64,000 nucleotides of DNA from Gammaproteobacteria bacterium (GCA_965277715.1 OZ255836.1:256001-320000), one strand, 5' to 3'. Shown: positions 1 through 64,000, numbered from the stretch's first letter. The notes: a model not told the origin generated them from the letters alone. Numbers and translations: made by a program.

Positions 1-271
1 TTTTAGTTTTTTGATGACTATATTGCTTCTTTTTTTAAAAGATTTTCATATAGATGTGATTAGAAATATATGTTTTGATTGGCCGTTAATAGAATATAAA
101 AGTAAGGATATACCTAGTGCTTGCTATGATTTTGATAATAATAAGTATATGGGTATAGGTTGGCCATTGGCAGCGATTTTTTATACAGTTGTTGGATTTA
201 TTTATATGCTAATGATATATATTTTATGGGTCTTTGCTGATTTTTATAAACATAAAAATTGGCGCATGTGA
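1..271 (+). CDS. 3' part of an AT-rich membrane protein, probable Rhs immunity protein (5' end outside the window)
   Basis: The frame is open from the window edge, with very low GC and hydrophobic stretches. It is followed by the same ACTAATTAGGACAGGCAT motif that follows the immunity gene ending at 8514. Confidence 0.5.
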   Translation, partial: FSFLMTILLLFLKDFHIDVIRNICFDWPLIEYKSKDIPSACYDFDNNKYMGIGWPLAAIFYTVVGFIYMLMIYILWVFADFYKHKNWRM

Positions 272-481
272 GTGGGTGTGACTGGAGACATTGGCTGCAA
301 ACTAATTAGGACAGGCATCGATAGAGATGACAGCTTTATCGTAGAAGAAAGCAGCTCTCCAGTCGGCCATGACTTGTCTGACTCAATTTGTAATGGTCAA
401 GTATTTCTGTAGTGACTCTAAGCCACATTGAGTAATTTCTGCCTTTTCATTGCTGGTGTCAGGCATCGAGAAAAGGGGCCA

Positions 482-1456
482 TATATGGACCCGCAGTTAA
501 ATTCAACAATTTTTTAATCGTTCATTCATTTTTTAGCGTTCAGAGCAGACATAGTAAATAAGGTTAGCAGTCATATATCCGGCTTCTCGATAGAACGGAT
601 TGTATTTGTTTATCCGTCCAGAACCATAATGGGAACCGCGCTCAGACACCTCATCAAGCAATCGGTCTGTGAAGACCATGACCCCTCCAGGTTCTGTCTT
701 AGCCGGTTTAACCTGTTATACCCTTTACTGCTCTTTCGCTACCTCGTGGTAAGAAATCTTCAACGATGTTATTAAACTGTTTTATGCACGTAAGTTGTAT
801 TATTAGCCGCCACCGCCCAGCTAATTCTGGCGAGCTTATTGGCCAATGCCACCGCCGCCACACAATGGCCCCGACGTGCTTTGACACGACAGGCCCAACG
901 ACTTAGCCCATCATCGTGTTTAGGCATTCGACTTAATGCCGCTTGCGCCCCCTGTATCAACAAAGTGCGCACGTGTTCGTCCCCGCGTTTACTGATACCT
1001 TTTAGTTGCGTTTTGCCCCCCGAACTATATTGACGAGGAACGAGACCCAAAAAGGCGGAAAACTCACACCCATTTTTATAAAAACCCGGATCGCCCATTG
1101 CTGTAAACAAGGCAGTGGCGACCAGAGGCCCTACACCCGGCAGTGTTTTTAATTGCTGACAGCGCTCATGCTGGTTGCTCAACTGGGTTAACCGTTTTGT
1201 GTAGTGTGTTACGCGTTTATCAATCGCCACTAGTTCATCATACAAAGAACTGAACACTTCACGTGCTGTGGCTGAACCGTGTTTATTAGCACCACACACT
1301 TGAAAAATAGTTTTGGCTAGATCAATACCCAATCGGGTGATATTCTCGTTCATGGACTCGCTCCTACCTTTATTAGGTGATAATAGATTGGTTGTGTTAC
1401 CGCTCAATCTTGGCACATTGTGATGCCGGTTCAAAGGGAGCGGGTCCATCCCATCA
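482..1456 (-). mobile_element. IS110 family (IS1111 group) element, internally deleted copy
   Basis: Near-identical to 27874-29293. Sub-terminal IRs ATGGACCCGC (485-494) and GCGGGTCCAT (1440-1449). The transposase is deleted in frame (KHG fused to SATARE). Confidence 0.92.
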
Positions 1457-1516
1457 GGCATAGACTGACCCCCGGCGCTCACGTTGTTCGCTTGTGCCCC
1501 CGAGCCAGTGTCCGCT

Positions 1517-1545
1517 GCGCCGCATAATCAGTCGTTATGTTAAAT
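1517..1545 (+). other. dif-like XerC/XerD recombination site
   Basis: GCGCCGCATAA-tcagtcg-TTATGTTAAAT: perfect XerD arm, XerC-like arm, 7-bp central region. Confidence 0.7.
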
Positions 1546-1749
1546 GGCCGGTCGCTATCGCTCCATAAGGTGTGCTGCGCACTGCGCACGGTCTCTTGCG
1601 CCGCTGTCGCGCGCCAGAGCCGTGCTGTTTTTAAAGAGCCCGCCCACCCCGGTCAGCTAAAGGGCGCTCCAGCCCGCACAAAAAGCGTGCGTTCTTCCAT
1701 TTCCCCTTTAGCTGCCCTCCCTGAATCAGGTGGGTGTGGTGGACAAGGG

Positions 1750-1889
1750 CTGACTGCACATGCTGTCAGGTTAGCACCGTGCTCGAACCGTCAAGGCCAA
1801 GCCCTACGGGTTCTTCGCTCCACGGCGTTGCGCTGCGAAGCCTTGACAGTCCTGCGCGCGATGCAAGGGGTTTTGCATGTCCAGTCAGT
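1750..1889 (+). promoter_or_regulatory. Long imperfect hairpin, resembling an ssDNA promoter/origin (Frpo/ssi-like)
   Basis: Nested IRs CTGACTGCACATGC/GCATGTCCAGTCAG and GTCAAGGC(1790-1797)/GCCTTGAC(1840-1847), the latter overlapping TTGACA, upstream of a small gene. Confidence 0.4.
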
Positions 1890-1926
1890 CCTACTGGGCT
1901 GTCAACAGCCACAGGAGCAAATCAAC

Positions 1927-2160
1927 ATGAAACAGCGAATAACCATCGACCTACCCGACGAGTTTATCGCGTTGTGTCAAGCAGACGAAGTCGAGCCGGA
2001 ACGGGTGCTCAGGGGCTTCATTGCTGATCTATCTGGCATTATGAACTGGGCAAATGATCCCAGGGAAGACGGCTACTCAAGCCATGGCAGAGACGAGCGG
2101 ATGAAAGCTCGTGAGTATTATGATCGAGTCGGTTATCCGTACTGGAAGCAGTACAAGTAA
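1927..2160 (+). CDS. Small hypothetical protein (77 aa) of mobile-element type
   Basis: AGGAG RBS, ATG at 1927 (MKQRITIDLPDEF...RVGYPYW), hairpin AAAGGCCGG/CCGGCCTTT at 2166-2190. The 207-aa ORF call is an upstream over-extension. Confidence 0.7.
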   Translation: MKQRITIDLPDEFIALCQADEVEPERVLRGFIADLSGIMNWANDPREDGYSSHGRDERMKAREYYDRVGYPYWKQYK

Positions 2161-2528
2161 TCCATAAAGGCCGGTGCAATCCCGGCCTTTTAGCGCGGCC
2201 TGATGGTTCAGAAAAAAGCGGCTAAAAACAGAAGCCTTCATGATCGTGCCGTCATCGCGTAAACTACCGGCCATGACGTATCCGATTCAATCCCTCCTTC
2301 AACTGAATGTCCCGCAGGTTCTCTGTCTGTGGCGGTTGACCTGGCTGTACCTGATGGCGGCTTCTATCCTGAAACAAAGTACCGCGCTGGTCGTATCGGT
2401 GCGAAAACCGCCTCAAGGGAAAAAATCGCCAGAACAGGATGGTATCAAGGAAAAGAGACGTTTAACGGATTGTTTTATCAAAGGAAAAGTGGGGTCGTTA
2501 CGAGGATGCACGTCAAGCGTACCCATCC

Positions 2529-3010
2529 TTGCAAACGGGGCACAAACCGCCGCTTTTGCACATTTTTTTAATGCGGAGATGAGTGCTCGGAGGGGCTCGG
2601 CTGACAAGGATCTTCGTGATGGAAGTGTACATGTGGACAAATCAAGACTAGAAGATATATATGAAACTGGGGAATGGGATACCATTGGAGCAGTGGGAGA
2701 TATTTTAGCATCGATAATGCAACGAGTTCCCCATCCTGAGATACAAGGAGCGGGCTATGCTTTAGATTTAGCAGATGTCTTATCGGTGCAATCTAGAATG
2801 GTAACAGTAGGGCAGGTTCGTTTAACAGAAACGTATTCCTATGACACATTGTATGACGCTACTGGTTCACCTAATAATCCTGATTTGTGGTCAGAAGTTC
2901 CAGGTTTTAGATCGGGAGGGAATTTAGTCAGCACAAAAAGAACAACGCTTTATCGCCGGACTGGAACTGAATATAGAACGTGTTTTGCTCAAAGCTTAGG
3001 ATGTTATTAA
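2529..3010 (+). pseudogene. Orphan Rhs C-terminal toxin cassette 1 (no start codon)
   Basis: Begins at ANGAQTAAFAHFFNAE, shared at DNA level with 7468-7536 and 11021-11071, then has a unique C-terminal domain. The next gene starts after a 1-bp gap. Confidence 0.75.
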
Positions 3011-3011
3011 T

Positions 3012-3535
3012 ATGTATGTCATGATATTCAAGGGCCTATTCTTTTCGTTTTTGGTTTCAATTTTGAGTTTAGTAATAGTGACTTACACTCCTATAGAACT
3101 AACCCAGAGAGAGCCGAGTAATATCTATTCACCATATTTGGATGAAATTAATGTAATACAAAAAAAAACGGAACAAGGCTTACATCCGTCATCACCTGAG
3201 TGGAAAAGGCTTGATGAGTTGATAGAAAAAAATAATCAGTGGCATGAACAAGATCACAATGAAAATTTTCAAAATACTACAATTAGCTTACGTGTTTCCT
3301 GGAAAAAGAAAAGCAACTATATGTCTCCTGTTATTATGTTGCTTTGGGTTTAGCATTTTATTATTTTTTTAAATCTCGTTCAGAAATTCAATTGCTTAGC
3401 GTTTTGATATTCCCTGTTATTTTATTAGTTACCCAATTGATGTCTATATTGCAAGTAGTGTTAATTGTGTTTGTTGTTTTATCAATCTTGTTTTGGAATA
3501 GGAAAAGAGCATCGACTGGGACAGGCATAGACTGA
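3012..3535 (+). pseudogene. Putative membrane immunity protein for CT1, frameshifted near 3346-3348
   Basis: ORFs 3012-3353 and 3344-3535 join if one G is added (TGG GGT TTA GCA). AT-rich, several TM segments, directly after the toxin. Confidence 0.65.
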
Positions 3536-3550
3536 AGAGCAAAAGAGAGC

Positions 3551-5243
3551 AAAAGGAGCAAAAGGGGTCAAGGCAGAATGGCACTTCCTTAAGCTGTAAG
3601 TATTTGAAGTAATTACAAAAAAAGCTGGTTCTATGGTAGGTTATTTGTTGCCAACACAAATACCCTTTATCCCACAGGAACCAGCTATCATGCAGAGTAA
3701 TGTAAAAGTCAACATTCTTCAACGTCGCATCAAAAGCCGAGCTCAATCCTCGGATGCATTGAGTTTTTATCACTTGCTGACATCCTCTCAGTTACTTACG
3801 AAACTGGAAGAATTACAACCGGATTTTCGAGCGCGTCGCTATCCTCCTCTAGACACCTTATCGCTGTTTTTATACCAAACAATGAGTGCAGATCAGTCCT
3901 GCCAACAAGCTGTCAACACACTCGCTGTACAGCGATTAAGTGAAGGTTTATCAGTGAGTAATACGTATACAGGGAGTTAGTGTAAAGCGCGACAAAGGCT
4001 GCCAACCCCCCTCGTCTCAGGGCTTGCCCGTTGTACAGGCGAGTGTGTGGCGAATGAAGCGGCCAGTCACTGGCACTGGCAAGGGCGTTCAGTTAAATTG
4101 GTTGACGGCACTACTGTGACGATGCCCGATACGCCTGAAAATCAGGTAGTTTATCCACAACAGTCAGGCCAGCAAGTGGGGATCGGTTTTCCTCTTTGTC
4201 GCTGGGTAGGAATTATTTGTTTAGCCAGTGGTGGTGTTCTCGATGCGGCAATGGGTCCTTTTAAAGGTAAGGGAGCGGATGAGCAAACGTTATTGAGAAA
4301 AATACAAAATGCGCTTAAACCGGGTGATATTGTGGTGGGTGATGCCTATTTTGCGGGTTATTTTTTTCTAGCAAACCTTATAGAGCAAGGAGTAGACGGT
4401 GTATTTGAGCAGCATGGTGCGCGGCGTAAATCCACAGATTTTCGAAAAGGCAAAAAGCTTGGATCGAAGGATCATCTGATTTGTTATACAAAGCCCAAGA
4501 AAAGACCAGAGTGGATGAGCGAAGAAGCCTATGAAGCGGCGGCTGATGAAGTGGTTATACGTGAACTGAAAGTGGGTAAAAAACTGTTGGTGACAACGTT
4601 GTTATCAGTTAAATCGGCGTCTAAAGAGGCTCTTAAACAGCTCTACAAAGAACGCTGGCATGTCGAACTTGATTTACGCCATATAAAAACGACAATGAAG
4701 ATGCACACTTTCCGTTGTAAGACGCCAGAAATGGTTGAGAAGGAAATGTGGGTACACATATTAGCTTACAACCTTATTCGCTTATTAATGGCGCAATCTG
4801 CCTTACTAGTGGACATACTGCCTCGACAGATAAGTTTTAAGCATACGTTACAAATTTGGGTAGCGTATCGTTATCAGAAAGGCGGTAGCCCTCTGGGTAG
4901 TGATAAGGTGTTGGCGCTATGTGCGTTGATTGCAGAAAACTGTGTGGGTAATCGACCGGGGCGTATTGAACCAAGAGTGGTTAAACGAAGACCCAAACCA
5001 TATCCTTTATTGATGCAGCCAAGGGACGTGGCCAGAAGTGTTGTTAAAAAATATGGCCATCCCAAAAAACAGAAATAGGTCATTTACAATGAAAGTACTT
5101 CCATATTTTTCATGTACTTAGAGCTTAAGGAAGTGCCATTCGGGTCAAGGCAGTTATTTCCTATATTTCTTGCTGGAAACCACTGTTTTTATCCGTATTA
5201 GTCGTTGTATGGTGAATAATAAGCCTGACCCCCTTGCTTTCTT
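3551..5243. repeat. REPIN/MITE-like unit (~110 bp, GGGGTCA...TGACCCC arms) split by an IS4 insertion
   Basis: 3557-3575 plus 5153-5240 reconstitute a unit matching 27781-27875 plus 29296-29307. Confidence 0.85.
3576..5141 (+). mobile_element. IS4 family element; transposase 3690-5078 interrupted by TAG at 3978-3980
   Basis: 27-bp TIR GAATGGCACTTCCTTAAGCT(G/C)TAAGTA, 11-bp DR GGGTCAAGGCA, motifs VDGTT and YKERWHVELDLR. Confidence 0.95.
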
Positions 5244-5316
5244 TTAACTGAACCTCGTATCAAGGCCTCTCAGAGACTAAAAGATTCATTGGGTTAAACC
5301 TGAGGTAGCGGTATTG
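5244..5316 (+). mobile_element. Isolated right end of the IS4 element found at 8825-10353
   Basis: Matches the last ~73 bp of that element (...CCTGAGGTAGCGGTATTG). Confidence 0.9.
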
Positions 5317-5327
5317 CCCTCTGACCC

Positions 5328-6887
5328 CAATGGCACTAAGTTAAGCCGCTTTAGCTTGCCAATATTCAGTTTTTAAAACGTTCCTTGGTCGAGTCATTAA
5401 TGCCCGTGGTTTAGGTCGCCTTTTTACCACTCTTGGTTCAAATCTAAAAGGTCGATGAAGCACACGATCATCCGCAATCGCTGCATATAAATAATCAAGA
5501 TATTGCCGTCTTTTTTGTGCTGGACTCTGCCCACTACCAAGTGATGAAGTGCTTTGTCGGAGTGTTTGCAAAACACCTTTAAGACTTAGCCGATCAACCG
5601 GTGTGTCATGTCGGTATGAAGCGACACACATGATGTGCCTGATCGTGTTGTAAACAATCATGTGCATGATGATTTCCTTACGAACCATATCAGGTGTTTT
5701 ACAGCGTAATATATCCATACCCATGGTGGTTTTAATATTGCGAAAATACAGTTCCACATTCCAGCGCTGTGCATAGAGGTCGATAATTTCTATAGCGGGA
5801 TATTGCTGAGCATCAAGTAGTGTCGTGATGATATAAAAATGGTTCGTCCTAAATCCTTTTCGTACAATACTGACGTGTATTTGTCGTAAAGTTAAGGTCT
5901 TTGGAAGGTCGCTATGCTGCTCTTTTGTGTAACGGGTCGCTTTTGTGTGTTTAGGTTTTTGCCATTCAATATGAAGGTCATTATCGGCTATCTTCTTTTT
6001 GGCCTGGGAGGCAGTGCTGGGCGTTCTCCGCGCCAATGTAACGACACTGTCAACCGTTCGTCGAGAGAGGCAGTCAATATCGTAGAAGCTGCAAAAACCT
6101 TTATCACCTAAGAAAATGTCACCTTCATTGAAGGTATCCCATTGTTCTTCTAAAAGTCTTAGCTCATGACTTTTTTTATTTCCTAGTGCATAGCTCAGAA
6201 TTAAACCGCTATAAAGATTAAAACAAGCTAAAAGCCGTGCTTGAGGAAATCCGCATCCCTGTTTTTGTGATTTCGGTTGTGGGTAAGTTTGTTGATTCGC
6301 GGGCGTATCGGGCATGGATAGGCCTGTCCCATCGGCAACGATAACCGGTCGACCTTGGAGCGCTTTGGGTTGAGGTGGCGATAATCGACACGTCCCTGAA
6401 AATACGTTTTTAAGATCGTCCATGGGTAGTTTTTTACGTGCTTGGCAATAGGCGGAGGTGGATGATGAAGGTATGGGAATGCCTTGGTTGTGGGCGACAT
6501 TTTGCAGTTGTCTAACGACTTCTTTACAGCCACCATCGGCGTTCATTATTTGTGAAAAAAACAACCAGAAAGTATTTTCTTTACTGAAAATACGTCGACG
6601 ACTATTCACACCAAAATCATTCGGTTTAAGAATATTCGTGGGTATAATATCGCCAAGAAAAACAGGTAGTTCACTCAGTGATTTGTGACGTATTTTTGCT
6701 ATCTTATCGTGCAAGATTTGAATGGCTGAACGGGGTGTTTTGCGGAGTGTTTGGATGTTGAATCCGGGTAGAAATAAGGTTGTATTTTTCATACAAAATT
6801 ATAACATTTCAGCCTTTTTTATTGGGTTTATTACAGTTATTTTTTCGTTTATTTTACCCGCTAAAACCGCTTAACTTAGTGCCATTG
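5328..6887 (-). mobile_element. IS4 family element with intact 483-aa transposase (5341-6792)
   Basis: TIR CAATGGCACTAAGTTAAGC, 11-bp DR CCCTCTGACCC, motifs DGTG, GDKGF, YAQRWNVELYFR. Confidence 0.95.
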
Positions 6888-6912
6888 CCCTCTGACCCCC
6901 TTGCTTTCTTGC

Positions 6913-7965
6913 TTTTTTAAAAAAGCATTCGGGGGACTTGCGGGTCTTGTATTAGGGTTACCGGCGGCTTTGCAGCGACTTGAGAAGAAAGTTAAAAGAG
7001 CCGCTATTCGGGCTGTAGGTCCAAAAATTGCCAATCTCGCGGCGACAATTGGCTCAGCATTTTGTGGCCCTTTTGCGGCGCTGTATTATGCGGCGGCGCA
7101 ACACGACATAGCCAGAGCGTATGGGGCTTCGCCCTCGGAAGCCGCTAGAGGTGCCGCTGTAGTGGGAATAACGTATTATCTTGGGCAAGGCAACGGAGGA
7201 GATAGTGGGTGGTCGAACTTTGCCTATAAGGTTGCTGCCAGGGCAGGTCAAAATACGTTGAACGGAGGAGATGATGGTGGTTCGGGTGGTCGATCAACAA
7301 TTGCACAAGGAGGGCGGTTTGGTGCAGGATTTGTTACCTCATCCTTTGCAGACAGTGCGAAGCCGGTAAGTCTGAGTGTGGGTGGGAAATCGGCCACGAA
7401 TAGAATTCATCGGACGGTTGCGGCGGCGGTGGTTGGGGGGACGGCATCTAAGCTTGGTGGGGGTAAGTTTGCAAACGGGGCGCAGACCGCTGCGTTTGCG
7501 CATTTGTTGAATGCAGAGTTGAGTGCTCGGAAGGGAAGAGAAGCGGGTAAAGTATATGTAACAGGTCATAATGTCGGCGGCGTTGGCCCCGTGCATACGG
7601 CGATTGAATATACTGACGCTAATGGTGAAACTGTGACGTTTAGTGCTGGCCCTGACGGCGGATTATTGGTTAGTGACCTAAATCGATCATCAGATGCCCC
7701 CGCTAATAATTTTACTGTTGATTTGGTAACACTCCCTAAAGGTGCGACAGCTCAAAGTTATGTGAATAGCTTGAGGCAGGCTGATAGTGCTTATTGTGAT
7801 TGCGTTGATTACGACCTGTTTCCAGGGGTTGTAGACAGCTTCAATTCAAATAGTTATGTACGCGGTTTATTGAATGCTACTGGAGGTAGAACGTCTGTAA
7901 ATCTCGGCGACTATTATGGTGGTAACGATCCACTGCCTCGTCATCATTTCCAGTCTAGCCCATAG
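6913..7965 (+). pseudogene. Orphan Rhs C-terminal cassette 2: Gly/Ala-rich pre-toxin region plus papain-like toxin domain
   Basis: Starts at FFKK, the position just after DPSGY in the 10355 Rhs fragment. Contains GGGKFANGAQTAAFAHLLNAE, then H...HTAI...YDLFP...NSNSY. Confidence 0.75.
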
Positions 7966-7974
7966 GTGAGTGGT

Positions 7975-8514
7975 ATGAAAAGAACCGTTATCATTTGTAC
8001 AATCCTTCTATTTAGTGTTGGTTGCATGTCTAAATCGTTTGACTACAAGTACATCTCGCTAGAACAACTTGAAGGAATTGAGATTGTATCTCATGGAAAA
8101 TCTGAGTTATCACGCCTTAAATCAGATGATGATATGCCGACGCGTTATAAGCTATCTAGGAAAAATTATATTCTTATTTTTGAATTGGATAAAAAAAATC
8201 ATTGGCCATCAATTTTAGTTAGCTCGAAGTCTTTGAGTGGCGTTGGCCTTGTTATTGAAGCTATTACGGTAGGGGATTGCGGTGGTTTTGATGATTGGGG
8301 TGTGCAATACAAGGTAGATAACCTACAGGCTTTAAGATATGTGTGGTCACCTGCCTTTAGGCGAAATTGTAAAATGAGTGGCAATGAGGATTATCCTAGT
8401 CAGCAAGTGATTAGTTTTGTAGTGAAGGATCAAGAAGGTAAAGTGTTTGGCGAAGAAAGGTTGCCATTTGTTTTGATAAAAAATGGTACCTACTATGAAA
8501 AAGACAGCCTTTAG
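7975..8514 (+). CDS. Putative lipoprotein immunity protein for CT2
   Basis: MKRTVIICTILLFSVGC signal peptide with lipobox, abuts the toxin stop codon, AT-rich. Confidence 0.75.
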   Translation: MKRTVIICTILLFSVGCMSKSFDYKYISLEQLEGIEIVSHGKSELSRLKSDDDMPTRYKLSRKNYILIFELDKKNHWPSILVSSKSLSGVGLVIEAITVGDCGGFDDWGVQYKVDNLQALRYVWSPAFRRNCKMSGNEDYPSQQVISFVVKDQEGKVFGEERLPFVLIKNGTYYEKDSL

Positions 8515-8520
8515 AAAAGA

Positions 8521-8820
8521 GAAACTAATTAGGAAAACTAATTAGGACAGGCATTGAGAGCAGGCATCGGCAGGCATCAGGACAGGCAGAGTAAAGACAT
8601 CGACTAGTTTTAGTGCCTGTTCGGAGGTTTTTTTGTTGGTTTGATGAGAGTGAATTCATCGAGCGTGCATCCATCGTTTAGCGTCATGCTTCAATAGCAT
8701 GCCGTCGATTAACGCCATAATGCCTGTCCTGTCCATTTCGGCGTCCATTGGCTCAGCGTTTAAAACCTTTCTTTTAGCGGCGGTTACTGGCGGATGTATT
8801 GAGAGAAGGGAAGGGGTCAT
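8521..8820. repeat. Cluster of (GGA)CAGGCA motifs with an inverted copy and a GGGGTCA arm
   Basis: Duplicated AACTAATTAGGA, CAGGCA motifs at ~8545, 8561, 8571 and 8580, inverted AATGCCTGTCCT at 8719-8730, GGGGTCA at 8813. Confidence 0.7.
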
Positions 8821-8824
8821 ATAT

Positions 8825-10353
8825 CAATACCGCTACCTCAGTCTGGTGAAGAACTAAAATAACGTTAAAAGTCATATAGATGGGTAACGTTAGGTTTCCT
8901 TTTGAAGTATCCTTGTAAGCGACAAAACACACAAGTACTTCGCCAAAAAACCTAACGCTGACCTATTCTATGAAATTCGCTATCCGACAGCAAATTAAAA
9001 CGATCAAATGTGTTTTTTTTCAGTTAAACACAGGAGACTTTAATAATTTACTCTGTTCCAAGCGTCTAAACGACCTAAGCGAACTATCGGGCAGCTATCG
9101 AGACCGGGTATTCACCCCACTTGTTACACTGCGTTTATTTCTCTGGCAGGTGTTAAGTGATAATGGCAGTTGTAAAGAAACAGTCGCCCGTCTGCTAGTT
9201 GATCGTTTACAGGAAAACCTGCTTCCAAGTTCTTTTAATAGCGGTCCTTACTGTAAAGCCCGTCAACGTTTATCTCTGTCGTGGGTACTTCAGGAGGTAC
9301 GTTCAATCGGTTCAACGTTACATGCCAGAGCAGGTAAAATTTGGACATGGAAAGGGTATAATGTGGTGCTTGTGGATGGAACCACTGTTCTCATGCCTGA
9401 TACCCAGAAAAATCAACATAAATACCCCCAGCAACAGACTCAAAAACCGGGTTTAGGTTTTCCTATTGCTCGAATAGTCGGACTCATTTCTTTAAGTTCT
9501 GGCGCTATTATTGATTATGCAATGGGAGAGTATCAAGGAAAGGGAACAGGGGAAATGTCATTATTCAGTACCCTGATGACGTCATTAACCGCCAATGATC
9601 TGTTACTGGCAGACCGCTATTACTGTACTTATGCTGTCTTAGCGGCTCTACAATCGAAAGGGGTTGCATTCGTCTCAATGAATCACGCACAAAAGAAAGC
9701 GGATTACAAAACAGGGTTAACGCTTGGTGCAAAAGATCATCTTATCGAGTGGGAAAAACCTAAAAGAAAACCGGTTTGGATGTCGCAATCAGACTTTGAT
9801 CTATTGCCGAAAACCCTGACAGTTCGAGAATTTTCAGTGGATGGGACAGTCTATGTTAGCACTTTGTTGGAGGTTGATACTTACCCTAAGAAAGAGCTTT
9901 CAACACTGTATAAGGAACGTTGGAAAGTTGAATTGGATTTTCGTACAATTAAAACAGATTTGAAAATGGATATGTTGCGATGCCATTCACCCGAGATGGT
10001 TGAAAAAGAAATAGCAACAACCTTTATGGCTTATAACCTGATTCGGGGTAGCATGGCAGAGTCAGCAAAAACAGAGGGTGAAATAGCACGTCAAATAAGT
10101 TTTAAGGCAACGGTACAGCTACTGGGTATTGCTCATATTAAATTCATCCATTCAACATCCAGTATGATACAAAAAGCGTACACTTCCTTATTAAGGATAA
10201 TCGCTTCAACGTTAATTGGCAGGAGAAAACGATCACCCCAACCAAGGGCAATTAAACGACGACCAAAAGCCTACCCACTGTTAACTGAACCTCGTATCAA
10301 GGCCTCTCAGAGACTAAAAGATTCATTGGGTTAAACCTGAGGTAGCGGTATTG
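8825..10353 (+). mobile_element. IS4 family element with intact 454-aa transposase (8970-10334)
   Basis: TIR CAATACCGCTACCTCAG, motifs VDGTT, ADRYY, YKERWKVELDFR. No DR visible. Confidence 0.93.
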
Positions 10354-10354
10354 G

Positions 10355-12944
10355 GGCCTGATCCATATGAATGGGCGGGTATACGATGCAAGCCTGGCGC
10401 GGTTTGTTAGCGCTGATCCGCATATACAGGCGGCGGGCATGAGCCAGAGCTATAACCGTTATAGCTATGTGCTGAATAACCCCATGAAGTATACGGACCC
10501 TAGCGGGTACTTTTTTAAGAAGCTTTTTAAGTCGATTAAAAAAGCGGTTAAAAAAGTGGTAAAAGCTATTAAGCCATTTATAGTGGTGATCATTGCGGCT
10601 GTGGTGACTTTTTATTGCCCACCCTGCTTAGCGTTAGTGGGGGGAAACGCAATTGCACTGGGCGCACTGGCCGGGGCAGCAGCAGGGGCAGCCAGTGCGG
10701 CTATTAATGGTGGTAATATACTTAAAGGCGCCATTACTGGTGGTATATCGGGTGCTATATTTGCGGGGACAGGTGTGTCAGGTTGGGAAGATAAAGCGAA
10801 GGTATTGGCTCATGGTATAGCGGGAGGATTTATGTCTGTGGTGCAAGGAGGGAAATTTGGGCAGGGATTTTTGAGTGCTGGGTTTGCTAAATTTGCAACG
10901 ACCAGCCTGACTAATGGCGGTGTTTTTAATATGGCTGATCGAAGTACTGGGAGTATTGTGGGCAGAACGGCGGTTGCGACAGTGGTTGGAGGTACGGCGT
11001 CTGAGCTTGGTGGGGGTAAGTTTGCAAACGGGGCCAGGACCGCCGCGTTTGCGCATTTGTTTAATGCGGAGTCGGGCCTTCTGAAGAGGAGCCGGACAGA
11101 TATTGGTGCTCCAACTGGGAGACAGAGATGGACAATGCTTGGGTATGTCGTTGATGATAAGTATGTTCCTGTCCCCCTGTGTCAGGCTAGTTGTCCCCCT
11201 CCCTAAATTGGGATTCAATAAGTTATTACAGGAGGCAAAGAGAGAGTGATATGGGTTGTCCAATAGAAAGAAAGGCCGCTGTTTTAAAGAAGATGCTGCC
11301 GCCGAACAATCAGACAATTTCCCGGTTAGCCAAAGAAGAAGGCATTGCACAAGGTACGCTTTCATAGTTGGCGAGCCCAAGCAAGAGCGAAAGGCGAACT
11401 CATGCCAGATGGCGATTTGACACCAGCAGGTTGGGGTTCTTCGGATAAGTTTGCAGCGGTTCTGGAAAGTGCGTCATTAAGCGAAACAGACCTTTCAGCT
11501 TATTGCCGTCATCGTGGTTTGTACCCTGATCAGATTAAGGCATGGCGAATGGCTTGTGAACAAGCCAATGACTGGGATCGCGCCCAAACGAAACGTTTAC
11601 AAACCAGTCGTAGAGAAGCGGATAAACGTATTAAACGTCTCGAACAAGACCTGCACCGAAAGGAGAAAGCGTTAGCCGAAACAGCCGCTTTGCTGGTGCT
11701 TAGAAAAAAGGCCCAAGCGATCTGGGGGGAGGGAGAGGACGAATGACCTGCCATTCAGATCGCCAAAATAGTATCCGTTTAATCAAAGAGGCCGTTGTCG
11801 CTGGCGCTACATTAAGCAAAGCGTGCAAAGTGCTTGAGTGACACCCTAAGACGTACCGACGCTGGGCAAACGCGGGTACTGTCCGTGCTGATGGCAGACC
11901 CAGCGCTCATCGACAGGCGCCTGGTAATAAGTTCACAGCAGAAGAGCGGGCATTGATTGTCACCACCTGTAATGAAGCGAACTACCAAGCGCTACCCCCC
12001 TCGCAAATTGTGCCCAAATTGGCGGATGAAGGTGTGTATGTTGGGTCAGAGTCAAGCTTCTATCGGGTGTTAAAGTCGGAAAACCAACTGCAGCGGCAAG
12101 GTAAGGCGGCGGCGCCTAAAAAACGGCACAAACCTAACAGCTACCTGGCATCAAGGCCAAACGAGGTGTGGTCTTGGGATATTACCTTTTTGAAATCGAA
12201 CATAACCGGGTGGTTTTACCGGCTTTACATGATGATGGATATTTACAGTCGTAAAATTGTTGCCTGGGAAGTGCATGACAGTGAATCGGCTGATCTGGCA
12301 GCGGCGCTGATCCAGCGTGCCTGTTTAGCGGAGGGGTGCAGCCAGAGTCAATTGGTATTACACGCGGATAATGGTGGCCCAATGAAAGGTGCTACCATGT
12401 TAGCAAAACTGCAATGGTTGGGTGTGATACCTTCGTTTAGCAGGCCATCGGTAAGCGATGATAATCCTTATTCAGAAAGTCTGTTTAGAACCTTAAAATA
12501 CACGCCTGCCTATCCGTCAAAGCCATTTGATAGTTTAGCCTCTGCCCGAAACTGGGTGCATGGATTTGTGCAATGGTACAACGACTCTCATTGCCATAGC
12601 GGCATTGGGTTTGTGACACCAACCTCACGTCATAAAGGCGAAGATCACGCGATACTGGCAGCCAGAAAAGCAGTTTATGAACAAGCAAAGGCCAAACACC
12701 CTGAACGCTGGAACCAGGATATTAAACACCTCGAACCGGTATCGGGGGTGTGGTTAAACCCGGAAAAGGAAGGCTTGGCCATGAGACAAAAGCATAATGG
12801 AATTGAAAAGCAAGTAGCATAGTAAAACGGACAACTACCTTGACAAACACCGCTGTGGTAGATGCTGCTATTAAAGAAGCGAAGCTTGCTCTGAGCCCAG
12901 TGCCTCGAAGAATAACGGGGGGAGCTTTTGGTTCTTTACTTGGA
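10355..12944 (+). pseudogene. Rhs core C-terminus plus toxin cassette 3, interrupted by IS3 (11173-12852) and cut by the IS at 12945
   Basis: GLIHMNGRVYD...NRYSYVLNNPMKYTDPSG is the Rhs-associated core. The frame resumes after the IS3 (DR CTGT): KYVPV|VDAAIKEAKLALSPVPRR. Confidence 0.88.
11173..12852 (+). mobile_element. IS3-family element, full length but defective (orfA 11251-11746 frameshifted; orfB has an in-frame TGA at 11839)
   Basis: Imperfect TIR with a TGTCA..TAGTTGTCC core, 4-bp DR CTGT, rve motifs WSWDIT, HADNG, DNPYSESLFRTLKY. Confidence 0.9.
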
Positions 12945-14473
12945 CCTGAGGCAGGTAATCTCATTGGCGATGCACACTACCAGCAACATCAGTGTTTCAA
13001 AATTCCTGGCTGTCGAGGTTTTAAATGCCTCACTAAGCTATGCATAATAGTTCTAAGAGACTTTCTTGTCATTATTGCATTTTGCAGAGAGCGGATGGTG
13101 AATGAGCATATACGGGTAATTCTAGCGTAAAAAAACAATGGGTTAACAAAGCCGCCTTTTTTCTGGGCAATTTGTTGTCTCTTATCAAGCATTTTAGTGT
13201 ATTTTTTATCAGATGGATGAATACATTCCAGGTTCTTTGTTTTTGATATTTCTTCAAAAATACGCATGATATTATAGGCCATGGCAGTAAAACGCATTTG
13301 ACTGTTCAGCGCATTCAGGTTTGAAGACCAGGCTTTTCTTTCGGTGAAATCACTTTTACTATTGTTGAATGATTTTTCTATCGTCCAACGCTTGTAATAG
13401 AGCATAGCAATAGTGCCTTGGTTAATTGACTCTGGTAGCGTTGAAATAAATTGATGTAATTGACCTGTTTCTGGGTCGCGGTATTTAACAATATGAAATT
13501 GGACCTTTTTATTTTTATATACACTATAGCCTTCAACCCCTGTATTAATTTCACTACCCTGGTCATAGGGTATAGAGTTGACAAAAGTTGCAACTGCATT
13601 TTCTTTGAGTACTGAAATCATAAAATTCTGATGCTGTTTTTGTTTTTCCCACCATGCATAATCAGTCACCGCCTTATCGTATATATAGAGATGCTTTTGC
13701 CAAGTCTCTTTTTCGCCACAACGTTGTTCAATATAAGAACGTAACGCGGGTATTTCCTGGTGTCGTTCAGTACCGTTAGTCACGACACAAAGTGGTCTTA
13801 GAAGTCCATTTCTGAGGTTCAAGGCATGAATAAAGCCTGCTGCGAAGACGTTGCCCTGACGATTTTTCTCTGTGTGACAAGCATGCTGTATAAAATGACC
13901 ATCAGCTGCTTCTACTCGATATTCTTCAAGTTCAGGAAATTGTTTTAAATAATCAATGTCCAAAGAAGATAATTTCTCACTTTGCAGTTGATAGCTTTGC
14001 TTTTCCATGGCTTGCATCATCTTCATCCGTCTTGTCGACTTCAATGCGTTAAAATAGCTTGAATGACAAATTGTCTCGTCGTATATTTCATCCGTAACCT
14101 GTAGATAGTGACGACCACTATGTACAAGACTTATACAGTGAAGTAACCCATGTCGAGAAAAAGCTACGTCATCAATGGAATCGCATGATCTTTTCCATAA
14201 AGGGAAGCGTTCAGCAGCAATTGCTTTTTCCATACTTATTTTACAGTGTTCGGTGATATATTCTTCAACGGTCATCATTTCGTTCATATTCAATTTGCCC
14301 ATTTAATCAGATATTAAATGGGTATTTTAAAAAAAATTCTGCTGGTGAATGCAAGTGTTTTTTTGGATAATTTTATTTATTTTATGAATTATAAAGCGTG
14401 TTATCGGTTTATAAAAAAACAGTACAAATATTATAAAAAATACTATTTGTAGCTTATGGCGGCTCTTTTCAGG
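12945..14473 (-). mobile_element. IS4-like DDE element, 437-aa transposase 12989-14302
   Basis: Motifs ADGHF, YDKA, YYKRWTIEKSF. Ends CCTGA...TCAGG are approximate. Confidence 0.8.
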
Positions 14474-14525
14474 TGTTATTCATTGCGTTATTAGCTTCCT
14501 GGTAGGATTCTAGTGGTACACCCAT

Positions 14526-15589
14526 GATCATTATATAAAGCCGGTAAAACCACCCGGTTATGTCCGATTTCAAAAAGGTAATATCCCAAGACCACACCTC
14601 GTTTGGCCTTGATGCCAGGTAGCTGTTAGGTTTGTGCCGTTTTTTAGGCGCCACCGCCTTACCTCGCCGCTGCAGTTGGTTTTCCGACTTTAACACCCGA
14701 TAGAAGCTTGACTCTGACCCAATATACACACCTTCATCCGCCAATTTGGGCACAATTTGCGAGGGGGGTAGCGCTTGGTATTTCGCTTCATTACAAGTGG
14801 TGACGATCAATGCCCGCTCTTCTGTTGTGAACTTATTACTAGGCGCCTGTCGATGAGCGCTGGGTCTGCCATCAGCACGGACAGTACCCGCGTTTGCCCA
14901 GCGTCGGTACGTCTTAGGGTGTCACTCAAGCACTTTGCACGCTTTGCTTAATGTAGCGCCAGCGACAACGGCCTCTTTGATTAAACGGATACTATTTTGG
15001 CGATCTGAATGGCAGGTCATTCGTCCTCTCCCTCCCCCCAGATCGCTTGGGCCTTTTTTCTAAGCACCAGCAAAGCGGCTGTTTCGGCTAACGCTTTCTC
15101 CTTTCGGTGCAGGTCTTGTTCGAGACGTTTAATACGTTTATCCGCTTCTCTACGACTGGTTTGTAAACGTTTCGTTTGGGCGCGATCCCAGTCATTGGCT
15201 TGTTCACAAGCCATTCGCCATGCCTTAATCTGATCAGGGTACAAACCACGATGACGGCAATAAGCTGAAAGGTCTGTTTCGCTTAATGACGCACTTTCCA
15301 GAACCGCTGCAAACTTATCCGAAGAACCCCAACCTGCTGGTGTCAAATCGCCATCTGGCATGAGTTCGCCTTTCGCTCTTGCTTGGGCTCGCCAACTATA
15401 AAGCGTACCTTGTGCAATGCCTTCTTCTTTGGCTAACCGGGAAATTGTCTGATTGTTCAGCGGCAGCATCTTCTTTAAAACAGCGGCCTTTCTTTCTATT
15501 GGACAACCCATATCACTCTCTCTTTGCCTCCTGTAATAACTTATTGAATCCCAATTTAGGGAGGGGGACAACTAGCCTGACACAGGGGG
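14526..15589 (-). mobile_element. IS3-family copy 2, 3'-truncated (orfA 15017-15511)
   Basis: Near-identical to 11173-12240 on the opposite strand. Confidence 0.9.
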
Positions 15590-16476
15590 GAAGCTTGACT
15601 CTGACCCAATATACACACCTTCATCCGCCAATTTGGGCACAATTTGCGAGGGGGGCAGCGCTTGGTATTTCGCTTCATTACAGGGGGTGACGATCAATGC
15701 CCGCTCTTCTGCTGTGAACTTATTACCAGGCGCCTGTCGATGAGCGCTGGGTCTGCCATCAGCACGGACAGTACCCGCGTTTGCCCAGCGTCGGTACGTC
15801 TTAGGGTGTCACTCAAGCACTTTGCACGCTTTGCTTAATGTAGCGCCAGCGACAACGGCCTCTTTGATTAAACGGATACTATTTTGGCGATCTGAATGGC
15901 AGGTCATTCGTCCTCTCCCTCCCCCCAGATCGCTTGGGCCTTTTTTCTAAGCACCAGCAAAGCGGCTGTTTCGGCTAACGCTTTCTCCTTTCGGTGCAGG
16001 TCTTGTTCGAGACGTTTAATACGTTTATCCGCTTCTCTACGACTGGTTTGTAAACGTTTCGTTTGGGCGCGATCCCAGTCATTGGCTTGTTCACAAGCCA
16101 TTCGCCATGCCTTAATCTGATCAGGGTACAAACCACGATGACGGCAATAAGCTGAAAGGTCTGTTTCGCTTAATGACGCACTTTCCAGAACCGCTGCAAA
16201 CTTATCCGAAGAACCCCAACCTGCTGGTGTCAAATCGCCATCTGGCATGAGTTCGCCTTTCGCTCTTGCTTGGGCTCGCCAACTATAAAGCGTACCTTGT
16301 GCAATGCCTTCTTCCTTGGCTAACCGGGAAATTGTCTGATTGTTCGGCGGCAGCATCTTCTTTAAAACAGCCGCTTTTCTTTCTATTGGATAACCCATAT
16401 CACTCTCTCTTTGCCTCCTGTAATAACTTATTGAATCCCGATTTAGGGAGGGGGACAACTACCCTGACACAGGGGG
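15590..16476 (-). mobile_element. IS3-family copy 3, truncated by copy 2 (orfA 15904-16398)
   Basis: Near-identical to copies 1 and 2; ends abruptly at the terminal repeat of copy 2. Confidence 0.9.
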
Positions 16477-16891
16477 GTGTTGGAAGACTTCAAACAATGG
16501 CTGGATAAGCATATTACTAAGGTGGCTAAAAAGTCCCTTACTCGTAACGCCATGGACTATGCACTGAATCAATGGCATACCCTCACAGGCTACTGTGATG
16601 ATGGACGGTTACACATCAGCAACGTGCTGGCTGAAAATGCCATTAGGCCTTTTGCCGTGGGTAGAAAAGCCTGGTTGTTTGCCGATTCAACCCGTGGCGC
16701 CCATGCCAGTGCCACATGTTACTCATTGATCGAAACGGCCAAAGCTAATGGGCTTGAACCCTATGCGTACATACTGCACGCCCTTAATCATATCGGCAGT
16801 ACGGATACTCTTGAAAAGATAGAGGTCTTGCTGCCTTGGCATGTCGGTTTGGACATTACCTTGGAATAGAGGCTGATTTAAGGGCGCTTAC
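16477..16891 (+). mobile_element. tnpC: IS66 3' remnant (tnpC C-terminus and terminal repeat)
   Basis: Near-identical to the reverse complement of 20722-21136; ends GGCGCTTAC. Confidence 0.92.
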
Positions 16892-17945
16892 AGCACTTCC
16901 CGTTATAGGTTTGAATACCCCAGCCACCCAGTAAAAACGCGGTATCTGAGAAAGTGCTGAAATAAGTTTTCGTAAACATTTAATCTGTTTTTGGTTATCC
17001 TGTGACGCCAAGCCAATCGCTTGGAGTTCTCCCGATGCCCAGAACCGTGTTTCGCCAGGATGTCAGTATTCCAGGGCTATTGTCCCTGGTCCGACGGGCC
17101 TTTGAGGCAATACCCGAACACAAAACGCGCTGCCAGATTCCCCTCGTGGATCATTTGATGAGTGGATTGGCGGTGTTTGGTTTGAAATATCCCTCGCTAA
17201 AGAAAGCGATCATAGGTTTTTGTTCGACTGGGTTGACAAAACCACCGGGGTGGCCGAGCACACGGATACCGATAAGCGCGGGTATACCTCCCGTTATCGT
17301 GCGCTCAATGGTGTGCCGCTCAATGAGACCCATTTTGACCTGGAGGTGAATTTCCTGGAGTACTGGGAAACCTCACCGAAGGGTAAAACACAGCACTTTG
17401 CCTGGGTCACCGACATCGAAATCGATGCCAACAATGCACCGATGCTCATACGAGCAGGGCGGGCGCGGTGGCGCATTGAGAATGAGACGTTTAACACCCT
17501 GAAGAACCAAGGCTATCACTTTGAGCACAACTACGGTCACGGCCATCGCCACCTCACCACGGTGCTCATGCACCTCATGATGTTGGCCTTTTTGATCGAC
17601 CAAATCCAGCAACGCTGTTGTGGTCTATTTCAGCATGCGCTGGACAAGGCGCTGAGCAAAACGCGCTTTTGGCGTCGGCTGCGTAGCTTGTTTGCCAGCT
17701 TCCTGATTCCCGATTGGGTGGTTTTATACCGAGGGGTTGTCGGCCAACTCAAACCCACGATCATCCCCATCGACACCTCTTGAACGATGGCTGTGACTGG
17801 GTGTGCCTAGGTGAGGTTTTTCAGGAAAATCAAGCCATAATCAGAACAGCCGTTCAACCGGTGACGGACACGGCTTCCCTTGATAAACGCGAGCTTTGCA
17901 TTTTCCCTGTACATCAACGGATATCTTTTTCAGCGGGAGCCTCTG
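16892..17945 (+). mobile_element. ISNCY-like transposase pseudogene (internally deleted or frameshifted)
   Basis: N-terminal LMSGLAVFGLKYPSL (ORF 17002) and C-terminal GRARWRIENETFNTLKNQGYHFEHNYGHG (ORF 17220). Imperfect ends CAGCACTTCCCG / CGGGAGCCTCTG. Confidence 0.75.
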
Positions 17946-18043
17946 GGGCGCTTACTTTTCTATTGCTTGTATACAATCTGGATATTAGAATATACCTATT
18001 TTCACTTAGCAAACCCACTAGCACCCATCTGAAAGATTCTTTA

Positions 18044-19810
18044 GTGGCACATAACAACAAAAATAAACGAGAACTGAAAGCAATCCTATTTGCCGATGTA
18101 GTAGGTTACACGCGCCTAATGCAAGACAATGAAGAAGCAACTCATATAGCAACCACCGAACTAGTCGATATTTTCACAAAGGGTTGCGATAAACTGGGTG
18201 GCGAAATGCTTGAAATAAGAGGCGATGGTATCTTTGCATTATTCACTAGTGCTATAAATTCAGTTCGGTTTGCAGATAAAACACAAGACCTTATTGAAAA
18301 ACATAATCAAAAATACGAAGACCATCGAAAAATACGCTTCCGTATAGGTATTCACTTAGGTGATGTGGTAAGAAATAATAAACACTACTATGGGGACAGT
18401 ATCAATATTGCTTCACGCATTGAAGGTTTAGCTGATCCAGGCGGTATTTGTATTTCCAACTCGATATACGAACAAGTCAAAAATAATGGTGATTTTGGTT
18501 ACGAGTACCTCGGACTACAAAGATTAAAAAACATCACTGAACCTATTAATATCTATCGAATTATAAAAGATACAAATACAGCCGTTCTTGTAGCAAGCCC
18601 ACGGAATTCAAGAAAAAGGGGGGATTCCGTGTCAGAAGAAATTCGCCCTTCTATCGCCGTATTACCATTTAAGAACACTAGTGGAGACCCAAATTTTGAA
18701 TATTTTTCCGATGGAATTTCAGAGGATGTAATTATAAATTTATCTAAATTTCACAATCTATTTGTAATTGCCAGAGGATCTTCTTTCGCTTACAAAAACA
18801 AAGATATTTCAGCAAAAAGAATTGGCCATGAACTTGGAGTTCGATATTTAGCTGACGGAACGATTAGAAAAACTGGAAGTCAAGTCAGAATTTCTGTTCA
18901 GCTAGTAGATACAGACACGGGGGGTATTTTATGGACAGAGTTTTATGATAGAAACCTTGAATACATATTTGAGATACAAGATGAAATATCAGCGATTATA
19001 TGTAATTCAACAGCAGTAAAGATAGAAAAAGAAGAACGAGCACGCATCACAAGACTGCTGCCAACTAATTTGCACGCGTATGATTGTGTGCTTAAAGGCC
19101 AACAGGAGATATCCAGTTACACTAGAAATGGCCTTACTCAAGCAAAAAAATATTACGAATCTGCCTTAAATTATGACCCTAAATATGCCCGAGCACTAGC
19201 CTCTATTTCTCACACACTAAATCTGGAATGGTTATTTTCATGGGCAAATGAACATGAAGACCAAACTCTACAACGAGCATTAGAAATAGCTCGTGAAGCA
19301 GTTTCTCTTGATGAAGGTGATGCGAGAGGTCACGCAAGCGTAGGTTTTGTGCAGCTATACCAAAAACAACATGAACTCTCCATGAATGCGTATCAACGAG
19401 CAAGACAGCTTAATCCTAATGATGCTGAAGTTATGGCAGATATGGCTGACGCTCTAATTCACTATGGTGATCCACAGAAAGCTATAGATTTACTCAAAAA
19501 AGCGATGCACATTAACCCTTTATACCCCGATAGATATCTATGGAACATGAGTAGTGCTTACTATAATTTAAAGTTATATAACATGGCAATTGAGTCCATT
19601 CAAAAAATGAATAATCCAGCACAAGGAAGTCGAATACTCGCCGCAAGTTATGCCCAATTAGGCGAAGTTGGTCGAGCCAAACACTATGCCAAAGAGGTAC
19701 TTGCTGCTGAACCTGGTTTTTCGCTAAAAAGGTGGCAACTAGTTATCCCCGATAAATTTAGCCATGACACAGAACATTATATAGAAGGATTAAAAAAATC
19801 AGGGCTCTAG
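18044..19810 (+). CDS. Class III adenylate/guanylate cyclase domain + TolB-like domain + TPR repeats
   Basis: ILFADVVGYTRLM, GDG, FRIGIHLGDV, GDSINIASRIE; PSIAVLPF...YFSDGISED; C-terminal TPRs. Likely start GTG 18044. Confidence 0.9.
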   Translation: MAHNNKNKRELKAILFADVVGYTRLMQDNEEATHIATTELVDIFTKGCDKLGGEMLEIRGDGIFALFTSAINSVRFADKTQDLIEKHNQKYEDHRKIRFRIGIHLGDVVRNNKHYYGDSINIASRIEGLADPGGICISNSIYEQVKNNGDFGYEYLGLQRLKNITEPINIYRIIKDTNTAVLVASPRNSRKRGDSVSEEIRPSIAVLPFKNTSGDPNFEYFSDGISEDVIINLSKFHNLFVIARGSSFAYKNKDISAKRIGHELGVRYLADGTIRKTGSQVRISVQLVDTDTGGILWTEFYDRNLEYIFEIQDEISAIICNSTAVKIEKEERARITRLLPTNLHAYDCVLKGQQEISSYTRNGLTQAKKYYESALNYDPKYARALASISHTLNLEWLFSWANEHEDQTLQRALEIAREAVSLDEGDARGHASVGFVQLYQKQHELSMNAYQRARQLNPNDAEVMADMADALIHYGDPQKAIDLLKKAMHINPLYPDRYLWNMSSAYYNLKLYNMAIESIQKMNNPAQGSRILAASYAQLGEVGRAKHYAKEVLAAEPGFSLKRWQLVIPDKFSHDTEHYIEGLKKSGL

Positions 19811-19860
19811 AATTAGGTAGCCGAGCATATATAAGCTCATGCCTAACCTGATTGTTCCTT

Positions 19861-19929
19861 AGACAAAAGCACAATGGAATTGAAAAGCAAGTAGCATAGT
19901 AAAACAGACAACTACCTTGACAAACACCG
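19861..19929 (+). mobile_element. Isolated right end of the IS3-family element
   Basis: Matches 12784-12852 (...ACAACTACCTTGACAAACACCG). Confidence 0.88.
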
Positions 19930-19985
19930 GATGGACACCAACACTTGAGATTGCCTAATCGTTCGCTTAACTGTCCGGTGAGTAT

Positions 19986-20510
19986 ATGTACTCGATAAAA
20001 TATCTGATTGGAGTAACAACTCTGCTTTATTGCTTGAGTTGCGAAGGTGGTGGAAGTGAGACTCATATTGGGGTTCTGCCGTTAGAGCTATCATCGGAAG
20101 CTCAATCTCGTGATTGTCGTTTTATAGATGATTTTTACTCTGATTATGGAGTTGTAGACCCCCCATATGTTTATGGTTTTAGATCTAAAAAAAGGCATAA
20201 AAGTGCTGCATTTTGGTGCAAAGAAATAAGTGGTAACTACAAACTTGTTTTTGTTGAAAAGGGGACATTAACAGCATTTAGAGATTTTAGTGAGTGTAAA
20301 TCTGCTCTTGTAACCCCAATACTATGGGGTGGGCTGTCATTAAAGACCCAACAAATTGTATTATCAGATTTCTACTACTATCCGAAATTTGAAAAGAAAG
20401 GATCAAAGACAGAACGTACTAAATATCCAATATTAGTCGCTGAAACTGAAGGAACAAGAATAGAACTATATTGTCATAATGGAGATTGGCTTTTCAATAC
20501 TTATGACTAA
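19986..20510 (+). CDS. Putative lipoprotein immunity protein (orphan)
   Basis: Signal peptide with lipobox-like LYCLSC, AT-rich, overlapped by a short upstream tail (...NCPVSICTR*) that may be a toxin end. Confidence 0.6.
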   Translation: MYSIKYLIGVTTLLYCLSCEGGGSETHIGVLPLELSSEAQSRDCRFIDDFYSDYGVVDPPYVYGFRSKKRHKSAAFWCKEISGNYKLVFVEKGTLTAFRDFSECKSALVTPILWGGLSLKTQQIVLSDFYYYPKFEKKGSKTERTKYPILVAETEGTRIELYCHNGDWLFNTYD

Positions 20511-20743
20511 AAAAACCTCTGTACACGACACAATCTAAGTAATCTGCGGACAATCATGTAGCGTGTCATTTTCTGATCGTATAAATTCACAAATTATCGA
20601 TCATAATATTGTTCAGTTTTCCGACGTTTTGCCACACTCTGACCATAACAAAAAATATTTTTACCCTATTAAAATATGACATTTTACCCATCTATATCAT
20701 ACCCGTACGATAACGTCGACTGTAAGCGCCCTTAAATCAACCT

Positions 20744-22351
20744 CTATTCCAAGGTAATGTCCAAACCGACATGCCAAGGTAGCAAGGCCTCTATCTTTTC
20801 AAGAGTATCGGCACTACCGATATGATTAAGGACGTGCAGTATGTACGCATAGGGTTCAAGACCATTAGCTTTGGCCGTTTCGATCAATGAGTAACATGTG
20901 GCACTGGCATGGGCGCCACGGGTTGAATCGGCAAACAACCAGGCTTTTCTACCCACGGCAAAAGGCCTAATGGCATTTTCAGCCAGCACGTTGCTGATGT
21001 GTAACCGTCCATCATCACAGTAGCCTGTGAGGGTATGCCATTGATTCAGTGCATAGTCCATGGCGTTACGCGTAAGGGACTTTTTAGCCACCTTAGTAAT
21101 ATGCTTATCCAGCCATTGTTTGAATTCTTCCAACACCGGTTGGCTAAGTTTTTGGCGAAACCTTTGTTTTTCTGCGGGTTCAAGCGCTTGTATCTTTTTC
21201 TCAATGAGATAGAGCTTGCGGATTTTACCGATGGCGGCATCGGCTTTCGAGGCACGGGGGTTTTTCGTGTTTGCTTTATCGGCAGCTTTAATGGCATCAA
21301 TGAATTTTCGGCGCACATGATCCCAGCAACCGATACGTGTCAGATTTTGCTGCTCGCACACCCCGTTATACCCTGAATAGCCATCGACTTGCAGAGTGCC
21401 TTGAAAACCTTCCAGTAAGCGTTGTGGGACTTCGCCCGAACGAGAGGGGTCGTATTCAAACAACACACTGGGCTGGTCTGGAGGGCCACCGCGCGTTAGC
21501 CACATCCATTTATCGGATTGGGCGGTTTTGCCATTTTCTTTGAGTACCTGGATACGTGTTTCGTCCATTTGCACATAATCACCGTCATTTTGACTTTCCC
21601 GCAGCAAGGTCATCAGGGGTTTAAAAACCGCTTCCAGGCGAATCATCCAGTTGGCCATGTTGGTGCGGCTCACGGCATGTCCATAACGCTTTAAAATGCT
21701 TTCCTGGCGATACAAGGGCAACCCATCGGCGTATTTGGACACCATGATGTTGGCGAGCAGAGCCGTGCTGGCAAAGCACTTACCCAAAGGGTGTATGGGG
21801 CGTTGCGCGGCGATGATGTGGTCATCACCTGCGTAGCTGAAGACGGCCTTTTCTTGCCAGTACTCTAAAACGTTGAGTTGTGCGGGAATGTATTGGAGTT
21901 CTTCTTTGACTTTCACAAAGAAAGTACGTGTAGCGCCTGATTTTTCCTCATCGCTTAAGGCTAGCTCAACGCGCACACGGGGTAAGTGGTTGGAGAAGCC
22001 GCGTTGACGTTTTTTCTTGTTCGTGACCGTAGGCTGAGGTAGCAACTCATCCGGTAGCTGGCTATCAATGTCGACAATGGCTTGTTCGAGTTCCGCTTCA
22101 TCAAACAAGTCAATCTGGAAGGCAAGCTTTTCGCTGTTAGCGCCGAACCTCTGAACCTTGGAAAGACGCAACCGTTCTTCCAGCAAACGAATGTAGTGAT
22201 CGCGGTTTTTAATGGTGTTTTTGTGACGTTGAATAATTTGGTTATGGTGCGCTAATTCGGCTTCTTTTTCTGCCAGCACGGTCACTAATTCAGCCGCCGT
22301 TAAGCCGGTGTAATTGCGTTGTTTTTGTTGAATTTCCGATGCCAAAACCAT
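20744..22351 (-). CDS. tnpC: IS66 DDE transposase
   Basis: KYADGLPLYRQ, MDET, DGY, CWDHVRRKF, SNVLAENAIRP. Confidence 0.95.
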   Translation of the reverse strand: MVLASEIQQKQRNYTGLTAAELVTVLAEKEAELAHHNQIIQRHKNTIKNRDHYIRLLEERLRLSKVQRFGANSEKLAFQIDLFDEAELEQAIVDIDSQLPDELLPQPTVTNKKKRQRGFSNHLPRVRVELALSDEEKSGATRTFFVKVKEELQYIPAQLNVLEYWQEKAVFSYAGDDHIIAAQRPIHPLGKCFASTALLANIMVSKYADGLPLYRQESILKRYGHAVSRTNMANWMIRLEAVFKPLMTLLRESQNDGDYVQMDETRIQVLKENGKTAQSDKWMWLTRGGPPDQPSVLFEYDPSRSGEVPQRLLEGFQGTLQVDGYSGYNGVCEQQNLTRIGCWDHVRRKFIDAIKAADKANTKNPRASKADAAIGKIRKLYLIEKKIQALEPAEKQRFRQKLSQPVLEEFKQWLDKHITKVAKKSLTRNAMDYALNQWHTLTGYCDDGRLHISNVLAENAIRPFAVGRKAWLFADSTRGAHASATCYSLIETAKANGLEPYAYILHVLNHIGSADTLEKIEALLPWHVGLDITLE

Positions 22352-22418
22352 CGCGTAATAATACCAAATAGCCGTCTAAAAATCACTAAAATCAAACACT
22401 TTTTCACCCTTTAGCGAG

Positions 22419-22787
22419 CTAAAAAACAGACTCGTAATGCAATACTTTGTGGCCTCTCATTGCGGCTAAATCATAGCCATCAAGCAACCCGTTTATTTGC
22501 GTTCCGGTAAGTGATATGACTTCCTCATCGAGGTCAGGCCACTTAAACTGCTCTTCGGCCAAGGCTTTGTAATACAGTACAAAACCGTTGTCCTCCCACA
22601 TCAGACACTTGATTTTGTTGCGGTGGCGATTGGTGAACACGTATAAGCCACCCTCAAACAGGTTGTGACCCAGCTCTCGCTCAACAATGGCCGCAAGGCC
22701 ATTGCTTTGCTTACGAAAGTCCACCGCCTCTCGGTATAAAAACACCTTTGGAATATCGAGCGATGGCCGTAAATAACGGGCCGTCAT
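22419..22787 (-). CDS. tnpB: IS66 accessory protein
   Basis: VDFRK..GL...F...LYVFTNR...KIKCLMWE.NGF.LYYK.L. Confidence 0.93.
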   Translation of the reverse strand: MTARYLRPSLDIPKVFLYREAVDFRKQSNGLAAIVERELGHNLFEGGLYVFTNRHRNKIKCLMWEDNGFVLYYKALAEEQFKWPDLDEEVISLTGTQINGLLDGYDLAAMRGHKVLHYESVF

Positions 22788-23101
22788 AACTGCGCCAGTA
22801 ACGCGCTAACTAACGTCACGTTAGCGGCGGTAATGCCAGAAATGGCACAGCCATTGGCCAGCGTAAAACACAAACCTGAATCAGCCCTTTGCCTATCAGC
22901 CACCATCACTTGGGTAAAGCCTGCTACAGGCATGTTACTCTGCACTGCTTGAATAGTTTTACGCGAACATTTACGGCTCCAATAGTAAAACTGCTTCAAG
23001 TGGATGCCGTTATCCTGGCAAAACTGCGCACCACTCAAACCGGATGCTTGCCATTGTTCAATTTGATTGCGCCAGTACGACGCGCGTTCTTTATTACTCA
23101 T
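22784..23101 (-). CDS. tnpA: IS66 accessory HTH protein
   Basis: W...IEQWQASGLS..QFC...GI...QFYYW. Confidence 0.9.
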   Translation of the reverse strand: MSNKERASYWRNQIEQWQASGLSGAQFCQDNGIHLKQFYYWSRKCSRKTIQAVQSNMPVAGFTQVMVADRQRADSGLCFTLANGCAISGITAANVTLVSALLAQL

Positions 23102-23309
23102 ATTACACCTATGCGGGTATTGGGTTGATGTGGTGCAGTGTGAGGACCAACCCGAGTAATTGGTAGACGCCTATTCTTTGGCGCTTACGTTTAAATGGAA
23201 TAAATTTAGGTGTAGTAGATGGTGTGAAGACTATGCTGTCTCGCCAGCTTTTATTATGGAAAAATCAGAAATAAAAATAAACATTTAGTTGAATGTCAAA
23301 ACTGAGTTC

Positions 23310-23341
23310 AAAATCCCTAGCGGCTTGCTAGGGCTTTTTTG
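23310..23341. terminator. Rho-independent terminator (probably bidirectional)
   Basis: AAAATCCCTAGC-ggctt-GCTAGGGCTTTTTT. Confidence 0.65.
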
Positions 23342-23344
23342 CTT

Positions 23345-23490
23345 TTACTCTTCGCTAGTCAACACCAAACACCCGTCCATCACTCTGACCTTCACTGGCG
23401 AATCAATCTCAAATCCCGCTTTGATTAACCAATGGCCTTTGAGGTGAATCTCGCCAATGGGTGTGCGCTGTCGGCAGTTCTGGCTGAAAT
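23345..23490 (-). pseudogene. symE: SymE-family toxin, 5'-truncated
   Basis: Manual translation IHLKGHWLIKAGFEIDSPVKVRVMDGCLVLTSEE*. The 5' end is replaced by the GGGGTCAGGC repeat at 23501. Confidence 0.8.
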
Positions 23491-23521
23491 AAAAGGAAAA
23501 GGGGTCAGGCTAGTTATTTAC

Positions 23522-24839
23522 GGTTCTTCCCCGGTTTGTGTGAGGTTATAGTATTTCATCCTCCTTTGCTATTGAGAGACTCCGGTGCTATCGAGCCTTG
23601 AAGAACACTACAGCCAGCTCCTATGCCTGACAGATGACTGGTCAGTGACATCAGTTGATTTAGACCCTTCAGGGTTAAAAGTATCCATTTCGTTGGCGTT
23701 TAGCGGCAACCACGGCCCTTGCTCGCACTGTGGCGAAGTGAGTCCGTTCTATGATCACCGTTCACAAGAGCGATCCTGGAGACACCTGGATATTATGCAG
23801 TTTGAAACGCGCCTACACAGTCGCATTCCCCGAGTAAATTGTCTGGAGCATGGTGTTAAAAGTATGATGTTACCCTGGGCAAGCAAGCGCAGTCGTTTTA
23901 CGTTGTTGTTTGAATTATTTTCCATCAGGGTGTTGCAAGCCTCACGTAGCGTCGAAGAGGCGCGTAAGTTACTGGGACTTAGCTGGAACGCAGTGGAAGC
24001 CATCAAAGCCCGCGCTGTCGAACGGGGACTTTCGCGTCGGGAATTGGTGACAATTGAGTACCTGGGTATTGATGAGAAGTCCCACCGTAAAGGGCATGAC
24101 TATGTGACGCTCATCAATGATATCGATGGAGGGCGAGTATTGGATGGAGTGAAAGATCGCACCCAGGCAGCTTGTGAGGAGGCGTTGGAGGTTGCGCTGA
24201 CGGATAACCAGCGAGAACAGGTGAAAGCTGTCGCTATTGATAGGTGGCCTGCGTTCATTAATGCCGTTGAGGTAAAACTGTCAGACAGTGCGATTGTTCA
24301 CGACCGTTTTCCTATTAGCCAACACCTGAATAAGGCGGTGGATCAGGTCCGTCGTGACGAACATAGAGACCTTTTGTCACAGGGTGATACTCGATTGAAA
24401 AAGAGTCGTTATCACTGGTTAAAAAATGAAGAAAATTTGTCTAACAAAGCAGCCGAGCACTTTGAGTCACTCAAGCATGATCAGTTATTGACAGCCCGAG
24501 CCTGGGCGATAAAAGAACTGTTTCGTGATTTTTGGACGTATAAGACAGCGGGTTGGGCAAAGCGTTTCTTTAGCGCATGGTATGCGTGGGCAATTCGGTG
24601 CCGATTGGACAGCATAAAGAAAGTGGCCAAGATGATAAAAACGCACATGCCGAACATATTGACATGGTTTAAGCACACAATAAGTAATGCCGTATCAGAG
24701 GGTTTGAATTCAAAAATTCAGACAGTCAAATCGAATGCAAGAGGGTTTCGTTCGTTTGAAAGTTACCGGCGGAGTATTTTGTTTTACTGCGGAAAGCTGG
24801 ATAGGGAACCAGTGGCTTCACAATAATCGGGGAAGAACC
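23522..24839 (+). mobile_element. ISL3 family element, 413-aa transposase 23585-24826
   Basis: TIR GGTTCTTCCCC/GGGGAAGAACC, zinc finger, LGIDEK, HDRF, NAVSEGLNSKIQ. Confidence 0.94.
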
Positions 24840-25150
24840 CTCTTTCATTTTCGGTTCCTCGCGTAAACTCAGTTTACTTCAAGTGAGGGGTCCGAATTAG
24901 TGTAGCCACATCACAGTAACCGCTGGGCGTTGTTGTATACGGCAGCAGCAAGTGGCACAGGCGACGATCGTTGTGTGGTCACTGCTAGAGCCAAGGTGAC
25001 CACAATTTACATCCCATATGCTGAAAACAGAACCACTAAGTACGAATAAGTGGTTTATCTGGTGCAGGTGCTTGTTTTCTTGGAAGTTTATCTGTTTAAA
25101 AAATCTGAGGTAAGCGATGTGTAAGCGAATTGATTGATATGCTTGAGTAG

Positions 25151-25174
25151 AAAGCCCAGTGTGGCCTGGGCTTT
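25151..25174 (-). terminator. Terminator hairpin after the XRE/ImmA gene
   Basis: AAAGCCCAG-tgtggc-CTGGGCTTT. Confidence 0.6.
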
Positions 25175-25182
25175 GTTCAAAG

Positions 25183-26319
25183 TTATGCTTTAGAATGCTT
25201 GTAGGCCGAAATACTAGTTATATTTTCTGGCAAATCTAACTCGGATAAGAGTGGAAGCAATAAGCTTTCTGTTTGTGTGAGGCTAGTTAAGAATTCGGCC
25301 TTCATTCCTAGTTCGTTTAATAGTCCACCAAAATTTCTCCCATAGCTCTTAAGCAGAAGGGCTAAACTCGATGGTAATAATTCGGGAAAATCTAAGGATA
25401 CTCTGTCGTCATAATATTCTTCTTTTGTTTGCCCTGTTTTGCTGAAATGAATGTTTGCTGTTCTGTATTGTGATGGCGTGATCATTCCATACTGGTTTAG
25501 CCTGTAAATAATAGCTCTAGCGCTTATCCCCCACTTAATCTTTATTGAGTATATGCTGTTCCAGTCAATTCGAGTTTTACTCTTGCTTGTGTATTCTCTA
25601 ATCAGTGCTGCGCGGGGCAGAAGAAAGTGGCTGGCGAAGTGGTCTGCCTGCGACTCGGTATCTCTATCTCCGGTTTCGATACCATTGTGGCCAATGATAT
25701 GTAGCATCTCGTGACCTATATCCATTCTTATACGAGGAGCGTTTTTTGTTGTATTAAGAATAATTATTGGACGCCCTCTGTTTAAAGACAGAGCGTCAAT
25801 TTTTTCAGATATTTCACCGAATGTTGAAACAATCACGCCTGCATTTTCTGCAACACGAATCATATTTTTAATTGGCCCGTCACCAAGCTTCCAATACTTC
25901 CTGCATTCGATACTGGCATTTTCTGCATCGGCTATGGAGGTTATCTCTAACTGCGGAAAGTTTACTGCTGGAAGATCAAGGTATTCCTCTAGAGTGGCAA
26001 CAAGCTTGTTGAGAAGTGTTGCACGAGCAGCACTCTCTCTTCGTGATGAAACCAAGGTTGTCTTTAATTTCCTGAAATGGCACTCCTCTTCTTTAACCTG
26101 ATTACCTAGTTGGTAGCCAAAAAAACTTGGTTCAACTTTTAGTTCGTAAGCCAGTGCATCCACCAACTCTTTGGTTGGTGTTTTCTTATCGGTGGTTTCA
26201 AGCTGATGAATGTATTGACGAGTGTTGCCAACTCGTTGTCCCAACTCATTTAAAGAAATGCCCGACATAAGCCGGGCAATCCTCAGGTTGTCTCCATTAA
26301 ATGCGATTTTGTCACTCAT
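25183..26319 (-). CDS. XRE-family HTH fused to ImmA/IrrE (COG2856) Zn metallopeptidase
   Basis: N-terminal FNGDNLRIARLMSGISLNELG HTH, HEMLH (HExxH), E.QAD.FAS.FLLP. Confidence 0.9.
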   Translation of the reverse strand: MSDKIAFNGDNLRIARLMSGISLNELGQRVGNTRQYIHQLETTDKKTPTKELVDALAYELKVEPSFFGYQLGNQVKEEECHFRKLKTTLVSSRRESAARATLLNKLVATLEEYLDLPAVNFPQLEITSIADAENASIECRKYWKLGDGPIKNMIRVAENAGVIVSTFGEISEKIDALSLNRGRPIIILNTTKNAPRIRMDIGHEMLHIIGHNGIETGDRDTESQADHFASHFLLPRAALIREYTSKSKTRIDWNSIYSIKIKWGISARAIIYRLNQYGMITPSQYRTANIHFSKTGQTKEEYYDDRVSLDFPELLPSSLALLLKSYGRNFGGLLNELGMKAEFLTSLTQTESLLLPLLSELDLPENITSISAYKHSKA

Positions 26320-26924
26320 TCGTCGTGCTCTTTGGAATTAGAAACTTTGTCTGTTGCAGCTTTTGGCAAAGATGCTGACGCAGCAGGAAGATCTACTGGC
26401 TCGCTTTCCACACTGTTGATTGCAACTATATTAGATGCAATATCGAAGATTGGCACTGTGCGAGAAGCTATAACTTCACCAGACTCTGTCATGCCGAAAA
26501 ATTCTATATTGGTTGTTGTGCCTTCTAGGTCGGTCTCTACTGCGTACACCCAAACAAGCTTTTCTGGGATCGGTGAATCAAATAGTAAGCTGTTTTGTCG
26601 CAGTTCTGGGTGGGACTGCGCACGATTATGAATATTTGCCTTCGGTTTGTTTGCCATGCCTTTATAAAAACTAAACTCTACGCTGCCAATTTTGGCAATA
26701 AAGCGTAGTGAGGGGTCAACAATATTTAACCAAGGAAAACTTTTAGATTGAAACACTATTTCATTGCTCACCCATGCATGTGCTCGACAGCCTATACTCC
26801 AGCCATTGTCCCGATCTTCTACGGCATCAAGGTTTTCAGCTCTGACTCTGGCAATTAGTTGGCCGATATAATCGATGCGCTCATCGGTTAGGCAGGAATG
26901 TATTTCAGAAGGCTGTTTGATCAT
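26316..26924 (-). CDS. Hypothetical protein translationally coupled to the XRE-ImmA/IrrE gene
   Basis: ATGA overlap with the downstream gene. Likely start MIKQPSEIH (26924); the ORF track starts it at 26963. Confidence 0.75.
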   Translation of the reverse strand: MIKQPSEIHSCLTDERIDYIGQLIARVRAENLDAVEDRDNGWSIGCRAHAWVSNEIVFQSKSFPWLNIVDPSLRFIAKIGSVEFSFYKGMANKPKANIHNRAQSHPELRQNSLLFDSPIPEKLVWVYAVETDLEGTTTNIEFFGMTESGEVIASRTVPIFDIASNIVAINSVESEPVDLPAASASLPKAATDKVSNSKEHDE

Positions 26925-27110
26925 GTGGCAGTACCCATTTATGAGTGTAGAAGACAATGCCATGATATGGGTAAAAACGGGTTTTTGTCAACCGCGATAT
27001 GGTTTGTAAATCAACTTTGCTATTGTCAACTTGAAGTGAGGTTACTTTCGCTGATGTTTATTAATAAGTAATCACATGTAAGCAGTTTCTGACGCTCCTT
27101 GATTCAAAAT

Positions 27111-27145
27111 AAAAAAGCCCCGAAAACCTTACGGCTCGGGGCTTT
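27111..27145 (-). terminator. Terminator downstream of the tRNA
   Basis: AAAAAAGCCCCGA...TCGGGGCTTT, with the U-tract on the minus strand. Confidence 0.75.
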
Positions 27146-27152
27146 GATATGC

Positions 27153-27226
27153 TGGGCCTTCGCAGACTTGAACTGCGGACCTGCCGATTATGAGTCGGAT
27201 GCTCTAACCAACTGAGCTAAAGGCCC
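27153..27226 (-). tRNA. tRNA-Ile2 (CAU anticodon), complete; CCA not encoded (A-GCA)
   Basis: GGGCCTTTAGCTCAGTTGGTTAGAGCATCCGACTCATAATCGGCAGGTCCGCAGTTCAAGTCTGCGAAGGCCCA folds as a cloverleaf. C4/C5 in the acceptor stem favour Ile2 over Met. Confidence 0.9.
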
Positions 27227-27344
27227 TAAACTGTTTTTGCCGCTTACTAACTGCTTACTTTCACTTTTTGCTTTAGTTGTTTACTTGGCGTAAGCGGCTG
27301 TAACTAAAGCCTTTTTTGTTCTTTCTCTCCATCTAGCCCGCTCT

Positions 27345-27384
27345 ATTATGAGTCCCCTGCTCTAACCAACTGAGCTACAGGCCC
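27345..27384 (-). pseudogene. 5' half of a second, probably native, tRNA-Ile2 cut just after the anticodon loop
   Basis: GGGCCTGTAGCTCAGTTGGTTAGAGCAGGGGACTCATAAT followed by unrelated sequence. It lies 45 bp downstream of rpoD, the usual ileX position. Confidence 0.85.
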
Positions 27385-27429
27385 ACATGTTTAAACAGTG
27401 GGGTAGGGCGATTGCCCTGAGTGGTGATT

Positions 27430-27723
27430 TTAATCGCCGTCGAGGAAGCTGCGCAACTGTTCCGAGCGGGTCGGGTGGCGTAACTTACGTAACGCTTTGG
27501 CTTCTATCTGCCGTATCCGCTCGCGCGTTACGTCAAATTGTTTGCCGACTTCTTCCAGTGTGTGGTCGGTGTTCATGTCGATACCGAAACGCATCCGCAA
27601 TACTTTTGCCTCGCGTGGCGTCAGGCAGGATAACACATCGTGGGTGGTTTCACCCAGCCCTGAATTGGTCGCCGATTCGACTGGGGATACGGCGCCCTGG
27701 TCTTCGATAAAGTCACCGAGGTG
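27430..27723 (-). pseudogene. rpoD: 3' fragment of RNA polymerase sigma-70 (end of region 3 plus region 4)
   Basis: HLGDFIED...[51 protein letters not shown]. The upstream part is replaced by a repeat cluster. Confidence 0.93.
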
Positions 27724-27875
27724 AAGCAAAAGGGGTCATGAAGCAAAAGGGGTCAAGACAGTTATTTCCTATATTTCTTGAAGCAAAAGGGGTCAAGACA
27801 GTTATTTCCTATATTTCTTGCTGGAAACCACTGTTTTTATCCGTATTAGTCGTTGTATGGTGAATAATAAGCCTG
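27722..27875. repeat. Tandem GGGGTCA repeat cluster / REPIN-like unit
   Basis: TGAAGCAAAAGGGGTCA occurs three times, with a 40-bp tandem duplication (27740-27779/27780-27819). The unit resumes at 29296 after the IS110. Confidence 0.9.
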
Positions 27876-29293
27876 ATGGGATGGACCCGCTCCCTTTGAA
27901 TCGGCATCACAATGTGCCAAGATTGAGCGGTAACACAACCAATCTATTATCACCTAATAAAGGTAGGAGCGAGTCCATGAACGAGAATATCACCCGATTG
28001 GGTATTGATCTAGCCAAAACTATTTTTCAAGTGTGTGGTGCTAATAAACACGGTAAAGTGGTGTTTAATAAAAAACTTAAACGCGATCAGCTACCGTCTT
28101 ATATCGCCACTATACCGGCCTGTGAGGTGGTGATGGAAGCGTGTGCGACGTCCAGTTATTGGTCGCAGGTTTTCACACGCTACGGCCATACCGTCAAACT
28201 CATTAACCCAGCCTATGTACGCCCTTACGTTAAAACAAACAAGAACGATGCAGCGGATGCAGAGGCGCTGTGTGAAGCAGCCTCACGTCCGAATATGCGA
28301 TTTGTTTAGCCCAAAACACCCGACCAACAAGACAGCCAATTACTCCACCGGGTGCGCAGTCGGCTAGTGTCAAAACGGACGAGTTTAAGTAATCAGATAA
28401 GAGGGTTACTGGGTGAGTATGGGCTGATTATTCCGGTAGGTATTCGCCACGTCCGCCAGCACTTGCCTGCGCTTTTAGAGGATGCTGAAAATGCCTTGTC
28501 AGCCACAGCACGTGAAGTGTTCAGTGCTTTGTATGATGAACGAGTGGAGATTGATAAACGCGTAACACACTACACAAAACGGTTAACCCAGTTGAGTAAC
28601 CAGCATGAGCGCTGTCAGCAATTAAAAACACTGCCGGGTGTAGGGCCTCTGGTCGCCACTGCCTTGTTTACAGCAATGGGCGATCCGGGTTTTTATAAAA
28701 ACGGGCGTGAGTTTTCCGCCTTTTTGGGTCTCGTTCCTCGTCAATATAGTTCGGGGGGCAAAACACAACTCAAAGGTATCAGTAAACGCGGGGACGAACA
28801 CGTGCGCACTTTGTTGATACAGGGGGCGCAAGCGGCATTAAGTCGAATGCCTAAACACGATGATGGGCTAAGTCGTTGGGCCTGTCGTGTCAAAGCACGT
28901 CGGGGCCATTGTGTGGCGGCGGTGGCATTGGCCAATAAGCTCGCCAGAATTAGCTGGGCGGTAGCGGCTAATAATACAACTTACGTGCATAAAACAGTTT
29001 AATAACATCGTTGAAGATTTCTTACCACGAGGTAGCGAAAGAGCAGTAAAGGGTATAACAGGTTAAACCGGCTCAGACAGAACCTGGAGGGGGTCATGGT
29101 CTTCACAGACCGATTGCTTGATGAGGTGTCTGAGCACGGTTCCCATTATGGCTCTGGACGGATAAACAAATACAATCCGTTCTATTGAGAAGCCGGATAT
29201 ATGACTGCTAACCTTATTTACTGTGGCTGCTCTGAACGCTAAAAAATGAATGAACGATTAAAAAATTGTTGAATTTAACTGCGGGTCCATATA
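27874..29293 (+). mobile_element. IS110 family (IS1111 group) element; transposase 27977-29002 with in-frame TAG at 28307
   Basis: GIDLAK, MEAC, KNDAADA, SSGG motifs. Sub-terminal IRs 27881-27890 and 29281-29290 with 7-bp/3-bp overhangs, and a TG core on both sides. Confidence 0.95.
29003..29280 (+). ncRNA. Putative bridge/seek RNA of the IS1111-type element (boundaries approximate)
   Basis: Contains target-matching segments AGGGGGTCA (29088-29096) and TGCTTGA (29115-29121), and donor-matching segments TCCCATTA (29141-29148) and ATATATGA (29197-29204). A second copy lies at ~495-771 on the minus strand. Confidence 0.8.
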
Positions 29294-29436
29294 TGACCCC
29301 CTTGCTTACCTTGGGTGGCGCACTATAAGCATACGTTACGCCATGCATAGCAAAGCGTTACGCGGTTTTCCCGTTATGGATTATGTTTTCAGGGTGATAA
29401 AAACCGGAGCGGTGAGTAAGCCAGGAAATTTTTATA

Positions 29437-29494
29437 AAAATGTCTTATATGTTGAACAGTTAAGCTATATATTGCACTCTATATAAGACATTTT
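29437..29494 (+). promoter_or_regulatory. Promoter bracketed by a perfect 14-bp inverted repeat (probable autoregulatory operator)
   Basis: AAAATGTCTTATAT ... ATATAAGACATTTT flanking TTGAAC and TATATT, ending at the ATG. Confidence 0.65.
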
Positions 29495-29830
29495 ATGAAA
29501 ACACAAGCAACCAGTACACTGCCCCGTGCAGCCCGACAGGCCCTTATAGAACTCGGTGGGGACATTGCTGTCGCACGAAAAAAACGACGTATTTCTACTG
29601 TCTCAATGGCTGAACGTGCCTTTATTAGTCGGGGTACACTCTATAAAGTCGAAAAGGGTGACCCAACGGTTGCAATGGGTATCTATGCCACGGTGCTCTC
29701 GATTCTGGGGCTTGTTGAACGTCTTGGGCAGGTGGCTGATCGCAGCAGTGATTCGCTGGGTTTGGATATAGAAGAGGATCGGTTACCCAGGAAAGTACAA
29801 CCGCGTAAGCGTAAAAAGGAATTGTTATGA
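29495..29830 (+). CDS. XRE-family HTH protein (HipB-like antitoxin)
   Basis: LG.DIAVARKKRRIS...MAERAFISRGTLYKVEKGDPTVAMGIYATVL. Confidence 0.85.
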   Translation: MKTQATSTLPRAARQALIELGGDIAVARKKRRISTVSMAERAFISRGTLYKVEKGDPTVAMGIYATVLSILGLVERLGQVADRSSDSLGLDIEEDRLPRKVQPRKRKKELL

Positions 29831-29885
29831 CGGAGACCGGCTTCCTTAGTCGTCGGGCAGTGGTTAGTGAGTGATATTCCTTAAC

Positions 29886-30060
29886 CCTAAATTCCGCAGT
29901 TGAATCTACTGCGAGCACCTGATGCACAGAATCTAAAGCGCTTTTACCCGCATTTCAGCTTCACCTGTAGAATGACTACAGGATGGCTAAAATGCGGGTA
30001 AAAACACTTCATCTTCAGCACCTTAGACGCCCTCGCTACGATTCAACTGCGGAATTTAGG
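29886..30060. mobile_element. Palindromic MITE (~175 bp)
   Basis: 21-bp perfect TIR CCTAAATTCCGCAGTTGAATC, internal IRs TTTTACCCGCATTT/AAATGCGGGTAAAA and CCTGTAG/CTACAGG, TTAA on both sides. Confidence 0.8.
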
Positions 30061-30184
30061 TTAACTGACCTGGCTGTATTGCTGATAGTGATACGCAGGA
30101 AGAGGCTTTAGTAGAAGCGAGGGTGCGTTTGAGGCGTGGAAAATGGCCCGAAGGGCAGGGCACAGAGCGTAGAGCCCCCCTACT

Positions 30185-30198
30185 GTCATAACATTGAC
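30185..30198. promoter_or_regulatory. FleQ/FlrA-type enhancer box
   Basis: GTCATAACATTGAC fits GTCA-N6-TGAC, ~55 bp upstream of a sigma54 promoter. Confidence 0.6.
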
Positions 30199-30251
30199 GT
30201 TTTTTCCATGATTTTATAGTAAATCACTGAATCTTATCATTTAACTCAGCG

Positions 30252-30267
30252 TGGCATAGTTTCTGCA
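30252..30267 (+). promoter_or_regulatory. sigma54 promoter (-24/-12) of the fleSR operon
   Basis: TGGCAT-AGTTT-CTGCA with exact GG-N10-GC spacing. Confidence 0.75.
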
Positions 30268-30304
30268 CTCGTCCCGACTACTGTAAATACTGGTCGGAGC
30301 CATA

Positions 30305-31453
30305 ATGCCACAAGCCTGCGCAATTGCGCCCTGTACGCCCCTGGAGTACTGCAAACAACCCCGTATAGCGCCTGGCACGGCAAGTGCGTCAACTGTCTGT
30401 AAATCACTGATCGATGCCGTACCCGGTGCGCTGTTACTGCTGGATGCCAGTGGCAATATTGCCAGTGCCAACGATACCGCCTGTAACTGGTTGAATGGCC
30501 CATTACTCGGTCAGTGTTGGCGCGATGTTTACCAGCGTGAATTTCAATCAGGTCTCAATCGGGGGGATTTGTCGACCCGCGATAACCGTTTGTTAAATAT
30601 CTCAACCCGGCCACTCGGTGACAAGCCTGGGCAGGTTGTCCTGCTCAGTGATGTCACCGAAAGCCGCATGTTACAACAACTAATGGAACGCAATACGCGG
30701 CTGGTATCGATGGGGGAGATGGTCGCCCGTCTTTCCCACCAGATCCGCACACCTATCGCCACTGTCGTGTTGTACCTGACGCAGATGCAGGCGACTTCAC
30801 TGAATTTGAGCACTCAGCAGGCATTTATCGAAAAATCGCTGGCACGGTTACGCCATGTCGAAAAAATGATTCGCGATATGTTGATGTTTGCCCACGGAGC
30901 GCGCACCGATGTGGAAACCATGTCGATATCGGTGGTGCTCAATGAGCTGGATCAACAATTGGCACCGCTGATGGAATTGGCCGGTGCACAGTATCAGATT
31001 AATTGCGACACCACGGCATTGCTGCGCGCCAATTGCACCGGCATGGTGACGGCTTTATTGAATATTTGTAGCAATGCCATCGAGAACGTCGGCCCGAGCC
31101 TCCGCTTGACCATTAATGCCGATCAGGACGAGGCAGAAAATACGGTGATTAAAATAGCCGATAACGGCAAAGGCGTTGCACCGGCACTGCGTCAGCGCGT
31201 ATTTCAACCTTTTTTTACCACGCGCAACGACGGCACCGGGCTGGGTTTATCCGTGGTTAAGTCGATTGTCGAGGCGCACAACGGGACGATTGAAATAAAG
31301 CGTGCAGCAATGGGCGGGGCGCTGTTTGTGATAACAATCCCCGCACTTAACACCAGTCGGCGCGGAGCAACTCAACAGCCTGCCAAGGGCGGTAACAAGC
31401 GTGTGCCTATGCCCTCTGTTGCCAGCCGTTTCGCAATGCGCACCGCTACCTGA
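30305..31453 (+). CDS. fleS: PAS sensor histidine kinase FleS/FlrB
   Basis: GEMVARLSHQIRTP H-box, DNGKG, GTGLGL; position before fleR-fliE. Confidence 0.88.
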   Translation: MPQACAIAPCTPLEYCKQPRIAPGTASASTVCKSLIDAVPGALLLLDASGNIASANDTACNWLNGPLLGQCWRDVYQREFQSGLNRGDLSTRDNRLLNISTRPLGDKPGQVVLLSDVTESRMLQQLMERNTRLVSMGEMVARLSHQIRTPIATVVLYLTQMQATSLNLSTQQAFIEKSLARLRHVEKMIRDMLMFAHGARTDVETMSISVVLNELDQQLAPLMELAGAQYQINCDTTALLRANCTGMVTALLNICSNAIENVGPSLRLTINADQDEAENTVIKIADNGKGVAPALRQRVFQPFFTTRNDGTGLGLSVVKSIVEAHNGTIEIKRAAMGGALFVITIPALNTSRRGATQQPAKGGNKRVPMPSVASRFAMRTAT

Positions 31454-31565
31454 TCGTTGCTATGACAATTCCTCGTTATAGTGGGAACAGTGTAGGGGCG
31501 TTCCCCTATTTGCCAAACAGATAGAACTGTTAACAAAAAAGATCGATTCGAGAGAGGTAATAAGT

Positions 31566-32918
31566 ATGAGTAAAGCAAAAATCCTGGTGGTTGAAGATGA
31601 CGATGCACTGCGCCAGGCACTGACCGATACGCTGGAACTGGCGGGTTACCCGGTATACGCCTGTGATAATGGCGAATCGGCGCTAACGACGCTGCACCTG
31701 CAAACGGATATTGCGCTGGTTGTCAGCGATGTGCAAATGGCCCCTGTCGACGGTTTAACGCTGCTGAAATCGATTCGCACATCGAATACCGATTTACCGG
31801 TCATTCTAATGACTGCCTACGGCAGCGTGCCTCGTGCGGTCGATGCATTGCAACACGGCGCTAATGATTACCTCGCCAAGCCATTTGAAGTGGGAGCGCT
31901 ACTGGAAAAAATAGACGGTTTATTAGTCTCCCAGCAAACGCGTGAAGACACCTTTATCGCCACTGATCCGGTAATGCAGAAACTGATTGGTATCGCACAG
32001 CGGGTTGCCAGTACCGATGCCACGGTGATGATCAGTGGCCCCAGCGGTGCTGGTAAAGAGGTGATTGCGCGTTTTATCCACCAACATTCGGCGCGTGCTG
32101 AACGACCGTTTATTGCCATCAACTGCGCCGCTATTCCGGAAAACATGCTCGAAGCGGTGTTGTTTGGTTATGAAAAAGGCGCGTTTACCGGCGCCTATAA
32201 ATCCACACCCGGCAAGTTCGAAATGGCGCAAACCGGCACCTTATTGCTCGATGAAATTTCTGAAATGGATCTGGGCCTACAGGCAAAATTGCTGCGTGTA
32301 TTACAGGAGAAAGAGGTTGAGCGACTGGGCGGGCGCAACCTTATTTCACTCGATGTGCGCATCCTCGCAACGACCAACCGCAACCTGAAACAGGCGGTGG
32401 CAGAGGGGCATTTTCGCGAGGATTTATTTTACCGTCTGAATGTCTTTCCGATTATGTTACCGGCGCTCAATGCCCGGCGTAGCGATATTCCTCTGTTGGC
32501 CAATTATTTTATCGCCAAATACCATAAAGACGGTGAAATAGCGCGTGAGCTGACGATGGCTGCTGAGTTGAAGTTAATGGAATATAGCTGGCCCGGCAAT
32601 GTCCGCGAGCTGGATAACGTGATTCAACGTGCGCTTATCCTGGCGTCTGGCCAACAGATTGCGATCGACAGTATTTTATTTGAGGAACCCGGCGGACAGG
32701 CAACGATTGCTGCGCATGATGGCACCAGCCAGCTTAACTCTAACTTGAGAAACCGTGAAGAGGAAATAATTCTCGACGCGTTGACGGCATCGGGCGGGAG
32801 CCGTAAGTCGGCCGCTGCCGCGCTGGGTATATCGGCACGCACATTGCGGTACAAATTATCGCGTATGCGTGAGGAGGGCATTGCCATTCCCGGACAGGCC
32901 AACGTGGCATTTCAATGA
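31566..32918 (+). CDS. fleR: sigma54-dependent response regulator FleR/FlrC
   Basis: REC domain, GPSGAGKE, GAFTGA, WPGNVREL, Fis-type HTH. Confidence 0.92.
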   Translation: MSKAKILVVEDDDALRQALTDTLELAGYPVYACDNGESALTTLHLQTDIALVVSDVQMAPVDGLTLLKSIRTSNTDLPVILMTAYGSVPRAVDALQHGANDYLAKPFEVGALLEKIDGLLVSQQTREDTFIATDPVMQKLIGIAQRVASTDATVMISGPSGAGKEVIARFIHQHSARAERPFIAINCAAIPENMLEAVLFGYEKGAFTGAYKSTPGKFEMAQTGTLLLDEISEMDLGLQAKLLRVLQEKEVERLGGRNLISLDVRILATTNRNLKQAVAEGHFREDLFYRLNVFPIMLPALNARRSDIPLLANYFIAKYHKDGEIARELTMAAELKLMEYSWPGNVRELDNVIQRALILASGQQIAIDSILFEEPGGQATIAAHDGTSQLNSNLRNREEEIILDALTASGGSRKSAAAALGISARTLRYKLSRMREEGIAIPGQANVAFQ

Positions 32919-32936
32919 CCATTCGATAAATGGAGG

Positions 32937-33299
32937 ATGAGTAGTATGAACAATATCGCTGTTACCAGTGTGCCCAATATTCTGCTCGGTGAATTGGAGC
33001 GGATGCGCGCACTCGCTAAAAATGAATCATCGACCAGTGCGGGCCTGGCTGCGCTGGCTATGCCGGAAGACCCACAAGACAGTTTTTCTGCGTTGGTACG
33101 TCGGCAGGTGGAGAGTGTTAACGCCACGCAAAAGCAAGCGGGAAAGCTCGCTGAATTATTTGAAATTGGTGACCCGGATGTCAGCCTGGTCGATGTGATG
33201 ATCGCTGGGCAAAAATCCAGTGTGGCGTTTAGCGCATTGGTGGAAGTGCGCAACAAAATGCTCTCCGCCTACCAGGAAGTGATGAATATGCAGGTGTGA
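32937..33299 (+). CDS. fliE: Flagellar hook-basal body protein
   Basis: DVMIAGQKSSVAF...EVRNKMLSAYQEVMNMQV. Confidence 0.95.
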   Translation: MSSMNNIAVTSVPNILLGELERMRALAKNESSTSAGLAALAMPEDPQDSFSALVRRQVESVNATQKQAGKLAELFEIGDPDVSLVDVMIAGQKSSVAFSALVEVRNKMLSAYQEVMNMQV

Positions 33300-33414
33300 G
33301 TCAGGCGATGAATCTGACAATTTCCCAATCAATATGTATGGATATATCTATATTTGCTTACGTGCAAATTAATACATGGGCGTTAGATCCCCGTATTGAG
33401 CACGGGCTATAAGA

Positions 33415-35313
33415 ATGGTCGATGTTGCAACAATAGAGGACGATTTCCCCGGCACTGGTACTGGCACTGAGCTGCAGGCCAGTCGTGCCGACCAACTCGC
33501 GAGCCCAATGCCCTGGCGTCAGGCCCCGGTATTGCGCCAGGTTGTGGTATTGGTGGCGCTGGCGGTGGCCATTTCCATTGGTGTGGCGGTAGCTTTGTGG
33601 TCCAAAGACCCTAATTACACCCCATTGTTTTCAGAGTTGATGCACGATGATGTGTCGAAAATTGGCGAGGCGCTAAAGAGCGGTGATATCCCGTTTCGCA
33701 TAGACGCAAATACCGGGGGCATACTGGTGCCCAGCGCCCGCGTGCGCGAGGTGCGTATGCGCTTGGCGGCGCAGGGGCTGCCAGAGAGCAGTACCACCGG
33801 GCTGGAGATTCTGCAGGAGGAGCAAGACCTCAGTACCAGTCAGTTTATCGAATCGGCGCGTTACAACCACGCCCTGGAAACCGAGCTGGCCCGCTCGGTT
33901 TCGACACTGAAAAATATCAAGACCGCCCGCGTGCACCTGGCGCTGCCCAAACAGTCGATTTTTGTGCGCAAGCGCATCAAGCCAACGGCATCGGTTATCG
34001 TCTCATTACACCCAGGGCGGATATTGGAGCGCAGCCAGATTGCTGCAATCGTCCACCTGGTATCGTCGAGCATTGCCAATATGGAGGCCGGTCAGGTCAC
34101 GGTGGTCGATCAATATGGTCGTCTGCTGACCGATGCCGACAGCAACCCGGGCATTGCGCTGAGCGCCAAGCAGTTTGAATACCGCCGTTCGCTGGAGCGG
34201 GATTACAGCGAGCGCATTGTCAATTTGCTGGAACCGATTGTGGGGTACGGCAAAGTGCGTGCGCAAGTGACGGCGGAGCTGAATTTCTCGCAGGTTGAGA
34301 GTACCCAGGAAGTCTTCGACCCAGACCAGAAGGATGCGCGCCAACTGGTGCGTAGCGAACAGACCAGCGAAGAGGAAAACCGCCTTGATCGCGCACTGGG
34401 CATACCTGGCGCGCTCACCAATCAGCCACCGGGTGAGGGCACAACCGATGCCGAAGCCACAGCAAATGAAGACGGTGGAAAACCCAGCAGTGTCAGCCGT
34501 GCAGCCACGCGCAACTATGAGATTGATCGCGTTATCAGCCATCAGCGAAAGTCGTCAGGCGATATCCAGCGTTTGGCCGTGGCCGTTATTGTCGATGATA
34601 AACAGGTGGCTGTCACCGTGCCACAACCGGTGAAGATAGGCAGTGCCGACACCAGCAGTGCAGACGATGTGGCTGTCGATGACAATGCCGACGAACCGGC
34701 GGAGGCCGGGTCGGATGCGGTGGAAGGCACTGACCAGGCACCCGTATCTACATCTGGCATAAGCATGAAACGCCAGCCTTATACCGACCTGGAACTTGAA
34801 CGGCTTACCGAGCTGGTACGCGAGGTAACGGGGTTTAGTGTTGCCAGGGGCGACACGATTAAAGTACTGAATGCGTCGTTTTTCGAACCGGAGATCAGTG
34901 ATATTCCTGAGCTGCCTCTCTGGGAGCAAATCTGGTTCCAGGATCTGGTCAAACAGGTGCTGGGGGGGATTTTTATCCTGCTGTTATTACTGCTGATCGT
35001 ACGCCCCATTGTACGTGGGTTGATACCTGTCGATAAAGAGGAGAATGTCGATGATGAGAGCGAAGATAAAGAGGACGACGATGAGGACGATGTGGATGAA
35101 GACGACGACTCGATTGAAGGCGAGCTTGCCGAGGTTGAAATTATCTGGGGTGAAGATGGTCGCCCCATCGACCCGGCAGCCGATGCGAGCATGATGCAAT
35201 TTGATAAAAAACTGAATTACGCACGTATATTGGTACAGGAGGATCCGGCACGCGCTGCCACCATGATGAAGATCTGGATGAACCAGGCCGAAGAAGAAAA
35301 AGATGCCGCTTGA
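33415..35313 (+). CDS. fliF: Flagellar MS-ring protein
   Basis: ARVHLALPKQS.F, ASV, RNYEIDR, two TM helices. Confidence 0.96.
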   Translation: MVDVATIEDDFPGTGTGTELQASRADQLASPMPWRQAPVLRQVVVLVALAVAISIGVAVALWSKDPNYTPLFSELMHDDVSKIGEALKSGDIPFRIDANTGGILVPSARVREVRMRLAAQGLPESSTTGLEILQEEQDLSTSQFIESARYNHALETELARSVSTLKNIKTARVHLALPKQSIFVRKRIKPTASVIVSLHPGRILERSQIAAIVHLVSSSIANMEAGQVTVVDQYGRLLTDADSNPGIALSAKQFEYRRSLERDYSERIVNLLEPIVGYGKVRAQVTAELNFSQVESTQEVFDPDQKDARQLVRSEQTSEEENRLDRALGIPGALTNQPPGEGTTDAEATANEDGGKPSSVSRAATRNYEIDRVISHQRKSSGDIQRLAVAVIVDDKQVAVTVPQPVKIGSADTSSADDVAVDDNADEPAEAGSDAVEGTDQAPVSTSGISMKRQPYTDLELERLTELVREVTGFSVARGDTIKVLNASFFEPEISDIPELPLWEQIWFQDLVKQVLGGIFILLLLLLIVRPIVRGLIPVDKEENVDDESEDKEDDDEDDVDEDDDSIEGELAEVEIIWGEDGRPIDPAADASMMQFDKKLNYARILVQEDPARAATMMKIWMNQAEEEKDAA

Positions 35314-36310
35314 AGACCCTGAAAACATTGGCAGTATTGAGCAGGCAGCTATCTTCCTGCTCAGTATCGGTGAAGACGAAGCCTCCGAAATTATGAAAAA
35401 CCTTGGTCAGCGCGAGGTTCAGGTGCTGGGCGCACGCATGTCAACCCTCAAGGGGGTGACGCGTAGCATTGTCGACGATTCGATTACCCGGTTTGTCAAT
35501 GAAATACAGGACAAAACGTCGGTGGGTATCGGCGGGGATGCATACCTGCGCTCGGTGCTGGTTAAGGCATTGGGGACGGAAAAAGCCGAGGGTATTATTG
35601 ATAAGATTCTGCTCAATGGCACGGGCCAGGGGATTGAGGCACTCAAGTGGATGGAGGCGCGGGCTGTATCTGAAATTGTGCGTTATGAACACCCACAGAT
35701 CATTGCGCTGGTGCTTTCATTCCTCGACCCCGGGCAGGCGGCCAGTGTGCTGAACTTCCTGCCAGAAAACCAACGCACCGACATTATGATGCGTATCGCT
35801 ACACTCGATAGTATTCCGCCTGCGGCAATCCGGGAACTTGACCAGATTCTCGAACAGCACGCCACCTCAGATATAAATATCGAATCTGCCAAGCTGGGCG
35901 GTGTACAGACAGTGGCGGAGATACTCAACAATATCGGCCCGGCATCGGAAGGGGTGATGGAGCAGTTAAAAGAGGAGGACGCCGACCTCGGTGATCGTAT
36001 TGCCGATTTGATGTTTGTCTTTGAAAATCTGATCGATGTCGAGGATCGCGGCATTCAGGCTTTATTGCGTGAAGTGTCTACTGATAGCCTGACCCTGGCA
36101 CTTAAAGGTGTTTCGGAAGAGTTGAAAAATAAAATACTGAAGAATATGTCGAGCCGTGCGGCGGATATGCTCTCTGAGGATATGGAGGCGAAAGGCCCGG
36201 TACGCCTTAGCGAGGTCGAGGAGGCGCAGAAGGAAATTCTTCTTGTTGCGCGCAGGCTGGAATCTGAGGGCTCGATTATGCTAGGTGGCGGTGGAGAGGA
36301 GTTTGTTTAA
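35303..36310 (+). CDS. fliG: Flagellar motor switch protein
   Basis: EHPQIIALVLS, MFVFENL, GPVRLSEVEEAQKEI. Confidence 0.97.
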   Translation: MPLEDPENIGSIEQAAIFLLSIGEDEASEIMKNLGQREVQVLGARMSTLKGVTRSIVDDSITRFVNEIQDKTSVGIGGDAYLRSVLVKALGTEKAEGIIDKILLNGTGQGIEALKWMEARAVSEIVRYEHPQIIALVLSFLDPGQAASVLNFLPENQRTDIMMRIATLDSIPPAAIRELDQILEQHATSDINIESAKLGGVQTVAEILNNIGPASEGVMEQLKEEDADLGDRIADLMFVFENLIDVEDRGIQALLREVSTDSLTLALKGVSEELKNKILKNMSSRAADMLSEDMEAKGPVRLSEVEEAQKEILLVARRLESEGSIMLGGGGEEFV

Positions 36311-36956
36311 TTCAGCGCCCGTAAGCCGCTGGCAATTACCGGATGTCGGCGATCAGGCCGGCACACAATCCATAGCACAAAGCGAAGACCTGGATACTGA
36401 ATCTGAGTTGCCCGCACTGCCCACTGCCGAGGAAATTGCGCGTTGGGAGGAAGAGGCCCGCAAAAAAGGCCAGGAAGAAGGGCATCAATCCGGGTATCAA
36501 GCTGGCTATACCTCGGGGGAGGCCGATGTCGCCGATAAGTCGGCGCAGTTTGCCGCGCTGATCAATGCACTCGAATACCCGTTTGAGCAGCTCGATAAAC
36601 AGGTTGAGCAGGAATTGATGCAATTGGTGGTGACATTGGCACAACAACTGGTGCGGCGTGAAATCCGGCTGGAGCCAGGGGAGATCATTGGTGTGATCCG
36701 CGAGTCGATGGCCTTGCTACCGGCCAACAAACGGCGCGTTTCGATTGATCTTCACCCGGAAGATGCCGCCCTGGTGCGCGAGACACTGATGGCGGGCGAG
36801 AGTGACAACAACTGGCGGCTGGTCGAAGACCCTTTGATTACCCGTGGTGGATGTCGTATTAGCACCGATGTCTCGCAGCTCGACGCGACCCTGGAGGCTA
36901 GGCTCGCCTCACTGGCGGCGACTATGTTAGGGGGTGAGCGCCAGGGTGATGAATAA
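36285..36956 (+). CDS. fliH: Flagellar assembly protein
   Basis: GxxxG repeats, LHPED, ITRGGCRI. Confidence 0.92.
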   Translation: MAVERSLFNSAPVSRWQLPDVGDQAGTQSIAQSEDLDTESELPALPTAEEIARWEEEARKKGQEEGHQSGYQAGYTSGEADVADKSAQFAALINALEYPFEQLDKQVEQELMQLVVTLAQQLVRREIRLEPGEIIGVIRESMALLPANKRRVSIDLHPEDAALVRETLMAGESDNNWRLVEDPLITRGGCRISTDVSQLDATLEARLASLAATMLGGERQGDE

Positions 36957-38364
36957 GGTTACTGGGCCAGAACAGCAACCCCCTGACAATAGCCAGCGGT
37001 GGTTAAACTGGCTATCTGAAACGCAACAGCGACTACCAAAAATTTCCAAGCCCCCTGTCGAGGGCATGCTGACGCGTATGGTTGGTTTGACCCTTGAAGC
37101 GGTGGGGTGTCAGGCCGCCATCGGGGCGCGCTGCCATGTCGTGGCTGCGGGTATCGATCCGGTCGAAACAGAGGTTGTGGGTTTTTCCGGTGACAAGTTA
37201 TTTCTGATGCCTACCGGTGACATACAGGGCCTGGTGCCCAATGCGCGGGTGATTCCCAGTGATCGCGTGTACCGCGTACCTGTGGGCAAACAACTCCTTG
37301 GGCGTGTGCTCGATGGCAGCGGGGCACCGCTCGACGGTAAAGGCCCGCTGAACGTGGCGGACGCTATGCCATTGCACAGCCCACCGATCAACCCGCTGCA
37401 ACGTGAACCTATCAGTACAACACTGGATGTCGGGGTGCGCACCATCAATGCGCTGCTCAGTGTGGGGCGTGGTCAGCGGCTGGGTTTGTTTGCCGGTAGT
37501 GGTGTCGGCAAAAGCGTGTTGCTGGGCATGATGACCCGCTACACCAGTGCCGATATCGTCGTGGTTGGCCTGATTGGCGAGCGTGGTCGGGAAGTTAAGG
37601 AGTTTGTCCAGGAGATTTTGGGTGAAACGGGGATGGCGCGTGCTGTCGTTGTCGCGGCTCCGGCAGACACCTCACCCCTGAACCGCCTACACGGTGCACT
37701 GCTGTGCCACAGCATCGCCGAATATTTCCGCGATCAGGGGCACAATGTACTGCTACTGATGGACTCACTCACCCGGTTTGCCCAGGCGCAGCGGGAAATT
37801 GCCCTGGCAATCGGCGAATTGCCCGCCACCAAAGGTTACCCTCCTTCCGTTTTTGCCCGTTTGCCACAGCTCGTTGAGCGGGCGGGTAATGGTGGAATGC
37901 AGGGTGGCTCGATCACCGCGTTTTACACTGTGCTGGTTGAAGGTGACGACAACAACGACCCCATCGCCGATGCATCGCGTGCGATACTCGACGGGCATGT
38001 GGTGCTGTCCAGGCAGTTGGCAGAATCCGGCCACTTTCCGGCTATCGATATAGAGGCATCCATTAGCCGGGCGATGAATGCCATTACCGGGCGCGACCAA
38101 CAAAAATGGGTGCAGCAGTTTCGGTATTTGTATTCCAACTACGAAAAAAACCGCGACCTGATCAGTGTCGGTGCCTATCAACAAGGCACAGATTCGGCCA
38201 TTGATCACGCGATTCTTATGCATCCCCATTTAATGCGTTTCCTCACCCAGGACATGTACAACGCCGTCAACAGTGAAGACAGCCTGAGCCAGTTGCAGGC
38301 CTTATTGGAAGGTAATGCAGCGCCGCCGGTACGGGCAGAGGTAAGCAATGCCGAACCGGCATAA
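36949..38364 (+). CDS. fliI: Flagellar export ATPase
   Basis: FAGSGVGKS, GLIGERGREV, LLLMDSLTRFA. Confidence 0.97.
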   Translation: MNKVTGPEQQPPDNSQRWLNWLSETQQRLPKISKPPVEGMLTRMVGLTLEAVGCQAAIGARCHVVAAGIDPVETEVVGFSGDKLFLMPTGDIQGLVPNARVIPSDRVYRVPVGKQLLGRVLDGSGAPLDGKGPLNVADAMPLHSPPINPLQREPISTTLDVGVRTINALLSVGRGQRLGLFAGSGVGKSVLLGMMTRYTSADIVVVGLIGERGREVKEFVQEILGETGMARAVVVAAPADTSPLNRLHGALLCHSIAEYFRDQGHNVLLLMDSLTRFAQAQREIALAIGELPATKGYPPSVFARLPQLVERAGNGGMQGGSITAFYTVLVEGDDNNDPIADASRAILDGHVVLSRQLAESGHFPAIDIEASISRAMNAITGRDQQKWVQQFRYLYSNYEKNRDLISVGAYQQGTDSAIDHAILMHPHLMRFLTQDMYNAVNSEDSLSQLQALLEGNAAPPVRAEVSNAEPA

Positions 38365-38794
38365 GCAGCTTGAATTGATTAAACGCGTCACCCATGACCG
38401 CGTGCTTGACGCGCAGCAAGTGGCCATCGATTCGCAGCAGGCGTTACAACAAAACAAAGCGCAGCTAACGCAGTTACTCGCCTACCGGGGAGAGTACAGC
38501 ACCCGGTTTGTGGATAACGGCAGTCAGGGCATCAATGCCAGCCAACTGGCTGAATACCGTGCTTTTCTCGCCCGGCTCGATCAGGCGATTGGTGCGCAAC
38601 AAGAGGCGATTAAAAAAAATAACCTGCGATGGATTGATAACCGGGCGTCGTGGCAAAAAGTGCAATCGCATGAAAAAGCTCTGGATAAGGTTATGGAGAA
38701 GCGTAGGGCTGATGAGCTGCATTGGCAGGAACAGCAGGAGCAGCGAGTGAGTGATGAGCGGGTACTGATTAAAGGGGTGAAGGGTGAAGGGTGA
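38348..38794 (+). CDS. fliJ: Flagellar export chaperone
   Basis: Coiled coil, YR.EY, FLARLDQAI.QQ, EQR..DE; follows fliI. Confidence 0.9.
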   Translation: MPNRHKQLELIKRVTHDRVLDAQQVAIDSQQALQQNKAQLTQLLAYRGEYSTRFVDNGSQGINASQLAEYRAFLARLDQAIGAQQEAIKKNNLRWIDNRASWQKVQSHEKALDKVMEKRRADELHWQEQQEQRVSDERVLIKGVKGEG

Positions 38795-38809
38795 AGGGTG
38801 AAGGGTGAA
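38775..38809 (+). repeat. Heptamer tandem repeat (GGGTGAA)x5 spanning the fliJ stop codon
   Basis: Direct inspection; the same unit occurs at ~55320-55336. Confidence 0.9.
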
Positions 38810-38902
38810 GGAGTTTGACTCCTTATACGTTAATACTCAGTCGAATATAATCAGATATACTAAGCATACCCTACCTTTATGCGATGCTTGACAATAGCAA
38901 CG

Positions 38903-39112
38903 ATGATTTCTGAAATATACACGGCGTTGCTGGATGCGGGCGTGACAGAAGAAAAAGCGCGTTTGGCGGCGGAGGCTTTGTCCGCTGAAAATCTCGCGAC
39001 AAAGCAGGATGTTAACGAGCTTAAAGGCGAGGTTCGCTTGTTAAAATGGATGTTGGGTATTGTCATTGCTGCCCAAGTAGTGCCTTTGCTAAAGGCGCTT
39101 GGCGTCGTCTGA
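38903..39112 (+). CDS. Small coiled-coil protein with C-terminal TM helix (DUF1640/CCDC90-like)
   Basis: L.DAGV.EEKA...AEA....LATKQD..ELK.EVRLLKWM.G. Confidence 0.7.
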   Translation: MISEIYTALLDAGVTEEKARLAAEALSAENLATKQDVNELKGEVRLLKWMLGIVIAAQVVPLLKALGVV

Positions 39113-39117
39113 AACCA

Positions 39118-39490
39118 TCAACTTTCCACCAGCGTAAAATTAAATTCATCCAAGCCCCAGGTTTGCTCGCCATTGGTATAGTTTGCATACCGCCACGCCA
39201 ACTCGCTGCCGCTTATCTGACCGTTCTTATGGTTAATACTATACCAATGACCTGCGTCGCAGTGTCGTAGTGTGCTGAGGTATTTTCCAGTGTCTGAACA
39301 CCATATTTTTGATGGTATTGTCGTCGGAATTGGAAGCGATGTATTTGCTGTTGTGGTCGAAGGCAACGCTGAGAACTAGGCTTAGGCTTTGATGACCTTT
39401 TAAGGTGTGAATACATTGCCCTGATTGGGCGTTCCATATTTTGATGCTTTGATTAGAGGGAGTAGAAGCGATGGATGTCCCGTTGTGATT
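39118..39490 (-). pseudogene. WD40-repeat protein C-terminal remnant
   Basis: Manual translation SIKIWNAQSGQCIHTLKGH...VLSVAFDHNSKYIASNSDDNTIK/IW with a frameshift. Confidence 0.75.
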
Positions 39491-39660
39491 GCTGCCTCCG
39501 AGATTACTTTAGTAATGAGCGAGCGCAAATTAAAGGCATGAAGGGTGCTGAAATGAGTGTGGGATGTGTAGAGTGCACATTGAATTGCGGGCTCAAAGAT
39601 TTTGACTTTATATGAGTGGATGAATAAACTCAGACTAAGTGGACTAAGCGAGGTGGTATT

Positions 39661-39909
39661 GTGACGCAGATTGTTAATATGCATGAAGCCAAGACGCATT
39701 TCTCCAGGATAGGCGCAAAAGTCGCCAGCGGGGAAGAGGTCATAATTGCGAAGGCGGGAAAGCCGTATTTTCGTTGCGTACCGTTAAAACAAACGCTTGT
39801 TGACCGTTCAGGACTCATCGGCGCCTTTGGCGGAAAAATTGCACGCACCGATGACGCTTACGATGACCTACCCCCAGATACCTGGGATGTTCACAACGAC
39901 GACACATGA
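39661..39909 (+). CDS. Phd/YefM antitoxin
   Basis: VNMHEAKTHFSR...V..GEEVIIAKAGKP; overlaps the PIN gene. Confidence 0.9.
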   Translation: MTQIVNMHEAKTHFSRIGAKVASGEEVIIAKAGKPYFRCVPLKQTLVDRSGLIGAFGGKIARTDDAYDDLPPDTWDVHNDDT

Positions 39910-40292
39910 ATCAAGGGTATATTGTCGACACACATGTGATGTTGTGGATCCTGGAAAACCGGAAGGTTCCAGAACACATTATTAAGGCCGTCGTCGATAA
40001 GGATAATCAGTGTTACTACAGCCTGGTATCGGTGTGGGAAATTGCGATCAAGTATGCCCTGGAGAAAATAAATATAAGCCCTGAGCAATTCGTCGGTTAT
40101 ATGGAAGCGTATGAGGTTTTTTCACTGGATATCAAAAAGTCGCATATATACCAGGTTGCCACACTCCCCCATATACACAAAGACCCATTTGACCGCCTGA
40201 TGATTGCCCAGGCAATGGTCGAAGGCTTAACGCTTGTTACTGCGGATGAACGTATTGTGCAATATAGGGGTGTAAATATCTTAAAATTTTAG
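39906..40292 (+). CDS. vapC: VapC/PIN toxin
   Basis: VDTHVMLW, SVWEIAIK, HKDPFDRLMIAQA, LVTAD. Confidence 0.92.
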   Translation: MNQGYIVDTHVMLWILENRKVPEHIIKAVVDKDNQCYYSLVSVWEIAIKYALEKINISPEQFVGYMEAYEVFSLDIKKSHIYQVATLPHIHKDPFDRLMIAQAMVEGLTLVTADERIVQYRGVNILKF

Positions 40293-40342
40293 TGTGGCCA
40301 TGGAAGGGGCACCTTGGTTTTCCTGTGCTGTTTTCGGTCACT

Positions 40343-40748
40343 TTATCGAACCCAATTTTCCAGTTTTAGGCCATCTACACGCTCAAATTCTTTCGTATTA
40401 TTCGTTACCAGGGTTAAATTCCGGCTCAAGGCTATTTATTGCCGCTATTTGTAGATCGTAGGGTCCGATAGGCGTTCCCATGCGTTTTAAAGCGGCGCGA
40501 ATCCTGGCTGCATACAAAGCGTCTTCCTTGCCGAATTCGATAATCTCCAGTGGCGCTAAAAATTGGTTAAGCGCCTGTCGGTTACGTTTGCCTGGCTGGC
40601 CGTTTTCAATGCCAAAGGCGAGTTCGAAAACGCTTATAGATGAGATATATACTTGTGTTTTTTTTAGCGCGGCAAATCGTTGGCGAACAACTGCTGGTTT
40701 ATGTTTGATGATGTAAATACAGATATTGGTATCTAACAGATAATCCAT
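40343..40748 (-). pseudogene. vapC: VapC toxin, frameshifted near 40435
   Basis: YLLDTNICIY...PIGPYDLQIAA, then in another frame LTLVTNNTKEFERVDGLKLENW*. Confidence 0.85.
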
Positions 40749-40975
40749 TACCAATCCCTTTCCTGCATCTGAGGTTGTTCCCGCCCTTGTTCCATGAAAT
40801 CCTCAGTAAATTTATCCAGCCCATCAAACCAGGCATCCCAATTGGTTTCCAACGGTTCTAAAATAACCTGGTTGCCTTGACGGGTGATTTTTACCTCTTT
40901 ACCTGGCAGGCGGAAAGCTTTTGGTAGCCTGACAGCTTGAGAACGGCCATTTTGAAAGAGCTTAGCAGTTTGCAT
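40748..40975 (-). CDS. vapB: VapB (AbrB-type) antitoxin
   Basis: MQTAKLFQNGRSQAVRLPKAFR; TAATG overlap with vapC. Confidence 0.92.
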   Translation of the reverse strand: MQTAKLFQNGRSQAVRLPKAFRLPGKEVKITRQGNQVILEPLETNWDAWFDGLDKFTEDFMEQGREQPQMQERDW

Positions 40976-41292
40976 TGCGATGGTTTCCACTGGTATATGC
41001 CAAAAGTATATTCCATTTGAAGTGTTCAATTCAGCCTTATTCGTTAATACTATATCGATAATACACATCGCCGTGTACACAGGCATCCCTCAGACTTTCG
41101 ATACTATGTTTTGATGCTTGGGTTAGAGAAAATGAACCAAGGATGTCGAAGTACTCGACGAGCCACGCTGTTTTTTGTTATTTGTCTTTATACAAAAGGA
41201 TTCCCTCTGTCTTAGAAAAGCGCTACTATGCGTCAATAATTTGTCGCTCAGCCGTTGTGGATTGGCGGAGCAGCTTAATGAGGCGTGCGTTT

Positions 41293-41676
41293 ATGTTGAC
41301 ACCCACTGATACTAACGATGTGGTCAAAACCGATTTTTCGACGGTTGATTTTGATGAATGGATGGCGCTCTATCAACAAGACCCGGAAGCGTTTGAGCAG
41401 CGCCGTGCCGACTTGATTCAATCGGCTATTAGCCGTGCGCCCAAGCACCATCAGCGTCGCCTGAATGGCTTACAGTTTCAAGTGGATATGGAGCGACGAC
41501 GCACACACTCTCCATTGAAATGTTGCCTGCGCGTATCAGCGTTGATGTGGGAAAAATTTGATACGCTACGTGCCAATCTGAATGAACTCAGCGACCAGCA
41601 GTACAATACAGCGACTGTACAACGCAGTGAAACACAGCCTCACAACGCAGATATCTTGCCGTTTTCGCCCCAGTAA
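41293..41676 (+). CDS. DUF3135-like protein
   Basis: FDEW..L.Q.DPEAFEQ.R..LI...I..A......RL.GLQF.VD. Start is uncertain. Confidence 0.75.
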   Translation: MLTPTDTNDVVKTDFSTVDFDEWMALYQQDPEAFEQRRADLIQSAISRAPKHHQRRLNGLQFQVDMERRRTHSPLKCCLRVSALMWEKFDTLRANLNELSDQQYNTATVQRSETQPHNADILPFSPQ

Positions 41677-41711
41677 TTAGCATGCCTATATAAGCATTCT
41701 AGATATTGAGC

Positions 41712-42100
41712 GGAGGGGCGGGCCAGGTATTCACTATTCAGTTCATTTTCAATCTGATGAATCATCTCTTTAAGTTCTCCGTTGTCTAATTGCTTCCTGA
41801 CTTAGGCTATTGCACTCGATACACCACCAGGATGACTCAAGGCAAAATAGTGAGCAATCGCTTTTAATGGCACACTACTAAGCCGCTGGCAGTAAAATAC
41901 ATAGCCAGTTTACGGGGAATGTTCGCACTACTGCCCTTACCTTGGCTGTCTAAAATACTGCCCTCGCTCACCCGGCAACAACTTGCCACAGTTCTTACTA
42001 CCACACGGGCGGGCACCTTTTCCTGCAATTGTGACCGGACATCAAGTCCATTCTGACTTTCCTTGTATTCGATCAACCATGAGAGAAATGTTTTATCCCC
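41712..42100 (-). pseudogene. C-terminal DnaA-like HTH remnant of a Y1/RAYT-type transposase
   Basis: GDKTF...V.R.VA....V....I.....G..NIPRKLAMY/CQRLS...LKAIAHYF.L.H...VSSAI. It ends near ACCTGGCCCGCCCC, which resembles the CCTGACCCC repeat. Confidence 0.55.
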
Positions 42101-42230
42101 GTGGGAACTGCTGGGACAATGCATCCATGGAACGCTGTTTTAGATACTTTAAGACAGGGTAGGTGTCAGGCCAGGGTTATCAGAATTATGAGCAAGCCAA
42201 AAAGAATATTTTATCGTATATAAAACTTTA
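42100..42230 (+). pseudogene. IS3-family transposase remnant
   Basis: RGNCWDNASMERCFRYFKT. A probable IS3 end (...ACCACTACA) lies near 43371, beyond the IS1595. Confidence 0.65.
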
Positions 42231-43253
42231 CCTAATTACCACTCAAGCTAAGCCTATTTTCAGCATTTTTTCGGTCATAGGTGGTGTTCTTAATCCCACA
42301 TAGAAGAACCGGGGGAGTATATCTTTAAGTGAAAATCGCCGATTAAACCGGTACTGAAAGTCAGCAAGGTAGCGCTGAGCATATTTTGGCTGAATAGCAT
42401 GATAGGTACTGCGTAAGGCAGACTTAAGACTGCCTAATATCGTATTTACCCAGTAAAACTCCGGTTCCTCTACCGAGGCTTTACCACCACCACACACAAT
42501 TTTATCATGCAGACAATCCGCTTTGGTAACGGCATTAAAACAAGCAAGGCCATCCGATATCACTGTTGTACCCGGTTCAATATGCTGCTTCGCCCACGCT
42601 TCAATCGCGTCACTACGAAACCCCTCAACGACATTTAATTTTATGCGTATAGGTTGGCTGTTGGCTGTCGTTTCAACCGCCGCTACAAATGCTGTTTTCC
42701 CTGTTGCACCGCGTCCTCTCTTGCAACCTGAATGCTCACCCCCTAAATAAGCATCATCGAGTTCAACTAATCCTGATAACGGTTTTGATTCATCACGTTC
42801 ATACATCACTTGCATGATCTTGTGCTTCATATGCCAAGCGGCTTTATATGAAATACCTAGATGCCTGTGTAACGCCATTGCAGACAGGCCTTTTTTATCT
42901 TGGGCAATCAAATACAGTGCTTGAAACCAACAGGTTAATGGGCGTTTTGTGGCTTGAAAAATCGTACCGGCTGTAATGGATGTTTGGTGGTGGCAGCGAT
43001 AGCACTGTTGGAGCTTACGTGTGGTTAATTGACACCCTTTATTATGTCCACAATTGGAACAGATAAACCCTTGGGGTCAGCGCCAATTGTAGCGTGCTGT
43101 AAAACACTGTTCCTCTGTGCCATAGGACTCAATGAAACGACTTAAGCTAAGGCCCATTTGAAACTGTACCGTATTGCGAGACATCATAAAAACCAATTAA
43201 TTCAATGGCTTGTATTTTATCATAGAGTAAGCTTAGCTTGGGTGGTAACTAGG
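42231..43253 (-). mobile_element. IS1595 family element; transposase 42243-43187 with in-frame stop near 43078
   Basis: TIR CCTAATTACCAC.CAAGCTAAGC, zinc ribbon, VELDDAY, SDG, YL.DF.YRFNRR. Confidence 0.92.
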
Positions 43254-43796
43254 AAAGACTTTAAACCTAGAAAACGCAGTTGAGCTTGAAAAAGCTGTGC
43301 AAGGCATTGGTGTGCATGGGAAAGTTTAAAAATAACCCCTTCTGGATATACACAATTACTTAACCACTACACCGTCCTTAAATCCTCGACGGCCAGCTCG
43401 GAAAATTCTCCCACTGATAGATTGCCGAACCTCTGTCCATCCAAGCCTTGGCCTGTCTTAGGACTTCCATATGCTGCTGGCGTGCAATAAACACATTCTC
43501 GCCGTACGTCGTAGGGTCTAATCCCTCTACTTCAGATGGCCTGCAGTTCGCCCATTCTTTCGCTAGTTATGGGATCGAATGAACCTAAACCATTTCTGTG
43601 GGTTCCTTATCTCAACAAAGCCAAGTCTCATAATACTGTGTATACGCCAGTCGCCGAACTTAGCGGAGGAAACACAGTAAGATTGGAAACCATCTACCAA
43701 GCGCGCATATTTCTGCAACCCGATGTTGTTCAAAACGCCCCTACCTCTAGCAAGGGTACAATAGTAATCTGAGGCAAATTAATGCAAGAGAATAAA

Positions 43797-44108
43797 ATGG
43801 CAAAATACATTGTGCTATTTGAAGATAACGTGGAGTTCGCTGACCAACGCACAAATTTCATGTCCGAGCATCTAAAATTTCTAGCGCGCAACGCTGATTG
43901 GTTAGAAGCAGAGAGGCCGTTATTTGATTCTTCAGATGGCAATAGCGCCGGGGGGCTTTGGCTGGTTGACGCCGATACGCCCGAAAAGGTCATGTCCCTG
44001 ACGCATGAAGATCCTTTTTGGCCAACTGGCCTTGGCCTGCGCAAAAGTGTTCGGATACTGAATTGGAAGCAAGTATTTAACAAAAGCTCGCGCACAACCC
44101 TACTATGA
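43797..44108 (+). CDS. YciI family protein
   Basis: R....EHL.FL......PL......GGLWLV.A........DPF. Confidence 0.75.
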   Translation: MAKYIVLFEDNVEFADQRTNFMSEHLKFLARNADWLEAERPLFDSSDGNSAGGLWLVDADTPEKVMSLTHEDPFWPTGLGLRKSVRILNWKQVFNKSSRTTLL

Positions 44109-45061
44109 ATGGCACTATCTTTACGGACTTTACTTTAGCCAGTTTGCCAATCTTGCTACTTATTGCAACTGGCTTCCTTACCCGACGTCTACTGGTACAG
44201 GATAGTGCGGTTTGGACTGCACTTGATCGGATAAATTTCCGCATTCTCATTCCTGCGCTGATTATTAGCACGATAGCACAAACGAATATTCACGCCGTAT
44301 CTGGTCTGCGGCTTGGAGCAGCAATTGTGCTGGTGCTGCTTACTTTGACGCTTATTCTGGTTTTTCTATGCCGTTTACTGGTTCCTGCAGTGGTAGATTA
44401 CCCAGCATATTCAAGCATATTTCAGACATCGACTCGTTGGAATGCGTCAATTGCAATTGTGGTCGCAACCCTCATCTTCGATCCTGTTGCTATCACTGTA
44501 ATCGCTATAATAATGGTTGTGCTTATGCCAATTGTAAACGTGATCAATATATCGATGATGATGCGTTTACCTGGTGCACACGATACATCGGTTGCAGGTA
44601 CCCTAGTGCAGTTTTCGCGAAACCCAATCATACTCGGCTGCCTAATTGGCATCCTGCTTTCTGTAACAAGAGCGCCATTGCCAGAACCGATTATTAACAG
44701 CCTAGATATTCTCGGCATGGCGTCAATCGGAACGATACTACTCAGTCTCGGAGCGGGATTGAACCTTAGCGCCTTCCAAAGAAGGCTGATACCGATTGCA
44801 ATAAGCTCTTTCTTAAAGCTTATCGCCATGCCTAGCTTGGTTCTACTCTTCGGTAGTTTGCTCGATATTGGTGCGGCCTTTCTAATTGTTATAACTGTCG
44901 CAACGGCTATGCCGACAGCGACTAACGGGTATGTAGTTGCTCAGGAGATGGGAGGTGACGCCCCTCTCTATGCATCCATCTGCACAGTTCAGATGCTGCT
45001 ATCATTTGTCACTGTACCACTATGGCTTCTGTTGTGCTTACAGTTGCCCTTGCCTTCCTGA
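44105..45061 (+). CDS. AEC (auxin efflux carrier) family transporter
   Basis: About 10 TMs, NPII, KLIAMP, MPTA.NGYVVAQEMGGD. Confidence 0.88.
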   Translation: MNGTIFTDFTLASLPILLLIATGFLTRRLLVQDSAVWTALDRINFRILIPALIISTIAQTNIHAVSGLRLGAAIVLVLLTLTLILVFLCRLLVPAVVDYPAYSSIFQTSTRWNASIAIVVATLIFDPVAITVIAIIMVVLMPIVNVINISMMMRLPGAHDTSVAGTLVQFSRNPIILGCLIGILLSVTRAPLPEPIINSLDILGMASIGTILLSLGAGLNLSAFQRRLIPIAISSFLKLIAMPSLVLLFGSLLDIGAAFLIVITVATAMPTATNGYVVAQEMGGDAPLYASICTVQMLLSFVTVPLWLLLCLQLPLPS

Positions 45062-46065
45062 GAATGAATGGCCCTAAGGCCAAGAGGTCGATTCCGGTTG
45101 AGAAAAAGCAGCGAAGCGCGTCAAGTGGAGATCCAACAATTGGCTCACCCATTATATTAAAGCTGGTGTTGAGTATTACTGGGTGTCCCGATAGCCGACC
45201 GAATTCAGTGATCAGTGCGTGGTACTCGGGCGCAACACGTGAATCCACCGTTTGTACACGCGCAGTGCCATCAACGTGTACCAATCGCCGGGATTTTTTC
45301 GCGCATCTCATGCCGTACGGCAGCTACTTTCAACATGTATGGGACGTCTACGGAAATATCAAAGTAATCTTGCGCATGCTCGCGAACCACCGATGGTGCA
45401 AATGGACGAAATGCCTCGCGGTGCTTGACTTCCGCATTGATCTTGCGTTTCATGTCGGGGTTTGTTGGATCTGCTAGTATACTACGTGCTCCAAGCGCCC
45501 TAGGGCCGAATTCCATGCGGCCCTGAAACCAACCGACGATGGCTCCTTGATGCAGTGCCTGCGCGACCACCAATGGGATGTCATTCACTTTCTCAAAGTG
45601 CACTTTTGCCTCCTCAAGCACTCTTAGAATCTCATCGTCAGAGTAATTTCGCCCTAAAAAGGGGGTAAAATGACGAATAGGTGGTTTCTGGCCGAGGCGT
45701 ACCGAATGAACATATGCCGCCGCCCCAATTGCAGTGCCATTGTCACCAGCCCCCGGTATTAGGAATACGTCGTCGAAGATACCTTCCTTAAGTATTCGTC
45801 CATTCGCCACACTGTTCAGAGCCACTCCACCTGAATAGATGAGGTGCCGCTCACCAGTCTGCTCCCGCAGATATCTCGCGATCTTTAGCACGCTCTTCTC
45901 AAGTACACATTGAAAGGCCGCCGCAATATCGCAATGGTAGTCACGAAACTCCCCACTGGGTTGGCGTGGTGAACCAAACATTCTGATGAATTTGTCGCCA
46001 CAGAGACGTCCACCCAGTGAAGGATAATCGAACCAATCTAGATCGATTGAAACTCGGGCATCCTC
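45009..46065 (-). pseudogene. Carbamoyltransferase (NodU/CmcH family), C-terminal part, frameshifted
   Basis: GGVALN, GDNG, EFGPRALG.RSILADP, K.RE.FRPFAP, HVDGTARVQTV, LNTSFN. The 5' end is missing. Confidence 0.88.
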
Positions 46066-46270
46066 CTAAAGCGTTGTCTGGTGGTTACATTGGACGCTGT
46101 AACAGCAGCAATGAAAGCTATCCTAAAAGATGTCCAATTCGGAAACGGCAACACAAGTATCGAAAGCGCGTATACTATTATTAGCGTCAGAATTAACATC
46201 TAAAATCTCCTCTATCAAAATCGCTGAATCTAGACTACGACCAGAACAGAGAGGTATGGAATAGCAAATC

Positions 46271-47173
46271 ATGCAAGCCGTTATTGCAAGAAACTGGAAG
46301 AGCGTCAAATGGAGCAACTTGCATTGCGTACTCATTGTAGCTAATGCTAAATCGATCAAAAAAGCCGCCGTGCAGCTAAAAACGACGGAAAGTACAGTCT
46401 CTCGCCGTGTAAGTAATATTGAAAGCGCTCTCGGTTTTTCTATTTTTGAGAGAACACCAATGGGAGTCGTGCTAACAAAGGCTGGTGAAAAACTTGTTCA
46501 GCACCTTACTCGCGCAGAAGCTGAAGTGGAAGCGGGTCTAGAGGAGGCCATCAACCAGCAAAACGCACCGAAAGGAAGGATACGCCTCACAACCGTCCCT
46601 ACCCTTATGAACTACCTATTGATACCTGCAACCAAGCGCTTTTTTACCCGTTACCCTGAGATCGAGTTAGAGCTCGTTGGGTTGGCTGCGGATTTGAGCA
46701 TGATGAGGCGCGAAGCCGATATTGCTATTCGGTTGGCCCGTCCCTCATCCGATCTAAATGCTGTAACACGTCGCCTCGGAGCTATCGAATACGGTGTGTT
46801 TACTTCCACAACCGCTATTTCCAATACTGATAAGAGCGTGCTACAACCTTGGGTGACTTATGAAAAAGATATGTCCCAACTACCGCAGGCTAAGTGGATC
46901 GAGAAACGAACACAGGAGAGTAATGAGTCGATCAGTATGCTTAGATGCAACGATGCCGATGGCCTAATTCAGGCTTTGCGCAACGATTTAGGCAGAAGTT
47001 TGCTGCCGAAGCTTGTCGCTTCAAATATCCCCGACCTCGAAGAGTTGCCTGGATACGATAACCTTCCCTCGCGTGAAATTTGGTTATTAGTCCATCCTAA
47101 TGTAATAATGACAAAGAGAATCAGAGTCGTAATTGATTGGCTGCAAGAGATATTTCGCTCGTCCAAAATCTGA
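46271..47173 (+). CDS. LysR family transcriptional regulator
   Basis: AA..L.TT.STVSRR...IE..LG..IFER, RREADIAIRL. Confidence 0.92.
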   Translation: MQAVIARNWKSVKWSNLHCVLIVANAKSIKKAAVQLKTTESTVSRRVSNIESALGFSIFERTPMGVVLTKAGEKLVQHLTRAEAEVEAGLEEAINQQNAPKGRIRLTTVPTLMNYLLIPATKRFFTRYPEIELELVGLAADLSMMRREADIAIRLARPSSDLNAVTRRLGAIEYGVFTSTTAISNTDKSVLQPWVTYEKDMSQLPQAKWIEKRTQESNESISMLRCNDADGLIQALRNDLGRSLLPKLVASNIPDLEELPGYDNLPSREIWLLVHPNVIMTKRIRVVIDWLQEIFRSSKI

Positions 47174-47406
47174 ATTCCTGCAAAACGCTTAAGTGTAGTA
47201 GTCAAGCATCCTCGTACTATTGGATAGGTTTTTTAAGCCACGTAAGCCATAGTGTCCGGTTGTGCTTGTTTGTAAGTATTATAACTATATTTAGTCATCC
47301 ACTCGTTTTTGAAACTACGGAATGTACGTTCCATGGGGATGTTGATATATAAGATATAAGGAGTAAGTATCATTTTGAATTTTAAATTATTTTTTTAAAA
47401 TCTTCT

Positions 47407-48057
47407 AGGGCTTGTTGACGTTTCACATGGGCAACCAAAGAAAGGAGCATGCCAAGGCAAGCATGCTCCGATAGTTCCGCTTCAACTTATCATATCGAGT
47501 GGCAATCGCTCGAAAATGCTTCAATCGAGCAAACACATTTTCAACCAGGTGTCGGTATTTGTATAAACACCAGTCGATATCCTCATTGCCTATTTTTGAG
47601 TTGCTTCGCCGTGGAATAACCGGAATTGACTTTTTCTGTCTAATCTGATGGCGTAACGCTTCGCTGTCACACCTTATAGCCCCTGCGCTATGTTGGTGTG
47701 CCTTCACAATACTCCTATCGATAAAGGCCCATTCTTGATCGGGTTCTTCGACAAGCGCATGGAAAATGTTCATTAGCTTGCCTTTCGATGACCATTCATT
47801 GAAGCGTTTATAAACGCTATTCCAGTCACCAAATGACGCCGGTAAATCTCGCCATGGACACCCCACACGCAATCGATAAAGAATTCCTTCAACGACTAAC
47901 CTTCACTTCGGCTTGTCATAAATGCCTTCTTTAAACATGATATTCCGTAGCTTCGACCAATACTCATCGTTGAGCAATAATCGGGGCATGGCAAACTCGT
48001 ATTTGTTGTTTTTCGCACATCCAATGATACGGGTTTGCCTTTTGTTTCAAAAGCTTA
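47407..48057 (-). mobile_element. IS5 family element remnant (pseudogene)
   Basis: GCPWRDLP, W.SVYKRF..W, YKYRHLVENVFARLKHFRAIATRYDK; contains stops and a deletion. Confidence 0.85.
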
Positions 48058-48584
48058 CCTAATTACCACCCAAGCTAAGCTTACTCTATGATAAAATACA
48101 AGCCATTGAATTAATTGATTTTTATGATGTCTCGCAATACGGTACAGTTTCAAATGGGCCTTAGCTTAAGTCGTTTCATTGAGTCTTATGGCACAGAGGA
48201 ACAGTGTTTTACAGCACTCTACAATTGGCGCTGGCCCCAAGGGTTTATCTGTTCCAATTGTGGGCATAATAAAGGGTGTCAATTAACCACACGTAAGCTC
48301 CAACAGTGCTATCGCTGCCACCACCAAACATCCATTACAGCCGGTACGATTTTTCAAGCCACAAAACGCCCGTTAACCTGTTGGTTTCAAGCACTGTATT
48401 TGATTGCCCAAGATAAAAAAGGCCTGTCTGCAATGGCGTTACACAGGCATCTAGGTATTTCATATAAAGCCGCTTGGCATATGAAGCACAAGATCATGCA
48501 AGTGATGTATGAACGTGATGAATCAAAACCGTTATCAGGATTTGTTGAACTCGATGATGCTTATTTAGGGGGTGAGCATTCAGG
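48058..48584 (+). mobile_element. IS1595 5' half (truncated copy)
   Basis: Near-identical to the reverse complement of 42727-43253. Confidence 0.9.
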
Positions 48585-48689
48585 ACTTATGTGTTTAGGT
48601 ACTAGGTGCACCAGAAAATACTCCACTGCTGAATGGATTATGAGTGAAAACCTGTTCAAGGGCAGTGTCTGCTATTGTTACTGCTTTCA

Positions 48690-49015
48690 AATGGCAGACC
48701 TTGAACAGCAGATCAATGGATGTGTTTTTTTAAAGATGCAGATTAAGTGGGAAATACTTCCCACCGAACTTGATACCGACGAAATGAGGCAGGCAATGGC
48801 CATATTGAAACGCTTTTCAGAGTAAAGAACAAGACTATCACCTTTACCAAGCCAGACAGAATGTCTAGCGAGAAGAAAAGACCTAGTACAATCTATTAAC
48901 CGAGGCGATCCAGGCGAGCAATTATGAGTGCAGGCAAAAAGAAGCCATATTTCAGGAAAAAGACCGCTTACGTACCCTTTTACAGCAAGCGAGTATTGAC
49001 CCAGATAGCGAATAG
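48690..49015 (+). pseudogene. Rpn-family PD-(D/E)XK nuclease/transposase C-terminal remnant
   Basis: LPTELDT.EMRQAM.IL.RFSE, YHLYQAR, and a C-terminal EKDRLRTLLQQASIDP with stops and shifts. Confidence 0.5.
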
Positions 49016-49165
49016 TCGGTTTTTTATATTTATACTCATGCGTCTTCCGCGTCGTTGTTGCAGCCACAAGTGTGGAAATAAAAAATTAACAAAATCAATA
49101 GCTTGTAATACTCTATTTAAGAAGAGGTTCTTGCGTTCACGTAAAGATAACTACTTTTCAGCGGT

Positions 49166-51943
49166 GTGCATAATTTGATTATCTCTTCATATCTCACCGC
49201 AATGGCGAACGGTGCGGTTGCTGTGACTGTTAACCGGCGGCTATCGCGCACACTGCGTAAGCAATATGACCAGGCGCAGGTTGATGCTGGCAGGTTGGCC
49301 TGGCCAGCACCGCATATGCTTCCCTGGGATGCTTGGTTAAATCAGCTTTTTCAACAGTTACGCTGTATTGATAATGAACCGTGGCAATTGCTTAACAGTG
49401 CGCAATCGCTCTGCCTATGGGAACAGGTGCTGGCTGAGTCAGACATTGCCGAATCTCTACTAAATGTAACGGCAGCGGCATCGCTGGCCCAATCCGCCTG
49501 GGCTATCCAACACAATTGGGGGGTAAACCCGGCTAATGCGCACTTGTCTGGTGACCAACTCGCTTATACACAGTGGGCGCGTAGTTACCAACGCCGTTGT
49601 GAACGCAGTCACTGGCTGGATTCTGCCAGCCTGATAAATTGGCTGGCTGCGCGGATCACTGATATCAAGCCATTGCCGTCGCAGTTACTTCCCACGCAAC
49701 TATTAGTACTCGGCTTCGATACTTTATCGCCTGCCCACACGGCGTTATTGGAGGTGCTGCGGTGCAGTGGTGTGCAGGTAGCGATTGATGATCTACCGGG
49801 TGTCGATAGGCATAACGCGGTGTTACTGGCGTGTGAGGATGAATACCAGGAAGGTCTAGCGGCGGTCAATTGGGCGTGTAGTCAACTGCGGCAAAATGCC
49901 GATTGCACAATAGGCATTGTGGTACCGGATTTGGCGGTACGGCGTACGGCGCTATTGCAGGCATTAGACCAAACCCTCGAACCGGATAGCGCATTGATTC
50001 CGATGCCGCCGGTTTCGCCACACTACAATATTTCGTTGGGTAAGCCACTGGGTGAGTACCCGATGGTCGGCGATGCTCTGCGTTGGCTGGGCCTGATGTG
50101 TCGGCCACAACCGCTCGAACAGTGTACACAACTGATACTGTCGGCGTACCTCGGTCTGAGTGACGCTGAGCGATTGCACTGCGCCCAGGCCGATGTGCAA
50201 CTGCGCCGGATGGGGGGGAGCCGCTTTTCTCTGCACGCGCTGGCACGGGCATTACGGCAGTATGCTCCAGGTGGTTTTTGTGCGCGTCTGGATAAGCTGA
50301 TTGCACTGTGTGACACCTTGCCACCCCGGCAGTGTTGTTCGGCCTGGTCTCAGTGTATCGAGGCGTTATTGGCGTGTATTGGCTGGCCGGGTGAGGTGGG
50401 TTTATCCAGTGAGGAGTTCCAGTTACACGGCGCCTGGCGGCAAATACTGCAAGCGCTAGCGGGCTTTGATACCGTAAGCCCATTGTGCAGTTTTTCAGTG
50501 GCGCTTGAGTACCTCGGTGCGCTGGCGCGCAATAATGTGTTTCAGGTCGAATCGCAGAGCGATGCGCGCCTGCAAATCGTCGGCCTGCTCGAAGTGGCGG
50601 GCATGCAATTTGATGCCCTATGGGTGATGGGCATGGACGAACAGCGCTGGCCGCCACGGCCTCAGCTCAACCCGTTTCTACCACTGGCTATGCAGCGCAG
50701 TGCGCATATACCCCACAGTACTGCCGCCTGGGAGGTCGACTTCGCCCGGCGCTCGATGTTGCGCCTGTCAAGCAGTGCCGGGCGGGTGATCTTTAGTTAT
50801 GCAGGCAATGAGGGCGATACACCAATAGCGCCCAGCCCGTTGGTTGCGGATAGGCCGCTTTGCCGTGTTACCGCCGAGGTAGCGGGCTGTTATGGGCCTG
50901 CCGATCTCCAACCTGTCGACCTCGAACCCCTATTGCCTGAACCTGTTTATCATGGCCCAGCCTATGAGTTACAGGCACAGGCGGGCCATTTAAATCGGCT
51001 GGATGACAGCGTAGCCCCCGCCCGCCAACCCGGTTTGCCCGTGCGGGGTGGGGTGACGGTGTTATCCGATCAGGCCGAGTGCCCGTTCCGTGCCTTTGCC
51101 CGCCACCGCTTGCGTGCAGAACCGCTCGATGAACCCCATACTGGGGTGAGTGCCAGTGAACGCGGCTCGATTTTGCATACGGCGATGGAGTTTCTCTGGC
51201 GGGCGCTGCAATCGCAATCCAAATTATTATCACTAGGCGGTGACGCGCTGAAAACCCTGATTGATGAGGCGATTAACCACGCCATCCAAAAAGTGTATGG
51301 CGCTGTCAGCAACGCTTTTATCACATTGGAACGTGGCCACCTGGCCGGGCTGATCGATAGCTGGTTAAAGCTTGAGAAAAACCGCCCGGCGTTTCAGATT
51401 GAGTCACTGGAACAGGCGCATGTGCTGGCCATCGGTGGCCTGTCACTTGAATTGCGCATAGACCGGGTGGATAAGCTGGAAACCGACGCGTACCTACTGA
51501 TCGATTACAAAACCGGAAAGCCCCAGGCACAGGACTGGATGAAAGCGCGCCCTGGCGATGTGCAGCTACCGTTGTACACACTCGCGTATGCACAGCCGGT
51601 GAGCGCGCTTGCGCTGGCCTATGTACGGCCTCAACAATCGACCTTTGCGGGGGTCTCCGCTGATGAGACCGGGTTGTCAGGTATCAAACTGTGCAGTGAA
51701 AAATTCAGGCGGCAGGACGCCTTGCAGTTTCAGGACTGGACGGCGCTACAGCAACACTGGCGCACTGAAATCACCACGCTGGCGGAGGAGTTTGTCGGTG
51801 GTACGGCATCCGTGACCCCGCGTGCCCTGCCACAAACCTGTGCGTATTGTGCGCTTGACCCACTGTGCCGGGTGGGTAGCCAAGCTGTCGTTAACCAGGC
51901 CGTTGCTAACCAGGCCGACACTGACCAGGGTAACGATGAGTAA
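49166..51943 (+). CDS. AddB/RexB-like PD-(D/E)XK nuclease with Fe-S cysteines
   Basis: ECPF, ERG.ILH, RIDRVD, IDYKTG, CAYCALDPLCR. Confidence 0.85.
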   Translation: MHNLIISSYLTAMANGAVAVTVNRRLSRTLRKQYDQAQVDAGRLAWPAPHMLPWDAWLNQLFQQLRCIDNEPWQLLNSAQSLCLWEQVLAESDIAESLLNVTAAASLAQSAWAIQHNWGVNPANAHLSGDQLAYTQWARSYQRRCERSHWLDSASLINWLAARITDIKPLPSQLLPTQLLVLGFDTLSPAHTALLEVLRCSGVQVAIDDLPGVDRHNAVLLACEDEYQEGLAAVNWACSQLRQNADCTIGIVVPDLAVRRTALLQALDQTLEPDSALIPMPPVSPHYNISLGKPLGEYPMVGDALRWLGLMCRPQPLEQCTQLILSAYLGLSDAERLHCAQADVQLRRMGGSRFSLHALARALRQYAPGGFCARLDKLIALCDTLPPRQCCSAWSQCIEALLACIGWPGEVGLSSEEFQLHGAWRQILQALAGFDTVSPLCSFSVALEYLGALARNNVFQVESQSDARLQIVGLLEVAGMQFDALWVMGMDEQRWPPRPQLNPFLPLAMQRSAHIPHSTAAWEVDFARRSMLRLSSSAGRVIFSYAGNEGDTPIAPSPLVADRPLCRVTAEVAGCYGPADLQPVDLEPLLPEPVYHGPAYELQAQAGHLNRLDDSVAPARQPGLPVRGGVTVLSDQAECPFRAFARHRLRAEPLDEPHTGVSASERGSILHTAMEFLWRALQSQSKLLSLGGDALKTLIDEAINHAIQKVYGAVSNAFITLERGHLAGLIDSWLKLEKNRPAFQIESLEQAHVLAIGGLSLELRIDRVDKLETDAYLLIDYKTGKPQAQDWMKARPGDVQLPLYTLAYAQPVSALALAYVRPQQSTFAGVSADETGLSGIKLCSEKFRRQDALQFQDWTALQQHWRTEITTLAEEFVGGTASVTPRALPQTCAYCALDPLCRVGSQAVVNQAVANQADTDQGNDE

Positions 51944-54900
51944 CACAGTCGCCGATGCGGTCGCACGCCACCGGGCGCTTGATCCCGCGCAATCGTTTAT
52001 TGTGCAGGCGCCCGCAGGCTCCGGTAAAACCGAGTTACTGACACAACGTTTTTTGCGCCTGTTGGCGTGTGTCAGGCACCCGGAAGAAATCATTGCACTG
52101 ACATTTACCCGCAAGGCGGCTGCTGAAATGCGGGCGCGTATCAGCACCGCCCTGCACGATGTGGCGGCGGGCAAAACCCCTGAATCAGATAACGACAAAA
52201 CCCGCTTTTCACTGGCGGCGAAAGCGCTGCAACGCGATGCCGAGTGCCACTGGCAATTACAGGAGAACCCCCAGCGCCTGCGCGTGATGACTATCGATGC
52301 CTTCAATGGCGCCCTGGTGCGGCAGATGCCTTTGATGTCACGTATGGGCGGGCCGCTGACGACCACCGACAGGGCCGGTGCACATTACCGCGAGGCGGTG
52401 CGTCGCAGTATCCTGCACCTGGAGCAGGAGGGTGAATATCAGAGTGCGCTGGCGACGCTGCTGGGCTATTTTGACAACCGTGTCGAGCGCGTCGAACAGC
52501 AGTTGGTGACCATGCTGGCGAAGCGCGAGCAGTGGCTGTCGCTGGTCGGCTCAACGCTGGCGCTCGATGAAGCCGAATTAAAGCGGCAACTCGAAGCAGT
52601 GCTCGCTGAGCACGTTGAAACACGCATACGGGCGTTGTGTGAAGCCGTTCCCGAGGGTTTGCCCGCCCGCCTGTTACCACTGGCGCGCTTTGCCGCTGAA
52701 CAATTGCGGGTGAGTGGGCGGCAATCCCCTATTCTGTCGTTGCTGGACATCACTGAAATGCCGGGCAGCGACTGGCCTGCGCTTGACCAGTGGAAGGCGA
52801 TAGCGGCCTTATTGCTGATCAGCGACAAGGCGACTCCACGAAAGAAGGTGAATGTTGGGCAGGGGTTTCCCGCAGGGGCCAATTTTGCCGACAACAAACA
52901 GGCGATGCAGGCTGTACTCGGTGCGCTTGTGGATGCCCCGGCGTTTCTTCATTGCCTGGATAGTGTGCGCAATCTGCCTGAACGCGGCTACTCGGATCTG
53001 CGCTGGCGCGTATTGCGCGCCTTATGCAAGGTGCTGTTATTGACCGTGGCAGCGTTGCGTGTGGAATTTGCCGCGCACGGCCAGGTGGATCACAGTGAGA
53101 ACACCCTGCGTGCGCTACAAGCGCTGGGTGACGAAGATCAACCGAGCGACCTCGCCCTGTCGTTGGATTACCGCATTCACCATTTGTTGGTCGACGAATT
53201 TCAGGATACCTCGGTAGCGCAATTTGATCTGCTGGCGCGTTTGCTGCGCGGTTGGCAGCCAGGCGACGGGCGCAGCCTGTTTCTGGTCGGTGACCCGATG
53301 CAGTCGATCTATCGGTTTCGGCAGGCCGAGGTGAGTTTATTCCTCGGTGCACGCGAATACGGTGTGGGCGATGTTGCCCTGACGCCCTTGTACTTAACGC
53401 AGAACTTTCGCGCCAGTGCTGCGCTAGTCGGTTGGGTGAACCGCACCTTTGCCCAGGTATTTCCCGCAGTGGAAAATCTGGCTGAGGGAACGGTTGCGTT
53501 TGCCGCCTCGACTACAACGGTCGATGCACCCTCTGATGATGCCTCCTCTCACGATACCCCCCCGGACGATACCCAGGTACATATCTACCCCGCACCTGAC
53601 TGGCGGCAGGAGGCACAACAAATCGTCGATATTATTCAACACTCCCAGCAGGCGCACCCGGAGCGCACTATTGCTGTACTGGTGCGCAGCCGTACGCACT
53701 TGCTTCCGCTGTATCCATTGTTGCAGGCGCACGCTATCGACTACCAGGCTGTCGGTATCGAGAAATTGTCCGAGCGCGAGGTGGTGCGCGACCTACTCTC
53801 ACTTACCCGGGCGCTGTTACACCCTGCCGATGCGATTGCCTGGCTGGCGATCTTGCGCGCGCCCTGGTGTGGGTTGACACTGGCCGATCTGCTCGTGTTA
53901 AGCGATGTGGCAAGTGCCTCGGCTGCGGTGCTGGATGCGGCACTGGTCGAGCGGCTAAGCGATGACGGCGCGCAACGCCTGCAGCGTTTTCAGTCGGCGT
54001 TACGCCCCGCTTTGCAGTGTGCGGGCCGTGTGCCCTGGGCCGGGCTGGTGAGGAGTACCTGGCTGGCACTGGGTGGCCCGGCCTGTGTCGCCAATACAGC
54101 GGCGATCAACGATGCAAAGTGTTTTTTTGAGCAACTCACTGCCGCGCAGAATGCTTCACCAACGCTGTCAGTGAGCGATTTGCAGCAGCGCCTGGCGGAG
54201 CAGGTGGCACCGGTGGAAACCCCCGGCGATACCCGCCTGCAACTGATGACTATCCACAAATCCAAAGGGTTGGAGTTCGATACGGTGATCGTGCCTGGCC
54301 TGGGGCGGTTTGGTCGCGGCGATGAGGCGCTGCCCATCAAATGGTTGCAAACCCACGATGGCCGACTATTGCTCGCCCCGGCAAAACAACCGGACGAGCC
54401 TGAAGCCGACGCCATCTACCAATTGATTGGCGCCGTCGAAAAAGAAAAGGCCGACAATGAATTGAAACGCCTGCTCTATGTGGCGGTGACCCGCGCTCGC
54501 TCCAGCATTCACCTGCTGGGCCACGCTACCATAAGAAACAATGGTGTGAGTTGCGATAAGCGATCACTGTTGCAGGTTATCTGGCCACAGGTTGAGGCAG
54601 CGTTTGCCGACTTGTGTGCAGCGTGTGATGACGATGAAGTGATCCAGGACTTACCGGCTTCTCCGCCATTGTTGCACCGCCTGCCAGGTGATTGGCGTAT
54701 GCCGCCCTTGCAGCCTGCTCTGGGTTGTGATGATGGGGTGCTGAATACGCAATCACCTTCGCAGCCGGATCAACAGGCTATCGAATTCGACTGGGCCAGC
54801 CTGGTTGCACGCCACATCGGCACGGTAGTGCACCAATACCTTCAGCGCATTGCCGATGAAGGCGTCGCCCACTGGTCGTTGCCACGCATTAGTGCACAGC

Positions 54901-55331
54901 GGGCCGCTATCAGCGCCTCGCTAAAGGAGCTTGGCGTTGCCCAGGAAGCGTGTGAACAGGCGGTAAAACGTTGCCAGGAAACGCTCAACAATACACTGGA
55001 TGATCCACGTGGTCGGTGGTTGTTGTCATCGCATCAGCACGCTGCCAGCGAGTTTGCTGTGTCGGGGCTACACGAGGGGGGCGTGGCAATGTACATTATT
55101 GACCGCACTTTTATCGATGAGAGCGGTGTTCGCTGGATAGTCGACTACAAAACCGGTGACCATCAGGGCGGCGATAGCGCGCAGTTTCTCGACCGCGAGA
55201 AAACCCGCTACCAGCAGCAGTTACAGGGTTACGCGGAACTGATGCAGCACCTGGATTCTGCGCCCATTCGACTGGGGTTGTATTTTCCCACGATCAAGGG
55301 GTGGCGTGAGTGGGCTGCAGGTGAAGGGTGA
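51936..55331 (+). CDS. AddA-like UvrD helicase-nuclease
   Basis: QAPAGSGKT, VDEFQDTS, VGDPMQSIYRFR, MTIHKSKGLEF, LYVAVTRA, IDR, VDYKTG. Start ATG 51936. Confidence 0.9.
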   Translation: MSNTVADAVARHRALDPAQSFIVQAPAGSGKTELLTQRFLRLLACVRHPEEIIALTFTRKAAAEMRARISTALHDVAAGKTPESDNDKTRFSLAAKALQRDAECHWQLQENPQRLRVMTIDAFNGALVRQMPLMSRMGGPLTTTDRAGAHYREAVRRSILHLEQEGEYQSALATLLGYFDNRVERVEQQLVTMLAKREQWLSLVGSTLALDEAELKRQLEAVLAEHVETRIRALCEAVPEGLPARLLPLARFAAEQLRVSGRQSPILSLLDITEMPGSDWPALDQWKAIAALLLISDKATPRKKVNVGQGFPAGANFADNKQAMQAVLGALVDAPAFLHCLDSVRNLPERGYSDLRWRVLRALCKVLLLTVAALRVEFAAHGQVDHSENTLRALQALGDEDQPSDLALSLDYRIHHLLVDEFQDTSVAQFDLLARLLRGWQPGDGRSLFLVGDPMQSIYRFRQAEVSLFLGAREYGVGDVALTPLYLTQNFRASAALVGWVNRTFAQVFPAVENLAEGTVAFAASTTTVDAPSDDASSHDTPPDDTQVHIYPAPDWRQEAQQIVDIIQHSQQAHPERTIAVLVRSRTHLLPLYPLLQAHAIDYQAVGIEKLSEREVVRDLLSLTRALLHPADAIAWLAILRAPWCGLTLADLLVLSDVASASAAVLDAALVERLSDDGAQRLQRFQSALRPALQCAGRVPWAGLVRSTWLALGGPACVANTAAINDAKCFFEQLTAAQNASPTLSVSDLQQRLAEQVAPVETPGDTRLQLMTIHKSKGLEFDTVIVPGLGRFGRGDEALPIKWLQTHDGRLLLAPAKQPDEPEADAIYQLIGAVEKEKADNELKRLLYVAVTRARSSIHLLGHATIRNNGVSCDKRSLLQVIWPQVEAAFADLCAACDDDEVIQDLPASPPLLHRLPGDWRMPPLQPALGCDDGVLNTQSPSQPDQQAIEFDWASLVARHIGTVVHQYLQRIADEGVAHWSLPRISAQRAAISASLKELGVAQEACEQAVKRCQETLNNTLDDPRGRWLLSSHQHAASEFAVSGLHEGGVAMYIIDRTFIDESGVRWIVDYKTGDHQGGDSAQFLDREKTRYQQQLQGYAELMQHLDSAPIRLGLYFPTIKGWREWAAGEG

Positions 55332-55537
55332 AGGGGCCAAATGGTTGGAAATAGTGAGGCCAGTTGAAGTTGAACGGTTTTTTTTTTGTTGAGAATGAAG
55401 TAAGTTTGCCTACACAAAATAGTTGATAATGCGTGCAACGCTATTCCGCCGTGGTGGGTGGCGTGGTTGTTAGTTATTTTGCACTAAAGCAGCGGGTGTT
55501 TGTGTCATCCGTATTTGCGTTAATCTGGAGGAAGAGT

Positions 55538-56683
55538 ATGTCCAAAAAGCTATCTCACACTGTCAATCGATCTCGTCGCGATTTTTTGAAGACGAGCACA
55601 ATCGCAGGTACAGCCGTCGCTGCGCCCTGGATCATTAGCCGCGAGGCGATGGGTGCAGGCGAGCTCAACGTGCTGATGTGGTCAGATTACCTGCCCCCCG
55701 ACTGGATTGCTGCGTTTGAAAAAGAAACCGGCATCAAGTTGAACTACACCGGCATCGGCTCTAATGAAGAAATTATCAATAAAATGAAAGCCACCAACGG
55801 TGCGGGCATTGATATCTGTAGCCCAACCAACAACCGCTCGGGTCAATGGGTCGATCTCGGTCTGTTACAACCCTGGGATTATGGCCGTGTCAGCAACATC
55901 GCAAATGCCAACCCAGCGATGTTGAAAGTGGGCGATACCGAGTGGAATTTTGCCGGTAAAGGTTCGCATTGGTTACCGCATATCTGGGGTACTGAGGCAA
56001 TTGGCTGGCGCACCGATCTGTTCTCACCTGCTGGTGGTGTGCCGAGCTATGGCAATATCTGGGATAAAGACAATGCCGGTAAAACCATGATCCGTCCGCA
56101 CAGCGGTATGCTGGGTGCCGGTTTGTACATGGAAACCATCGGTGAACTGGAGCCGGGTGATGTCTGGAAGGCCTATGGCAGTGAAGCGGCTATGCGCCCG
56201 ATCTGGCAGAAAATCACCGATTTCTGTATTGCCCGCAAATCACAGATCAAACTGTTCTGGAATGATGCAGACAGCCAGAAAAACGGCCTGCTCAACGACG
56301 GCGTTATCGTCGGTCAAACCTGGGATGGCCCGATACTGGCACTCAAAGGTGCTGGCGAGCCGGTTACCTATCAGGCACCCAAAGAAGGTGCGATGGCCTG
56401 GGTCGATGGTATGTCATTGTCCAAGTCGGCTAAAAATGTCGATGCAGCTTACGCATTCGTCGAGTTCTGTTTCCGTAAAGAACCGGCGGGTAAAGCGATC
56501 GACAAGCACGGTTATAACTCCGCTGTTCTCGGTGCCGATGCATACGCTGGTGCACAGTACAAAACGAACTTTGCAGAAGCGTATCCGGGTGATGCACTGG
56601 CCAACCTCAACCCCTGGCCAGCAGAGCCACAATGGTACGCAGACGTACGCACCGAATACCGCAACAAATTCGTTAATGCGTAG
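55538..56683 (+). CDS. PotD/PotF-type ABC substrate-binding protein with Tat signal
   Basis: SRRDFLK, WSDY, FEKETGI, PKEGAMAWVD. Confidence 0.88.
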   Translation: MSKKLSHTVNRSRRDFLKTSTIAGTAVAAPWIISREAMGAGELNVLMWSDYLPPDWIAAFEKETGIKLNYTGIGSNEEIINKMKATNGAGIDICSPTNNRSGQWVDLGLLQPWDYGRVSNIANANPAMLKVGDTEWNFAGKGSHWLPHIWGTEAIGWRTDLFSPAGGVPSYGNIWDKDNAGKTMIRPHSGMLGAGLYMETIGELEPGDVWKAYGSEAAMRPIWQKITDFCIARKSQIKLFWNDADSQKNGLLNDGVIVGQTWDGPILALKGAGEPVTYQAPKEGAMAWVDGMSLSKSAKNVDAAYAFVEFCFRKEPAGKAIDKHGYNSAVLGADAYAGAQYKTNFAEAYPGDALANLNPWPAEPQWYADVRTEYRNKFVNA

Positions 56684-56782
56684 TAACCGTACAAACCTGT
56701 AGTACCCATAGCTGCCCTGGTGTGTATCAGGGCAGTTGTGGTTTTGTATAACAATATCAATACCACCGGGAGACAGCGAGCT

Positions 56783-57880
56783 ATGAGCGCTGACGTACAG
56801 TTAGATAACGTCTGGATCCGATTTGGCGACTTTGTCGCTGCACGCGAGGCGAACCTCACTATTGAAGGCGGCGAGTTTTTTAGTTTTCTGGGGCCGTCCG
56901 GCTGCGGTAAAACCACCTTGCTGCGTGCGGTATCCGGCTTTCTTGAACCCTCTGAAGGGCGTGTCCTGATCGGTGGTAAGGATATGCACGGCATTGGCCC
57001 GAATAAGCGCCCCACTGCCCTTATCTTCCAAAACCTGGCGTTATTTCCCTTGATGCCGGTGTGGGAAAATATCGCCTTTTCGCTTGAAGTCAAAGGCGTC
57101 TCCAAAGCGGCGCGGCGCAAGCGAGCAGATGAATTGCTCGACCTGATTGCCCTGCCCGGCCAGGGTGATAAAAAAGTCAGCGAGCTATCGGGAGGCCAGA
57201 AACAACGCGTTGCCATTGCACGGGCACTGGCGGCCGAACCCAACGTTTTACTGCTCGATGAGCCTCTATCGGCACTCGATCTAAAACTGCGCCAGCACAT
57301 GCGCACGGAACTGCGTGAAATTCAACAGCGTGTTGGCCTGACATTTATCTACATCACCCATGATCAGGGCGAGGCGTTGACCATGTCGGATCGCGTTGCG
57401 GTGATGAGTGCCGGTGTGATCGAACAGATTGCCGATGGCACAACGATTTACGACAAACCCGGCTCGGCTTTCGTCGCTTCGTTTGTCGGAGAAAACAATT
57501 TATTTAAAGGTAAAGTGGCCGCCGTAAATGCCGGTGTCGCCGATGTCGAGACCAATGTCGGTGTGTTACATGCACGGATTTCCGGGGATAAACCGCTGAA
57601 TACCGGTGATGAGGCGTTTGTGTTTGTTCGGCCTGAATCACTGCGTTTTGCCAATGGCGCAGAGGCAGACAATCTGTTTGATGCTGAAGTGCAACAGCAG
57701 GAATTTGAAGGCAGTTTTCATCAGGTGTTTATGCGCGTTGCGGGTAGCGAAAAACCGATTCGCCTGTCGATGGTCAACGATGGCCATTCATTAGTCCATG
57801 GCAGCGGTGATAAGGTGCGGCTGGCGTGCTCTGCTGACCTGGCTGTGGCGCTTCCCGCTGGCCCGCTGGCGGCGGAGTAG
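56783..57880 (+). CDS. PotA-type ABC ATPase
   Basis: GPSGCGKT, LSGGQKQR, LLLDEP, ITHDQGEA, TOBE tail. Confidence 0.92.
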   Translation: MSADVQLDNVWIRFGDFVAAREANLTIEGGEFFSFLGPSGCGKTTLLRAVSGFLEPSEGRVLIGGKDMHGIGPNKRPTALIFQNLALFPLMPVWENIAFSLEVKGVSKAARRKRADELLDLIALPGQGDKKVSELSGGQKQRVAIARALAAEPNVLLLDEPLSALDLKLRQHMRTELREIQQRVGLTFIYITHDQGEALTMSDRVAVMSAGVIEQIADGTTIYDKPGSAFVASFVGENNLFKGKVAAVNAGVADVETNVGVLHARISGDKPLNTGDEAFVFVRPESLRFANGAEADNLFDAEVQQQEFEGSFHQVFMRVAGSEKPIRLSMVNDGHSLVHGSGDKVRLACSADLAVALPAGPLAAE

Positions 57881-57884
57881 CGGC

Positions 57885-58814
57885 ATGAACCCACGTGCTT
57901 ATTTTCAGGATTTTTTCCGCCGTAACGGCACGGCTCTATCGATCTTTCTGTTGGTATCGGTGGGGGTTTGGCTGTTTATTATGATTATCCTGCCGCAGCT
58001 GTTTATGGTGGATTTTTCATTCCGCTATAACCTGCCACCTGCCGATATGGGCAGCCACAAGGATGTTTACACAATAAGCCATTATAAGTTCATGGTGTTT
58101 GGTAGCGAGAGTAGTGGCGAGGCCTATAACACGGTGGATATCAGTGTTTTTTTCCGCACTATTCTGGCGGCTGTGTTTGTCACCGTTTTTGATTTAATCC
58201 TGTGCTACCCGGTCGCTTATGTCATGGCACATACCGCCGTGGGTGGCTGGGGACGGCTTATGGTATTGGCGTTGATTGTGCCCTATTGGGTGAATGAATT
58301 GCTGCGTGCGTTTGCATTCAAGATTATGTTTGGCTCCACCGGCATCATCAATGGCGCCTTGATGTGGCTGGGTGTGATCGATCAGCCGTATGATTTTATC
58401 CGTGAAAATGTGGCGCTTTACTCGGGCTTGGGCTATGCCTACCTGTTATTGATGATTTTCCCCATTTACAATGCCGTGGAGAGCCTCGACAAAAGCCAGC
58501 TGGAGGCGGCGGTGGATATGGGTTCACCCTGGTGGCGGACGCATTTGCGGGTGGTGATTCCCTATGCCAAGCCCGGCATTACCTCGGGTTGTACGATGGT
58601 GTTTATGTTGAGCGCCGGAGCATTGGCCGCGCCGCAAATTCTGGGTGGTCCCAGCAGTCTGTGGTTTACCCAAATCATCTACCAGTGGTTTAACACGGGG
58701 GGCAATTGGCCGCGTGGATCTGCCTATGGGATTATCCTGCTTGGCAGTTGTATCATCTTTGTGTTGATTATGATGAAGGTGTTTAAAGTCCGGCTTGGGG
58801 AGATCGCACGATGA
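57885..58814 (+). CDS. PotB-type ABC permease
   Basis: CYPVAY, VPYWVN, EAAVDMG, P.ILGG. Confidence 0.88.
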   Translation: MNPRAYFQDFFRRNGTALSIFLLVSVGVWLFIMIILPQLFMVDFSFRYNLPPADMGSHKDVYTISHYKFMVFGSESSGEAYNTVDISVFFRTILAAVFVTVFDLILCYPVAYVMAHTAVGGWGRLMVLALIVPYWVNELLRAFAFKIMFGSTGIINGALMWLGVIDQPYDFIRENVALYSGLGYAYLLLMIFPIYNAVESLDKSQLEAAVDMGSPWWRTHLRVVIPYAKPGITSGCTMVFMLSAGALAAPQILGGPSSLWFTQIIYQWFNTGGNWPRGSAYGIILLGSCIIFVLIMMKVFKVRLGEIAR

Positions 58815-60091
58815 GATCGGAAACCATGCTGCGCCTCTGGTCGGTTTTTTTCGTTCTCGGCTTTTTCATCTACCTGTTTGGTCCATTGATTCTAATGAGC
58901 TTCACCGCGTTTAACAGCTCGGCATTTCCACGTGTTAGCCCCTGGGATTGTTTTAGCGTCGAATGGTTTAATGTGTTGAGTCAGGATGACCGCCTAATGC
59001 TCGGTTTGCGCAATAGCATCATTATCGGTTTTGGTGTCGTCTGTGTCTCAGTGCCCGTTGGTTTGGCGGGCTCGCTGATGTTGATGCAGGTCAGTACCCG
59101 CCTGCGCCCCTGGTATTACACTATCGTTATCTCACCGATTCTGATTCCCGGTGTAGTGCTGGGGATCTCCACGCTGATTTTCTGGGAGCGCATTCGCCAG
59201 ATGTTTGGCCTGGGGGCGGATACGTTTATGAGCAACGGTATATTTCTCACCATCATCGGTCAGGCAACCTTTATCTCTGCTTATGTCATGCTTGTGTTTA
59301 TCGCCCGTTTACAGCGATTTGATCCGGTGTTGGAGGAGGCCTCGCTCGACCTGGGGGCCACACACGTACAGACATTTCGTAAAATCCTGTTGCCGTTTTT
59401 GAAGCCTGCTATTGCCTCTGGTGCGGTGTTGGCCTTTTTGGCGTCGTTTGAAAACTACAACACCACCGTGTTTACGGCTTTATCTGAGAGTACGCTAACG
59501 ACCGTGTTGGCCAGTAAAGTACGTTACGGTATCGATCCGTCGATCAGTGCACTGGCGGTGATTATTGTTTTTCTGACATTGGTTGGGGCGGTGGTATATG
59601 AAATTGCCAAGCGCCGGGAACTTGCCGAGGCAATCCTGTCATCCGGTTCAGAAAAACCTGCCCGGTTAAAAAAGCCGCTGTTTATGGACCCTGCACTGTT
59701 GATTATGGTGTGCGTGGTTATCGCGGGGTTGGGCACGGTCTATTTTGCGGGCACTATTGGTGTTGACGAGTGTAAAGTCGCCGTTAAGGAACAAAAGCGC
59801 CTCGATACGCAACGACGCATTGAAGCGCTGAAAAAGAAACAAATGTTTCAAAGTGCACAGCCGCAGGAAGAGGCTGCCAGCAGTGAAATAGTACCGAAAG
59901 CTAAAAGTAAGGATAAGGCGAAGGGAACAGAAAATTTCCAGAATTTATTTGCCCCGGATAATCTTGAGGGACAGTCCGGCTCTTCTAATGATCAACCGGT
60001 GAAAGGCACGGAGAACTTTCAGAATCTGTTTGCCCCGGATAACCTGGAAGGGCAGGTGGATTCTGCTGAGGGGGCGGAAACAGACCAGTAA
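58811..60091 (+). CDS. PotC-type ABC permease with long C-terminal extension
   Basis: EEASLDLGA...TFRKILLP; extension with duplicated KGTENFQNLFAPDNLEGQ. Confidence 0.88.
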   Translation: MRSETMLRLWSVFFVLGFFIYLFGPLILMSFTAFNSSAFPRVSPWDCFSVEWFNVLSQDDRLMLGLRNSIIIGFGVVCVSVPVGLAGSLMLMQVSTRLRPWYYTIVISPILIPGVVLGISTLIFWERIRQMFGLGADTFMSNGIFLTIIGQATFISAYVMLVFIARLQRFDPVLEEASLDLGATHVQTFRKILLPFLKPAIASGAVLAFLASFENYNTTVFTALSESTLTTVLASKVRYGIDPSISALAVIIVFLTLVGAVVYEIAKRRELAEAILSSGSEKPARLKKPLFMDPALLIMVCVVIAGLGTVYFAGTIGVDECKVAVKEQKRLDTQRRIEALKKKQMFQSAQPQEEAASSEIVPKAKSKDKAKGTENFQNLFAPDNLEGQSGSSNDQPVKGTENFQNLFAPDNLEGQVDSAEGAETDQ

Positions 60092-60183
60092 ACAGGCCGA
60101 CAAACAAGTCAGGTAAAATATTGGAACGGCAGTATTGAAGCGGTGATAATGACTATTCGGCCCGCGCAAAGCGCGGGTCGAAA

Positions 60184-60370
60184 TCAAAACGTATAGAAAG
60201 TATTGAGAATCGCTTCGCGTTTGAGGTGCACGGGTAATTCCATTGCCTCCAGTGCTTTGCTTGAGGCGAGGTAGACTACCCGTACACCTTTACTGTTCCA
60301 GCGGCCACCGTGCAAAAAGGCGCCTTCACCGGATAGCATTTGCCCGGTTGATACTGCGTATTTGATTTGC
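60184..60370 (-). pseudogene. RES-domain toxin remnant
   Basis: SGEGA...GGRWNSKG..VVY.ASS..L...E..VH. Confidence 0.7.
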
Positions 60371-61327
60371 CTATCTCGACGTTGTCCGCAGTTTCTGTGG
60401 CGTAATATTGTAGTGATCGCGAAAGCACTTGGTGAAATGCGATTGTGTGGTGAAGCCTGTCGCAATGGCAATTTGCATCACCGACATTCCGGTTTCCAAC
60501 AGCATACTGCGTGCGTGTTGAATGCGGATTTTCATATAAAATTTTTGCGGTGTGCAGTGGCAGTATTTGTGGCAGAGCCTTTCCAGTTGGCGCAACGATA
60601 AGCCAATTTTCTGCGCTATCGCCATCGGGTTCAGTGGAAACTCGACGTTTTGTGTCATCAGCCGCACAGCCTCTGCCAATTTGGGGGATTTTCTGGCCAG
60701 TGCTAAGCGTTCGGCCAATTGCTGTTGATCCTGTGGGGTACGCATACGGTCGTGTTGAAAAAATACCGCTACACGTGAAGCCAGGTCCACGCCGTGGTGG
60801 TCACCAATAAGGTTTAAAATCATATCCATTGACGATGTACCGCCAGAGCTGGTCAGTCGATTGCGGTCAATTTCAAACAGGCTGTAGGATGTGTCCAGTG
60901 TGGGAAATGCCTCGACAAACGCGGGCATATCGTCCCAGTGGATCGTGCAACGATAGCCATCCAGCAATTTGGCATTGGCGAGCACAAAGGGGCCGGAACT
61001 GACCGCACCAACAACAATATTTCGGCTGGCTGCATTGCGTAACCAATGTAGAATAGATGGGCTTTTAACCTTGTGAGCGCCCACACCGGCGGTGACAAAC
61101 AGATAGTCGACATCGGCCGGTGCCTCGATGCTGGTATCGGGAACAATCTCGATATTGTGTTTGGACGAGATATTGTTCCCATCCGGTGAATACACTTTCC
61201 AGGTGTAGAGCAGTTCACCACTGAGCTGGTTCGCCGCTCGCAGTGGCTCGATGGTGGCGGTGAATGCCATCAGTGAAAAACCGGGGATGAGCAAGAAACC
61301 GAATGATCGGGGGGAACTGGGCTGCAT
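60371..61327 (-). CDS. GlxA-family AraC regulator (DJ-1/PfpI domain + HTH)
   Basis: EPLRAAN, CTIHW, LSLRQLERL, IAIATGF..QSHF.KCFR. Confidence 0.92.
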   Translation of the reverse strand: MQPSSPRSFGFLLIPGFSLMAFTATIEPLRAANQLSGELLYTWKVYSPDGNNISSKHNIEIVPDTSIEAPADVDYLFVTAGVGAHKVKSPSILHWLRNAASRNIVVGAVSSGPFVLANAKLLDGYRCTIHWDDMPAFVEAFPTLDTSYSLFEIDRNRLTSSGGTSSMDMILNLIGDHHGVDLASRVAVFFQHDRMRTPQDQQQLAERLALARKSPKLAEAVRLMTQNVEFPLNPMAIAQKIGLSLRQLERLCHKYCHCTPQKFYMKIRIQHARSMLLETGMSVMQIAIATGFTTQSHFTKCFRDHYNITPQKLRTTSR

Positions 61328-61438
61328 GGTTTTTCCGACGAAATAATCGATGAAGTCAATTCTGAATAATACGATAAAAAAAGTCGTTTAAAAAATAATT
61401 ACTGGCATATCAATAGTTTTTATTGAGGTTTTTATACG

Positions 61439-62713
61439 TTGCAAACACCGAACTGCGCTGCTCCCGCTTCCACGCCTACACCACTCGATGGCATCAGGGT
61501 GCTGGACTTAAGCCGTATTTTGGCGGGGCCAAGCTGCACCCAGCTATTGGGCGATCTGGGGGCCGATGTGATCAAAGTCGAGCGCCCTGATGTGGGCGAT
61601 GATACGCGTAGCTGGGGGCCGCCCTATATTAAAGATGTGGAGGGTGAAAACACCAGCGAAAGTGCTTATTACCTGTGCGCGAACCGTAACAAACGCTCGA
61701 TTGCTATCGATATTACCCGCCCCGAAGGGCAATCACTGATTTGTGATTTATTGGCACATTGCGATGTGTTGGTGGAAAATTTTAAAGTCGGTGGGCTGCA
61801 AAAGTACACACTTGCCTATCCACAATTAAAGGCAGCATTTCCCGATCTGGTCTATTGCTCGATCACCGGGTTTGGTCAAACCGGGCCTTATGCCGCCCGC
61901 GCAGGCTACGATTTTATGATTCAGGGCATGGGCGGCGTGATGAGTTTGACAGGAGAGCCAAACGGTACGCCACAAAAAGTTGGTGTTGCGATTGCCGATA
62001 TTATGGCTGGCATGTATGCCAGCAATGCGATACTCGCCGCCTTACGGCACCGCGATAATGGCGGTGGCGGTCAGCATATCGACCTGTCGCTATTGGATAC
62101 ACAGCTAGCCTGGCTGATGAATACCGCGACCAATTACCTGACTTCCAACGAAGTACCCGCCCGCTACGGCAATGCACACCCGAATATTGTCCCTTATCAG
62201 GCATTTCCCACCGCTGATGGTTTTTTGATTCTGGCGATTGGCAACGACACGCAGTTTCAGAAGTTTTGTGGTTTTGCCGGGTGTACCGGGCTGGCTGAGG
62301 ATCAACGCTTTGCCAGCAACCCGTCACGCGTGGTCCATCGCGATACGCTGGTGCCGATGCTCAATAACATCATGCAGACAAAAACCTCACAGCAATGGTT
62401 GGATGGCCTGGAAAATCTTGGCGTGCCCTGCGGCCCTATAAACGATCTTGAGCAGGTGTTTAATGACCCACAGGTACAATACCGGGAAATGAAGCTGTCT
62501 ATATCGCATCCTTTGTCGGGAAAGGGGGTGGAATCACCCGCTGAACCCGGCACTATAGATTTAGTGGCAAACCCGATTCGATTTTCAGAAACACCTGTGC
62601 GTTACCGCCATCCACCGCCCACATTGGCACAGCATACAGATGAAATTCTTGAAACGTTATTGGGGATGGATAAAGCGCAACGTGAGCGGCTGAGGGCGTT
62701 AGATATTATTTGA
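61439..62713 (+). CDS. CaiB/BaiF family (class III) CoA transferase
   Basis: LDLSRILAGP, LGADVIKVE, GDDTR, NRNKRS, ENFK, CSITGFGQTGP. Confidence 0.95.
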   Translation: MQTPNCAAPASTPTPLDGIRVLDLSRILAGPSCTQLLGDLGADVIKVERPDVGDDTRSWGPPYIKDVEGENTSESAYYLCANRNKRSIAIDITRPEGQSLICDLLAHCDVLVENFKVGGLQKYTLAYPQLKAAFPDLVYCSITGFGQTGPYAARAGYDFMIQGMGGVMSLTGEPNGTPQKVGVAIADIMAGMYASNAILAALRHRDNGGGGQHIDLSLLDTQLAWLMNTATNYLTSNEVPARYGNAHPNIVPYQAFPTADGFLILAIGNDTQFQKFCGFAGCTGLAEDQRFASNPSRVVHRDTLVPMLNNIMQTKTSQQWLDGLENLGVPCGPINDLEQVFNDPQVQYREMKLSISHPLSGKGVESPAEPGTIDLVANPIRFSETPVRYRHPPPTLAQHTDEILETLLGMDKAQRERLRALDII

Positions 62714-63155
62714 GCGTAGTGGTCGTTACATTGGTTGTGTCAGTCTTTTGTTTAACTTGGTGTCTAATTATTTTACGGTAATTTTTTTTGGGTGAAACTT
62801 CAATCAAATCGACATACCCCTGTGATTAAGTGAGCAGACCACTAAGACCCTAAACGCTCCAGGAAACGTTTGCGCAGTGTTGAGCTTATTGTAGGGTGTA
62901 ACAGGTTTTGCTTTTATTACAGGTGGATTTTTTTTGTTATTTAAAGGTGTAGCGTTCTTATTATATTGAAAACGATAATGTTTTTGCTGTCCATAGCATC
63001 ACAAGCCAAACAATACCGTATCTGTGTGGCTCAGTCTAACGCTTATGGTGGTAGTTTGTAGCATAAGTTTGTTTGAGGGGGCTGGCGTCAGTGACCCGCT
63101 GCCAACCAGCTGTTAAAATAAGCGGATTTGATTGCGTAGTAATCTGAGAGACACT

Positions 63156-63881
63156 ATGGCTGGACACAGTAAATGGGCAAATATTCAACACCGCAAAGGC
63201 GCTCAGGATGCCAAGCGCGGTAAGTTGTTTACCCGGCTCATTCGGGAAATCACCATCGCGGCAAAAATGGGTGGTTCTGACCCGGCGTCAAACCCACGTT
63301 TGCGCCTGGCTATTGATAAAGCGCTGTCTGGCAATATGACCAAGGACACCATCGAACGGGCGGTCAAACGCGGTGCCGGTGAGCTCGAAGGGGTTAACTA
63401 CGAAGAGGTGCGCTATGAGGGTTACGGTACTGGGGGCGTTGCCATTATGGTCGACTGCCTCACGGATAACCGCAACCGCACCGTGGCTGAAGTGCGCCAT
63501 GCGTTCACAAAATACGGTGGCAATATGGGCACAGATGGCTCGGTGGCTTATCTGTTTGGCAAGATTGGGGTATTGGTATACCCACCGGGTAGCGATGAAG
63601 AGTTGATTATGGAGGCGGCGCTGGAGGCGGGAGCCGATGATGTGGTTGCACACGACGATGGTTCGGTGGAAGTGATCACTGATACGGAGCACTTTGTCGA
63701 TGTGAAGCAGGCTATTAGCCTGGATGCAGAACACGCAGAAGTGACCATGAAAGCCGCTACGGAAATAACCCTGGACGACGAACAGGCCGAAAAGCTATTG
63801 AGAATGCTCGATGCCATTGAAGAGCTTGATGATGTGCAGGATGTCTATACCAACGCCGATTTCCCCGATTCTGTACTGTAG
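63156..63881 (+). CDS. yebC: YebC/PmpR family protein
   Basis: [36 protein letters not shown]. Confidence 0.97.
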
Positions 63882-63889
63882 CCCGTTTA

Positions 63890-64000
63890 GTGGCCACTCC
63901 CCTTGTACGCATACTGGGCATCGACCCCGGCTCGGTTATCACCGGTTACGGCGTTATCCAGAGTGATGGAATGCGCAGCCAACATCTGTCGCACGGGCAT
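63890..64000 (+). CDS. ruvC: Holliday junction resolvase, 5' part (runs off the window)
   Basis: Manual translation MATPLVRILGIDPGSVITGYGVI, directly after yebC. Confidence 0.93.
   Translation, partial: MATPLVRILGIDPGSVITGYGVIQSDGMRSQHLSHGH

Follow-up and report, generated by a model that had tools for sequence, protein, structure and literature searches.

Why does one short sequence, GGGGTCA or its complement TGACCCC, recur at junctions between unrelated DNA in this gammaproteobacterial chromosome? In the window, as we call the whole 64-kb stretch of DNA analysed, the heptamer occurs 16 times, against 6.03 +/- 2.36 in 100 dinucleotide shuffles (0/100 reached 16), and the extended form AAG[CG]AA-N(1-2)-GGGGTCA occurs seven times, where 1000 block shuffles average 0.007. 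All seven extended copies (5226-, 6893-, 23493+, 27724+, 27741+, 27781+ and 29294-, signs denoting strand) are confined to 5-30 kb; beyond 30 kb there are two heptamers (43073 and 51813), both bare and within ORFs. Between 1 and 30 kb, eight of the 14 heptamers lie no more than 20 bp from an IS terminus or a break (null mean 0.49; 0/20000 permutations reached 8). These counts uphold the enrichment at junctions claimed in an earlier, sequence-only reading of this DNA. Our analyses point to GGGGTCA as the probable inverted-repeat end, or arm, of a little-studied mobile-element family, the TIRtrons, whose gene encodes a TIRYT, a Y1 HUH tyrosine transposase with a DnaA-like helix-turn-helix at its C terminus. 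The arm would be so frequent at junctions mainly since other elements, one of them RNA-guided, insert precisely there.

The junctions previously described are present. A fragment of a SymE toxin gene without a start codon (23348..23509, minus strand; Pfam SymE_toxin, 4.6e-16) runs into an arm at 23493-23510, its first codons being arm sequence, and a 3' fragment of rpoD comprising region 4 (27430..27729, minus strand; Sigma70_r4, 1.3e-20) stops at an arm at 27722-27729. At 6892-6915, a solo arm (6888..6915, minus strand) with a stutter at its outer edge is joined to the FFKK first codons of Rhs-CT2, an orphan Rhs C-terminal module accompanied by a 182-aa ORF, a candidate immunity gene (6916..8514, plus strand). 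This module aligns to CT3 from FFKK on, and family searches with it and its ORF found no match. The third module, preceded by the end of an Rhs core (..YTDPSGY; 10354..11172, plus strand; TIGR03696, 8.2e-12), is cut on its left by an IS4-subgroup element and on its right by an IS3-family end. Because arms also lie at the symE and rpoD fragments, there is nothing to tie them to Rhs cassettes in particular, and we found no evidence for the dedicated cassette-shuffling system that had been proposed. The variant motif GGACAGGCAT was recovered at 309, 3518 and 8545, as reported; calling the small ORFs beside it immunity genes was conjecture, none of them having a family match.

What the window contains is debris of the TIRtron family only: a decayed gene remnant, two gene-less arm pairs, one palindrome, several solo arms and a second, diverged arm type (GGACAGG). 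A 26-nt block at 299..324 (plus strand), downstream of a small ORF (2-271) and 92% identical to 8535-8560, ends in the variant arm AGGACAGGCAT; a further variant arm, GGGACAGGCATAGACTGA, is followed by a threefold stutter of AGAGCAAAAG (3518..3565, plus strand), and a second inverted pair of variant arms (AGGACAGGCATT at 8544-8555 and AATGCCTGTCCT at 8719-8730) follows another stutter within 8522..8730. Sequence inspection beside the first IS1111-type copy identified the halves of a short head-to-head arm palindrome (455..478, ..GAGAAAAGGGG; 1454..1472, TCAGGCATAGACTGACCCC), which that copy splits. The solo arm AAGGAAAAGGGGTCAGGCTAGTTATTTAC (23493..23521, plus strand) is cut on its inner side by an ISL3-family element with inverted repeats and mutually mismatched flanks (23522..24839, plus strand; DDE_Tnp_ISL3, 5.6e-72), and the arm GGGAAGGGGTCA is followed by TATAT (together 8801..8824, plus strand), 5 nt identical to those that open the right end of an IS1111-type element.

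The unit of about 110 bp said to occur twice does so, both copies being interrupted by IS and 107/111 identical once these are removed. In the first arm pair, the left arm (GAGCAAAAGGGGTCAAGGCA; 3556..3575, plus strand) is separated from a remainder that includes an intact right arm, ..GCCTGACCCCCTTGCTTTCTT (5142..5243, plus strand; 87 nt 99% identical to 27790-27876); the second runs from its left arm to a crossover within its right arm (27781..27876, plus strand), the outer part of which, CCCCCTTGCTTACCT, follows at 29297..29311 (plus strand). The unit folds no better than its shuffles (z -1.25), and neither pair has flanks that match as for a simple insertion. A stop codon immediately precedes GCCTGACCCC in the pair, as in the homologue loci L002-L004 and L006 considered below, and we read the two 111-bp pairs as a putative left end and leader, with a possible start codon, running straight into a stop codon and the right end. 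The stuttered duplications noted at the outer arm edge were confirmed by TRF (3536-3565, 9-10 nt x3; 6900-6915, 8 nt x2; 8522-8547, 13 nt x2; 27722-27755, 17 nt x2; 27739-27820, 40 nt x2), the last two forming tandem left-arm copies with 100% matches (27722..27820, plus strand). They recur in relatives, and none of the explanations weighed here accounts for them.

Three IS4-subgroup elements, whose transposases are pairwise only 34-45% identical, lie in the arms. Element 1 (3576..5141, plus strand; 1566 bp, 33-nt inverted repeats, transposase in two ORFs; NCBIfam transpos_IS4_1, 9e-52) is flanked by an 11-bp duplication, GGGTCAAGGCA, at 3565-3575 and 5142-5152. Element 2 (5328..6887, minus strand; 1560 bp, 28-nt inverted repeats, 483-aa transposase with DDE_Tnp_1 and Nterm_IS4) duplicates CCCTCTGACCC (other strand GGGTCAGAGGG) at 5317-5327 and 6888-6898. 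Element 3 (8825..10353, plus strand; 1529 bp, 17-nt perfect inverted repeats, 454-aa transposase; transpos_IS4_1, 1.1e-63) has GGGTCATATAT on its left and GGGCCTGATCC on its right, with no matching duplication. The isolated IS end seen after the motif at 5225-5243 proved to be a right-end fragment of this third type (5244..5316, plus strand; 91% identical to 10278-10369, where element 3 has its right end), flanked where it ends by the same 11 bp that element 2 duplicates. In all three species the duplicated or flanking 11 bp begins at GGGTCA, two complete duplications being seen. An IS4 relative on Piscirickettsia plasmids, 43% identical, duplicates sites rich in AT instead of GGGTCA, so that the preference does not extend across the whole lineage.

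An IS1111-type element breaks the arm at another fixed position. Copy 2 (27877..29296, plus strand; 1420 bp; DEDD_Tnp_IS110 and Transposase_20, NCBIfam transpos_IS110) has a transposase gene at 27977-29002 with one in-frame stop, non-coding regions of 100 nt at its 5' end and 294 nt at its 3' end, and a 10-nt subterminal inverted repeat (ATGGACCCGC/GCGGGTCCAT); the nearest plasmid relatives are about 49% identical. Copy 1 (479..1453, minus strand; Transposase_20, 5.8e-23), 98-99% identical to copy 2, has a 444-bp internal deletion and carries a guide-like AGGGGTCA at 679-686. Both copies have the same boundaries, GCCTGA|..|TG(A/G)CCCC, which place the insertion point at CTGA^CCCC; the intact arm at 5212-5243 represents the unoccupied site. 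The 3' non-coding region, which contains AGGGGGUCA and folds with z -4.74, shares 9 nt with the target exactly at the crossover, a modest excess (equalled in 42/2000 shuffles, P about 0.02). Its candidate top-strand guide, AGGGGGTCA (29088..29096, plus strand), is complementary to the flank TGACCCCCT, and the G-run covaries with the flank as a single event (guide G5 with flank C5 in copy 2, G4 with C4 in copy 1). A candidate bottom-strand guide, GUCUGA (about 29128-29134), lies inside a stem in the minimum-energy fold, and an Rfam search found no family match. The complementarity suggests that the predicted RNA may guide insertion.

Which element owns the arm? The C-terminal remnant of a probable RAYT that had been placed at 41712-42100 was recovered (41700..42139, minus strand) as the C-terminal part of a decayed TIRYT gene, of the Y1_Tnp and Bac_DnaA_C architecture, frameshifted and without its stop codon (Bac_DnaA_C, E=0.079). 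It is 75% identical to an intact 322-aa protein, P0165, encoded on the same 4.29-Mb contig as the window, with Y1_Tnp (2e-13) and Bac_DnaA_C (3.6e-07) domains and the sequences HYH and RYIHRNP. Intact genes of the Y1_Tnp and DnaA-HTH architecture that had been predicted are present in the same chromosome: the 90% cluster of P0165 comprises five distinct 322-aa variants on the 4.29-Mb contig, plus a fragment and a sixth variant, the latter on a small contig. The supposed motif at the end of the remnant was not substantiated, only a degenerate CCTGGCCCGCCCC following its last codon (221/500 shuffles align to the unit as well or better). The attribution of the repeat to a RAYT family of HUH proteins held for the Y1 HUH and DnaA-HTH architecture and failed for the family, which is TIRYT, not RAYT/REPIN. 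REPIN/RAYT systems have reportedly been treated by Bertels and Rainey. The RAYT/REPIN identity was rejected, as a REP hairpin of the GTAG type is lacking, the unit is not self-folding and the gene is multi-copy; likewise, the NCBIfam RAYT model REP_Tyr_transpos scored 62.8 bits, below its cut-off of 80.

Twelve plasmid records with TIRYT homologues were found, of which nine were fetched and inspected for arms. GGG(G)WCAG lies 48-152 nt upstream of the start in 7/9, and in 6/9, spanning five bacterial classes, a matching inverted copy at or just past the stop leaves the gene bracketed by arms; one has the upstream copy only and two lack such an arm. The arm tip at locus L003, GGGGTCAGGCC, is identical to the window arm GGGGTCAGGC. 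A scan of this genome's contigs gave a chance match only, and the link between gene and arm is drawn from the literature and from homologues 29-41% identical rather than from this genome's own intact TIRYT loci. On this basis, the arm AAGCAA(A/G)(A/G)GGGGTCA(G/A)G would be the terminal inverted repeat of a TIRtron, and by analogy the intact 322-aa genes of this genome may carry counterpart arms, as brackets of AAGCAARRGGGGTCAG.

The explanation we favour, and consider probable, is that the TIRtron arm serves as a landing site of other IS, hence the motif at junctions. TIRtron ends would have been dispersed as debris and, because every arm presents the same sequence, would have become a shared target, cut by the three IS4-subgroup species so that the duplicated 11 bp begin at GGGTCA, and entered at CTGA^CCCC by the IS1111-type DEDD recombinase, directed by a seeker- or bridge-type RNA from its own 3' non-coding region. 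Insertion within the arm would leave arm halves beside each IS, and the guide would account for the two motif copies inside the IS1111-type element. Most of the supposed breakpoints correspond to other IS that entered the arm, leaving either an 11-bp duplication or the exact crossover of the IS1111-type element. The one-sided junctions (rpoD, symE, Rhs-CT2, IS fragments) and the mismatched IS flanks would be secondary: both would have arisen when the numerous IS and arm copies recombined with one another or gave rise to adjacent deletions, and possibly also through one-ended TIRYT events.

The sequence-only reading instead made the repeat end a one-ended recombination site at which a RAYT-type HUH nuclease captures, deletes or fuses Rhs toxin and immunity cassettes in a dedicated shuffling system. 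The outer arm edges do adjoin truncated rpoD, symE, Rhs-CT2 and an IS fragment whose missing halves are absent, neither arm pair fits a simple insertion, the stutters mark the outer edge in this window as they do in relatives, and the genome holds an apparently active, multi-copy HUH gene family. We nevertheless regard such a system as unlikely, since IS insertions or breaks account for 8/14 motif copies and the IS1111-type guide for two more, the REP/REPIN identity does not hold for this element, arms lie at non-Rhs genes as well, and just three Rhs modules are in view, two of their cuts being IS ends (IS4 element 3 and the IS3-family end).

Of similarly low probability is the view that the arm has nothing to do with the Y1 gene, being a repeat of the host or an inverted repeat derived from an IS, and is enriched here only through a pile-up of site-specific IS. 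The unseen gene-arm link in this genome, the remnant at 41.7-42.1 kb without a clear arm, and a 12-mer of the inner arm, GTCAGGCTAGTT, shared with IS3-family ends at 11173/15589 would suit it; the exact GGGGWSAS fit, the same tip bracketing homologues in five classes and the stop codon placed as at those loci speak against it. Assembly chimeras from collapsed or mis-joined repeats are very improbable: many near-identical IS copies within 30 kb make such a region hard to assemble, yet perfect 11-bp duplications flank two of the insertions, differences at several positions and unlike flanks set the two IS1111-type copies apart, and the source is one 4.29-Mb contig.

IS4321 targets Tn21-type ends, and a bridge RNA of IS110 was reportedly described by Durrant et al. 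in 2024. Siddiquee et al. 2024 (PMC11187229) mention the IS4321 target logo and give an IS1111 layout with a long 3' non-coding region and subterminal inverted repeats. Our element resembles the IS1111-family members with seekRNA (PMC11187229) in its DEDD transposase of about 341 aa, one fixed target, no duplication and a short stretch of complementarity to the top strand at the crossover; it differs in targeting the end of an HUH transposon, its RNA and second guide being predicted. The IS4-subgroup elements fit the ends -AATR, the length of 1400-1650 bp (here 1529-1566 bp) and the duplication of 10-13 bp (here 11 bp) given by De Palmenaer et al. 2008 (PMC2266710, Table 1), who noted 'spectacular' site specificity in some members; here, in contrast, the site is GGGTCA+5 inside a TIRtron arm. 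Repeats are known targets of IS110-, IS3- and IS4-type elements, mismatched duplications being explained by recombination between copies (Tobes and Pareja 2006, PMC1525189). As there, each copy breaks the repeat at the same base and mismatched flanks would reflect inter-copy recombination, whereas here four IS species, drawn from two families, all target a single arm inside 30 kb.

REPIN/RAYT systems share a Y1 protein of the HUH class, akin to IS200 transposases, and short, dispersed, non-autonomous inverted doublets, but in the account used here (PMC5581495) a RAYT typically occurs as one copy with REP hairpins on its flanks, unlike these non-self-folding arms and multi-copy gene. The closest likeness is to TIRtrons, whose ends share GGGGWSAS, that is GGGG[AT][CG]A[CG] (Di Nocera et al. 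2013, PMC3733652), matched at 8/8 positions by GGGGTCAG, and whose TIRYT proteins, a subclass with Bac_DnaA_C/HTH tails, are subclass 2.1 of Quentin et al. 2018 (PMC6006769). In the portions of these two papers drawn on here, transposition of any TIRtron is not shown. Common to TIRtrons and the present family are a Y1 HUH transposase that has a tail of the Bac_DnaA_C type, inverted-repeat ends with GGGGWSAS both at the stop of the gene and some tens of nucleotides upstream of it, and arm families scattered as singles, dimers and clusters. The present family differs in its multi-copy gene (five intact variants) and in features that those same portions do not mention: gene-less arm pairs, outer-edge stutters and arms serving as IS landing sites.

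The first 30 kb of the window are a graveyard of IS elements surrounding three orphan Rhs C-terminal modules. According to Pfam and NCBIfam, this region holds four IS4-family transposases, two IS110/IS1111-type copies, and IS3-family, IS66 and ISL3 elements, with a 698-aa protein combining an adenylate/guanylate cyclase domain and TPRs (17714-19810) lying among them, and with an HTH_3 plus Peptidase_M78 (IrrE-like) gene at 25183-26963 whose start is overlapped by a 215-aa ORF of no family. An Rhs core end was recognised only at 10355-10510 (TIGR03696, 8.2e-12), where YTDPSGY is followed by FFKK in module 3; modules 1 and 2 each match module 3 over a central block, and the ORFs downstream of the modules had no family match. 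A tRNA-Met(CAT) gene (27153-27226) adjoins an rpoD fragment together with a 40-nt partial copy that repeats the 3' half of the gene at a distance of 158 bp (27345-27384, 90% identical), an arrangement that resembles a scar left by the integration of an island at the tRNA. Ordinary chromosome makes up the second half of the window, with flagellar genes, an AddAB-like pair, transporters and a few more IS fragments. The source contig carries many variants of each transposase, and no close relatives of it were found in the protein collection.

The heptamer GGGGTCA and its complement occur 16 times in the 64 kb (6.03 ± 2.36 expected), a count reached by none of 100 dinucleotide shuffles, and the extended arm AAG(C/G)AA-N1-2-GGGGTCA occurs seven times, where 1000 block shuffles averaged 0.007, and always in the 5-30 kb interval. 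Eight of the 14 heptamers of 1-30 kb (1466, 3564, 5226, 5322, 6893, 8813, 23501 and 29294) lie no more than 20 bp from an IS terminus or a break, a number attained by none of 20000 permutations (null mean 0.49). Two heptamers are located inside an IS (679 and 29090), three are tandem copies of the left arm at the rpoD break (27732, 27749 and 27789), and one, unrelated, falls within an ORF (26712); beyond 30 kb there are two, both bare and both within coding sequence, and the second half of the window is devoid of arms. Enrichment is confined to the GGGGTCA(G/A) subtype with outer AAGCAA, the degenerate GGGGWSAS showing none window-wide (19 matches, 15.4 ± 3.6 expected). The shuffle counts and the permutation test therefore bear out the repeat as a genuine, junction-associated observation, as the sequence-only reading had presented it. 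Within the window the arms form a dispersed family, made up of two pairs, a palindrome and at least four solo arms.

That reading had interpreted the junctions as breakpoints of HUH-driven shuffling, but they are mostly IS4 insertions or IS1111-type crossovers into the arm. Junction enrichment mostly reflects the site-specific landing of IS on the repeat, a phenomenon already known (PMC1525189), and four IS species from two families converge on one arm in the window. Three IS4 elements of 1529-1566 bp (element 1, 3576-5141; element 2, 5328-6887; element 3, 8825-10353) bear 17-33-nt terminal inverted repeats starting (G/C)AAT(G/A), and their transposases are mutually only 34-45% identical. Four IS4 events were identified, each a staggered cut beginning at the second G of GGGGTCA. 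Element 1 has GGGTCAAGGCA on either flank (an 11-bp duplication), and its removal together with one duplication copy restores a gene-less inverted doublet of arms, hereafter the 111-bp unit, identical at 107/111 positions to that at 27781. Element 2 is bordered on either flank by CCCTCTGACCC, which reads GGGTCAGAGGG on the other strand, and the same 11 bp also follow an IS fragment ending at 5316. The left flank of element 3, GGGTCATATAT, differs from its right flank, GGGCCTGATCC, which is Rhs core coding sequence; mismatched-flank hybrids of this kind have been explained by recombination or adjacent deletion between copies (PMC1525189). The preference for GGGTCA is not lineage-wide, because a 43%-identical relative duplicates AT-rich sites at two Piscirickettsia plasmid loci; the ends of the other relatives compared, at two Pseudomonas/Aeromonas loci, were not resolvable, and a megablast of 3500-7000 against plasmids returned no match.

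The IS1111-type element is present in two copies. Copy 2 (27877-29296) contains a 341-codon DEDD transposase frame (27977-29002) with one in-frame stop, and copy 1 (479-1453, opposite strand) is 98-99% identical to it, minus 444 bp. The transposase matches PF01548 and PF02371 (DEDD N-terminal and C-terminal domains; family size 330-350 aa); its plasmid relatives are at most 49% identical, and a megablast of the region against plasmids gave no match. The 211-aa downstream ORF of copy 2 belongs to the cluster of protein P0001, with 13 member sequences on the source contig, so that many IS1111-type copies may share the broken gene. The boundaries are alike in both copies, with GCCTGA meeting TGGGATGG at one and CCATATA meeting TG(A/G)CCCC at the other; the unoccupied site GCCTGACCCCCTTGC is intact at 5212-5243, and a third junction persists as a vestige, GGGGTCA plus TATAT, at 8813-8824 (5-nt remainder at 8820).

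Elements of the IS1111 family are described as picking their site via a seekRNA that originates in the non-coding region downstream of the transposase gene and whose top-strand match lies 5' of the bottom-strand match, the two overlapping in the target (PMC11187229). Copy 2 has 294 nt of non-coding DNA 3' of tnp versus 100 nt 5' of it, with a 10-nt subterminal inverted repeat (ATGGACCCGC/GCGGGTCCAT), and the fold of the 3' non-coding region is far more stable than that of shuffles (z -4.74). A candidate guide at 29088-29096, AGGGGGTCA, is complementary to TGACCCCCT, which begins exactly at the crossover; this 9-nt match to the 24-bp site was equalled in 42 of 2000 shuffles. The two copies vary in guide and flank in concert: copy 2 has a guide run of five G against a flank run of five C, copy 1 has four of each, and the single flank difference of copy 1 (TGG for TGA) would form a G-U pair with the guide. 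GUCUGA, the candidate for the bottom-strand match, is located about 30 nt 3' of the top-strand match and stays tentative because it is paired in the minimum-energy fold. A search of 1-30 kb against Rfam (E<=0.1) yielded a tRNA and a weak, overlapping Plastid-ycf2 below its gathering score, and no bridge or seek RNA family. The anatomy of candidate guide and crossover explains the two motif copies internal to the IS and two of the junctions listed in the sequence-only reading.

The enzyme behind the repeat was approached through a decayed C-terminal piece at 41.7-42.1 kb, which by itself matches Bac_DnaA_C at E=0.079 and nothing else. A search for longer relatives of this remnant recovered P0165, an intact 322-aa protein of the source contig to which the remnant, holding the C-terminal part only, is 75% identical. 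P0165 matches Y1_Tnp (2e-13) and Bac_DnaA_C (3.6e-07) and contains HYH and RYIHRNP; an intact gene joining Y1_Tnp to a DnaA-type HTH, of the sort envisaged from the sequence, is hence found on the same contig. Its 90% cluster includes five distinct full-length variants on the source contig, another on a small contig, plus one fragment, and a second cluster consists of two shorter pieces. Precisely such a Y1 plus DnaA-tail architecture (subclass 2.1, with a Bac_DnaA_C, HTH_23 or HTH_28 tail) characterises the TIRYT transposases in the accounts of PMC6006769 and PMC3733652, where terminal inverted repeats sharing GGGGWSAS, rather than REPs, border their genes, and where the arms of TIRtrons, the elements encoding TIRYTs, sometimes make dispersed families of singles, dimers and clusters. 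The arm sequence GGGGTCAG matches GGGGWSAS at 8/8 positions.

The link between arm and gene was checked on plasmids, using nine fetched records out of 12 retrieved by tblastn of P0165. GGG(G)WCAG lies 48-152 nt upstream of the start codon in seven of the nine homologues, six carry the corresponding inverted copy at the stop codon or shortly beyond it, and the arm is absent around two. A Sporomusa plasmid arm starts GGGGTCAGGCC, like the right arms of the window, and a Pseudomonas one, AAGAA(T/A)AAAGGGGACAG, resembles both the outer AAGCAAAA and the GGACAGG variant noted earlier; in the window this variant, AGGACAGGCATT, also recurs at 8544/8719 as a perfect inverted pair of 12 nt at a spacing of 163 nt. 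The order of the 111-bp unit, namely left arm, a leader of about 66 nt, ATG GTG, and TAA TAA directly before GCCTGACCCCC, suggests a TIRtron minus its gene. On the sequence evidence, the motif is probably the terminus of a TIRtron family, with a Y1 HUH enzyme behind the repeat. The further claim that the remnant itself ends in the motif had to be dropped, as the alignment of its 3' end to the 111-bp unit scores 16, equalled by 221 of 500 shuffles. A 20-mer from the unit core, searched in a contig collection without the source genome, gave a single chance match on an unrelated contig (L001), with no arm.

An IS3-family C-terminal fragment (..GNCWDNASMERCF..) adjoins the remnant, and close by are an IS5-like fragment and a pair of IS1595-type copies with 98% identity over 536 bp (loci at 42090-42230, 42243-43262 and 47423-48825); two PIN-domain genes and a MazE-type antitoxin gene are found beside a DUF3135 gene and the remnant (39906-41086). 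Three of the nine plasmid TIRYT genes directly adjoin type II toxin-antitoxin genes (Doc-type, MazEF and HipA; loci L006 172-782, L009 226-754 and L008 1-636), echoing the toxin-rich setting of the window.

Other origins of the repeat were weighed against this assignment. The proposal of a RAYT acting on REPIN-like units was probably right in its Y1 HUH enzyme and wrong in its RAYT/REPIN identity. REP units are short self-complementary hairpins whose doublets fold into a long hairpin, whereas the 116-nt unit has a folding energy of -9 kcal/mol (z -1.25; 27 of 200 shuffles equal), with pairing in the arm tips only, and the hairpin reading was rejected since the fold is no better than that of shuffles. 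A RAYT gene is vertically inherited and single-copy (PMC5581495), in contrast to the five intact variants and fragments present here, and the NCBIfam model REP_Tyr_transpos gives 62.8 bits against a cut-off of 80. On fold, copy number and model score, the element is not RAYT/REPIN. A derivation of the arms from Tn3-type ends was dropped for want of evidence, and an early reading as IS3-type ends was abandoned, leaving a shared 12-mer unexplained: the IS3-family element ends at 11173-11200, 15562-15589, 16449-16476, 12825-12852 and 19902-19929 (..TGTGTCAGGCTAGTTGTCC.. and ..TTTGTCAAGGTAGTTGTCC..) have GTCAGGCTAGTT in common with the arm at 23501 and are similar to the inner part of both arm types, through common origin or by chance.

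Tandem duplications at the outer edge of the arm (stutters) were located by TRF at 3536-3565, 6900-6915, 8522-8547, 27722-27755 and 27739-27820, with periods of 8-40 nt, which confirms every one named from the sequence and adds that at 8522-8547. These five are the top-scoring TRF arrays, bar a GGGTGAA array after fliJ; the latter, a perfect tandem of 5.3 copies, occupies 38775-38811 at the end of that gene. Besides these five places, tandem copies occur in four of the seven arm-bearing relatives, which belong to other classes. The Legionella relative has 14 nt twice, ending between GGGTC and A; that of Pseudomonas (L004 725-852), a 15-nt partial copy ending directly after GGGGACA, and a 77-nt repeat; that of Iodobacter, 14 nt twice, beginning after the CTG of CTGACCCC; and that of Pseudoalteromonas (L007 440-510 and 1607-1770), arrays of 22 and 30 nt. 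In the Pseudoalteromonas and Pseudomonas plasmid TIRtrons, repeated-arm arrays stand at one end. The inner boundary of the stutter falls within two bases of GGGGW-C-A in the 17-nt case of the window and in three relatives, and would be the main support for a TIRYT nick or joining point at that position. It would also be what chiefly sustains the earlier idea of repeated strand transfer at one fixed end.

The outer edge of the arm abuts the rpoD 3' fragment, a SymE fragment without start codon, the first codons of Rhs-CT2 and the interior of an IS4 copy, and the missing halves of these fragments were not found on the far side of the arm. Such breaks are unexplained by the cuts of the IS4 and IS1111-type elements, because those cuts lie within the arm, and they would call either for recombination among the many repeats or for activity of the transposase to which the arm belongs. 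The flanks of the ISL3 element (23522-24839) are unmatched. A perfect 16-bp palindrome, GCTTTTTTAAAAAAGC (6911-6926), codes for the FFKK start of Rhs-CT2 and overlaps the 8-nt stutter, and therefore microhomology may have made this junction; dismissing the arm at 6892 as mere TDP coding sequence (Rhs DP codons) was rejected, as it is out of frame and shares 19 identical nt with 5225-5243. We put forward only tentatively, and judge rather unlikely, a scheme in which an active TIRYT nicks the arm between GGGGW and CA, the stutters are its one-ended footprints, and an RNA-guided IS1111-type layer and an IS4 layer are nested on top. Under this nicking scheme, the tandem copies would record strand transfer, repeated or aborted, at a single fixed end, the fusions of arms to rpoD, symE and Rhs-CT2 fragments would be further products of this one-ended chemistry, and an RNA-guided IS1111-type element and three IS4 species would have specialised on the end of an HUH transposon. 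If nicking does occur, this three-layer nest of mobile elements would make toxin/antitoxin islands rearrangement hot spots; nothing shows the dedicated Rhs-cassette shuffling system originally proposed.

TIRtrons were defined computationally in 2013, and the term TIRYT is scarce in the literature searched. The protein family is very large (at least 7143 proteins at E<=1e-20 among the 8000 candidates scored), with many members annotated RayT; the TIRtron family is known but poorly studied. Several intact copies and the gene-less derivatives of 111 bp make the window a case in which this family seems to have been active recently. Two leads are worth following: the stutter boundary, whose conserved position offers a testable guess at the TIRYT cleavage point, and the predicted RNA guide, which makes this a natural example of an IS1111-type element with a candidate guide aimed at another transposon's end. 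For annotation, 'breakpoint motifs' in IS-rich islands can be merely shared insertion targets.

In an orphan Rhs array, a core end (TIGR03696, DPxG motif) leads into a C-terminal module that varies and then into a small ORF for immunity; the Rhs region of the window is a candidate for such an array, its core end being present at one module only. The IS4 elements display the DDE_Tnp_1 transposase, -AATR ends, 1400-1650 bp size and 10-13 bp duplication of the IS4 subgroup, for which the ends, size and duplication are those given in Table 1 of PMC2266710. The IS1111-type element has the layout of its family, with a longer 3' non-coding region, subterminal inverted repeats, insertion without duplication and one fixed target (both copies and the vestige). 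With TIRtrons the source contig shares a Y1 HUH gene with HUH motif and catalytic Tyr and a Bac_DnaA_C-type C-terminal HTH (P0165), and the window shares a dispersed arm family.

Follow-up and report, generated by a model that had tools for sequence, protein, structure and literature searches.

An IS1111-group insertion sequence with a predicted two-loop bridge RNA matching a short multicopy target repeat and the element's own ends

Insertion sequences of the IS1111 group have been shown experimentally to produce a programmable seekRNA that derives from their 3' non-coding region (NCR), and the seekRNA of ISPa11 targets a REP; in the sections cited here, the match of the seekRNA to the top strand of the target lies 5' of its match to the bottom strand, the only promoter seen for ISEc11 is the one formed by the circle, and a longer RNA is the source of the short one (Siddiquee et al., 2024; PMC11187229). 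Furthermore, 93.0% of IS1111 elements have been predicted to carry a bridge RNA in their right end, in a paper that also cites prior work on REP targeting by insertion sequences (Durrant et al., 2024; PMC11208160). The kind of element described here is already known, since both REP-type targeting and 3' bridge or seek RNAs have been published for IS1111 elements.

In this work, we characterized an element present in two copies within a window of 64 kb, that is, the whole stretch of DNA that was analysed. A preliminary description of this DNA had proposed an IS1111-type RNA with target and donor guides; each of the sequence strings quoted in it was found in its place when positions 27600-29600 and 5100-5400 were re-read, and the order of the guides agrees with that published for IS1111 seekRNAs in the cited sections of PMC11187229. 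The left junction of copy 1 reads AAGCC-TG followed by ATGGGATGGACCCGC, with the TG at 27874-75, and the right junction reads GCGGGTCCATATA-TG followed by ACCCCCTTGC, with the TG at 29294-95. TG is found at both junctions of copy 2 as well, and only once in the empty paralogous site. Insertion at the TG core of an AAGCC-TG repeat, as originally proposed, is thus confirmed by both junctions of copy 1 and by the empty site (Table 1). The boundaries of copy 1 are fixed to within the shared TG(A), because the 87 nt on its left share 99% identity with 5142-5228, a paralogous empty unit that belongs to repeat family D6.

Insertion is site-specific and occurs at a short shared core with no long target duplication, as in the IS1111 group. 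The subterminal inverted repeats (Table 1) agree with the definition for the group, namely 7-17 bp with short terminal extensions. The left end comprises 101 nt (27876-27976) and the 3' NCR 291 nt (29003-29293), the longer right end being another trait of the group, whose members carry a long NCR downstream of tnp. Copy 1 is, by every group feature tested, an IS1111-group member of the IS110 family.

Table 1. Features of the two element copies, the predicted RNA and the target repeat in the window.
Feature	Position	Strand	Details
IS1111-group insertion sequence, copy 1	27876..29295	+	1420 bp including one TG, the other TG at 27874-27875; from empty-site comparison, ends by search
Left subterminal inverted repeat ATGGACCCGC	27881..27890	+	10 bp, 5 nt inside the left end
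Promoter-like TTGAGC-16-TATTAT upstream of tnp, inside the left end	27923..27950	+	9/12 matches; 2.3 expected by chance, weak
DEDD transposase/recombinase gene	27977..29002	+	341 codons, in-frame TAG at 28307-28309 (codon 111); translation, Pfam, structure homologues
Predicted bridge/long-seek RNA	29057..29216	+	160 nt, with target- and donor-binding loops; fold, consensus fold, covariance model
Predicted target-binding module	29071..29135	+	Outer stem 29071-78/29128-35, stem 29082-85/29124-27, inner hairpin 29097-29112; consensus fold, helices 2-4
Right target guide AGGGGGTCA	29088..29096	+	Exact complement of top strand TG+ACCCCCT (9/9)
Left target guide TGCTTGA	29115..29121	+	Same sense as left flank, core and A (AGCC-TG-A); 5/7 identical plus one G-U
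Left-end donor guide TCCCATTA	29141..29148	+	Complement of core plus ATGGGA, with U opposite core G
Inner stem and apical hairpin of the predicted donor-binding module	29149..29195	+	Inner stem 29149-54/29189-95, apical hairpin 29156-63/29175-82; folds and covariance (helix 6)
Right-end donor guide ATATATGA	29197..29204	+	Same sense as right-end ATATA, TG and A
-35 hexamer TTGAAT of the predicted circle-only promoter	29269..29274	+	TTGAAT-17-TATGAT; -10 composed of TA (right end), TG (core) and AT (left end)
Right subterminal inverted repeat GCGGGTCCAT	29281..29290	+	10 bp, 3 nt inside the right end; pairs with ATGGACCCGC
Copy 2	480..1456	-	Ends and bridge-RNA region (559-717) kept; element positions 182-625 deleted (444 nt)
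Unoccupied paralogous target AAGCC-TG-ACCCCCTTGC	5221..5237	+	Read from sequence; repeat family D6

With the TAG read through, the length of the transposase is within the 330-350 aa range of the IS1111 group. Pfam matches were obtained for the N-terminal domain (PF01548, E 3.1e-19, residues 8-148) and for the C-terminal domain (PF02371, E 3.7e-23), and the latter is further recognized by the stretch GLVPRQYSSG, which corresponds to the GL-P----S(t)G motif as defined in PMC11187229. The protein also matches two bridge recombinases of solved structure, namely those of ISCro4 (9t56, 8.3e-13) and IS621 (8wt6, 1.7e-11); in the alignment with ISCro4, the motifs GID, MEA and D-A-x-D-A correspond, the first stretch weakly.

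A search for relatives in genome_contigs yielded 556 confirmed matches, from which 79 loci were kept; the closest (L001, L003, L004, L005 and L018) share 54-69% amino-acid identity with the transposase. In the plasmid database PLSDB, searched in distant mode, 4021 records matched over short parts of tnp only, and no named close relative was obtained, the best record covering 21% at 67% identity. Judging by these sequence comparisons with genome_contigs and PLSDB, the element appears to be a new, fairly distant member of its group, and a close relative named in ISfinder is possible. Rfam 15, searched with 27600-29600 at E values up to 10, returned no match to a bridge-RNA family; two sub-threshold matches, to a microRNA family and to RAGATH-25, were discarded as chance.

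The preliminary description had presented the element as a natural programmable recombinase; that the locus itself is an active one is not supported by either copy. The TAG at 28307 that it had pointed out is indeed in frame, at codon 111 of the transposase of copy 1, and the second copy that it had reported is bounded by TG on both sides, as claimed, but is not full. Both copies in the window are therefore unable to move alone, owing to the amber codon and to the 444-nt deletion, respectively. Mobilization of both in trans by an intact copy could nevertheless occur, because the ends and the RNA region are kept; copy 2 displays 99.4% and 97.9% identity to copy 1.

Further copies were sought in public metagenomes. 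The stretch was found in 10 runs from 5 studies, labelled as sponge metagenome or with a coded organism, and contigs from 4 runs of 4 studies were placed at a likeness of at least 90%; these contigs are short and may include other strains or organisms. All contigs spanning 28307, from four runs, read C at this position, that is, an open codon, and thus the amber codon is private to copy 1 of the window. Several different loose ends occur at both element boundaries. Among those listed, the right flanks consist of TG followed by ACCC, ACCCC or ACCCCC and diverge afterwards (...TTTTATTTGC, ...AATGCC, ...TCTCC, ...TGTGTC), and the left flanks carry CC, once CT, directly before the TG; moreover, joints resembling empty sites were found in runs X4 and X6. 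Other copies, among the flanks listed, share TG-ACCC and do not lie at unrelated sites, in agreement with the targeting originally proposed. The joint of the 444-nt deletion of copy 2 was seen in one X6 contig.

These observations bear on the view that the family is a decaying relic in this host, with no active copy left and the repeat being a target of the past. Such a view accounts for the defects of both window copies and for the surrounding 27 kb, which are a graveyard of insertion sequences, but it is at odds with the open codon read in all four runs, with the coexistence in those runs of several different flanks and empty sites, and with the 98-99% identity between the window copies; we consider it improbable.

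The repeat that serves as the insertion site is multicopy, as the preliminary description had stated: TGACCCC[CT]TT occurs 8 times in the 64-kb window and 0.4 times in shuffles, and the target 15-mer, allowing 3 mismatches, also has 8 copies, versus 1.64 expected. Nearly all copies are located at 1-30 kb, between ORFs. The palindromic frame of the target site measures only 4 bp (AAGC...GCTT), the repeat copies being counted in the window only, and the corresponding sites of L004 and L018 display a frame of 5 bp (TCAAG...CTTGA). An inverted-repeat search of the empty unit at 5100-5260 gave 0 pairs, and the unit is thus not called a MITE.

The first 27 kb of the window consist mainly of IS4-, IS3-, IS66- and ISL3-type transposase genes, interspersed with ORFs of no family match. 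At the start of one ORF (10367-11206) lies the terminal part of an Rhs core (TIGR03696, 8.2e-12); this ORF shares a glycine-rich segment of 113 aa with ORF 6901-7965 (50% identity, 9e-22). For the other cassette-like ORFs, NCBIfam and Pfam yielded no family, and ORF 6901-7965 obtained no usable lead in the ESM Atlas (best score 0.81). The toxin cassettes reported earlier around the element are consequently plausible and partly shown: the end of an Rhs core is present in ORF 10367-11206, but the same 27 kb are mostly occupied by transposases of other insertion sequences. A rearrangement of the cassette array by the element, suggested in the preliminary description, is hypothetical.

The predicted fold of the 3' NCR has a z score of -4.5, and 0/200 shuffles fold as well. 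In this fold, AGGGGGUCA and UGCUUGA face each other across one internal loop, located between an outer stem and an inner hairpin, and UCCCAUUA and AUAUAUGA do so across a second loop, around the inner stem and apical hairpin at 29149-29195. The NCRs of close relatives can be aligned with that of the window, and RNAalifold returned 35 pairs for this alignment, 11 of them with compensatory changes. A covariance model (R1) was built from the close-relative alignment and searched against 41 of the 79 loci, one per distinct NCR; near-identical copies were omitted, and L021 thus stood for the about 30 copies from one Rickettsia endosymbiont. R1 matched both window copies (copy 2 with 174 bits) and 40 of the 41 loci, L063 being missed. 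In the resulting alignment of 42 rows, which was fitted to the structure of R1 itself and hence favours pair counts, 87.3% of the cells are paired (65.0% in shuffles), and compensatory changes occur in 25 of 33 pairs; 0/500 shuffles attain any of the observed measures. When the partners were slid by 1-3 columns, pairing fell to 34-40%. Within the target-binding module, each pair of helices 2-4 is changed on both sides in some relatives. Folding into two internal loops bounded by stems, one of the checks put forward in the preliminary description, is thus borne out by the models, which support a two-loop bridge-RNA architecture for the 3' NCR.

The guides within these loops were subsequently compared with the sequences that they would read. 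The 9/9 complement of core and right flank, which the preliminary description had reported as exact, was attained in 1/2000 NCR shuffles. As for the left target guide, the string TGCTTGA and its single G-U were correctly noted, but with 5/7 positions identical to AGCCTGA the match is not significant alone: the best left-flank 9-mer score was attained in 687/2000 NCR shuffles, and the best match lies elsewhere in the NCR. The right-end donor guide matches the strand of the circle junction at 8/8 positions, as claimed, a score attained in 30/2000 NCR shuffles; the left-end donor guide, for which the same had been claimed, matches at 7/8 (attained in 110/2000), with a mismatch to the complement of TG+ATGGGA at the core G. 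Jointly, the four best guide scores were attained in 0/2000 shuffles of the 291-nt NCR.

The relatives provide a broader test of the target guides. At the homologous position of the right guide, the loop matches the element's own right flank: it reads ATGGGGTC in L003, whose flank is GACCCCAT (TG-ACCCCAT), and AAGGGGTC in L004, whose flank is GACCCCTT (TG-ACCCCTT). The homologous left-guide loop is identical at 7-8 of 9 positions to the own left flank in L001, L003 and L004, with AGATTTGA in L001 (flank AGATT-TG-A) and CTGGCTGA in L003 and L004 (flank GCTGGC-TG-A); in L018 the loop reads TGGCTGA and the flank GCTGGC-TG-A. For a family-wide test, the ends of 61 elements were set by their conserved termini, and the 15 nt inside each loop side, taken from the model alignment, were scored against the 9-mers of own or other flanks. 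Seven of the 42 rows were dropped, as their ends could not be defined (L002, L009, L018, L020, L068, L071 and L073), and the 35 rows left correspond to 31 distinct loop pairs. For these pairs, the score against the own flank was 13.10 out of 18, compared with 8.45 (sd 1.82) against those of others, and 0/10,000 permutations reached the own total; the low scorers were L008, L006, L011 and L021. This loop-anchored test was used in place of an anchor-free search of the whole NCR, which was too noisy (own 14.75 versus others 12.84 of 20).

The same approach was applied to the donor loops. An element whose right end reads CATATA, CATACA, CATGTA, CATGCA or CATCTA has that same variant in its 3' donor loop, and left-end variants such as ATGAAAT, ATGGAAT and ATGAGAT find their complement in the 5' donor loop, which in some elements includes wobbles or mismatches. 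For 25 distinct loop pairs, the score against the own ends was 11.28 of 14, versus 9.93 against those of others, and 0/10,000 permutations attained the own total; with so little variation among the ends, the effect is small. Since many relatives are akin to each other, the permutation tests for target and donor overstate independence. Taken together, the comparisons support that, from relative to relative, the guide positions vary along with the flanks and the ends.

An alternative is that the RNA seeks the target only, the ends being recognized by the protein through the subterminal inverted repeats, and that the donor guides are conserved sequence whose resemblance to the conserved ends has other causes. 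The small excess of own over other in the donor test would fit this view, as would the high conservation of the ends across the family, by which part of the donor match stems from shared ancestry; likewise, the seekRNA paper, in the sections cited here, describes target matches alone (PMC11187229). Conversely, such a resemblance would have to extend to the end variants that are mirrored in the two sides of the donor loop and to a donor own total that no permutation attained. The plan of the donor module (stem, two loop sides, inner stem) is also that of the target module, and for the IS110 and IS1111 elements inspected in PMC11208160, according to its cited sections, complementarity to both donor and target has been described within the loops. 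We therefore regard target-only guidance as very improbable. That the NCR merely captured or duplicated target and end sequences, with no RNA function and with the protein alone choosing the target, is hardly credible: chance capture is conceivable given the local abundance of the motif (8 copies of TGACCCC[CT]TT in 64 kb), but the matches occupy homologous positions in the loops of a structure that shows compensatory changes, represent both strands in a fixed order, and vary between relatives in step with their own flanks, which passive capture does not predict.

Given the anatomy observed, the conservation of the structure and the way in which guides covary with flanks and ends, the locus very probably represents an RNA-guided element of the IS1111 group, in which a DEDD recombinase acts with a two-loop bridge RNA from the 3' region that pairs with the TG-core target and with the circle junction. 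Under this model, the recombinase would excise the element as a circle, whose junction (right end, TG, left end) would build a sigma-70-type promoter, TTGAAT-17-TATGAT, driving transcription of the recombinase gene and then of the 3' NCR. From the latter, a bridge (long seek) RNA of about 160 nt with two internal loops would be released. Its first loop would read both strands of the target at the TG, AGGGGGUCA pairing with top strand TG+ACCCCCT and UGCUUGA with bottom strand GCC-TG-A, and its second loop would read the circle junction, where the left end would be paired by UCCCAUUA and the right end by AUAUAUGA. The RNA would thereby unite donor and target in one synapse, with crossover at the TG, and the landing site would be a short multicopy REP-like motif, approximately (A/T)(G/A)C(C/T)-TG-ACCC(C)(C). 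Production of the RNA, its binding by the protein and the chemistry of recombination would follow those of the published IS1111 and IS110 systems, by homology.

Regarding transcription, the promoter-like sequence at 27923-50 is the sole sigma-70-like site in the integrated element, and neither a sigma-70-like promoter nor an intrinsic terminator was found within the NCR. The promoter pair at the junction is found in the same register, with at least 8/12 matches, in 28 of 35 distinct relatives. A promoter built by the circle junction agrees with the description of ISEc11 in the cited sections of PMC11187229.

The two copies in the window differ in the length of one guide. Copy 2 is flanked by TATGCC-TG and TG-GCCCCTTTTCTC, and its right target guide, AGGGGTCA (679-686), is shorter by one G, and the C-run of the site where copy 2 lies has one C fewer (TG-GCCCCT). 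The shorter guide also results from a one-base deletion at 29089 that is present in four X6 contigs, beside the longer form. The right-junction contig pieces, among those listed, stop short of 29089, where guide allele would be compared with flank type. The correspondence between G4 or G5 guides and C4 or C5 sites concerns the two window copies (n=2), and wobble lets either guide pair with either site. It is tentatively possible, and to our judgement still rather unlikely, that the guide is drifting, with two co-existing guide alleles in the symbiont population, one of them on a non-autonomous mini-element mobilized in trans. Should the length of the guide follow the site in all copies, this would be a natural case in which a bridge recombinase is retargeted step by step inside a single genome.

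The element leaves the understanding of the mechanism unchanged. Its contribution is a cleanly readable IS1111-group bridge recombinase in which target, donor and all four guides are assigned, that is, one more orthologue for engineering. The 42-row structural alignment reveals covariation with both target and donor in IS1111-type RNAs and thus supports the two-loop model, which matters for a group whose first experimental paper, in its cited sections, described target matches alone. For the host genome, the finding explains the accumulation of this insertion sequence at a single short repeat located between the Rhs-type cassette ORFs and other insertion sequences.

Among described systems, the IS1111 elements with seekRNA, namely ISEc11, ISPa11 and ISKpn4, are alike in several respects, according to the cited sections of Siddiquee et al. 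(2024; PMC11187229): they encode a DEDD transposase of 330-350 aa, have subterminal inverted repeats and a long NCR after tnp, display the top-strand match 5' of the bottom-strand match with both overlapping at the insertion point, and have a promoter that arises at the circle junction alone; a REP is also the insertion site of ISPa11. The target motif of the present element differs from theirs, and its host is a sponge-associated bacterium. IS621 and ISCro4, from the IS110 group (Durrant et al., 2024; PMC11208160; PDB 8wt6 and 9t56), share a homologous recombinase, a dinucleotide core and a two-loop RNA that, as described there, reads target and donor on both strands. However, their RNA lies in the left end, whereas here it is encoded behind the gene, in the right end; long subterminal repeats are another difference, and the order of the guides within the loop is reversed with respect to the IS110 group, as reported for IS1111 in the cited sections of PMC11187229. 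Finally, ISPpu9 of Pseudomonas putida, with its small RNA Ssr9 (PMC12288879), is also an IS110-family element residing in REP sequences, and a gene for a small RNA lies downstream of its transposase gene. It belongs to a different lineage and a different host, and the likeness is drawn from its summary description, according to which ISPpu9 has additional copies consisting of the RNA only; copy 2 of the window is comparable to these, as a derivative in which the RNA is kept.

Upstream of the IS1111-group element, the 99-aa ORF represents a truncated piece of an rpoD-like gene; its end directly adjoins the units of the multicopy repeat that bears the element's target. The left part of this repeat unit is present there as tandem copies, which are preceded by an additional short GCAAAAGGGGTCA copy and lie directly upstream of the occupied target. 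Further to the left, the 40-nt segment of repeat family D9 is located at 158 nt from the part of the tRNA-Met gene that it matches, and looks like a partial tRNA duplicate; such duplicates are frequent at integration sites. On the right side, the antitoxin-like HTH ORF is a close downstream neighbour of the element.

Features around the IS1111-group element and in the repeat-bearing region of the window
Feature	Position	Strand	Remarks
ORF with small ORF after it	2240-3010	+	Repeat families D3, D4
IS4-family element	5319-6886		Direct repeats at 5306-5318 and 6887-6899
Transposase ORF of IS4-family element	5341-6792	-	
ORF with small ORF after it	6901-7965	+	Repeat families D3, D4
ORF with small ORF after it	10367-11206	+	Repeat families D3, D4
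tRNA-Met gene	27153-27226	-	
40-nt segment	27345-27384		Family D9; 90% identical to part of tRNA-Met
99-aa ORF	27430-27729	-	Sigma-70 region 4 only (PF04545, 1.3e-20)
Tandem 40-nt copies (n=2) of repeat unit's left part	27720-27815	+	98% identical
HipB/Y4mF-type antitoxin-like HTH ORF	29495-29830	+	TIGR03070, 4e-06, under its cut-off

The three ORFs followed by small ORFs matched no Pfam family, and have in common the repeated DNA segments of families D3 and D4. At its start, the third carries the terminal part of an Rhs core domain, and it shares with the second a glycine-rich segment of 113 aa (50% identity). As a group, the three ORFs resemble an orphan Rhs C-terminal cassette array interrupted by insertion sequences. 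The IS4-family element is bounded by terminal inverted repeats of 18 bp that match perfectly (AATGGCACTAAGTTAAGC), and its target duplication comprises 13 bp (GCCCTCTGACCCC); as for the IS1111-group element, its insertion site lies in a copy of the TGACCCC motif.

Among the IS1111-group relatives, most (L007, L014, L016, L017 and most distant relatives) carry TA as the left-junction dinucleotide, with TG, TC or TA at the right junction; the subclade of the window's element displays TG at both. Furthermore, the two donor guides, i.e., the sides of the predicted bridge RNA donor loop matching the element's own ends, spell unlike cores in many relatives: the 5' loop has CA, and the 3' loop TA or TG. 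Unlike cores at the two junctions may constitute a clue to the order of strand exchange in IS1111 elements.
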